This document shows positions 1-38,440 of a stretch of DNA of 38,440 nt, in pieces (the first letter of the stretch is position 1; each line of letters begins with the position of its first letter). Made by a program: the position numbers and the translations under genes. The DNA is from Chiloscyllium plagiosum (taxonomy: Eukaryota). The stretch covers positions 11,666,737 through 11,705,176 of the forward strand of contig NC_057719.1 in assembly GCF_004010195.1 (NCBI RefSeq). Reading direction: 5' to 3'. The notes beneath the pieces were generated by a model that had not been told where the DNA came from, ran no database searches, and saw nothing but the letters and a program-made list of their open reading frames with translations.

Positions 1-252
1 AAGGGGACATAAATTTAAGGTGAAGGGTGGAAGATATGGGGGGATGTCAGGTGTAGGTTCTTTACCCAGAGAGTGGTGGGGGCATGGAATGCGCTGCCTG
101 TGGGAGTGGCAGAGTCCAGGTCATTGGTGACCTTTAAGCAGCAATTGGATAGGTACATGGTTAGGTGCTTAAGCTAGGACAAATGTTCGGCACAACATCA
201 TGGGCGGAAGGGCCTGTTCTGTGCTGTATTGTTCTATGTTCTATGTTCTATG
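1..252 (+). mobile_element. CR1-clade LINE 3' end (ORF2 C-terminus, 3' UTR, microsatellite tail)
   Basis: Translates to RGHKFKVKGG...RFFTQRVVGAWNALP...TFKQQLDRYM, the typical CR1 ORF2 C-terminus. Ends in a (TTCTATG)n tail at ~231-252. Confidence 0.9.
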
Positions 253-490
253 ACTGTGTGGAGTTTGCATGTTCTCCCCATGTCTGCGTGAGTTTCCTCC
301 GGGTGCTCCTGTTTCCTCCCACAGTCCAAAGATGTGTGGGTCAGGTGAATTGGCCATGCTAAATTGTCCATATTGTTAAGTGCATTAGTCAGAGGGAAAT
401 CAGTCTGGGTGGGTTACTCTTCGGAGGGTCAGTGTGGACTGATTAGGCCGAAGGGCCTGTTTCCACACGGTAGGGAATCTAATCTAATCT
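253..490 (+). mobile_element. V-SINE (HE1-like), 5'-truncated
   Basis: V-domain core TGTGTGGAGTTTGCATGTTCTCCCC...GTTTCCTCCCACAGTCCAAAGATGTG and an (AATCT)n tail. Matches the full-length copy at 2485-2806. Confidence 0.85.
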
Positions 491-600
491 GTGGGCAATT
501 TACCATGGCTAATCCACCTATCCTGCACATCTTTTCCAGAGGAAACCAGAGTACCCAGAGGAAATCCACACAGACGCAGGGAGAATGTGCAAACTCCATA
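491..600 (-). mobile_element. V-SINE fragment, inverted relative to the adjacent copy
   Basis: Reverse complement of the V-domain (GGGAGAATGTGCAAACTCCA, GGGCAATTTACCATGG). Confidence 0.8.
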
Positions 601-2072
601 TGGTTACTTAATAGCAATTACAGAAACATGGCTCAGGGATGGACAGGACTGGCAGCTTAATGTTCCAGGATACAACTGCTACAGGAAGGATAGAAAGGGA
701 GGCAAGAGAGGAGAGGGAGTGGCGTTTTTGATAAGGGATAGCATTACAGCTGTGCTGAGGGAGGATATTTCTGGAAATACATCCAGGGAAGTTATTTGGG
801 TGGAACTGAGAAATAAGAAAGGGATGATCACCTTATTGGGATTGTATTATAGATGTCCTAATAGTCAGAGGGAAATTGAGAAACAAATTTGTAAGGAGAT
901 CTCAGCTATCTGTAAGAATAATAGGTGGTTATGGTAGGGAATTTTAACTTTCCAAGCAAAGACTGGGACTGCCATAGTGTTAAGGATTTAAATTAGATTA
1001 CTTACGGGACTGCCATAGTGTTAAGGATTTAAATTAGATTACTTACAATGTAGAAACAGGCCCTTCGGCCCTACAAGTACACACCGACCCTCCGAAGAGC
1101 AACACACCCAGCCCCATTCCCCTACATTTACACCTTCACCTAACACTATGGGCAATTTAGCATGGCCAATTCAGAGGAATTTGTTAAGCGTGTACAAGAA
1201 AATGTATTGATTCAATATATGGATGTACCTATGTACAAGAAAATGTATTGATTCAATATATGGATGTACCTACAGAGAAGGTGCAAAACTTGACCTACTC
1301 TTGGAAAATAAGGCAGGGCAGGTGACTGAGGTGTCAGTGAGGGAGCATTTTGGGGCCAGCGACCATAATTCTATTAGTTTTAAAATAGTGATGGAAAAGG
1401 ACAGACCAGATCTCAAAGATGAAGTTCTAAATTGGAGTAAGACCAATTTTGACGGTATTAGGCAAGAACTTTCAAAAGCTGATTGGGCTCAGATGTTCGC
1501 AGGTAAGGGACGGCTGGAAAATGGGAAGCCTTCAGAAATGAGATAACAAGAGTCCAGAGAAAGTATATACCTCTACGGTTGAAAGGAAAGGCTGGTAGGT
1601 ATGGGGAATGCTGGATGACTAAAAAAATTGAGGTTTTGGTTAAGTAAAAGAAGGAAGCATATGTAAGGTATAGGCAGGATAGATCGAGTGAATCCTTAGA
1701 AGAGTATAAAGGCAGTAGGAGTATACTTAAGAGCGAAATCAGGAGGGCAAAAAGGGGACATGAGATAGCTTTGGCAAATAGAGTTAAGGAGAATCCAAAG
1801 GGTTTTTACAAATACATTAAGGACGAAAAGCTAACTAGGGAGAGAATAGAGAGCTTAAAAGGTCAGCAAGGCAGTCTTTGTGTGGAGCTGCAAGAGATGG
1901 GGGAGATACTAACTGAGTATTTTGTATCAGTATTTACCGTGAAAAGGACATGGAAGACATAAAATTCGGAACATAAATGGTGACATCTTGAAAAATGTCC
2001 ATATTACAGAGAAGGAAGTGCGGGATGTCTTGAAACCATAAAATTGGATAAATCACCAAGTCCTGATCATGT
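601..2072 (+). mobile_element. CR1 LINE ORF2 remnant (APE endonuclease and linker), with frameshifts and stops
   Basis: Motifs IAITETWL, YRKDR..GGKRGEGVAFLI, LGLYYR.PN, LDLLL, SDHN and KENPKGFYKYI. Near-identical to 37450-37858. Interrupted by a SINE fragment. Confidence 0.92.
1033..1173 (-). mobile_element. V-SINE 3' fragment inserted in the CR1 endonuclease region
   Basis: Reverse complement of the SINE 3' half (AGATTACTTACA..GAAACAGGCCCTTCGGCCC..GGGCAATTTAGCATGGCCAATTCA). The LINE sequence resumes at AGAGGAATTT. Confidence 0.85.
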
Positions 2073-2076
2073 CAGG

Positions 2077-2960
2077 GAGTCATAGAGATGTACAGCATGG
2101 AAACAGACCCTTTGGTCCAACCTGTCCATGTCGACCAGATATCCCAACGCAATCTAGCCCATATCCCTTCAAACCCTTCCTATTCATATACCCATCCAAA
2201 TGCCTCTTAAATGTTGCAATTGTACCAGCCTCCACCACATCCTCTGGCAGCTCATTCCATACACGTACCACCCTCTGTGTGAAAACATTGCCCCTTAGGT
2301 CTCTTTTCTATCTTTCCTCTCTCACCCTAAACCTGTGCCCTCTAGTTCTGGACTCCCCGACCCAGGGAAAAGACTTTGTCCATTTATCCTATCAATGACC
2401 CTCATAATTGTGTAAACCTCTATAAGGTCACCCCTCAGCCTCTGACGCTCCAGGGAAAACTGCCCCAGCCTGTTCAACCTCTTTGGGGCGGCACGGTGGC
2501 ATAGTGGTTAGCACTGCTGCCTCACAGCGCCTGAGACCCGGGTTCAATTCCCGCCTCAGGCGATTGACTGTGTGGAGTTTGCACGTTCTCCCCGTGTCTG
2601 TGTGGGTTTCCTCCGGGTGCTCCGGTTTCCTCCCACAGTCCAAAGATGTGCAGGTCAGGTGAATTGGCCATGCTAAATTGCCCGTAGGAGTTAGGTAAGG
2701 GGTAAATGTAGGGGTAGGGGTGGGTTGCGCTTCGGCAGGTCGGTGTGGACTTGTTGGGCCGAAGGGCCTGTTTCCACACTGTAAGTAATCTAATCTAATC
2801 TAATCTCTCACTGTAGCTCAAATCCTCCAAACCTGGCAACATCCTTGCAAATCTTTTCTGAACCCTTTCAAGTTTCACAACATCTTTCTGATAGGAAGGA
2901 GACCAGAATTGCACGCAATATTCCAACAGTGGCCTAACCAATGTCCTGTACAGCCGCAAC
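2077..2960 (-). mobile_element. CR1 LINE 3' portion, split by a full-length V-SINE
   Basis: Minus-strand ORF VRVWNELPEDVVEAGTIATFKRHLDGYM and a CTCTATGACTC tail at the left end. The sequence continues after 2806. Confidence 0.9.
2485..2806 (+). mobile_element. Full-length tRNA-derived V-SINE (HE1-like)
   Basis: Pol III A box TGGCATAGTGG (2497-2507), B box GGTTCAATTCC (2541-2551), V-domain and (TAATC)4 tail (2786-2805). CpGs are retained, so the copy is probably young. Confidence 0.93.
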
Positions 2961-3126
2961 AATTGCAACATTTAAGAGGCATTTGGATGGGTATATGAAT
3001 AGGAAGGGTTTGAAGCGATATGGGCCAGGTGCTGGCAGGTGGGACTAGATTGGGTTGGGATATCTGGTTGGCATGGACGAGTTGGACCGAAGGGTCTGTT
3101 TCTGTGGTGTACATTTCTATGACTCT
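2961..3126 (+). mobile_element. CR1 LINE extreme 3' end
   Basis: ATTGCAACATTTAAGAGGCATTTGGATGGG...CTATGACTCT. Inverted copy of the 2077-2225 segment. Confidence 0.85.
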
Positions 3127-4221
3127 TAATGATGCAATTGAACCCAGGTCCCTTGTACTGTGAGGCAGCGGTGCTCACCACTGAGGCAATTAATGATATG
3201 CAGTAACTGTTGGGTTAGCCAGCATTGTCCACATCCCATGAATTAATATTTTAAGAATTAATGATGCCAATGAATGTCAAGGGGAGAACGTGGTTTAATT
3301 CTTCTTGTTGGAGATAGTCACTGTCTGGTTCTCAACACTTTCACGAATGCAAATTAAGAGTAAGCCATAAATTTCAGTCCAGTCAGTAACACCCATATAC
3401 CAAGAATGAATTTCCTGATAACGAAAAGTTGTGCAGTGGACAGCCTAGATTAAATCTTGCTTGATTAACTCTGGAGTGAGTATTAAATCAAAAGCAAGAT
3501 TAAGTGGTCAACAGCTAATCACGGATTACACCGTGAAGGAAGAATGTGTACCACCCAATTTTCACCAATCGTCATGCACTTATCAGGGTGTATGTGCAAT
3601 ATTTTTCCGGATACAAAATATTTTGCAAGAACTCTGTTATGTTCAGAGATAACAAAGAATTCCAGTTACCTCTGAACTCTGCTAATGGATTCCAAACTTC
3701 TAAAAGGAAATCCTTAAAAGTATTTGAAAAAATTACTGGAGACAATCTTGTAGACTTGCAAATATTCGAAATCCAGGAGATTGTAGTTTATGAATTGATC
3801 TGTCACATGACATTATTACATTGTTCAGTGAGGGAACAGTCTCAAGAAAAAAAATTGAAATAGAGATTTTATGCTATTTCAAAGCACACTGTTGCAAAGG
3901 AGGAAGAGACAATTAAGTATTTTACTGATAATGCAATTTTTGAATTTATAGTTGATTGGAGACGTTTAACCTGTTAATCTTACTCCAATTGGGGGCTACA
4001 CATCAACTTGATTTTCTGTGGATAAAATCAGGACTGTTATAGCAATTCGGACAAAGAGAAAATGAGAAAGTAAGGCGCTCAGAAACCAACAGGAAACGAC
4101 AGAGACTGAGAAGAGTGACTGTTTCAATATCCGGAACAAAATGTTTCCTATGTGCAAGAACGTGGCAAAACGGAGGATATCCCCCCTATTAAATCAAACA
4201 AGGAAATGCGAGGTAAAAACA

Positions 4222-4337
4222 ATAACTGCAGATGCTGGAAACCAGATTTTGGATTAGTGGTGCTGGAAGAGCACAGCAGTTCAGGCAGCATCCGAGGAGC
4301 AGGAAAATCGACTTTTCGGGCAAAAGCCCTTCATCAG
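4222..4337 (-). mobile_element. PLE terminal-repeat arm, family A, with hammerhead-like core
   Basis: Same sequence as the arms at 8363-8546, 20762-20978, 32421-32645 and 33640-33733. Confidence 0.75.
4310..4337 (-). ncRNA. Minimal type I hammerhead ribozyme-like motif (family A)
   Basis: Minus strand reads CTGATGA-A-GGGC-TTTT-GCCC-GAAA-AG-TC. Both conserved boxes, stem II and the UH triplet are present. The stem III palindrome (ACGT in sister copies) is mutated. Confidence 0.6.
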
Positions 4338-4344
4338 TGCTGGA

Positions 4345-4940
4345 CATTTGAAACAAACAAAACAGAAATTGCTGGGAAAACTTTAGCAGGTGTGTGAATA
4401 TCTGTGCAGAGAAAACAAGAGCAACGATTTTAACAGATGCAGCCAGACCAGCTGAGTTGCTCCAGCAATTTTTGTTTTTGTTTCATATTCCCCTTAAACG
4501 AGACATTTTCTGTTACCTTACCATAATATACGACAAAAGTTTGGAGATCTGAAGACAATGGAAGGAAAAATACTGCCCAGGAAGCTTTAAGTATTGAAGG
4601 AGCGTCACTGGTCCAGAAAGGTTAACTCCGTTTCTCTCTCCACAGAATGCTGCCAGATCTGATGAGTGTCTCTGACAATTTCTGTTTGAGTTTGACATTC
4701 GCCTCCGTCAAGGCTTGGATCAACTTTTTGAACGGGATACTTTCTGCGATCGTACCATAATAAACGGTAGAAGCTGGGGGATCTGAAGTAACACATGGAG
4801 AAAAGAAAGTGATATAAAACAAAGAACAGCGGATGCTAAAGATCTGAGATAAATTGCTGCAGAAACCCAGCAGGTTGGACAGCATCTATGCAGAGAGAGC
4901 AGAGTTAACTGTTCGACTCCGGTGACCCTCCTTCAGAACA
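4345..4940. mobile_element. Cluster of PLE terminal-repeat arms, family B (hairpin 4345-4490; arms ~4595-4700 + and ~4825-4940 -)
   Basis: Shared motifs GTTAACTC(T/C)GTTTCTCTCTCCACAGATGCTGCCAGA and AAACAGAAATTGCTGG in both orientations. The same motif terminates the GIY-YIG/RT element at 15148-16380. Confidence 0.7.
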
Positions 4941-5039
4941 AAAGAATAATGCCCGGCCATTTAAAACACTTGCCCCAGCGTTGTCTATTTGGCTGAAACT
5001 CAGTGACTGCTCAACCTGAGGCACACAGGGGTTACTCGA

Positions 5040-5200
5040 GTTCACAGGCAGGGGAGGGGAAGGGCGGGGCATTGGAACTGGTAGCCCCGCCCACTAGGCG
5101 TCACGATGGTGCGCTCACGTGACGGAAAGGCGGCCGGCAATTGGTGGAAGCCTGGAACGTGACGTGTTTCCGGTGTTTGTCGGTCGGTCAGTCAGTCAGT
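5040..5200 (+). promoter_or_regulatory. CpG-island promoter of SPTLC2
   Basis: Sharp rise in GC and CpG over ~5030-5700. GC boxes at 5062-5070 and 5084-5092, inverted CCAAT at 5071-5075 and 5140-5144, E-box TCACGTGAC at 5115-5123, CRE-like CGTCA 5099-5103 and TGACGTG 5160-5166, ETS-like TTTCCGG 5167-5173. No TATA box seen. Confidence 0.85.
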
Positions 5201-5492
5201 CCTTCGTTCCTTTGCGAGCTTTCCAGTTGTTGGGGGGTTGTGTGCGCGTTTCTACCGTGAAAGGCCGGGGGTGGGGAATAAAGGTCATCTTAAGGGGAAG
5301 TGCCCCCCACCCCCCCGAGGGGAGAGAAACAGATTAAAGCAACGGTCGAAGGGAAACGCACCTCAGAGGAGCAACGGAGCAGCAAGAAAGCGGACCGAGT
5401 AGGGGCAGCGATTGTAAGCGGACCGTGTAGGGTGAAGGGTGGGAGCCCGCGAACGCCGGAGGCAACCGGAGGGGGGGGGTGTGTTGGCGGCA

Positions 5493-5627
5493 ATGGAGAG
5501 CAAACTGGCGCCCAATGGAGACATCTACAGCACCGTCAACGGCTTCATGGAGAAGGCCCACTCTGAGGGCAAGGTGGCGGCGAGGAAGAACGGCTTCGTG
5601 AAACCCGCTTTCGCCCAGAACGGGAAG
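5493..5627 (+). CDS. SPTLC2: Serine palmitoyltransferase 2, coding exon 1 (45 codons, MESKLAPNGDIYSTVNGF...QNGK)
   Basis: First ATG downstream of the promoter motif cluster, in strong Kozak context (GCA-ATG-G). Ends at the consensus donor AAG|GTAAGG in phase 0, which joins in frame to exon 2. Its size (135 nt) is close to the first coding exon of human SPTLC2 as I recall it. The N-terminal sequence itself is divergent. Confidence 0.85.
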
Positions 5628-5879
5628 GTAAGGCACAGCCCTGGCGGAGGGGGCGGGGGTCTGCCCCAATAACCGGGGTGTAATGTGCGCAGGTGTAATT
5701 GAAGGTAGGAGGGAGATGCTCAAAGTTGGGCATATTGTGGAAAGGATATCATGGGGCTGAGGGTTCAGGTTTGGTACAAACTCGACACAGCCTTGGACTG
5801 TATGGAAATGTCAGATAAAAGTTTAGAAGGACATGGCTAAAGTTGACCTATTAAGTTTGTGTTATACAGGACCCCCATA

Positions 5880-7030
5880 AGATGGAGCAGATTGGTGGCT
5901 TCATCATTTGATTATTGCTGATGTGTTTTCACCCCTCTTCTGCCTTCTACCTGTAATTTTGATCCCTTTACTTATTAAGAACCTCTGTCTTAAATATAGT
6001 CCGTGACTTGGCCCCCGCAGCCCTCTGTGGCAATGATTTTCATGGATTAGCCACCCTCTTGCTGAAGAAAGTCTTCCTTATCAGTTGTAAAGCATCATTT
6101 GGCAGCATCTGTCAAGAGAAATCAGAGTTAACGTTTTGAGCCTGGTGACTCTTCCTCCGAACAGGACCTGAAACATTAACTCCATCTTCTCACAGATGCT
6201 GCCAGACTTCCTATGCTTTTCCAGCAGCTTCTGTTTCTGTTTTAGCATCTGCAGTCCTTTTGGTTTTTTTTTCTAGACCATTGTCCCTTCACTCTGAAGC
6301 TGTGCCGTCAGGTCCTAGTGTCTCCTGTTAGTGGAAACCTATTCTCCGTGCCCACTCTATCCAGGCCTCTAGTATTCTGTAAGTTTCAATGAGATGCCCC
6401 TCATCCTTCTAAATTCCATTGAGTACAGACCCAGAGTCCACAACAACGAGCAGCCGAGCTACAAATCTTCTCCCAAACTTTGAACACTCCTCATATGACA
6501 AGCTCTTCATTCCTGGAATCATTCTTTTAAACCTCTACTGAACCCCTCTGAGGCTAACACATCTCTCTTTAGATATGGGGCCCAAAACTGCTCTTAATAT
6601 TCCAAATGCAACCTGACTGAAGCCTTTTATAACCTCAGCAGTGCATCCTGCTCTTGTATTCTAGCCTTCTCAAAATAAATCCTAACGTTGCACTAGCTTG
6701 CCAACTGCACTTGCATGCTAACCTTGAGAATCCTAAACGAAGATTCTGAAGTCCCTTTTGATCTTTAGATGTACAAAGCTTTTTCCCATTTACAAAATAG
6801 TCTACACCTTTATTCTTCCTACCAAAGCACGTAACGTTACTTCTGCCAATTCTTAGCCTGTCCAAGTCCTTCTGCAGCTTCCCTGCTTCCTCAACACTAC
6901 CTGTCCTTCCACCTTTCTTTGCATCCTGTGCAAATGCCCCTAGTTCCTTCATCCAGACTGTTAATATGACATAGTAGTTTTGGTCCCAACACTGACTCCT
7001 GTGGAACTTCACTAGTCTGGAGCTGCCAAC
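5880..7030 (-). mobile_element. Decayed CR1 LINE 3' portion (RT C-terminal half to 3' UTR) with nested PLE fragments
   Basis: Minus-strand remnants of QGSVLGP, FADDTK-like AQDAKKGG, LQKDLDRL and LGFI.R.LEYKS. Confidence 0.85.
6100..6272. mobile_element. Palindromic PLE-derived insertion, family B, inside the CR1
   Basis: TGGCAGCATCTGT..GAGTTAACGTTT is followed by its inverse AAACATTAACTC..ACAGATGCTGCCA. Ends in AGCATCTGCAGTCC plus a T run. Confidence 0.7.
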
Positions 7031-7339
7031 CTAACTAAAGACTGGTTATCTTTGAAACCACTTTGTAAGTTTTGAGGTATTTTTGCGCAATAAAAAACTT
7101 AACTATAAGAAAACAAAGGTGTGCCATGCGAGAGAAAATTACATGACAGGGATGCCCATTATCAGGTATTTGTCATTGGTTTCCAGTTGATGTCAGAGCT
7201 GTCACTACAAATTTCATATGATGTTTAGTTCACCTGGGAGTTACCAAACAAAATTCTATTGCACTAGATGATATCTTTTCAAATAACTTAAATATGTAAG
7301 GACCACGTGGAAACATAAACAAGTTTGAGGTCACTCAAG

Positions 7340-7675
7340 TCATTTTGTTTATATCAGATGAAAGTGTTATCCGATTTGAATTCTGTTTCCAGTTCAGTCT
7401 GTAGCCCTTGAGGGCAACTTGATGTTTGTCCAGCTATTCTTTTAAAGTCAGTGAGGTTTCTGCCTCTACCATCCTTTTCAGACAGAGTTCCTGATCCCAC
7501 CACACTGAGTGAAAAATGATTCCTCAAATCATCCATCCTTCCACCAATTACTTTAAGTTTTTGTACCCTTATTATTAGTCTCTGCTAGCAGAAGTTGATA
7601 CTTCCTATTCAAGTTTGCTAGGCCCGTTGTGATCTTGTACCACTGAGGTCTTACCTCGAGCCCCTCCTTCCGAAA
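7340..7675 (-). mobile_element. Old CR1 3' fragment
   Basis: Minus strand resembles the DDLRNHFS..RVV..W CR1 C-terminal region. Heavily decayed. Confidence 0.6.
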
Positions 7676-7680
7676 GAAAT

Positions 7681-8340
7681 GTTTGGAGGTGCCAGTGTTG
7701 GACTAAGTGTACAAAGTTTAAGAATCTCACAACACCAGGTTATAGTCAAACAGGTTTATTTGGAAGCACTAGCTTCCGGAGCACTGCTCCTTTATCAGGT
7801 GATTGTCGAGTATAAGATCGTAACGAAAAAACTGAAATTATATATTGTAAAATACCTGAATTGTTTAAGTCTCTCATCTTTTAGCATGTCTGTGTTGAAT
7901 CCCAGAACCTTTTTTAAAATGACATTCTCAAGTGAACTTTAACAATAGGTGCCATGTCGTCTCATAATGCATTGACGGCGTGAGATCTCCTGTGTGAGGC
8001 TGTCTGTGCCCCAATGTTTAGACTGATTCTATTTCTAAAAAAAGGGGTTTACAGAATCTTACGTGGACTTATGCCATTTGAGTAAATAAAATGTAATTCT
8101 GTAAGTACAAATTCACCCCACAAACGTTGTTTGTGTTTTTGGGGGGTGGGGGGGAGCGGCGGGGAGGAGGGAGGTATGAGTGTCTGAGAGTGTACAGGGG
8201 TATAAGTCTGGGAGAGGTTGCATGCTGGTGTGTGTGTATGAGAGCGAGCTCATGTGAGAGTGTAGGGGACTGTAGGAGTGTGTATGTGTAGTGCAATGGG
8301 GTCACCTGAAGGTCCCGGTTAAAGCCAAGTTTTGAACGGT
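7681..8340 (-). mobile_element. PLE 3' region and terminal repeat, family C, with degenerate hammerhead core at 7767-7801
   Basis: Minus strand reads CAC-CTGATAA-A-GGAGC-AGT-GCTCC-GGAA-GC-TA-GTG, followed by AATAAACCTG. Contains a (GT/GA)-rich low-complexity UTR. Confidence 0.65.
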
Positions 8341-8362
8341 GAGGTGAGTCTCTCACTGGAGT

Positions 8363-8546
8363 CGAAGAGTGTGGTGTTGGCAAAGTAAAGTTGGTCAGGC
8401 AGCATCCAAGGAGCAGGAGGGTCGACGTTTCAGGCATAAGCCCCTCATCATTCCTGCTGCTCTGATTTTATCTGACTTGCTGTGCTTTTCCAGCGCCACA
8501 CTCTTTGACTCTGATCTCCAGTATCTGCAGGCCTCACTTTCTCTTA
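8363..8546 (+). mobile_element. Palindromic PLE-derived mini-element, family A, with probable 12-bp TSD
   Basis: Inverted arms. Flanked by TCTCACTGGAGT (8351-8362) and TCTTACTGGAGT (8547-8558). Confidence 0.75.
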
Positions 8547-8633
8547 TCTTACTGGAGTGACAGGAGAACTATTTGCATCGATGTGCATGTATTTGCCTAC
8601 TTTATTACCTAATCTTGCCTCATTGTTATGCGT

Positions 8634-8700
8634 TCTCTCTCTCTCTCTCTCTCACACACACACTCTCTCTCACTCACACACACACACACACACACACACG
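8634..8700. repeat. Compound (TC)n/(CA)n microsatellite
   Basis: Read directly from the sequence. Confidence 0.95.
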
Positions 8701-11700
8701 CGCAATGGTCCTGCCTAGGTCTTTCAAAGAGCTAACGTTAAGACCTTTTGGGTCAAATGATCTTTCTATTTGATCCACTTACAGCAAAGTCGATAACACA
8801 TTTTACTCAACCATATGAATGGGTTTCTATAGTTTATTATTACATGTTATTAATAATTCTAAACTTAATTTTCACATTTGATCTGTAAATTCTCGGTCCC
8901 ACTTTTAATATTCTAATTTAAATAATTGTGATTTAACTAGGTAGAAAGTGAGCCTGAAACAAGGTCAGGCTCAACTCTTGATGGGGTAAAGTAAAAAACC
9001 ACTACTTTCCATAAAGATTGTATTTGTCTTGTATCTAGAGTATTGAGTGTTGACAATTTTTACCTATCCCCTCTGTTAGCATGTGGTACTATGGAGCTCA
9101 GTAGTATTTCCAGACAGATGGTAGTTCCTTTAGTGTTAACTTCAGCTAATTCAGTTCCAAAATAAAATACTCTATCCACTTGCTGGATAAATTCATTAAT
9201 CATCCAAGATACCTGTTTTTGTGTTTTCTGTTTAGATAAATTATGAAATATTGATATAATGAACCAGGAAGCCACACTTTACAACTTGGCTGCAAAGTTT
9301 CTTTTATGTTTGCTCAAGATTCCTTTTTGAGAATTTTTATTTATCAGAATCTGAGTAATTGTTTCGTGTAAGACTGTAAATGGAATTCTTAAATTCTTCT
9401 TGCACTGAATTTTTGTTAAATGGAGTTGGATGCAATCCAGACTAGAATTTGGGAAGGGATTGGTTACAGTAGTTGCACAACATAATCAAAGGCTTTGCGA
9501 AAACTTTAAATTGCAATGTGACTGTTCAATTGAGGGACGAAAAAGCTCATTTGCTTGCTGCAAATCTTTTTTTAACCTGTTCAAAACGATTGCAAGGTTA
9601 TAAGCCAGTTGAGAAGTTTTTTGTAAATAGTTTCTTTATTAGGTAATTGCATTTTTGGATAATGGTGGGTTGCTTATTGTTTTGATGTTGATGGCTTTTT
9701 GCCACAGTTTTGTTTAGTTAACATGCTTCACTTGGCATCTAACCTATATATTAGGCTACTGAACTTGTTCTGTGATTGTATTGAGTGTGATTAGAATACC
9801 ACACCCAGAAACAGATCCAGAATGGTCAGGCTAATTATGGCATGTCATTCAAGTCTTACCTACTAAGATAATATATAAAAATTCCTTACTCAAAATAACT
9901 AGTTTCCCGAGAGAGTGTTTTCTTTGTAAACCAAAAGTTTATTTTGCCTTCTGCTAGAGTTATTAGGTGCTGTACTATCTGTCTGGATTAGAGATTGAAC
10001 AGCTTTCAATTGATCAACATGGTTTATGCTTGATGATGAGCAAGGCAGTATCGGTTTTGGTTTTCATTTGCATTAATTCAGTATGGTTTTTCTGACGCAA
10101 AAGAGCTCATTGGTAAATTTGTGAAGACATTACAGTAAAACTATAGCATTATGAACCAGTGGTCTGTGTCATATTTATTTACCTTCAAAGCAAGCTAAAT
10201 GGGAACAACTTGGCTAACTGTTCTAAAGTGTCAAATAACAAAACTTTTTTTTTTGACACGTTCACTGAAGAATTCTGCACGTAACCATAGTTTAATATTG
10301 TTGGACTTGGTGCTGGGTCTGCATATTTAAAAATTAATCTGTAAATACTCAGGCACATGGCACAGTATTTACAGATCAGTGACAACTCTCAAGGGACAAG
10401 TATGTCATTTGCCAAAATATAACTGATATATTGCAAAGTCCATTATTACCCAGCTCATCTCCAGTCACCAATGATTTATATAAATTTGTCTTTAGATCTC
10501 CATGTAAAAAATGGAGCAATTGTTTTCAGAGAACAATTTTTATTGCACACCACCTACCACTAAATGCATTCTTCCTCCGACTTGCTGAACTTAACTAATA
10601 AATAAGAAATTTTGCCAAGATTTTTTCATTTCAGAATTCTTAACTGTTCTTAAATTTTTGGTGTACAACTTTGGATCTTAATAGTAATTTCCTTAGACTG
10701 TTCTGCTCAGGGGCAAATGTTTCAGTGAAGACAAATGTTGATGCTATTAATTTAAACTGTTTGTGACTTACTGCAAATGCTGCCAAAGATGGTCGTTGTT
10801 TTCTATGTAAGATGATGGACTGCCAAATCAAATCCATTGGAAATGCTTCATATGCTGGTGCACTCTTGCTGGTGACTCCACGGACCTATCCATGAGATGT
10901 AGGATTTTCCAGAAGTGCTGCATTTGAATTGTTTATTGTGGGTTTTTGATACCTTTTGCCAAGTTGCTAGCATACGGGTAATGTCACCGTTCTACCCTGT
11001 CTTCCACCATCTCCCAGGTCCAGGAATCAATGTGTAGAACCTTCATTTCATGTTTGAAGTAGAGGTTTGTCATTCCAGCTCTCTGTCATTTAGAGAAACG
11101 TTGAACATGTGACCATCTTTATCATGGTCTTGTGCTGGCAAAGTCACCTCAGTGTTATGTTTGCCATTCTACCTTGTATTATTTAATGTTGAAATAATTT
11201 GCATTCAATTCAGGGAAGTCTGACCAGTAAAAAGAAAGCTTTGTTAAATGGATTATTATTCTCAGTGACTTAGGCAAGCAGATTTCCAAAGTGCTAACTC
11301 GCACCTATCTAATTGTATTGTTATAGCAATAACCTTTAGTGACCAGTTCAGAGTCTTGGGTTTACACCTCAACTGCTCCAGAGCTGTGTCATAACAGTAC
11401 TGGCCATTTCATAATTGGGGGTGGGGGAGGAGCAAAAAAGAGAACCACTACTCAGCCTGAGCAACTTATTGGTGACATGTGGCGCAAAGTGCTGATAAAT
11501 ACTATTCAGTAGTTCACTATGCATTAGGGATCATGGGATTCTGACTTGTCAGTGATCAATATACAGTATTATTGAAAAGTGATGTTTGATACTATATTGT
11601 TGAAAAATGATGTGTGAAGGATTTTGCTTTGTTTCTAAAGGTGTGCTGTATTAATACGGGCTCTATATATTTCATATGTATAACTAGCTCTGTCATTTCC

Positions 11701-11824
11701 AAGTTATTAAAATAGATCAATTTGGAGCTGTGTGGTTGATATAATCATGCAACTATGATTAGATGTGTTTTGACATCATAGTTATAATTAGACTATTTGA
11801 TTATATTGCTTTTTCTAAATTGCT

Positions 11825-12175
11825 AATTCATTCAGGTGTCAAGGCCAGTATATATTGCCCTTGAGAATGTGATGTTGAACCTTGAAATAACTGAGTGGCT
11901 TTCTTGGACATATCAGAGAGCAATTAATGACTGTGAGACTGAAATTGTGTGGAGATCAGACTGGATAAGGATGGCAAAATTCCTGGCCTGATATTAGTCT
12001 CCGAGGGTGTTTTATGACAATTATTCATGAACACTATTATTGAGACTGGCTTTTTGTTCCAGATATATTTCATTAACTGAATGCAAAATCTGCAGCTTCC
12101 ACGATGAGATTTCAATTTGCTTTCAGAACATGAGACCAGGCCTCTAGATCACTAATCCACTATTGTATCCATGTT
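11825..12175 (-). mobile_element. Old SINE-like repeat
   Basis: Minus strand has a decayed tRNA-like head near 12100-12175 and a GGGCAATATATACTGGC..GAATGAAT tail. The tail resembles the 3' end of the LINE at 23400-24260. Confidence 0.5.
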
Positions 12176-12439
12176 TCTACCAAACCTCTTAATTAGAGAT
12201 GATCATATCTGTAAGTAAGCAGTGGTTATAATGACCCCACAGAGCTAGGGGAAGCTGAATAAATGAAATCTGTGAAGAAGCAAACAGTTGAAGCTGGTTC
12301 TGTAAATTATAAAGGAGCTGAAATCCTGACTTTTTCCCAAAGCAATACCTGGAAACCTTAAGGTCTAGATTGCTGAAATGAAAGAACGTTTATTATCAAG
12401 GTGAAATATTGCTCTTACGGTTAATAGCATTCGTTTTCC

Positions 12440-13110
12440 AACCTGCCAGACATATTCCCCTCCCCTCCCTTGTCAACATTCCACAGGGACCATTCCGTCT
12501 GGCATACCTTGGTCCGCTCCTCCACTCCCAACATCTCCAGAACCCCACAACTTCCCATGCAATTGCAGAAGGTGCAACACCTGTTTGTTTCCCCCCTCCA
12601 TCCTGACTATCCAAGTCTCCAGACACACTTTCCAGGTGCAAAGATTTACCTGCACTTGATTTCATTTAGTTTGTTGTCGCTCACAATGTTGCCTCATCTA
12701 CGTTGAGACAAAACTACAGACTGACTGCTTTGTGGAAATCCTACATTATGTCTGTAAACATTACCTTGAGCTTCCAATTGCCTGCCACCATGTCCCCATG
12801 CCAACATTTGTCTCAGGCCTGCTGCAGTGCCCCAACAAGGTTTGACGCAAGCTTGAAGAACAGTACATCTTTTGGTTTGGGATCTTGTAGTCTTCTGGAT
12901 TCAACTTCTTAATTAGTAATTTTAGAATAACCATTGGCAATGTCAATGAAGGTGCTGGCGAACCTCAGTTGGTCTGGCAGCATCTTTGGAAAGAAGTTAA
13001 TATTGCAAGTCCAGCCTCCCTCCTTCAGAACTGTTTAGATGGGCTGTTTCATCTTTACAGGTGCTGCCAAGCCAGTTGCATTTCTCCAGTAACATCTGTT
13101 TTTGTTTGAA
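12440..13110 (+). mobile_element. Decayed Penelope-like element (Cys-rich linker and GIY-YIG remnant) followed by inverted family-B arms
   Basis: Frameshifted FPCNCRRCNTC, FQV..FTC and C..C.LIYV-ETK.RL motifs. Hairpin arms at ~12950-13110. Confidence 0.7.
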
Positions 13111-14484
13111 CTTGTGGACACTTGGTTCGTATCCTTGCTGCAATGTGGTACTAAATTGCTAACATTGTTTCACATTCTGGCTATCTAGGAACCTGTACCT
13201 ATGGATCAACTTTTCAGTTTTCTTTCTCTGCTGGAACAGTATTGAGTACTTTTATAGTGGATCAAATAATCTTATCTTGGAAGCAAAACTGTTGAGACTC
13301 CTAACACTTTTAAAGTGCCACCTGTTCCTGTTGTGAATCAATCAGATTCTTTGTCTAACATCAGGTCTTTGATAAATCCTAGATTCCTTCTGTTTATAGG
13401 AATGAGCACTCTATTGGATCATTAGCATTTGTCTCCCATCAATTTACCTCTATCTTTACTCCATAACTCATCGGTTCTTTCCCATAACAACACTTGATCA
13501 CTATCTTGGAAATTTCCGTTAAATACCGTTAAATACCAACATCCAGCAGCCAACACAATACCCTAGATGATGTCTGAGCAGCATACTGCATCACTGACAC
13601 TTTCTTTTGAATTCCAAATCCCTTGAGATATTGACCAACATTCATGTTTAATATTAATTTTGTACCTGTGCAATTGATTTGTTTGAGGTTATCATTAAGG
13701 CCCTGGTTCCTCAGTCTTGACCTGCACATGAGACATGGTGACCCTCCGGTTAAACCACCACTGGTCATTTTTCTGGGAAAGCAGCTCTGTGGTACTGATT
13801 GGCAATGGCAATTTTACCCTTGCGTTTCATGTGGGTATCCCTTCTACCTCTACCCTTCCTAGTCTCTCGTATTAAATTGAAATCTAATTTATCCTTTTTC
13901 TAAATTCAAAATGCCTTACACATCTCTATATTGAACTCCATTAACTTAGTCTTTCTGTCCCTTTAACAGCTGTTCAGTGTGGTGAAAACTTAAGCTGTAT
14001 ACAGCAGCCTTGGCTTATGTGCCACAGATTCCTGAGAATTTTGGAGCAGTCCCTCATGATCAGTGAGAACTTTTCAACTTTGTTTAGCCTTAGCTTAGTT
14101 TCACTCTCAGTATTTTCTTTGCCAAGAATTGCCAGCTTCTCCATTTCTTACTGTATGCTTCTCCCTTAACTTTTTGTTCTTTGTTGCAACGTTCATGTAC
14201 ATGTGTCAATGTCTACATGATTGGTTTCCTTGCTGATCTTTCTTCTGTACCTATGTCCTTTTCAACACCCCTATTAACTTGTCTTTCTGCTGAAGAGCTA
14301 GGTAGATCCCCTGAATCCCATATCTATTGTAAGTAAAGAAGTTGGGTTCATAGACATATTGCTCACTTCCACTCTCCTTTCTGATTCTGAAACCTTGTTC
14401 AAAGTCTTGATCTTCTGACTCTGATCTCTTAATTCTCTTTACCCATGTCCCCACAGACAAGCACAAACATTGATAGCAGTGATA

Positions 14485-14690
14485 AAAACCAAATGCTGGA
14501 GAAATGTAGCAGGTTTGCTGGAGATAAATGTTTTGAATCCGAAATGATTTTTCTTCACGCTTGTTTGGGTGTCTTTGTTCCAAAGAGGATTTGGATTGGA
14601 TTCTGTCCAATCTGCTCTCTCTCCACAGATATTGTGGGACCTGCTAAGTTTTACCTGTACTTTGTTTTATTTTAGCATCCACAGTACCAA
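14485..14690. mobile_element. Old palindromic PLE-derived element, family B-like
   Basis: AAATGCTGGAGAAATGTAGCAGGT is inverted against CTCTCCACAGAT..GACCTGCTAAGTTTT. Confidence 0.55.
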
Positions 14691-14994
14691 CTTTTTATTT
14701 ATTGTTAGTGGTGGTTAATATTAACATAACATTTGCTTATGTTTGTGAGCTCCATTGCAGGTTCAAAGCAAACTGAGGCAGTTCTGCTAAATTAAACACT
14801 GATGCAGATCATGTAGCAGGGAACTTGGTGTGTCAATTACCACGAGTCAAACTGTGGGATCTCAAAAGATTAGTGTACTTGTATTTTCTAAACTCATATT
14901 AGCCTGAAAGTATGGATAGAGTATTGTTCATTATTCTTGGGGAGGGGTGGCAGGATGAAATGCTGTATTGTCAACCATGTTTCAGTGGTAATAC

Positions 14995-15145
14995 ATGTGC
15001 TTCTGAGTTTAAAGGTGATGAGTTGAAGTCCCACTCCAAAGATTTGGGCTTTAGTGTAGGTTGACTCAGTCCAGTGCTGAGGGAATGCAGCATTCAGTTA
15101 AGATGAGCAAAAATCTCATCTTTGTTCTGCAATAAAAGATCCAGT
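14995..15145 (+). mobile_element. Deu-domain-like SINE fragment
   Basis: B-box-like GTTGAAGTCCCACTCCA and AGGTTGACTC..AGTGCTGAGGGAATGCAGCA. Related fragments at ~17120-17220 (-), ~18500-18715 (-) and ~19845-19990 (+). Confidence 0.5.
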
Positions 15146-15147
15146 GA

Positions 15148-16380
15148 CAAAAACAGTGCTTGAAATACGCAGCAGGTCTGGCAGCATCTATGTAAAGTGA
15201 AAAAGTTAATCTTTTGAGTTCAGTCACACTTTGTCAGAACTGAAAGCAGCTGAAAAACTGCAATTATGATGAAGATGGGGTAGAAAAGTGAATAGATGGA
15301 GACGAATCAGGGAGAGATGGAAGGGAAGCAAACTTAGAGATTGCTGATAGCAAGCTGGTGAATAAGTGGATGCTGAATAGGTGAAGGCAGGAATTTCAAA
15401 TGATTGAAAGTGGGCTGCTTGTCCTGGGAGCAACCCATACAGAATCCTCCATACAGGGATGAGCATGGAGGGAGATGTTCGCACTGAAATTGGTAAACTC
15501 TTGAGGACTGTAAGTTATTAGGCTGAAGATCTGTTGTTCTCCAGTTTGCATTGAGCTTTAGAGCACTGCAGCAGGTCTGACACACCTGCATAGAGCATGG
15601 TGTGGAATGTAGCTGGAAACTCGGTCACTTTTAACAGAGCATATGTTTGGCAAAGTGATTGCCCAGTCTCTGTTTTGTCTCCCCAGTGTAGAGACCATGT
15701 TGTGAGTAGTGAAAACAAGTAGATTGAATCTCTGCTTCATCTGAAAGGTGTGCCTGGAGCCTTTGATAGTGAGGAAGGAGGAGGTAAGCAGTCAAGTGTT
15801 GCATCTCCTGCAGGCGCATGGGAAAGTGCCACGAGGGTATGAGGAGCTATTGAGAATGGAGGAGCAATGGACCAGCGTGTCCCTGAGGAAACTGTCCCTG
15901 GGGAATGTTGGCAAGTGAGGAAATGTCTGGTGGTGCTATCCCACAGAAGGTGGTGGAAATGACAGCTCGTGATGTTTCAACTCTGGAGACTGCTGAGTGG
16001 AAAGTGAAAACAAGTGGTCCCTATCCTTGATGTGAAAGAAAACAGGTAAGGTGCAGGAAATGGGCTAGATGTGGCTGAGGATCCTGTTAACCACGTAACA
16101 GGGAACATTAGGTTGAGGAAAAAGGTGGATGTCTAAGACCCTCATGGAGGGTGGTGACAGGAATGAGAACCTGAGAAAGATGCAGTGGAGTCCCTACAGG
16201 AGGCAGGGTGTGAGGATGCATGGTCGAAGTAACTGTAGGAATCAGTGGGCTTGTAATGAATATCAGTAGCCAGTCTACTCTCAGAAGTGGAAACAAAACT
16301 CCAAGAAAGGGAAGAGTCAGATGGGCCAAGTGAAGCTGAGGGAAATATGGAAATTTGATGCAAATTGATTTTCTAATTCT
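15148..16380 (-). mobile_element. Decayed Penelope-like retroelement (RT thumb, GIY-YIG, terminal repeat family B)
   Basis: Minus-strand ORF pieces LPFL.., RLATDIHYKPTDSYSYFDHASSHPASCRDS and GLYTGETKQRLGNHFAKH. Family-B arm at 15148-15240. Confidence 0.85.
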
Positions 16381-17609
16381 TGACTAGTTTGAAGCACAAA
16401 GTTTTGAGGGAGGTACCTTTGGTAGTACTGGAATATGGAATGTTCTGTGTACCTCTGAGACTGGCTCCAAGCCCCATAGCAATATCTTTGACATGAAGAA
16501 AGTGGGAGGATTAAAAGATGCAGTGACATTGTTGGAGGAGCAGAGGAATGTGTACTGAGTTGTCCTAAGTGCTGGCAGCTATTAGTTCTATTTTACAGCA
16601 TTCCAAAAAAAACCTGGTCAGGACAAAGAGTAAGTCATTGTGGTGATGAGTTTTGCACTCTTCCAGTAGTGTGAAAACATTGTACAAATGTATGTCCTTT
16701 CCTAAGTGCAAGAGTTCTGCCTGGTCATTTTTAGGCTGATGCTGCTTTTGCAACAAGAGAACTGTACGGTGTGTGCAGAGTTGGTTTGCACCTATAAAAG
16801 GGAGTGTTCTTAGATAATGTCATTAAACCTTATCTGCAAATTGGAACTGCTATTTCAAGCCTCACTTTAGTATGATTGTTAAACCCTTGAGAGAATTTGA
16901 ATTTGTCACAGCTTCAAGCTATTCCAAAGCATTTTGCTTGCACCAAATTACTTTTGAAATAGCCAAATATGTAACCAAATAGAGAATTTAATTTATGTTC
17001 ACATCCCAGATTCAGCAAATTCTCGTTTTGACCATGCAAGGATCTTGTGACTTTTAGAGCCATCTACGAAAATAAATAAAATTTTGGTTTGTTGACAGAA
17101 ATTGGTTCAATATGTCAAAGACTGTAACTGTGCAGCAGTTCATGCAGCACTGCTGTGTGATGGATTGTGCTTAAATGCTGTTGCTTGTGAAACTACAGCG
17201 TTTGCTGCCATCTGAATCAAGTAACCTTTTCTCTGTCATAGTAAATAAATTGTGCTGAAATTAATTTTTTATTGTTTGCAATATTTTGCTTTCATCTACT
17301 TTTTCACATGCAAAGATCCAGTTTATTGAATAGTGGCCAAGTTATATAAATTGAACTGGCTTTATTCAATTTCAGTCAGTACTTGGGCCTGTGTATGTGG
17401 TAATGGGTTAGAAATGAAAATTGTTCCATATGTATTTGCTTTTGTATAGTACTGTTTCTAACCTGCATCTGCAATTTATAGACCACAATGAATGTTGTCC
17501 CTGTCATTCCAGGCACTTGATGCATGTTGTTTCTCCCAGTAGAAAGAAATTCTAAATCTTGGTGTCCTTAATGAGCACCTTTCCTGTGGACACACTTAGT
17601 GAGTTTTGA

Positions 17610-18160
17610 CGTCTCGGGAATGACTGCCAGATTACTCAGCACACTAAAACAGTGGCTAATGAACGTGCAAGACCCTATACAGACAATGAGCAAAACTAAT
17701 GTCATTTATGAAATACTGTGCAAGGACTGCAACAAACACTACATTGGACAAACAGGTAGAAAACTAGCCACCAGAATACATGAACACCAACTAGCCACAA
17801 AAAGACATGATCCTCTCTCACTAGTATCCTCACATATGGATGAGGAAGGCCACCACTTCGACTGGGACAACACATCCATCCTAGGACAAGCCAAACAAAG
17901 ACATGTGCGAGAATTCCTAGGGGCATGGCACTCCAACCGGAACAAACCCATTGAGTTAGACCCCATCTACCACCCCCTGAGAAAAGGAACAGGAAGTGAT
18001 TTTGGCACAGGAAATGACATCACCAACCCAAAGAAACACAAATAGATAACAGGAATTTTAGTATTGGTTTGCATGAGGCCCACTGAAGATGTTACCTAAT
18101 AGGGTAACGAAATGCCTGAAAATGTACGTTTCAGCTCAGCGAGCAAACCTACATCCAACA
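17610..18160 (+). mobile_element. Penelope-like element 3' part, family D: GIY-YIG endonuclease (open to 18045) and 3' region with hammerhead motif
   Basis: KTNVIYEILCKDCNKHYIGQTGRKLATRIHEH...H....HHFDWDNTSIL is a PLE GIY-YIG with the CxxC insert. It is 5'-truncated and has no RT. Confidence 0.92.
18080..18119 (+). ncRNA. Minimal hammerhead ribozyme-like motif (family D), partly decayed
   Basis: CA-CTGAAGA-T-GTTACC-TAATAG-GGTAAC-GAAA-TG-CC-TG. Perfect 6-bp stem II, located just after the GIY-YIG stop codon. The UH position is mutated. Confidence 0.6.
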
Positions 18161-19299
18161 CTTCTATTCGGGCAACTTTCCCCTATATCTCAACAGTACT
18201 AACATTATTTTGGTAACATTGCATCCTAATCGTCCTTTGGAACTCCTTGGACATTTCCTCACTGTCTCTTGGTACACCACAAAATGCTCGATGCCGTTTT
18301 GTGGCTCTTACTTTCAAAGCAGTACTCTTGTTCAAAGAATGATCTGACTTGTTTGTAGAAGTAGGAAATCCTTAATTTGCATACAGTCTCTTTTGTTCTC
18401 AGGTTGTCCCAACAACACATTGCAGGTTTGAAATGTAAGCAGAAGTAGCTCCCAACTTAGATACAGCCAGGTTTCCAAAAAAAGTGAAGTAACCAACCAT
18501 GGTTCAGAGATAAATGTTGATTAGCAAACAGCTAGCTCACTCCTCTCTAAGTGGTGTTATGGAGTATTCTGTCAACCTAAGTGGGCAAATGGAGCCTTGG
18601 GTTAAAAGATCTGTCAGCACTGCACTGAGTGTCATCAAATTTGTGCTCACATCTTTGGTGTGGGTCTTGAACATAACGTTGCAATGTTGAAGCAAATGTT
18701 ATTATCTCAGACACAATATCACCACAGACTATTAAAGCCCAACTGGCTGACCCTTTTTGGTCTCCAGAATCGTTTTTCTATATGCTCAACAAGCCTCTCA
18801 GTTTAGAGAGATTTTCGAAGCTTTAAAAATCTACTTATTTACTGACATTATGGTTGAATTCACTTCTGTTCTATAAAACATCTTTTGCATTAGCCCTTTC
18901 ACTTTCTGTATGTTGGTGATAAATACTTGGAAATTCACTGATTTTAAACAGACTGCCATCCCAAAAATATTAAGTATACCTGTATTCACTAATCTGAGGC
19001 GGCTTTTCAGTTCTATATAATTTTTGAGGAAGTTGACTGTATATTTAAATGATGAAAATATATATTTTGTTGATAGTCTTACCCATAAAAACCTTCCCAT
19101 GACTTTTATTTTTAAAGGCAGGCCTTTTCTCCATGGACACTTGGCATGTATGTTTTCTTTCATCGGATTGTCTGGTGATAAATGTATTAAAAGCCAAAGT
19201 CTTCTGCCTCTATGGCAGCTTCCTTGATGACAAAGAAAGCCAACTCTGCTCTCGGTCAAGGAACTAGCCTGTCAGATGTGAGAAAACGTGTTTTTGCTA

Positions 19300-19740
19300 A
19301 GAGCAGATATATACTGCTGAGGCTGTATAAAGCTCTGGTCAGACCACGTTTTGAATATTATGAGCAGTTTGTGCCCCGTATCCAAGAAAGAATGTCGTCT
19401 TAATGTCCACAACGGATAGTGTGGATATTGAGAAGATGACCCCGCTAGTGGGAGAGACTAGGACCCAAGGACGCATCCTCAGAGTGAAGGGCCGTCTCTT
19501 TAGAAATGAGATGAGGAAGTTCCTCAGCCAAGGATTTGTTAATCTGCGGAATTCATTGCTGCAGAAGACTGTGGAGGCCAAATCATTGTGTGTATTTAAA
19601 GCGAAGGGTGGTTTGTATGGGAATCAAGAGTTACAGGGAAAAGGCAGGGGAATGGGGTTGAGAAACAGGTGATCGAATAACAGCGAAGTTGATGGGATGA
19701 ATGGCCTAATTTTGCTCCGATATCTTATGCTGTTATGGCT
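19300..19740 (+). mobile_element. CR1 LINE 3' portion
   Basis: LLRLYKALVRPRFEY and ETRTQGRILRVKGRLFRNEMRKFLSQ motifs, with a TCTTATG-type tail. Confidence 0.88.
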
Positions 19741-20761
19741 TAGTTTGCAAAGAGCTCAGGTAGTATTTGGAGTGTTAAATTTATGTTCAGAGTAAATGTT
19801 GAAATATATTAAGGTATGATCAGATAAATTTCTGACCCCACTTTATTAGCTGTGGGTCATTAGCAGCACTCTTGCCTCGAACTCAAAGGCTGCAAGTTTC
19901 AGCCCTATCCAGAGACTTGGCTCCATTATTAGATGTACTCTTGTTTGTATGAGGCATTAGACCAAGACCTCACCTGCACGTTGTCTTTCAATAATGAAGT
20001 TTTTCGTGTTTATCTGTCATTTCTTTTGCATTGCAATAGTGGATATTTTGGATGTAACTCTAAGATTGTTTGGATGTCCAATGGCTTTTTATAAATGCAA
20101 ACTATATGAAAATTGAAGATAATCAGTACCTGCAGTCACTTTTTCCATTAACTTGAATGTGCATACTTTTAAGGGAATTAGATAGACCTGATATGTTGTA
20201 AACAGACCCTTTCAGATGCTCAGTACCAACTCTCTCAGGAGAATGTAATTAAAATGTTACACTAGCAATTACAATTAGAAATGTTGATGGAAATTTTTAA
20301 TGTGCAAAAACAAGGACAGGACAGCTTATGTGACTTTATACCCGGCATGTGATTATGTCTCCATGTCTTTGTTCAGATATCCCTGTGCTATTGTTTCTGA
20401 AGACTCTTCTGAACTACTTTTCCTTGACTGCTTTCATTTTATGTTTTAACATGAACTATTCTTTGTGCACAATTTGATTGTGTCTCATGCTTTCTGTCAC
20501 ATTTTTTGTGACTTCTGATTACTTAATTTGCTCTCATTAGCACCTTATCTGTGTAACAATATTATCTGTGAATGACAGACCCACAAAGGTACTTGTTAAT
20601 CATTGTTATGCCACCTTGAGACAGAATGATAGGTAAAATGCAAACAGTTGTCAAAACTTGTATTACCTGGAATTTGGTGGGGTGGGGGTGGTTTGGGAAG
20701 TCCATTTAAACTCTACATCTGGATTTACTTTCTTCCATCATTGGCTACCTCTATAAACCTG

Positions 20762-20978
20762 AAAATGTGTTGCTGGAAAAACGCAGCAGGTCAGGCAGCA
20801 TCCAAGGAACAGGAGAATCGACGTTTCGGGCATAAGCCCTTCTTCACAATACCATAGGGATATCTGAAGAAGGGTTTATGCCCAAAACGTCGATTTTCCT
20901 GTTCCTTGGATGCTGCCTGACCTGCGCTTTTCCAGCACACTTTCAGCTCTGATTTCCAGCATCTGCAGCCCTCACTTT
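20762..20978 (+). mobile_element. Palindromic PLE-derived mini-element, family A, with perfect 16-bp TSD
   Basis: TACCTCTATAAACCTG at 20746-20761 and 20979-20994. Inverted arms of ~80 bp around an 18-nt spacer (20847-20864), each arm carrying a hammerhead-like core. Confidence 0.9.
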
Positions 20979-21230
20979 TACCTCTATAAACCTGGCAAGA
21001 ATGTAAAATTCCCGCTTGCAGTAAGTGGCAAGTAATGCAGATGCATTTAAGCAGAGGCCAGATGTGTACATGAGAGAATAGAAGCAAATGTTGTGATGGT
21101 GGATGACAGCTGCCTTGAGCAAAAATACACTTACAGATCTGATGGGCTGAATGACCTGTTTGTTCTATGTAACTGTTCAATTTTTAAAATGAGTAAAACT
21201 CAATATGGTACTGCAGTATTTTTAACAACT

Positions 21231-21745
21231 TAGAGTCATAGAGATGTACAGCACGGAAACGGACTCTTCAGCCCAACGTGTCCGTGTTGACCAGCTACCC
21301 TAACCTAATCTAGTCCCATTTGCCAGCACTTGGCCCATATCCCTCTAAACCCTTCCTATTCATATATTCATCCCAGATGCCTTTTTAATGTTGTAATTGT
21401 ACCAGCCTTCATCACTTCCTCTGGCAGCTCATTCCGTACAGGCACCACACTTTGCATGAAAAAATTGCCTCTTATGTCCCTTTTAAACTTCTCCCTTCTT
21501 CCCCTTAAACCTATGCCCTCTCATTCTGGACGACTCCACCCCAGGGAAAAAAACCTTGTCTATTTACGCAATCCATGCCCCTCATGATTTTATAAATCTG
21601 TTCGGTGTCCTGTCTGCCTCCAGTGTTCCAGGGAAAACAGCCCCAGCCTATACAGCCTCTGCCTGTAACTCAAACCCTCCAATCCTGGCAATATCCTTGT
21701 AAATTTTGTCTGGATCCTTTCAAGTTTCACAACATCCTTCCACTA
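21231..21745 (-). mobile_element. CR1 LINE 3' portion
   Basis: Same family as 2077-2960 and 24473-25305, with the TAGAGTCATAGAG tail at the left end. Confidence 0.9.
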
Positions 21746-21784
21746 GGAGAGATGAAGGAGGAGCTCGGTAGAATTGACCGGGCG

Positions 21785-21872
21785 AGGGAAGGGCTTGTGC
21801 CTGAAACATCAACTCACCACCTTGGATGCTGCCTGATCTGCTTAGCTTTTCCAGTGCCATACTTTTCGACAG
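21785..21872 (+). mobile_element. PLE family A single-arm fragment
   Basis: GAAGGGCTTGTGCCTGAAACATC..CCTTGGATGCTGCCTGA..TTTTCCAG. Confidence 0.7.
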
Positions 21873-21889
21873 GGAAAGGAGCCTAGCTG

Positions 21890-23355
21890 GAAAAACAGTG
21901 GAACAGCAATGGCAGGAGTTTCTGGGAGTGATTCAGGAGACTGTGGAGATTCATCCCAAGGGGGAAAAAGGAGCATAGTACAGGGATGATGAGGCAACCG
22001 TGGATGACTAGGGAAATCAGAGATAGTATAATAGCAGAAGAAAGCATTATAATGTGGTGAAGGAAAGTGGGAAACCAGAGGATTGGGAAGCTTACAAAGA
22101 GAGGGCAACAAAACAAAAGATGGAAGATTAAATATGAACTGGCCAGTAATATAAAGGGGGAAAAAAAGTTTCTTTAGATGTATAAAGGGCAAAAGAAGCA
22201 AAAGTGGATATTGGGCTGCTGAAAAATGATGCTAGAGATAGTAGTGGGGAACAAGAAAATGGCTGAGGAACTGAATTACTTTGTCAGTTTTCATGGGGCA
22301 AGACACTAGTAATATCACACAAATTCGAGGGGGGTGCAGAACTGAGTTTGGTGGCCATCACCCAAGGAGAAGGTGCTAGAAACACTGAATGGTCTGATGG
22401 TCTGTAAGTCACCTGGCGCAGATGGACTACACCCCAGAGTTCGAAGGGAGATAGCTAAAAAGATAATGGAGGCATAAGTGGTGATCTTTCAGGAATTGCT
22501 AGAATCAGGGATGGTCCCAGAGGACTGAAAAATCACTTACATGACACCCCTGTTTAAAAAGGGAGTAAGGCAAAAGAATGATTAGCCTAACCTTGATTGT
22601 GGATAAGATCCTGGAATCCATTGTGAAGGATACGATTTCTGAACACTGAAGTGTGTGGTAAAATAGGGCAAAGTCAGCATGGTTTCATTGAGGGGCGGTC
22701 ATGCTTGACAAATTTGTTGGAATTCTTTTAAGGAAGTAACGAGCCGGTTGGACCAAGGCGAGCCAATGGATGTTATCTACCTGGACTCCAAGAAGGCCTT
22801 TGACAAGGTGCCGCACAGGAGGTTACTGAGTAAGATAAGGGTCCATGGTGTCAGAGGCAAGGTGCTAGCATGGATTGAAGCTTGGCTGCCTGGCAGAAAG
22901 CAGAGAGTGGGGATAAAAGGGCCTTTCTCAAGATGGCACCCGGTGACAAGTGGTATTCCGCAAGGGTCAGTGTTGGGACCGCAACTTTTCACTTTATACA
23001 TTATTGATCTAGATGAAGGAACCATGGGCATTCTGGCGAAGTTTGCAGATAACACAAAGATAGGTAGAGGAACAGGTAGCATTGAGGAGTTGGGGAGGCT
23101 GCAGAGGATTTGGACAGGTTAGGAGAGTGTGAGAAAGTGAGGTCAAGAATAGAGGCATAGACTATTGTCTAAATAGGGAGAAAATTCAGAAGTCTGAAGT
23201 GTAAAGAGACTTGGGAGTTCTAGTCCAGGATCCTGGACAAGGTAAACCTACAGGTTAATTCAGTAGTTAGGAAGGCAACTGCAATGTTGGCATTTATTTT
23301 TGAGGGATAGAAAGAAGGGATGTATTTCAGAGGCTCTATAAGGCTCTGGTCATAC
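21890..23355 (+). mobile_element. CR1 LINE ORF2 reverse-transcriptase remnant
   Basis: DVIYLD.KKAFDKVPHRRLL, SGIPQGSVLGPQLF and KFADNTKIG motifs. Several frameshifts and stops. Confidence 0.93.
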
Positions 23356-23399
23356 TTAATATAGTACAAAGAAAGGTGGTTATGCTAGTTCGTCAGTTA

Positions 23400-24260
23400 T
23401 TTCAACTATAGGACATCACTGAGGGAGTTACTTGGAGCTGTTCTAGACCCAAAAATGTTCAGCTGTTTCATCAATGATTGCTTGATAAGTTTAAGTATGG
23501 AAGTTCTCTGTTTGCACAAAGTTCAGTATCATTCGTAACTCAAAATGCTGACCATATTCAACAAGGAGTGAGCAACATTCAGGTTTGGTGTGATGAGTAA
23601 TAGTAATGTCTGCGAAACACAAGTGCCAGATAATGACCATCTCCAAGTAGAGGCAATCTAACCATCACTTTTAGCATGCAATGGCATTACCATTGCTGAA
23701 GCCTTATCCCCATCATCCTGGGAGTTGTCATTGATCAGAAACTGAACTGGACTGGCTATATAAATATGGTGGCTGCAAGAGCATGTGGGAACCTAAGGTT
23801 CTGTACCAAGTGGTTCATTTCCTGACTGCCTACATATCAGCTGCAAACAGATGCGAGGACTGGCTGGATTAGTGCAGCGGCAACAGCACTCCAGCTTGAC
23901 ATCATCCTGGATAAAGCAGCCTCCTTGGCACCCCATTCACAACATTCATTTCCTTTCCTGTTTTGAAACAGTACAACAGTGTGATTGATGAAATGCATTG
24001 CAGCAAATCATCCAGGCACCTTTGACAGCACCCTCAAAAACCCACAAATATGCTATCTCGAACAATAAAGGTAACTGGTACAGGGAACACAACCACTTGC
24101 AAGTTCCCCTCAAAGCTGCACTTCACCTTGTTCCTTCACTATTGTTGGATCAAGATTCTATAACTCCCTCCTACACCACGAAGTCTCCAGTGATTCACTG
24201 CCTTGAGAGGGCTGGGCATTTTTTCTGCGTCAGCAGCAGCCATATCCCATGAATTTGTTT
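23400..24260 (+). mobile_element. Old LINE (CR1/L2 group) 3' portion
   Basis: Decayed G..VLDP.MFSCFIND RT motif, then CAAGTGCCAG..ATGACCATCTCC, ending CATATCCCATGAAT. Fragments of the same family occur at ~3205-3330. Confidence 0.65.
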
Positions 24261-24472
24261 TAAGAACTGGAAATTAAATAAAGACCTGCTTTGATTGGAA
24301 GCTAAGGTGGTGCTAAGACTAGAGAAATAAAGAACCGTTTCTGTGAGAGTGGTATCGCAGTTTGTGGTGGAAATGCAAATTTTCCAAGCTGTGTGGTGCA
24401 AGTATGAAATTCAATCATTACAAGCTGTACTGCTTGCAGAGCACATGAAGTATTTGGAACTATTGCTCACCT

Positions 24473-25305
24473 ATAGAGTCATAGAGATGTATGGCACGGA
24501 AGCAAACCCTTCAGTCCAATTCCTCCATGCTGACCAGATATCTTAAGTTAGTCCAATTTGCCAGCACTTGGCCCACATCCCGTTAAACCCTTCTTATTCA
24601 TATACCCATCCAGATGCCTTTTAAATGTTGTAATTGTACCAGCCTCCATCACTTCCTCTGACAGCTCATTCAATACACACACCTCTGTAGAAACAATTGC
24701 TCTTTTCAAAATCATTTCCCTCTCACCTTAAATCTATGCCTTCTAGTTCTGGACTTCCCTACCCCAGGGAAATTACCTTGTCTATTTACCTTATCCATGC
24801 CCCTTGTGATTTTATAAACCTCTATAAGCTCACCCCTTAGCCTCTGATGCTCCAGGGGAAATAGCCCTCGTCTTTCTCTAGCTGAATCTTCCAACCCTAG
24901 CAACATTTTTGTAAATATTTTCTGAACCCTTTCAAGTATCACAACATCCTTCCTATAGCAAGGAAACCAGAATTGCAGACAATATTGCAAAAGTGGCTTA
25001 ACCAATGTCCTGTACAGCAGCAACATGACCTGAACTGAAATACTCAGTGCTCTGACCAATAAAGGAAAGCATACTAAATGCCGCCTTCACTATCCTATTT
25101 ACCTGAGAATTCAAGGAACTATGAACCCGCACTCCAAAGGTCTCTGTTCAGCCAGACTCCCCAGGACCTTACCATTAACTGTATAAATCCTGCCCTGCTT
25201 TGCCTTTCCAGAATGCTGCACTTCACATTTATCTAAATTAAACTCCATCTGCCACACCTCAGCCCATTAGCCCATCTGATCAAGATCCCATTGTACTCTG
25301 TATCT
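24473..25305 (-). mobile_element. CR1 LINE 3' portion
   Basis: Minus ORF LLLYRTLVKPLLQYCLQFWFPCYRKDVVILERVQK...RLRGELIEVYKI...SRTRRHRFKVRG. Confidence 0.92.
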
Positions 25306-25399
25306 TTGGTGTTTTTGTACAATATTTAGATTTGGAGCACAGGTGCTCATAATGTGTTGAAATATAAACTATTAGTTGGAATCTCCTCATGAGGTTCTT

Positions 25400-25590
25400 C
25401 CCCCTAGTTATTTGACTTAGGAACAGATCTCTCATATTAGAGTTTTCTTTCTCTGCACCCTCTGTCACTGTAACGCTACATTCTGCATTCTGTTCTATTA
25501 CTATGTTTTTGTTAAGTATGATTTGTCTGGATAACGCGTAGAACAATGTTCTTCACTGTATCTCAGTACATGTAATATTAAATTAAATAT
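25400..25590 (+). mobile_element. Probable LINE 3' UTR fragment (Rex1/Babar-like)
   Basis: CTGTAACGCTACATTCTGCATTCTG..TTCACTGTATCTCAGTACATGT followed by an AT-rich tail. Recognised by eye only. Confidence 0.4.
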
Positions 25591-26494
25591 TTGCCCTGTT
25601 CTGGCATTCTTTGAACTAGCTGTTGCTATTCTTGTAAAGTTGAATGTTCGAATGCATGGAAGTAATTTCTAAAGATTATCTGTATAGCAGTGTTCTTTGC
25701 TTTCAATAATCTGGAACACATGAGACCGTTGATTATTCCATTTCCACAACGGTAATCTTCCTTTTTGCATTCTACATCTGTTCAATTCTGTGTTTTTTAT
25801 TGGATCTTATTAACCTCCAGAATTGGGTGGAAGAGCCATGGACTAGTAATGGCAGAGAACAGAAGTGGGGAAAGAAGTAAACTAGAGCAAACCTGTTTCC
25901 GGCTGTATACAGCAGGAATTCAAAAGCCACTGCTCGAGTAGGTTTGATGGTGCTTTATAAATCTTGATTCGATACTGATCTGTACTACTTGTAGTGGCTT
26001 TGTCTTGCAAAGTGTTTACTTTGTTGCAGGAACATCCTCAGAATTGCTAGCGTTCTGGACCCACCCAGTACTGTACATTCTTTTGGCTGAAGCAGAGAAC
26101 TAGTAAATACTGCAGCTAGCTGGAATGGAAGGGAAATGAATAATTACAAATGCTGACTTTTTAATTAAAGCAAAAGCTCGAGTCCTTCTGATTTCACAGC
26201 GGGTGGGATTAAAATCTTGAAGTTTATGAACTGTATTCAGTTTGCCAGGCTTTGACAATTAAACTAACCTAATTATGTTAAGGATCAAATTAAATTTGGC
26301 TCTGTTCCCTACCTTGTGATGTGGTCACAGTGATAAACACTTTACAGGCACTGAAGTTTGCAGTAATATTCTCATGTCAAATGCAGATTTAGGTGCAAGA
26401 TGTTTAGTTAGCAAGTATTATAAATATGAAGTCCACTTAGCAAACATGCAAAGTGAGTTTGTATTCGGTAGCTACCAGATCCCTTAGACTGAGA

Positions 26495-28200
26495 TACAGG
26501 AGTAGAATGAAGCAATTCGGCCCATTGAGACTGTTCCGCTCTTGATAGTGGCTGGTATGTTTCTCAACCCCATTCTCCTACCTTCTCCCCATAACCCTTG
26601 ATAGCTGCTTGATTTGTAAAGCAATCTATCTCTTTCTTAAAGACTCAATGACTTGATTTCCACAGCCTTCTGTGGCAATGCGTTCCACAAGTTACCCACC
26701 CTCTGGTTGAAGACATTCCTCCTCATCTCAGTCCTGAAGAGTTGTCCCTTCATTCTGAGGCTGTGCTCTCAGGTTCTAATCTCTCCTAGTAGAAGCATCT
26801 CCATTGCCACAGTATCCAGGCCTGTCAGTATTCTGTAAGTTTCAATCCGATACACCCGCCTCCCCCAAACATCACATCCTTCTAAATGCCCATCATTTAC
26901 AGGCCCAAGTCCTCAGCTGCTCCACATATGCCAAGCCCTTCGTCCAGGGGTCATGTTTGCAAATGTCCTTTGGACCCCCTCCAACTACAGCGCATCCTTT
27001 CTTTAGATATGGAGTCCAAAACTGCTCCATATTCTAAATTTGGTCTGACCAGAGCCTTACACAGCCTCGCCACTGCATCTCTGCCCTTGTATTGCAGCCC
27101 TCTTGAAATGTATGCAACATTGCATTTGCCTTCCCAAATGCCAAATGAACCTACAAGTTATCCTCGAGAATCCTGAACTAGGACTGCCTTTGTGCTTCAG
27201 ATTTCTGAAGTTTTTCCAATTTATAGAATAGTCTGTGTCTCTATTCTTCCTATCAAAGAGTATAGTCTTACTTTTCCCACATCTGCCACTTTACCCAGTC
27301 ACCAGCCCTTCTAAGTCCTTCTCCAGCCTCATCACTTTCCCAGTGCTGCCTGTCTGTTGTAATGATACTGCCCCTTTAACAAGGTTCTTTAGTCCTTGGT
27401 TTTGTTCAAGAGGGATCATAAAGGCAGAGGTTCTGATATGTCTGGAAATATCTACTTGAAGGCTTTCTTTTTAAAGTGTTTCTTTTAAAGCACTTGTACA
27501 ATGAAAGGGGAGTGACCAGTTCTCCCAGTTCAGGGTTACTTCTAGTTTGGCTTTGTTTGGTTTTAGCAAGCAGTCTGTTTAAAGTTGCTCATCAAACAGC
27601 GGTTTTTAGCCGGGGACTTAAAGAATCAGCGCCATGCTAGTCCCCTCTGTCTGACATCTCTCTCCTGTAAGAACCTGTGTTTGATTTTCCTTAGTCAAGG
27701 GGTGTTTGTGGGGATGTAGTAAGTATTTGGAGCAGCAGCATTAAATTGCAATAGAGTCGATTGGGTTATCAAATAGGTTGTTATTCTAAACTTGGTTCTC
27801 CTTTTGATCGTGTTTCATTCAGTAGTCTGTAAATAAATTGTGTTGTTTAAAACTATGGGGTTGGGCCAACTGCATCACTCCTAGAATACCCACAATACAC
27901 CAGCTTAAAACAATTAGAAAAGTTAGCGTCTGGACTACCTCCTTGAAATGTTCTGGGGGGCATCTGGGTTGGTCCATAACACTGTCCACTTATCATTGTC
28001 ATCTGCAGACATTGCAACATTGCTCTTAATTCCTTCATCCAGACTGTTAACTTAAATAGTTGTCCTGACAGTAACCCGTGTTGCACTCCACTAGTCACTG
28101 GCTGCCAGAGTGGCAAAAGATTCCTTTTTATCCCCAAACTCTGCCTTCTGCCAGTCAGCCAGTCCTCTATCCATGCCATACCTTGCCCCTAGATCTTACT
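26495..28200 (-). mobile_element. CR1 LINE 3' half, interrupted by a solo LTR
   Basis: Minus ORF AWIEDWLTGRRQSLGI..WQPVTSGV. The host sequence is collinear on both sides of 27358-27981 and is similar to 5880-7030. Confidence 0.88.
27358..27981 (+). mobile_element. Solo LTR (624 bp) with 4-bp TSD
   Basis: TGTAATG...CATAACA termini (TG..CA, imperfect inverted repeat). CTGT is duplicated at 27354-27357 and 27982-27985. AATAAA at 27832-27837. Confidence 0.85.
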
Positions 28201-28299
28201 TAGATAAGATGCCTTCCAAGCATTTTAGTTCAATAGCATACTTTAAGTAATAATTTGAAAATGTGCAACAAAATCAGCTTTATTGTGCGAATGTAGTTG

Positions 28300-28430
28300 G
28301 TCATAGTGATACAGCATGGAAATAGACCTTTGGTCCAACTAGTCCATGTTCCCAAACTAAACTAGTCCTGCTTCTCTGCATTTGGCCCATATCCCTCCAA
28401 GCTTTTCCTATCCATGTACTTAGCCAAATT
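28300..28430 (-). mobile_element. Short CR1 3'-end insertion
   Basis: TCATAG..ACAGCATGGAAATAGACCTTTGGTCCAAC..GGCCCATATCCCTC. Confidence 0.8.
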
Positions 28431-29379
28431 TGTGTTAAACATTTAACTTGTGCATGCATTCACCATTTGTTTCATAAGTATTGGTGATCTTAAAGCTTTG
28501 GTCAATACAACTTTTCATCAACATCTTTTGTTGTACTGTTGCTACCTGGCCACTTTGCATACAGGGGCAGGTACCCATCTCATGAGTTGGAACAGGATGC
28601 ATCTCCATGGGAGTCGAAGTCGACTGATCTGATGTCAATTTCCTCCATTATTATGCTGACATCTCCTGAACTGTAATCTTTACAAAATGGTACTTGGTAC
28701 CATAGACTGTAATGCAACCAGATTTTTGTACATTGTATGTAGTTAATGGAAATGTTTGTTAGTGCGATAAAATGCTTGATAAGGGTCAGTAGCGCTAAAT
28801 TTGTGGGCTTTCAGTTTTTAACTTGGAAGCATACTGTTTTAAAGAATGTTGCTGTCCAATTACAGTCAGATTTGCTTTGGGATTCTTTTTCCCTGCTAGA
28901 TGCTTGGCAAAGTAACACCCCACTAACAGACCATCACATTATCAGCTAGAATTGCAGTTGAGTTTGCTGTTAATGCTAGTATGGATTATTACATTAAACT
29001 CTGAAGTTGTGATGGGCAAAATGAACAGTCATAGTAATGGACATACATACAATCTCCTATACTTTAATTTAGTTTTCAACATGTTAATCCAGTGACCTGA
29101 CATTGGACTGAATTTTTATTGATGGTTGCAAGTTTTACACCACCTTTTTGTTTCTCTCCAATTTGATATTTGACTAAGTTTTGAGCTGATTCAATTTTTC
29201 ACACTGGCATAGTTGTAAGACTTACAGGTGTCATGTTAGTATTGTATTTCATGTTCATGCACATTTTCCATAACAATGATGTAACATTGTACACTCGATG
29301 ATTAACAAGAAACTGCACATCATCAGTGGTGACACTGCATGCCAATATATTGCTTCACTTCATGTCCTCCACAAAATTG

Positions 29380-29717
29380 GGGCAGCGCGGTGGCTTATTG
29401 GTTAGCACTGCTGCCTCAGCACCAGTGACCTGGATTCAATTCCCACCTCAGGCGACTGTCTGTGTGGAGTTTGTGTCTGCATGGGATCCCTCTGGGTGCT
29501 CCGGTTTCCTCCCACAATCCAAGGATGTAAGGGTTAGGTGACTTGGCCATGCTAAATTGCCCACAGTGTTTAGCGATAAATAGGCTAGGTGCGTGAGTCA
29601 GGGGTAAATGTAGAATAATAGGGTAGGGGAACGGGTCTAGGTGGGATACTGTTCGGAGGGTTGGTGTGGACTTGTTGGGCCAAAGGGCCTGTTTCCATAC
29701 TGTAGGGATTCTATGAT
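29380..29717 (+). mobile_element. Near full-length V-SINE with 7-bp TSD
   Basis: tRNA-like head (GGTGGCTTATTGGTTAGCAC, GGATTCAATTCC), V-domain with an internal deletion and an ATTCTATGA tail. AAAATTG at 29373-29379 and 29718-29724. Confidence 0.9.
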
Positions 29718-31877
29718 AAAATTGCAGCTAATACCTATGTATAATGCATTGCAGACAAAGGGTTAAATGCCAGGCAATAAGATGAAGAATTTTTTCACAA
29801 GTAATGAAGCAGGGTGTGGCATCTAGCTCATATTATTGCATAAACTTGTCTTTGTAATCCAGAATGTGATTTTCCATTCACAGCACACTTTATGTACCCA
29901 AACCACCTAACAGTTTCAAGTATCAGTGAACTTTTTATGAAACTTTTTCCTTGTCATCCAGCTTGTTCAGTTTTTTTTCTCTTCCTGTATACGTGTAGTT
30001 CAGAGGTTATCAAAGGAAGATAAGGCCATATTCCAAAGCAGTTCACAACAAAGCAGTGTTGTTGAAATTTAATAGTCATAATTCATGTGCAGAAAAGCCC
30101 TAGAACTGTTGTGATAATAAACCTGTCACCACTCAGTAGGGTAGTACGCTAGAAATGAAACCCGATTATCACCAGAGACATCATGTAAAAAGATTTTGTC
30201 AAATTCTACAAAGTCGCCAATTTGACTGACTGATTCATATTTTTCCTTCTTTCTCCCCCTCCCTCCCTCTGAGCCCGCTCCCCCCCCCTCCCCCACCTCA
30301 CTGTGCCAGGTACTTCACACGGTTTAATTGTCATTTGCAATAAATAACTCATTTATCCTGTAATCGAGTCCCTGTCAGAAAATGGCTAGTTGACAATATT
30401 TCATCTGTGTGAACTTACATCCAGCAGAATAATTTTAAAAATTGTAAATCCTTCCCTATGGTATTCATTAAGATAATTGCAGATGCAATGGATGCATTTT
30501 TCGGTTGCTGTGAACTTAATTTTGATGAGTATTTGAATTCACTGAAGACTACTGGTACTTGTAAATTTACATCATTCTAAAATTGGTTTAAGTTGGCCTT
30601 TGCTCACTGTGGTTTGATGGCCTGACTTCAAGGCTTACTGAAAGTGTTGGATGCTGAAGAGTCACTCTTGTATTATGTAAAACCTGTGGCTCTTTATATT
30701 TATTTTTTAGTCCACACTTTTAAATCCTAAATTTAAAAACCAGTATTTCAAAGGATGTGTTTTGAACAGCTAATAACCTGAAACTTGGGGCAGCAAATAT
30801 TTGTACAGCTGTTTCAACAATCAGTAATTGAAGTGGTTGAAGATGAATTGGAGCCAAGTTGTTCTGTACAGAGATGCAGCTAAGTAGCAATAATTGATTG
30901 GTCTGTGGATCACCATTTCTTGACACCTTTTGCCTGTCAGGTTACTGTACAGCCATGCCTGGGATCGGGGTACAGAGAAGTTACTCTGTTCTCTGTAGTC
31001 AAAACTTATCTCAAACCAGAATAATCAGGTAATCCTTCCTTCAATAGTTGACTTTTTAATTGATAAATCACAAGCATTTTACAAGTGACCCAGTCACTTA
31101 CAAATCAGTGGAAGCATTTGGAAAAGGGAAATCAAGAAGAAACTTTAAGATCAGCAAGATCCAACTCATCAGAACTCTAGAATAAAGATTACTGAACTCT
31201 TTCCAGATTTTCTCCCATCCAAGTAACCTCTCTGTCTGTACCTCGTGTGTAAGATGCAGTTATAAAGGGTTGATGAGAGTTTTAGTTCATCATGTTATGC
31301 CAATGGTTTATAACTGGTTGCCTGTAATAAACAGAAATTCTTAAATACAGAAACCTGGTCTGTGCTTTTTGCCAAGCTGGACATGAATAATCACATTGTG
31401 GACTTTTGTATAATTTAAGAAAAATCTTTAACTTCTACTCTCTGGGGAAAAATGGGTTTGATCTTGTGTGCTCCCCAGTGAGTCATGTCAGTTAATACCT
31501 GTCATTTTTACCACCAAACCCCCTCCGACCCCACAAACCACTCAACGTCAACATATATTGGCATTTGGTAATGTGTACAAAACTGTACAGTTTGCCAAAA
31601 CAAGTCAATTCAATTTTTATTGAACTTCAATGATGCATTAGCAAATTTGCATTTGAATCTTATGGTTGAATTCTACTCAATTTCTAGATCACTTGCTACT
31701 CTTAACAAAATTGCAAGAAGTCCAGTGCAGTTGGAATAACTTGTGCGATCAGGCACAACCCCCAACACTTGACTTCATATTGAGTGGAAGTCTTAGTATT
31801 CTGTCAACCTTTACCATTGTAAGTTCCATGTCACCAAATTGTAGCATATTTATGCTCTGACTTTTCTTTTGTCCCAG

Positions 31878-32072
31878 ATTCTTCATGTTGCACAAAATGG
31901 TGGACTGTACAAGAAGCCATTTAATCAGTCTTTTGAGGAAACACCTATGCTTGTTGCTGTGTTGACGTATATGGGTTATGGAATCCTTACACTTTTTGGA
32001 TATCTCAGGGATTTTCTTCGGGAGTGGAAGATTGAAAAATGTCATCATGCTACTGAACGTGAAGAGCAAAAG
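31878..32072 (+). CDS. SPTLC2: Serine palmitoyltransferase 2, coding exon 2 (65 codons)
   Basis: [65 protein letters not shown] closely matches vertebrate SPTLC2 ([11 protein letters not shown] favours SPTLC2 over SPTLC3). Branch-like CTGAC, polypyrimidine tract and CAG acceptor; AAG|GTGAGG donor; 195 nt, phase 0-0. Confidence 0.96.
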
Positions 32073-32420
32073 GTGAGGGCAGTTATTTGCAAATGTTTCT
32101 CTTCCTTTGTGTTAAAATAATGGCAGTAGATGAGTTTAAAAATATCTCGTGTTGCTGAGTTACATACTCCAGACTAGGCCACTACCTTCAGTGAGTAAAT
32201 CAGACTAATTGGATGAATTTAACAACTTTTTAATGTTACGATGGTCCCTCTTATACTTCAAGTATAACAGTATTTAGATGAAAAATTAAAATAAACAAGG
32301 AAATACTTTGTCATACAACGCATTTTTATGTGCCACACCTTTTATATAGTGGTGTTACTGTACCAATACAGATGCTTGGGTGATGGAATCTCTTATTTCC
32401 CAAGCTGGTCCTGGCCTAGG

Positions 32421-32645
32421 CAAAAGTGAGGACTGCAGATGCTGGAGATTAGAGTCAAGATTACAAGTGGTGTTGGAAAAGCACAACAGGTCAGGCAGCA
32501 TCCAAGGAGCAGGAAAATCAATATTTTGGGCAGGAGCCCATCATCAGGAATGAGGATGAAGGGCTCCTGCCCAAAACGTTGATTTTCCTGCTCCTCGGAT
32601 GCTGCCTGATCTGCGCTTTTTGCAGCGCCACTCTAATCTTGACTA
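32421..32645 (-). mobile_element. Palindromic PLE-derived mini-element, family A, with imperfect 14-15 bp TSD
   Basis: TGGTCCTGGCCTAGG (32406-32420) and TGGTCCTGACTAGG (32646-32659). Inverted arms of ~90 bp meet at decayed hammerhead cores. Confidence 0.85.
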
Positions 32646-32739
32646 TGGTCCTGACTAGGGTTTGTTGCATTGTTTTATTGCTCCAGTGTCCTCAACGGCA
32701 TGGTAAGCAATGTTGATGGCACTGCTGCCTTGAAAATAA

Positions 32740-33300
32740 GAGGAGACTATTCAACGTTTGCAAGTTTTTGGTCTCTCAAGCATGCTCCTCCATGCATTAC
32801 AAACTAGCTTATAATCAACTCCCATCTTAAATTATCCTCCGCTATAACATTCTGGATAAGCACTTTCCAAGATTAACAAACAACTGCACGAAGGAGGTTT
32901 TCCTTATCACTCACCTAAATGGTGAGCCCCTTATCCTAAGACATTGTCTCATGTTCTGAAGTCTCTAGAAAATAACAACCTAGTATTTTCTCTACTAAGC
33001 TACCCGTAGAATTTCAAATGTTTCATTGAGATCACCGCTCTCATTCTTCTAAATCCCAGAGAGGATAGATCCAATTTAATCAACCTTTCATCCTGAAAAC
33101 CACTTGAATGAACAATCTCCGTACCATCTTCAAGGTAAGTACTTCCTCCTTCGATATGGCAAACATTATTGCTCAGAGCTCCAGGTGTGATTTCATGCAG
33201 TTGTACAAAATTGGTTACTGTTGTACTCCAAACATTTACATTAAAGACCAATATGCCATTTGCCTTTCTACTTGTGTGTTGCATTCCTACCTAGACTTGT
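32740..33300 (-). mobile_element. Old CR1 3' portion
   Basis: Minus ORF remnants KANGIL.F and ERLIKLDLSSLGFRRMR. Confidence 0.7.
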
Positions 33301-33639
33301 AATGTATCACTTGATAAAATACTCTGTCTCTTTGGACAGGTCCTGATCTAGATTGAAAGTAGCTGAGGCCACAACAGTGATCCTTGCACTGTTCCACCTT
33401 ACTTGGAAAAATGTACTGTTAATTTCTACTCTGTACATTGTCCATTTAGCCAATCCTTCAAAAGATGTAATGCACTGAATTGTCTCCCTGCCTCTGAAAC
33501 AGAAATTCTAGATTTAATTCCACTTTAGGACTTGATGGTCAAAAAAGATGGTTCATAATAAGGCCAAACATGTGGACTATCCACTTGTAAATCTTTCTAA
33601 TACACTAATGACAAATGGTAAGAACCAGCAAGATTTTTG

Positions 33640-33733
33640 ATCAAGTTTAGAGTGGTGCTGGAAAAGCACAGCAGGTCTGGCAGCATCAGAGGAGCAGGAA
33701 AATCGGTCTTTCGGGCAAAAGCCCTTCAGGAAT
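33640..33733 (-). mobile_element. PLE family A single arm
   Basis: GTGGTGCTGGAAAAGCACAGCAGGTCTGGCAGCATC..TTTCGGGCAAAAGCCCTTCAGGAAT. Confidence 0.75.
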
Positions 33734-33779
33734 GACCAGGATTCTTGGTCAGCCATGTGATGACAAGAAACTAACCATA

Positions 33780-34316
33780 GTTCCAGGATGTTGCTGGGAT
33801 TTGAGGGTTTGAATTACAAGGAAAGACTAGATAAGTTGGGTCTTTTTTCCCTGGAGCATAGGAGGTTGAAAGGTGACCGTAGAGGTTTATAAATTCTTGG
33901 GGCATAGATAAAGTGGATAGCAAGCCCTTTTTCCCCGAGGGGAGAGTTGGTATATCTTTTTAAAGGTGCGAGGAGAAAGATTTTAAAAAGACGGGCAAAT
34001 TTCATGCATGTGGTTTGGAGGGATATGGGCCGGGTGCTGGCAGGTGGGTCTAGATTGGGTTGGGATATCTGGTTAGCATGGATGGGTCGGACCATGCTGT
34101 GCATCTCTATGACTCTATGTGGACTGAACTGCCTGAGGAAGTGGTAGATGCAGGTACAGTTACGATATTTAAAAGTCACTTGAACAGGTACATGAAAGGT
34201 TTAGAGGGATATGGGCCCAACACAGGCAAGTGCGACTAGTTTGCTTTGGGAAACTTGGTTGGCATGGAAGAGTTGGACTGAACGGTCTGTTTGTGTGCTG
34301 TATGACTGATTCTATA
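33780..34316 (+). mobile_element. CR1 3' portion with a second CR1 3' end nested at ~34010-34119
   Basis: LDKLGLFSLEHRRLKGD motif and two tails (CTCTATGACTCTATG at ~34105-34119, TATGACTGATTCTAT at ~34300-34315). Confidence 0.85.
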
Positions 34317-35169
34317 AATATGTGACTTAATCTTATTGTACTTGAATGAGTGTGATATACTGCTGTGTCCTTGGAAGAATTGTTTAAGGGTCAACAATTG
34401 TTGACATGTTTGCAGGATCCTCTCAAGACTATTGCAGACAAATAAAGACAGTTTGGCTTTAATGAACAATAAATATGCTCTTGTCAGCAATGTACACTTC
34501 CTATGCATGAATAAAAAAAACTAAAAATGTTGGATTGATTTTAAATTCATTTGTACAAGATTTACTGCTGTCTTTTAAACAAAGATGTTTGCAAATGCTC
34601 AGATTTGGGATTTCCTCCTAAATTGTATTAAATGCTAATTACAGGATATGACCTTCCAAACAACTACTTTGAAATGTTTGCGTATAAATTTCCCAAATCT
34701 GGCATTCTGATTTTTACTTTGAATTGCTTCAGTTGAATTTAGTTTGGTTAAACCAAAGCCTGGAGTTTCCTTCTCTTAGGTAATATATTTCTAGAGTTGA
34801 AATGACTAACCTGCAATGACCAAACAGTCATAAGTTTTTTTTTCTTTTTAAGGTGAAAGCAAGTTTATTTTCCTGGTATCAAAATTGGAGTTATGTTTTG
34901 AAAACTGCAACTTTAGAAAACATTATCTCCCATTAGAATCAATATTAAAACTGGAGTTGGGTTCTGTTGGGCCAGGGTAGGAGTAGAAGTATGGGCTGCA
35001 CATCAACTAATTGGACTAAAGGTAAGCCATGCTAAATGCAAAATCGCAGACAGATCTGTAGCAGTGGCTGCAGTATGTTCTTCCCCCGCATGATGAGCAT
35101 GTATGTGCCAAGAGGCACTTTTACTACTGAATCCAAAATGTTTTACTAGATCACTCTTAATATTTAAAG

Positions 35170-35475
35170 ATGACATCCCCAGAGTGCGGGAGTCCAAAAC
35201 TAGAGGCCGTGAGGTTGAGAGAGAGGAAAGATTTGTGATTGAAACGGCAACCTTTTCAAACAATGGGTGGAGCATGTGTGCAATGAGCTGCCAGAGGAGC
35301 TGGTGGAGGCTGATACAATTACAGCATTTAAAAGGCATCTGGATGGGTGCATGAATAGGAAGGATTTGAGTGATATGGACTAAATGCTGGTAAATGGGGC
35401 TGGATTAGTTGAGAATATCTGGTTGTCATGGATGAGTTGGACTGAAAGGTGTGTTTCCATGCTGTATCTCTGATA
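35170..35475 (+). mobile_element. CR1 3' end
   Basis: ESKTRG motif, GAGCTGCCAGAGGA..GCATTTAAAAGGCATCTGGATGGG and the 3' UTR. Confidence 0.85.
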
Positions 35476-35759
35476 CCACTGAACGTGGCAGTACAGATAG
35501 TTAAGGTAGTTTTAAGAAAAGGCCTTGAGTGTAAGGAGATAGGTAAGTTATCAAGGCCCCTTCCAATGAAGGCAAACATGCAATGGGTCTTTTTTTTTTT
35601 AACTACCTTAACTACCTGTGCAGCCACCTTCAGTGGCATCATAGAGCATGGAAGCAGACATGGAATATTGTGTATAGTTCTGGTCACCACACTACCAGTA
35701 TGATGTGGTTGGTTTGGAGATGATACAGAAGAGATTCTGGGTAATCCAAGATGGAGGAC

Positions 35760-37858
35760 GGGAAAAATGTTTGGCTGTAAGAGCTGCTCCTTTGAGGCAT
35801 TTTAGGTGTTGGAGGTGATTTCCTCGAACTTCAGGAGCAGCAATTACTGTTTTATATGCTGTTTCATTGTTTCGGAGCTTTGGCAAAAAAAAGTCAAGAC
35901 AACAGCAGTTTTAAAAGGGAGAAGAGCAGACAAAGGAAGCACATGGTGAGGACTGTGCAGGAGAGAGAGAGAAAACCTGCGCAGTTTCCACCTTTGCTGT
36001 TTGATTTCGTGTATCACTGGACATCGGAATGCATCTGGGAAAATGAACCAAGTGAAATTCACTACTAATCTTGGAGGAACTGTTGGGCAAGTTCACAGCA
36101 CAGAATCAGATAAGTTAATTGTTGTTTTAAGTCTGTCCAAGAGAGAGGCTGCAGTAGTGAGTATAGTGGATTCTTTCTTGATTATATGTTTTTGGAGATC
36201 ATTCTCTTGATTAAATTTAAAATATAAGCCATAGCTGTTAATTTAACCTGGGGCAGTGTTTGTAGAGGAATAAGACGGTGTTATTTTCTGGGTCTGTAGA
36301 TTGTGAAAGAGCAAAAATGGCCTTTGCAGTGATATGTGCTTCTTGTCAGATGTGGGAGTTTAAAGAGTTTAAGGATTAATGCAGATTAACACTGCCATAA
36401 ATGCTGTTGGATGCGAATCTTATCAGATCGAGTGGATCGGTTGGAGAGACAGATAGAAGCGATGAGGAATTTGCAACAGCAACAGTATGTGATGGATGGC
36501 TGTTATAGGAAGGGGGGATAGTCTCCGATATAGTCACATAGATGGGTTAACTCCAGGAAGGATAAGAGAGGTAGGCAGCTAGTGCAGGAGTCTTTTGTGG
36601 ATATACCCATTTCAAACAGGTATGCTGTTTTGGAAAATGTAGGGGGTGATGGATTCTCAGGGGAACATAGCACAAAAAGCCAAGTTTCAGGTATTGCGAC
36701 TGGCTCTAATGCAACGAAGGATATGCCAGCTTCCAAGAGATCAGTTGTGTTAGAGGATTCTGTAGTCAGAGGTACAGACAGACGTTTCTGTAGCCAGCAG
36801 AAAAAAAGCAGAATGGCGTGTTGTTTCCTGATGCCAGGATCAAGGATGTCTCAGAGAGGGTGCAGAATGTTCTCACGGGGGAGAGGGGCCAGCAGGAGGT
36901 CATTGTCCACATTGGAACCAACGACATTGGAAAGGAAAAGGTTGAGACTCTGAAGGGAGATTAGAGTTAAGCAGAAATTTAAAAAGGAGGTCCTCAAGGG
37001 TAGTAATATCTGGATTACTCCAGTGCTACGAGCTAGTGAGGGCAGGAATAGGAGGATAGAGCAGATGAATGCATGGCTGAGGAGCTGGTGTATGGAGAAG
37101 GATTCACACTTTTGGACCATTAGAATCTCTTTTGGGGTAGAAGTGATCTGTACAAGAAGGATGGATTGCACGTAAATTGGAAGGGGACTAAAATACTGGC
37201 AGGGAAATTTGCTAGAACTGCTTGGGAGGATTTAAGCTAGTAAGCTGGGGGGGTGGTGGGACCCAGGGAGATAGTGAGGAAAGAGATTGATCTGAGATGG
37301 GCACAGCTGAGAACAGAAGTGAGTCAAAACAGTCAGGGCAGGCAGGGACAAGGTTGGACTAATAAATTAAACTACATTTATTTCAATGCAAGGGGCCCAA
37401 CAGGAAAGGCAGATGAACTCAGGGCATGGTTAGGAACATGGGACTGGGATATTATAGCAATTATGGAAACATGGCTCAGGGATGGGCAGGACTAGCAGCT
37501 TAATGTTCCAGGATACAAATGCTACAGGATGGATAGAAAGGAAGGCAAGAGAGGAGGGGGAAGTGGCATTTTTGATAAGGCATAGCATTACAGCTATGCT
37601 GAGGGAGGATATTCCCAGAAATACATCCAGGGAAGTTATTTGGGTGGAAATGAGAAATAAGAAAAGGATGATCACCTTATTGGGATTGTATTATAGACCC
37701 CCCCTCCCCCAATAGTCAGAGGGAAACTGAGAACCAAACTTATAAGGAGATCTCAGCTATCTGTAAGAATAATAGGGTGGTTATGGTAGGGGATTTTAAC
37801 TTTCCAAACATCGACTGGGACTGCCATAGTGTTAAAGGTTTAGATGGAGAGGAATTTC
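35760..37858 (+). mobile_element. CR1 LINE 5' half: 5' UTR, decayed ORF1 (~36317-37240; Cys motif, coiled coil, SGNH esterase) and ORF2 APE start
   Basis: ORF1 pieces MAFAVICASCQMWE, CHKC, RVDRLERQIEAM, VVLEDSVVRGTDRRFC, VIVHIGTNDIG, VVISGLLPV and DGLHVN. ORF2 pieces YFNARG..GKADEL, IIAIMETWL and VGDFNFP. The 5' boundary is approximate. Confidence 0.9.
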
Positions 37859-38440
37859 TTTTTTTTTTAATAGATATTTTTATTAGAAATTTAACATTTT
37901 TACAAGTTTACAAAAATAAACAAAACTCTCAGATATAAACATTGATATACAATTAGCTCAAATATACAATAGCCAAAATTTGACAAAAAAAGAAAAACAA
38001 AACAAAAAAAAACCAAAAAGAAAAAAAAACGAACAAACAAAACTCAACTATCTACTAATCTAACCTACAACTAACCAGGGTGTATATTTAAGTCTCTTAC
38101 ATGCTCGGGATGTGTTAGCATCAGATATAATAAAACCTGTATTCGTGCGGGATTCCTCCCCGAGGGGCCGCGGACCAGCCAGGTTTGTAATCTCAATTAA
38201 ATAAAAGCCCTTGTTAGGATAGCCGAAATATCTGTATTTATGTAATTCAAAAAGGGCTGCCATATTTTATAAAATAATTCGGTCTTTCGGTGCACCATAT
38301 TTGTAAGGAAGTCAAGGGGAATACATTCCATAATTAATCTGTGCCAATTTGAAAGTCCAGGAGGGCCCTCAGCCGCCCAGTTCACCAAAATATTTTTCCT
38401 TGCACAGAAAGAAAGAATAGAAAATAGTCTCTTCCCATAC
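37859..38440 (-). mobile_element. L1-clade LINE 3' end (ORF2 C-terminus, T-rich 3' UTR, poly(A)); continues beyond the window
   Basis: Poly-T at 37859-37868, minus-strand AATAAA at 37879-37884, and minus ORF ending ..NWHRLIMECIPLDFL...FYKIWQPFLNYI..* (stop at 38197), typical of non-mammalian vertebrate L1 ORF2 ends. Confidence 0.8.

Follow-up and report, generated by a model that had tools for sequence, protein, structure and literature searches.

Minimal type I hammerhead ribozymes (min-HHRs) are known from the pLTRs of metazoan Penelope-like elements (PLEs), for which the motif layout, one extra base after A9 and a 4-base palindromic stem III were already described in 2014 (Cervera and de la Pena, 2014; PMC4209133). 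The traits listed there, namely CUGANGA, the unpaired extra base before stem II, G10.1-C11.1, GAAA, a palindromic 15.2-16.2, NUH and a short helix I (of 2 pairs in some rows of Fig. S3), recur in the shark DNA analysed here, as do several stem families in one genome and mostly solo or opposite-strand copies. In the passages of that work consulted here and in its supplement file 2, no cartilaginous fish appears, unlike in the present case. In Poseidon PAc of the green anole, the hammerhead follows the GIY-YIG domain, the ORF starts at the beginning of stem II, a tail of 30-40 bases is optional and RNA ends are not seen at the cut site (Frangieh et al., 2024; PMC11167929), all traits with counterparts below. 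Neptune/Nematis-type PLEs carry a C-x2-5-C-x2-C linker before the endonuclease (PMC8557442), as do the remnants linked here to family B. The role of PLE hammerheads is still an open question (PMC8557442; PMC11167929).

Hammerhead motifs and their repeat families

The window, i.e. the whole 38,440-nt stretch under analysis, holds hammerhead-like motifs of four families, A to D, each where the initial annotation had placed it (Table 1), together with further copies, 8 of A and 8 of B being aligned in total. The motifs sit in decayed terminal-repeat (pLTR) stubs of PLEs within intron 1 of SPTLC2, the likely first coding exon of which is assigned because of its orientation and of exon 2. When the pattern box1-N-stemII-GAAA-NN-UH was scanned against 60 block-wise dinucleotide shuffles, all boxes proved unchanged at 1 site (null mean 0.02), whereas 8 sites had no more than one box change (mean 0.38, maximum 2) and 13 no more than two (mean 4.9, maximum 11), an excess that supports the motifs as real. 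Two of the 8 sites, 16075+ and 34133+, lie outside all four families and may be due to chance.

The extra base announced after CUGANGA is required by all 7 sites of one motif scan. From a survey of 17 rows, 3 of which were dropped for wrong register, 14 clear copies remained; 15.2-16.2 is palindromic in 8 of these (CG being the majority in A), in line with the proposed 4-nt palindromic stem III, though not in the 4310 copy (AG) or the D copy (TG). With every min-HHR trait listed in PMC4209133 matched, their attribution to PLE-type minimal type I hammerheads is supported at the sequence level, and the intronic copies are unlikely to be active: as first suspected, each departs somewhere from the intact motif, and in the paired ones long hairpins bury it.

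Other expectations fared less well. The covariance-model search proposed for hammerheads gave none, as no hammerhead model was among the 6 Rfam matches to the window at E up to 10. The covarying stems found no support either, with two-sided changes in 0 of 5 pairs of A and in 2 of 8 pairs of B, the latter equalled by 206 of 500 shuffles, in a small and decayed sample of 8 A and 8 B window copies. Nor are the families four independent ones, since A and B have a downstream box in common and cross-match by BLAST.

Table 1. Features of the window, in order of position
Feature	Position	Strand	Remarks
Family A min-HHR	4310..4337	-	All boxes intact; 15.2-16.2 = AG, not palindromic; no stem I pair
Family B min-HHR, decayed	4594..4623	+	C3, A9 changed; stem II broken; register from alignment
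Family B min-HHR	4907..4936	-	A9G, A15.1C; stem I GTT/AAC
SPTLC2, likely first coding exon	5493..5628	+	Open frame; right end approximate
Family B min-HHR	6130..6159	-	U4G, G12A; 5-pair stem II; ACGT kept
Inverted family B arm	6163..6260	+	Begins within stem II; head-to-head with 6159
Solo 42-base 3' tail piece, fifth PLE family	6445..6486	+	No hammerhead; inserted in LINE remnant
Family C optional 3' tail	7680..7710	-	About 30 bases; contigs leave alignment at 7718; tail concept from PMC8557442
Family C poly(A) addition sites	7740..7743	-	Poly-T read ends; then GU-rich stretch 7722-7739
AATAAA	7755..7760	-	Starts 9 bases 3' of predicted family C cut
Family C min-HHR	7767..7801	-	Stem I CAC/GTG; G8A, A13G; AGCT palindrome; predicted cut between 7770 and 7769
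Family C repeated upstream body	7802..8345	-	About 540 bases; likely 3' untranslated part
Family A min-HHR	8424..8451	-	C3A; inverted partner arm 8451-8547(+) lacks hammerhead
Neptune-type PLE ORF remnant, broken	12452..12915	+	C-x4-C-x2-C linker, endonuclease-like stretch; P0135 match, E 4e-8
Family B min-HHR	12999..13028	-	A9G, A13C
Family B min-HHR, very decayed	14527..14558	-	Within head-to-head pair 14480-14680
Family B min-HHR	15208..15237	-	G8A, G12A; immediately 3' of PLE ORF remnant
Neptune-type PLE ORF, broken	15400..16591	-	RT end, Cys linker, endonuclease-like stretch, then B hammerhead
GIY-YIG endonuclease remnant, Penelope/Poseidon-like PLE	17608..18027	+	PF01541, E 7.6e-5
Family D min-HHR	18083..18116	+	U16.1C; 15.2-16.2 = TG; A9-extra-G10.1 spells ATG (18089-18091)
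Head-to-head family A pair	20746..20994		Hammerheads 20820-20847(-) and 20864-20891(+); inside perfect 16-base target-site duplication
Family A min-HHR	21783..21810	+	First box destroyed
SPTLC2 coding exon	31866..32072	+	Serine palmitoyltransferase 2 match, E 1e-36
Head-to-head family A pair	32406..32653		Hammerheads 32520-32547(-) and 32553-32580(+); 8-base flanking direct repeat
Family A min-HHR	33705..33729	-	3-base deletion in first box; U16.1C

In the majority lines of A and of B (8 window copies each), all boxes are kept. The sequence GAAACGTC had been called intact at about 20820 and 8425 on the minus strand; the core is indeed intact at 20820-20847(-) and 8424-8451(-), but C3 is changed in each, and it is restored in other copies (loose ends of 482 and 487 contigs and 393 reads). 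Stem II opens with a G-C or G-U pair in all 8 A copies, and stem I amounts to 0-3 pairs per copy, the family majority being 2 pairs, a mismatch and 1 pair; stem I reaches 3-4 pairs in C and in four B copies and 2 pairs in D. Copies of A begin at most about 11 bases from the first box, the agreement among loose ends dropping to 0.39 behind 8450, and same-strand copies are spaced by 1.2-12.4 kb, no head-to-tail tandem of units being present in the window. The exact 22-base A pattern is absent from the metagenome contigs searched.

Reading frames, insertion and decay

The B hammerhead at 15237 lies 3' of RT and Cys-linker remnants on the same strand. In this ORF, tblastn matched P0053 at 16591-16187 (E 4e-5) and P0135 at 15920-15744 (E 1.6e-14), and an 8-base direct repeat is found around the remnant, at 15088 and 16596. 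The Cys linker, present in B-linked remnants and absent from D-like proteins, suggests that the former are Neptune-type. A Pfam search of four short B-linked pieces gave no match. The atlas matches for P0135 (PF26215, score 0.92-0.93) are weak, being of low recognition value. The core positions of B fall outside the 40 of 232 read and contig rows listed, and its consensus letters are those of the window copies alone.

The D hammerhead comes about 55 bases past the GIY-YIG remnant, and the zebra-shark protein P0001 spans endonuclease and hammerhead with 63% over 202 residues; it has E-T-S in place of the E-M-P of the window, consistent with an intact GAAA-CG-TC. The layout first given for D holds for its 7-pair stem II and GAAA, but the copy goes on as GAAA-TG-CC, with neither the palindrome nor U16.1. 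Its extra base supplies the T of an ATG, from which a frame runs through the hammerhead core. As an ORF start, this ATG was kept as a lead only, the strict pattern being found in 2 of 120 N-termini vs. 13 of 3165 background windows, and the frame matches the full-length ORF start of P0018 weakly (9/19, E 0.39). No full-length shark PLE ORF was present among the 120 listed of 162 longer relatives. Near the A and C copies, none of 135 proteins gave a tblastn match. The solo tail piece has joints 6444-6487 in X1 and X10 and loose ends at 6438, and was linked by eye to the end of P0003.

Window copies display 5' truncation, an adjacent inverted copy and an optional tail, and both target duplication and head-to-head pairs are traits of PLE insertion (PMC8557442; PMC3846280). 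Regarding decay, G12A at a CpG affects 6 of the 14 clear copies; TA palindromes in two copies were considered as compensation and rejected, double CpG decay giving the same result. For the host-sense copies that lie in pairs, the folds are hairpins of -142 and -146 kcal/mol in which the boxes are base-paired. Monomer folding of the copies yielded no hammerhead, 3 of 6 copies folding no better than shuffles, and in cofolding of 3 copies the palindrome paired between molecules for B6159 only.

The terminal repeat of family C

The family C insertion belongs to a repeated sequence, with contig depth (X1) of about 14,000-53,000 over 7814-8149 vs. 6-21 in the unique flank. The alignment breaks off at 7718 in 654 (X1) and 736 (X10) contigs, which continue into dissimilar flanks. 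A second species has both the insertion and its flank (X10 records 14 and 16), which makes the insertion old. In the core at 7770-7798(-), the window copy bears G8A and A13G. A13 is restored in 99.6% (X1) and 99.4% (X10) of contig depth and in 1584 of 1675 RNA reads, and GAAA is likewise restored by reads; position 8 is A in the window (7793, outside the 40 of 232 rows listed), so that the consensus letter G8 has no genome-wide support.

Besides the hammerhead, this terminal repeat holds a working polyadenylation cassette, as shown in the reads of one RNA run. In X21, 575 + 341 = 916 poly-T-ended reads place poly(A) 12-15 bases after AATAAA, i.e. starting about 30 bases past the predicted cut, for a first-mate depth of 1417 at 7748, and the flank at that site is not A-rich (5 A in 25). 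This evidence comes from one sample, about 2% of one RNA run, in which 4 of 4571 aligned RNA reads were at least 99% like this locus; 271 reads have an identical upstream sequence that differs from the window, and a few loci may therefore dominate. Poly-T ends are also possible in the DNA runs, among the 3330 loose-end rows beyond those listed. Judging from the order of these elements, cutting would remove the poly(A) tail. First mates reach a depth of 1372 on the upstream side of the cut site and 1417 on the downstream side, which means that uncut polyadenylated RNA is plentiful, and RNA read ends over the window do not pile up at any predicted cut site, run X22 having contributed no reads to this comparison. 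Many DNA copies of family C run about 30-60 bases beyond the poly(A) site.

A protein search with the C-spanning frame gave 6 candidates, none of which scored. The exact 20-base C pattern is absent from the metagenome and viral contigs searched, and three exact-pattern matches in bacterial genomes were dismissed as chance, about 1 being expected and no match extending beyond 26 bases. No statement tying a PLE hammerhead to a polyadenylation signal was found in the literature searched, including the accessible content of PMC2377424, PMC8557442, PMC3846280 and 10.64898/2026.07.22.740005, though subscription papers, Repbase/Dfam or supplements may hold one.

Proposed origin, alternatives and known systems

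Taken together, the four motifs are very probably decayed minimal type I hammerheads in 5'-truncated terminal-repeat stubs of PLEs, linked to PLE ORFs for B and D and probably for A and C too; the copies in this intron are likely inert. Parent elements would self-cleave slowly after UH once their 4-base palindromic stem III was completed, whether by a second same-strand hammerhead in a tandem transcript or by the element's own protein, as suggested by PMC4209133 and PMC11167929. New copies most likely arose by endonuclease nicking and reverse transcription halting near the front of the hammerhead, often with the addition of an inverted copy, as the head-to-head pairs and the 16-base target duplication show. 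After insertion, the two core CpGs (C11.1-G12 and 15.2-16.2) decayed. In family C, the predicted cut site is followed at 9 bases by AATAAA, 12-15 bases on by poly(A) and then by the GU-rich stretch; since many DNA copies run past the poly(A) site, the insertion template was likely a read-through RNA rather than a polyadenylated one.

Among the alternatives, the motif may have been kept as a protein-binding, start-codon or 3'-end signal for which self-cleavage is minor. In the anole element, insertion survives mutation of the hammerhead, cleavage depends on the protein and reads were not found to end at the cut (PMC11167929); there, just as in D, the extra base gives the T of an ATG across the core, and the abundance of uncut family C RNA goes in the same direction; this is nevertheless rather doubtful, as every catalytic box persists in two PLE clades despite unrelated stems, this library would lose short 3' products of cleavage, most reads derive from decayed copies, and the D frame resembles a single full-length ORF start, and weakly. 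Somewhat less likely still, A and C would be short, non-autonomous hammerhead-headed elements, SINE-like or retrozyme-like, borrowing PLE proteins. Their want of an ORF link and the start of A copies so close to the first box agree with it, and a preprint treats such units as non-autonomous PLE derivatives (10.64898/2026.07.22.740005), but A shares its downstream box with the ORF-linked B, a repeated body of about 540 bases lies upstream in C, and A or C units do not form head-to-tail tandems in the window.

That at least one intronic copy is an active or exapted ribozyme regulating SPTLC2 is very improbable: the age of the family C insertion, shared with a second species, and the intact boxes of the 4337 copy would suit it, but both of these copies run antisense to SPTLC2, no sense-strand copy is free of box changes, hairpins bury the paired ones, the changes are of the CpG-decay type and no same-strand neighbour is evident close enough for a stable dimer. 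Practically negligible is the idea of chance look-alikes in repeat-rich DNA, to which the null of 4.9 sites at two box changes, B and C copies that are not significant by scan when taken alone, and the poor monomer folds lend something; against it stand the 8 sites vs. 0.38 at one change, the recurrence of the motif at a fixed place in every repeat family, the restoration of boxes in majority lines and reads and the position 3' of PLE ORFs, and it is refuted for A and D by the scan, the A alignment and D's ORF link.

With the motifs read as decayed PLE hammerheads, finding them in a shark-like genome reproduces what was reported in 2014 and is, by itself, of little consequence. Family C offers a handle beyond this, as hammerhead, poly(A) site and DNA copy ends stand in fixed order within about 90 bases, so that it can be asked which of the cut, polyadenylated and read-through RNAs serves for translation and which for copying. 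A bolder and quite improbable extension is that family C acts as a mass-dispersed ribozyme plus poly(A) site cassette, of which sense copies at shark gene ends would supply poly(A) sites and intact ones, dimerised or with PLE protein, would cut mRNA 9 bases before AAUAAA; if true, a retrotransposon would be spreading across many genes a tail-removal switch like the Clec2 hammerhead.

Compared with the known systems, PAc is intact and active in vitro (PMC11167929), whereas family D is a broken stub whose ATG is only a lead; likewise, the B-linked ORFs are broken and their Neptune/Nematis clade call relies on the Cys linker. Animal non-LTR retrozymes (PMC7229834; 10.64898/2026.07.22.740005) are non-coding units with a type I hammerhead that stem from PLE pLTRs and have been reported in one chondrichthyan, but form head-to-tail tandems with a hammerhead per unit, whereas window copies are solo or head-to-head. 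In the mammalian Clec2 3'-UTR hammerhead (PMC6765202), the cut lies upstream of the polyadenylation signal, so that cleavage removes the signal, as in the family C layout; Clec2 is, however, a split, monomer-active ribozyme kept by the host, and family C a dispersed repeat with a dimer-type core and a predicted cut site. Transposon-donated poly(A) sites (PMC2553571; PMC11699766) also involve a repeat supplying AATAAA and a used poly(A) site, those cases being mammalian SINEs and LINEs and the family C reads either host mRNA or element RNA. Like family C, the turtle row in Fig. S3 of PMC4209133 has an AGCU palindrome and AAUAAA just downstream; in the part of that figure examined by eye, AAUAAA comes right after the hammerhead in 7 of 44 rows, and the coupling of hammerhead and poly(A) signal may therefore reach beyond sharks. 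While the 3' flank is labelled AU-rich in that work, the AATAAA of family C is here seen in use as a poly(A) signal.

Hammerhead motifs of the window and their link to Penelope-like elements

The motifs are real and are new members, from a shark-like genome, of the hammerheads already described in Penelope-like elements (PLEs). All four motifs reported in the initial annotation are present where it had placed them, and a scan of the window for the minimal layout returned one site without box changes, eight with at most one and 13 with at most two, for means of 0.02, 0.38 and 4.9, respectively, over 60 shuffles. Families A and D account for six of the eight sites with at most one change, and B and C copies reach the scan only at two. 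By BLAST and alignment, hammerhead remains were recovered in eight copies of A, eight of B, one of C and one of D. As annotated, every copy deviates somewhere and none is a complete hammerhead: neither palindrome nor stem I is present in the A copy at 4337, the sole one with all boxes, and the D copy reads GAAA-TG-CC. The covariance-model check proposed at the time, i.e. an Rfam search of the window, gave no hammerhead match, which would be expected for a motif devoid of helix III.

Family D lies about 55 bases downstream of a GIY-YIG remnant (PF01541), and the B copy at 15237(-) stands directly downstream, on the same strand, of a broken ORF with reverse transcriptase similarity and a Cys linker region, the latter being a Neptune/Nematis trait (excerpts of PMC8557442). 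For families A and C, no linkage to a PLE ORF was found within the window. One A pair is arranged head to head within a target duplication; inverted head-to-head copies and an optional tail of 30-40 bases are PLE traits (excerpts of PMC8557442 and PMC3846280). A second species (DNA run X10, records 14 and 16) carries the C insertion and the A insertion at 8451 at matching positions, so both are older than the species split.

The window, of 41% G+C, is vertebrate DNA, and the relatives of its endonuclease remnant suggest a carpet shark or near kin. Given the serine palmitoyltransferase 2 (SPTLC2) exon and its probable first exon, nearly all hammerhead sites fall inside SPTLC2 intron 1. In the host pre-mRNA, long hairpins are the predicted fold of the two A pairs (-142 and -146 kcal/mol; z -21 and -17, respectively); the hammerhead boxes are base-paired in them, so that these pairs would not act as hammerheads.

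Features of the window
Feature	Position (strand)	Remark
Family C hammerhead	7767-7801(-)	predicted cut between 7770 and 7769
Stretch shared with X10 (C insertion)	6866-7736	
Stretch shared with X10 (A insertion at 8451)	8096-8411	
GFNRDL codons	8300-8345(-)	upstream of C body; may resemble end of PLE endonuclease
Extra letters	8308	in one contig; suggest deletion in window copy
Family A pair	20757-20985	perfect 16-base target duplication
Near-perfect hairpins	20760-20950, 32440-32650	about 90 pairs; candidates for A-to-I editing
Reverse transcriptase similarity	16591-16187	E 4e-5
Cys linker	15920-15744	whale-shark protein match, E 1.6e-14
Second PLE ORF remnant	12452-12915	
Endonuclease remnant	17644-18000	closest relatives in Stegostoma, Chiloscyllium, Hemiscyllium
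Solo 42-base PLE tail	6445-6486(+)	fifth family, without hammerhead, inside LINE remnant; skipped exactly in other LINE copies
SPTLC2 exon	31866-32072(+)	E 1e-36
Open frame	from 5493(+)	likely SPTLC2 first exon
LINE reading-frame remnants	488-1962, 22709-23122, 24712-25086, 36534-37860	RVT_1 and endonuclease Pfam matches for two
Tandem duplication	965-1046	exact, 41 bases, within LINE remnant
Short-repeat families		several
Other scan sites	16075-16110(+), 34133(+)	antisense in broken PLE ORF; in LINE-like stretch; probably chance

Box repair, stems and decay

In the A and B majority lines of the window copies, CTGANGA, the extra base, GAAA and TH are all retained. Reads and contigs were aligned to 6050-8560 at 80% likeness, so that other copies of the families are included. 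In two species, 99.6% and 99.4% of contig depth carries A at position 13 of C, as do 1584 of 1675 RNA reads (among the differences listed, 40 of 232), and C3 of family A is restored in the parts leaving the alignment behind 8450 (482 and 487 contigs, 393 reads). As regards D, a zebra-shark protein spans endonuclease and hammerhead in alignment (63% over 202 residues), and its E-T-S, opposite E-M-P of the window, fits an intact GAAA-CG-TC.

The stems are unlike between families and paired within each, but this amounts to four lineages, of which A and B are related through a common downstream box. The proposed covariation of the stems was not borne out by the copies available: among A copies, all cells of stem II are paired with three one-sided and zero two-sided changes, and the two pairs changed on both sides in B are matched by 206 of 500 shuffles. 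G12A, at a CpG, occurs in six of the 14 copies in clear register (three of 17 rows being dropped), and four copies now show CA or TA where the 15.2-16.2 palindrome had CG; judging from the sequences, these changes look like neutral decay. The copies of the window have decayed and are likely inert.

The poly(A) site of family C

The one point worth following is the arrangement of hammerhead and poly(A) site in family C, the only one among 17 copies checked with AATAAA within 120 bases past the cut site, starting nine bases past it. In a poly(A) single-cell RNA run (X21; a single sample, of which about 2% was read), 575 and 341 reads run into poly-T, on the opposite strand, where they depart from the alignment at 7740 and 7743, respectively. 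The hexamer is thus followed by poly(A) at a distance of 12-15 bases, with a GU-rich stretch downstream; first-mate depth is 1417 at 7748 and 123 at 7722. Polyadenylation sites usually have this arrangement of a hexamer, poly(A) shortly after and then a GU-rich stretch.

The poly-T ends may instead stem from A-tailed genomic C copies. The flank of the site holds five A per 25 bases and, in the DNA runs, 654 and 736 contigs diverge near 7718 and continue into unlike flanks. With the window copy continuing to about 7680, these exits indicate that many C insertions extend beyond the poly(A) site, suggesting read-through RNA as insertion template, in line with anole Poseidon findings (excerpts of PMC11167929). 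Only four of 4571 X21 reads are at least 99% like the window locus, which is antisense to SPTLC2, and 271 share one foreign upstream sequence. On the reading of polyadenylated C RNAs, the first-mate depth upstream of the cut site (1372 at 7776) implies that most are uncut; depth is no gauge of cleavage, since the cut 3' piece (about 28 bases plus tail) is likely lost from such a library. No paper connecting poly(A) signals with PLE hammerheads turned up in the literature searches; the hexamer was seen by eye in seven of 44 rows in a part of Fig. S3 (PMC4209133 supplement).

Comparison with known systems

In B copies, e.g. at 4885-4910(-), a TTAAC that overlaps the cut site leads into a pyrimidine tract and then CAG-ATG, a pattern resembling a branch point with a 3' splice site; none of the joints listed supports it. 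Behind 7800, the loose ends of the 271 X21 reads share a different upstream sequence; its end, four bases ahead of the first box, consists of a pyrimidine tract plus CAG and is reminiscent of the intron end at helix I of Drosophila virilis Penelope (excerpts of PMC4209133). In D, an ATG whose T is the extra base following A9 opens a frame across the hammerhead core (18089-18160(+)), as in the anole element; this frame has weak likeness to the start of a full-length ORF (P0018), and a short M...VET peptide at the start of 27 of the 120 longer relatives listed, nearly all near-identical, would be compatible with such a frame.

In anole Poseidon, cleavage is protein-assisted, insertion occurs without cleavage and the cut site is without read ends (excerpts of PMC11167929), and hammerhead tandem repeats are described in one chondrichthyan (2026 preprint 10.64898/2026.07.22.740005, in part). 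The PLE hammerheads of 2014 (Cervera and de la Pena, excerpts of PMC4209133) cleave little, and in dimers only. They exhibit the extra base between 9 and 10.1, G10.1-C11.1 and the palindromic 15.2-16.2, with many stem families per genome and copies that are mostly solo and in part lie on opposite strands; the families of the window present the same sequence traits.

Follow-up and report, generated by a model that had tools for sequence, protein, structure and literature searches.

The insertion unit of EN+ Penelope-like elements (PLEs) is described as a terminal repeat (pLTR) with an adjacent inverted and 5'-truncated pLTR, a tail of 30-40 bp and a target-site duplication (TSD) (PMC3846280; PMC8557442, Figure 2; PMC2377424). 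The formation of tandem and inverted PLE structures is, according to Craig et al. (2021, PMC8557442), not understood. The PLE protein of the anole is reported to nick and extend both target strands, to start reverse transcription at two sites bounding the tail, and to prefer uncleaved RNA (PMC11167929). The minimal hammerhead motifs of metazoan PLEs, as characterized in PMC4209133, have an extra nucleotide that separates position 9 from 10.1, a G10.1-C11.1 pair, a palindromic 15.2-16.2 segment and no loop III. Most are dispersed single motifs, and in Schistosoma dual motifs lie 100-700 bp apart on opposite strands.

Three other described systems are close to the locus considered here. Non-LTR retrozymes are presented as head-to-tail tandems with a complete hammerhead in consecutive units (bioRxiv 10.64898/2026.07.22.740005). 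Twin-primed L1 inversions have discrete TSDs of 12-18 bp and microhomology at the 5' junction (PMC11702581), and the donors of L1 templated insertions are given as typically within 15 bp (bioRxiv 2024.08.27.596794). The repair pathway SD-MMEJ is hypothesised to reach ~30 nt (PMC5728401).

The window, a 38,440-nucleotide stretch of Chiloscyllium plagiosum contig NC_057719.1, contains a short palindromic insert whose best explanation is a Penelope-like retrotransposon stub that was dead on arrival and arose in a single integration. Like the EN+ PLE units as published, it has a head-to-head inverted end repeat with a shorter inverted copy, a tail on one side (31 bp in Pen2a_Av, 32-35 here), a TSD and an empty allele. 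Unlike them, it has no ORF between the arms, its TSD measures 16 bp rather than the 8-10 bp given for Adineta, and its junction appears to be a patch derived from the flank, where theirs is described as a short palindrome. The first-pass annotation of this DNA had put the insert forward as the best candidate in this DNA for an under-described system; its layout is already published for PLEs (PMC3846280; PMC8557442), as are the minimal hammerhead and opposed pairs of such motifs. What is new is a spacer that matches flanking DNA ~350 bp away, at a tract bracketed by microhomologies to both arm ends. Coordinates of the features are collected in Table 1.

Table 1. Features of the focal insert, its host intron and two related palindromes (window positions).
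Feature	Position	Strand	Basis or remark
Host intron 1 of SPTLC2	5628-31877	+	coding exon pieces 5493-5627 and 31878-32072
Candidate donor tract for spacer, left flank	20369-20403	-	bracketed by TTCAG (20372-20376) and CTGAAGA (20397-20403); ends 342 bp before TSD
Left TSD copy, 16 bp	20746-20761	+	closing CTG is shared with the inverted arm (3-nt microhomology); organisms B and C have one copy at the empty site
Inverted tail-less copy of PLE-type terminal repeat (pLTR)	20762-20846	-	arm alignment, family profile
Minimal-hammerhead remnant, C3 replaced by G at spacer junction	20820-20847	-	descriptor search
Spacer (putative patch)	20847-20863	+	15/17 match to reverse complement of flank 20377-20393
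Direct (sense) pLTR piece, begins at hammerhead core position C3	20864-20946	+	arm alignment, family profile
Minimal-hammerhead remnant, G12 changed to A; one additional nt follows A9, stem II of 4 bp, loop III absent	20864-20891	+	descriptor search
Unpaired tail, 32 nt (35 nt with the CAG opposite the CTG microhomology)	20947-20978	+	same tail on copies 32422-32546, 8452-8540 and 4215-4336
Right TSD copy, 16 bp	20979-20994	+	exact repeat of left copy; empty-site alignment
Second palindrome, opposite orientation	32422-32644		TSD candidate 32406-32420/32646-32659, one indel, ~14-15 bp; both arms without G12; centre is family sequence
Third palindrome	8365-8540		tail arm without hammerhead part; TSD candidate 8349-8362/8545-8558, two mismatches, ~12-14 bp

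Target site, host gene and age of the insertion

The 217-bp insert (20762-20978) is enclosed by an exact pair of 16-mers that cannot be extended on either side and has no other occurrence on either strand of the window. It lies on the plus strand inside the first intron of SPTLC2. The peptide read from 5493-5627 is 100% identical to a Chiloscyllium plagiosum protein named serine palmitoyltransferase 2, and a splice-site scan found an open exon at 31878-32072, which we assign, by its likeness to SPTLC2, to exon 2.

Positions 20400-21210 were compared with four of 24 runs, namely with contigs of samples X5 (organism A), X9 (organism B) and X17 (organism C) and with RNA run X22. In organism B (X9 record 16) the segments 20400-20746 and 20980-21210 are joined at adjacent record positions, and in organism C (X17 record 1) the same is true of 20400-20748 and 20982-21210. 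Each record skips 233 bp, that is, the 217-bp insert plus one 16-bp repeat copy. The same skip in both related species identifies a true TSD and a young insertion. The right piece of the organism B record has nine differences, all of them outside the 16-mer; for organism C, the positions of 15 of the 17 differences are given. The flanks differ from the window at 19 of 578 positions in B and at 29 of 578 in C. Ten of the listed differences are common to B and C (two of them are also found in X5), which places ~1.7% divergence on the branch leading to the window. Since organism C is the most distant, a gain is the simplest reading.

Another organism A sample (X5 record 15) contains the right flank together with 29 letters of the tail, the rule of the tool being 31 letters; the insert is thus likely to be present in a second individual. 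The insertion is young and specific to the A lineage. An insertion with a perfect 16-bp TSD and CTG microhomology at the left junction had been read from the letters in the first-pass annotation, which also proposed seeking the empty site in relatives; the repeat, the microhomology and the empty sites of B and C all bear this out. An assembly artefact was considered and is ruled out, as the empty sites match exactly and the second sample carries the right junction. At 20573 and 20575, X5 has the letters of B and C rather than those of the window, which reflects either polymorphism or an assembly error. No reads of X22 aligned to 20400-21210, based on only ~6% of that run.

Arms, hammerhead remnants and copies of the family

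A PLE origin, a true TSD and a lineage-specific insertion are supported. Membership in the EN+ PLEs is suggested by four structural features read from the DNA: a TSD of variable length with an empty site, a terminal repeat with a minimal type I hammerhead (in both arms, with one core mismatch each), a second copy that is inverted, 5'-truncated and faces the direct repeat head-to-head, and a tail of the 30-40-nt class on one end only, with tail-less ends that coincide across copies. Peptides read from the end repeat gave no protein match, a weak negative, and so linked no autonomous RT/GIY-YIG ORF to it.

The arms 20786-20846 and 20865-20925 are complementary at 58 of 61 positions, with 18 nt between them. 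Over the full span (88 versus 82 nt, shared CTG included) they differ by three substitutions, compared to 2.8 expected from drift after insertion, and by six gap positions, all in the distal 28 nt, which is more than drift suggests. Both arms end at core positions C3/U4, away from the cleavage site. The predicted RNA folds at -145.5 kcal/mol (z = -18.4), and none of 200 shuffles was as good. The palindrome with an 18-nt gap, the long hairpin and the unpaired end of ~35 nt had been recognized before and hold; the last measures 32 nt, or 35 if CTG is assigned to the target. The arms share one letter, at 20809 and 20902. By contig depth it is the minority letter at 20809 in all three samples; at 20902 this holds for X5 and X9 and not for X17.

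Hammerheads were sought with a minimal-hammerhead descriptor built from the description in PMC4209133, with no more than one core mismatch allowed. It has seven matches in the window with one core mismatch, five of them in the focal family, versus two in six shuffled windows; no mismatch-free minimal hammerhead was found in the window by this descriptor. The motifs of the focal insert share with the minimal hammerheads of PMC4209133 the extra nucleotide between 9 and 10.1, the G10.1-C11.1 pair, the palindromic 15.2-16.2 segment and the absence of loop III. They are unlike the examples given there in having a stem II of only 4 bp, mutations in both cores, and opposed cores ~17 nt apart within a long hairpin. 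A search of two supplementary files of PMC4209133 for shark names and the core motif gave no match.

A strict hammerhead pattern matches neither arm of the focal insert, and a Rfam search at E ≤ 1 returned two weak matches, neither of them a hammerhead; one, mir-722 (26 bits against a gathering score of 81), reflects the hairpin only. One substitution of the conserved core in each arm, together with the lack of a strict match, identifies the motifs as hammerhead remnants. An intact foldable core (C3-A9, G12-A15.1, U16.1-H17) is absent: C3 is G in the left motif, G12 is A in the right one, and stem II is sequestered, with a predicted pair probability of ~1e-13 to 1e-10 in the whole-element RNA of either strand. 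The change C3G is reported to abolish cleavage by PAc, the anole PLE ribozyme (PMC11167929), and G12 is described as the general base of the hammerhead (PMC6155905). The 50-nt fold of the hammerhead of a solo copy is no better than shuffles (z = -0.44). It had been proposed that a hammerhead core is present whichever strand is transcribed; with both cores broken and stem II locked in the hairpin, an active two-way ribozyme is unsupported and was rejected. With no ORF in addition, the element is inert.

Like non-LTR retrozymes as described, the insert is non-coding, has a type I hammerhead motif and is related to PLE pLTRs. Unlike them, it is head-to-head with broken cores, and assignment to the retrozymes was rejected, as neither the descriptor nor the family profile results gave a head-to-tail tandem with complete hammerheads.

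A different PLE family has left a 3' remnant at 17575-18160, in which a minimal hammerhead of the same layout (18083-18116; 7-bp stem II, U16.1 changed) follows a GIY-YIG domain (PF01541). The end of this remnant (17575-18116) does not align to the focal family beyond a 12-nt word. A weak 10-bp TSD candidate flanks it at 17575/18172. At 16075-16110, outside the focal family, lies an isolated motif that resembles a minimal hammerhead; its stem II has 7 bp and its core one mismatch.

At E ≤ 0.5, a family profile made from five window copies matches the window 20 times, and two of these matches are weak (E 0.09 and 0.21). Fourteen form seven head-to-head pairs with seven different centres, none is tail-to-tail, and six are unpaired. 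None of the six other pairs has the centre of the focal insert. In the three close palindromes the tail-less arms end at the same point, and microhomology at the TSD end amounts to 3 nt in the focal insert, 4 nt in the 8365-8540 copy and none in the 32422-32644 copy; the TSD candidates of the latter two are imperfect and come from the window sequence alone. The solo tail-less arms at 33643-33728 and 21788-21862 have the same end point, as is expected from a second RT start site.

Older and more diverged stubs or fold-backs of related subfamilies are present at 4215-4482, 4608-4695, 4815-4934, 6098-6265, 12943-13096, 14492-14694 and 15154-15225. Four older stubs lie within ~700 bp upstream of SPTLC2 exon 1, and 4215-4336 directly abuts another fold-back. 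Fragments of endonuclease (PF03372) and RT (PF00078) domains at 488-937, 22709-23122 and 24712-25086, together with recurrent SINE-like repeats, are taken as ordinary decayed LINE/SINE content of the intron.

In three runs, 43,083, 38,135 and 37,318 contigs aligned to the family at ≥90%; summed contig depth does not translate into copy number. The family has no match in exact-pattern scans of viral contigs, metagenome contigs and prokaryote genomes, as expected for a shark repeat. A search of titles and abstracts, with most subscription papers beyond its reach, found no description of this shark family.

Source of the spacer

The spacer had been regarded as unique. It matches the reverse strand of the left flank: the 17 nt outside both arms have their best match in the window, on both strands, at 20377-20393 (15/17), and the likeness extends to 23 of 26 positions (20846-20871 against the reverse strand of 20394-20369; BLAST E 5e-4 within the window). 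The last base of the 18-nt gap, 20864, is C3 of the right core. The donor tract is bracketed on the left by TTCAG, complementary to the beginning of the right arm, and on the right by CTGAAGA, complementary to the inner end of the left arm; these microhomologies span 5-6 nt.

Among mononucleotide shuffles, 2 of 10,000 reached 15/17 within ±500 bp and 11 of 2,000 over the window; among dinucleotide shuffles, none of 10,000 and none of 2,000 did so, respectively. These statistics are somewhat flattering because the match was noticed first and tested afterwards. Among real 17-mers, 36 of 5,000 had an equal match within 500 bp; 26 of these were attributed to the pair itself, the TSD or palindromes, so that 10 remain. 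Elsewhere in the window the donor region shows no notable match. The spacer differs from the donor at two of 17 letters (0.6 expected, P ~0.12) and by a 4-nt gap before the left bracket. The contig comparison began at 20400, so that the donor tract lies almost wholly outside it.

The match to the local flank implies that the centre was assembled at this locus rather than inherited from a palindromic master. The template strand may have been the one left single-stranded by resection on the tail-less side. Taken together, it is very probable that the insert is a PLE-type stub and that its centre was built here. A literature search, which most subscription papers lay outside, found no description of a flank-templated PLE junction.

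Routes of formation and their meaning

Priming from both ends of the target is a moderately likely route for this locus. A PLE RT/GIY-YIG complex would nick both target strands 16 nt apart. The 3' end of the bottom strand would then prime cDNA synthesis on a short pLTR RNA, starting from its tail, and produce the right arm with the tail, and the 3' end of the top strand (ending in CTG) would anneal to a CAG 32-35 nt further inside, on the same or a second RNA, producing the tail-less arm. Both cDNAs would stop at core C3/U4; as this stop lies upstream of the cleavage site, the RNA would have been uncleaved. The end of the top cDNA (TCTTCA) could find CTGAAGA on the left flank's top strand, or alternatively on nascent SPTLC2 pre-mRNA of the same sequence, pair with it and be extended by ~20 nt up to CTGAA; this CTGAA would anneal to TTCAG at the end of the bottom cDNA. 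The six distal gap positions between the arms, which exceed the drift expectation, could reflect two RNA templates.

Several features resemble L1 twin priming and templated insertions as described (PMC11702581; bioRxiv 2024.08.27.596794): a 5'-inverted segment, microhomology at the TSD end, a discrete long TSD, an end-joined internal junction and local DNA copied into the insert. Unlike L1, the focal insert lacks poly(A), and its arms overlap fully, where the pieces of L1 come from adjacent regions of the RNA. Snap-back SD-MMEJ and polymerase-theta insertions (PMC5728401; PMC11292364) likewise consist of flank copied in inverted form from the same side, one end formed by a primer repeat and the other by a microhomology repeat. 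Unlike in these, the loop here is much longer and the patch sits between two cDNA ends; a template jump by the RT is equally possible.

Against two-ended priming stand the evidence from a single locus, with two of 17 letters different between spacer and donor and the 4-nt gap, and the distance of the donor, ~350 bp compared with the ~15 bp reported for L1 and the ~30 nt for SD-MMEJ. In addition, the full overlap of the arms needs two RNAs or re-use of one, the six gap positions exceed drift, the peptide searches linked no autonomous ORF, and one of the three palindromes has no junction microhomology. Head-to-head junction palindromes of PLEs were, moreover, read as self-priming by Arkhipova et al. 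(PMC3846280).

That published reading favors a route in which only the bottom nick primes, which is rather unlikely here. The cDNA would reach the 5' end of the RNA, jump to the left flank via TTCAG, copy ~20 nt and snap back on its own TCTTCAG through the copied CTGAAGA, so that self-copying gives the inverted arm and CTG joins it to the target. The same two brackets permit this, one RNA suffices, and the arms share minority letters. However, the left flank's bottom strand would have to serve this cDNA as template although it would be paired or resected away, and self-copying predicts arms free of the six gap differences. The fixed stop of tail-less arms 32-35 nt inside the tail is also unexplained by it, whereas it corresponds to the second RT start site reported for the anole protein (PMC11167929), and tail-less arms exist as solo copies. 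Simple fold-back priming at the ribozyme, as suggested in the first-pass annotation, fares worse: it leaves the flank-derived centre unexplained, and the arms end at C3/U4 and not at the cleavage site.

An improbable origin is retrotransposition of a whole non-autonomous palindromic master RNA, with the hairpin tip broken later and patched from nearby DNA. A flank-templated patch dates the place of the centre and not its time, the family is very abundant with stereotyped outer ends, and non-autonomous PLE derivatives are described (PMC8557442; bioRxiv 10.64898/2026.07.22.740005). On the other hand, all seven head-to-head pairs have different centres, that of the 32.4-kb copy being family sequence, six of the 20 matches are unpaired, in two of three cases the inverted arm has letters in common with the target at its outer end, and an A-branch of ~1.7% leaves little time for a later repair. 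Behind 20846, 319, 294 and 222 contigs of A, B and C, respectively, leave the focal sequence, and their consensus begins with GGAATG and not with the spacer; the same continuation forms the centre of the 32.4-kb copy, that is, family sequence. No piece crosses the spacer, X5 included, among those listed (24 of 120,387 pieces, 15 of 182 joints and 18 of 750 loose ends), a small share of the pieces that leaves room for such a master. Thirteen of the 15 joints listed start at 20839-20846 and end at eight places, which would point to inversion points that vary; with sides of 18-25 nt at likeness 90, they are not counted as evidence. Of the two options offered earlier, a recurrent product formed at insertion is favored by the seven centres, the divergence of contigs at the spacer and the local copy, which speak against an amplifying hairpin mini-element.

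A MITE or other DNA-transposon derivative, with the arms as terminal inverted repeats and the hammerhead likeness and spacer match incidental, would account for a short, ORF-less, hairpin-forming, TSD-flanked sequence of high copy number, and is very improbable given the asymmetric ends with a 32-35-nt tail on one side, TSDs of no fixed length (16 bp here versus ~12-15 bp at the other copies, ~14-15 and ~12-14 bp), the occurrence of single arms and the excess of hammerhead descriptor matches over shuffled windows.

The element itself is ordinary, and its value lies in the evidence on how mirror-image PLE insertions form. If the flank of the target itself supplied the centre, then the inversion junction existed at this locus as an exposed end, and this suits a two-ended mechanism. 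For annotators, such hairpins are to be read as insertion by-products and not as MITEs or working bidirectional ribozymes. Tentatively, and close to evenly balanced, head-to-head PLE palindromes in general may result from double target-primed reverse transcription at two RT start sites, with the cDNA ends joined like a DNA break and sometimes patched from resected flank or host pre-mRNA hundreds of bases away. If double target priming is true, that intermediate would have left a molecular fossil at this locus, and shark genomes, in which young stubs are very numerous and close relatives provide empty sites, would allow the origin of PLE inverted repeats and tails to be read statistically from the side and strand of the filler.
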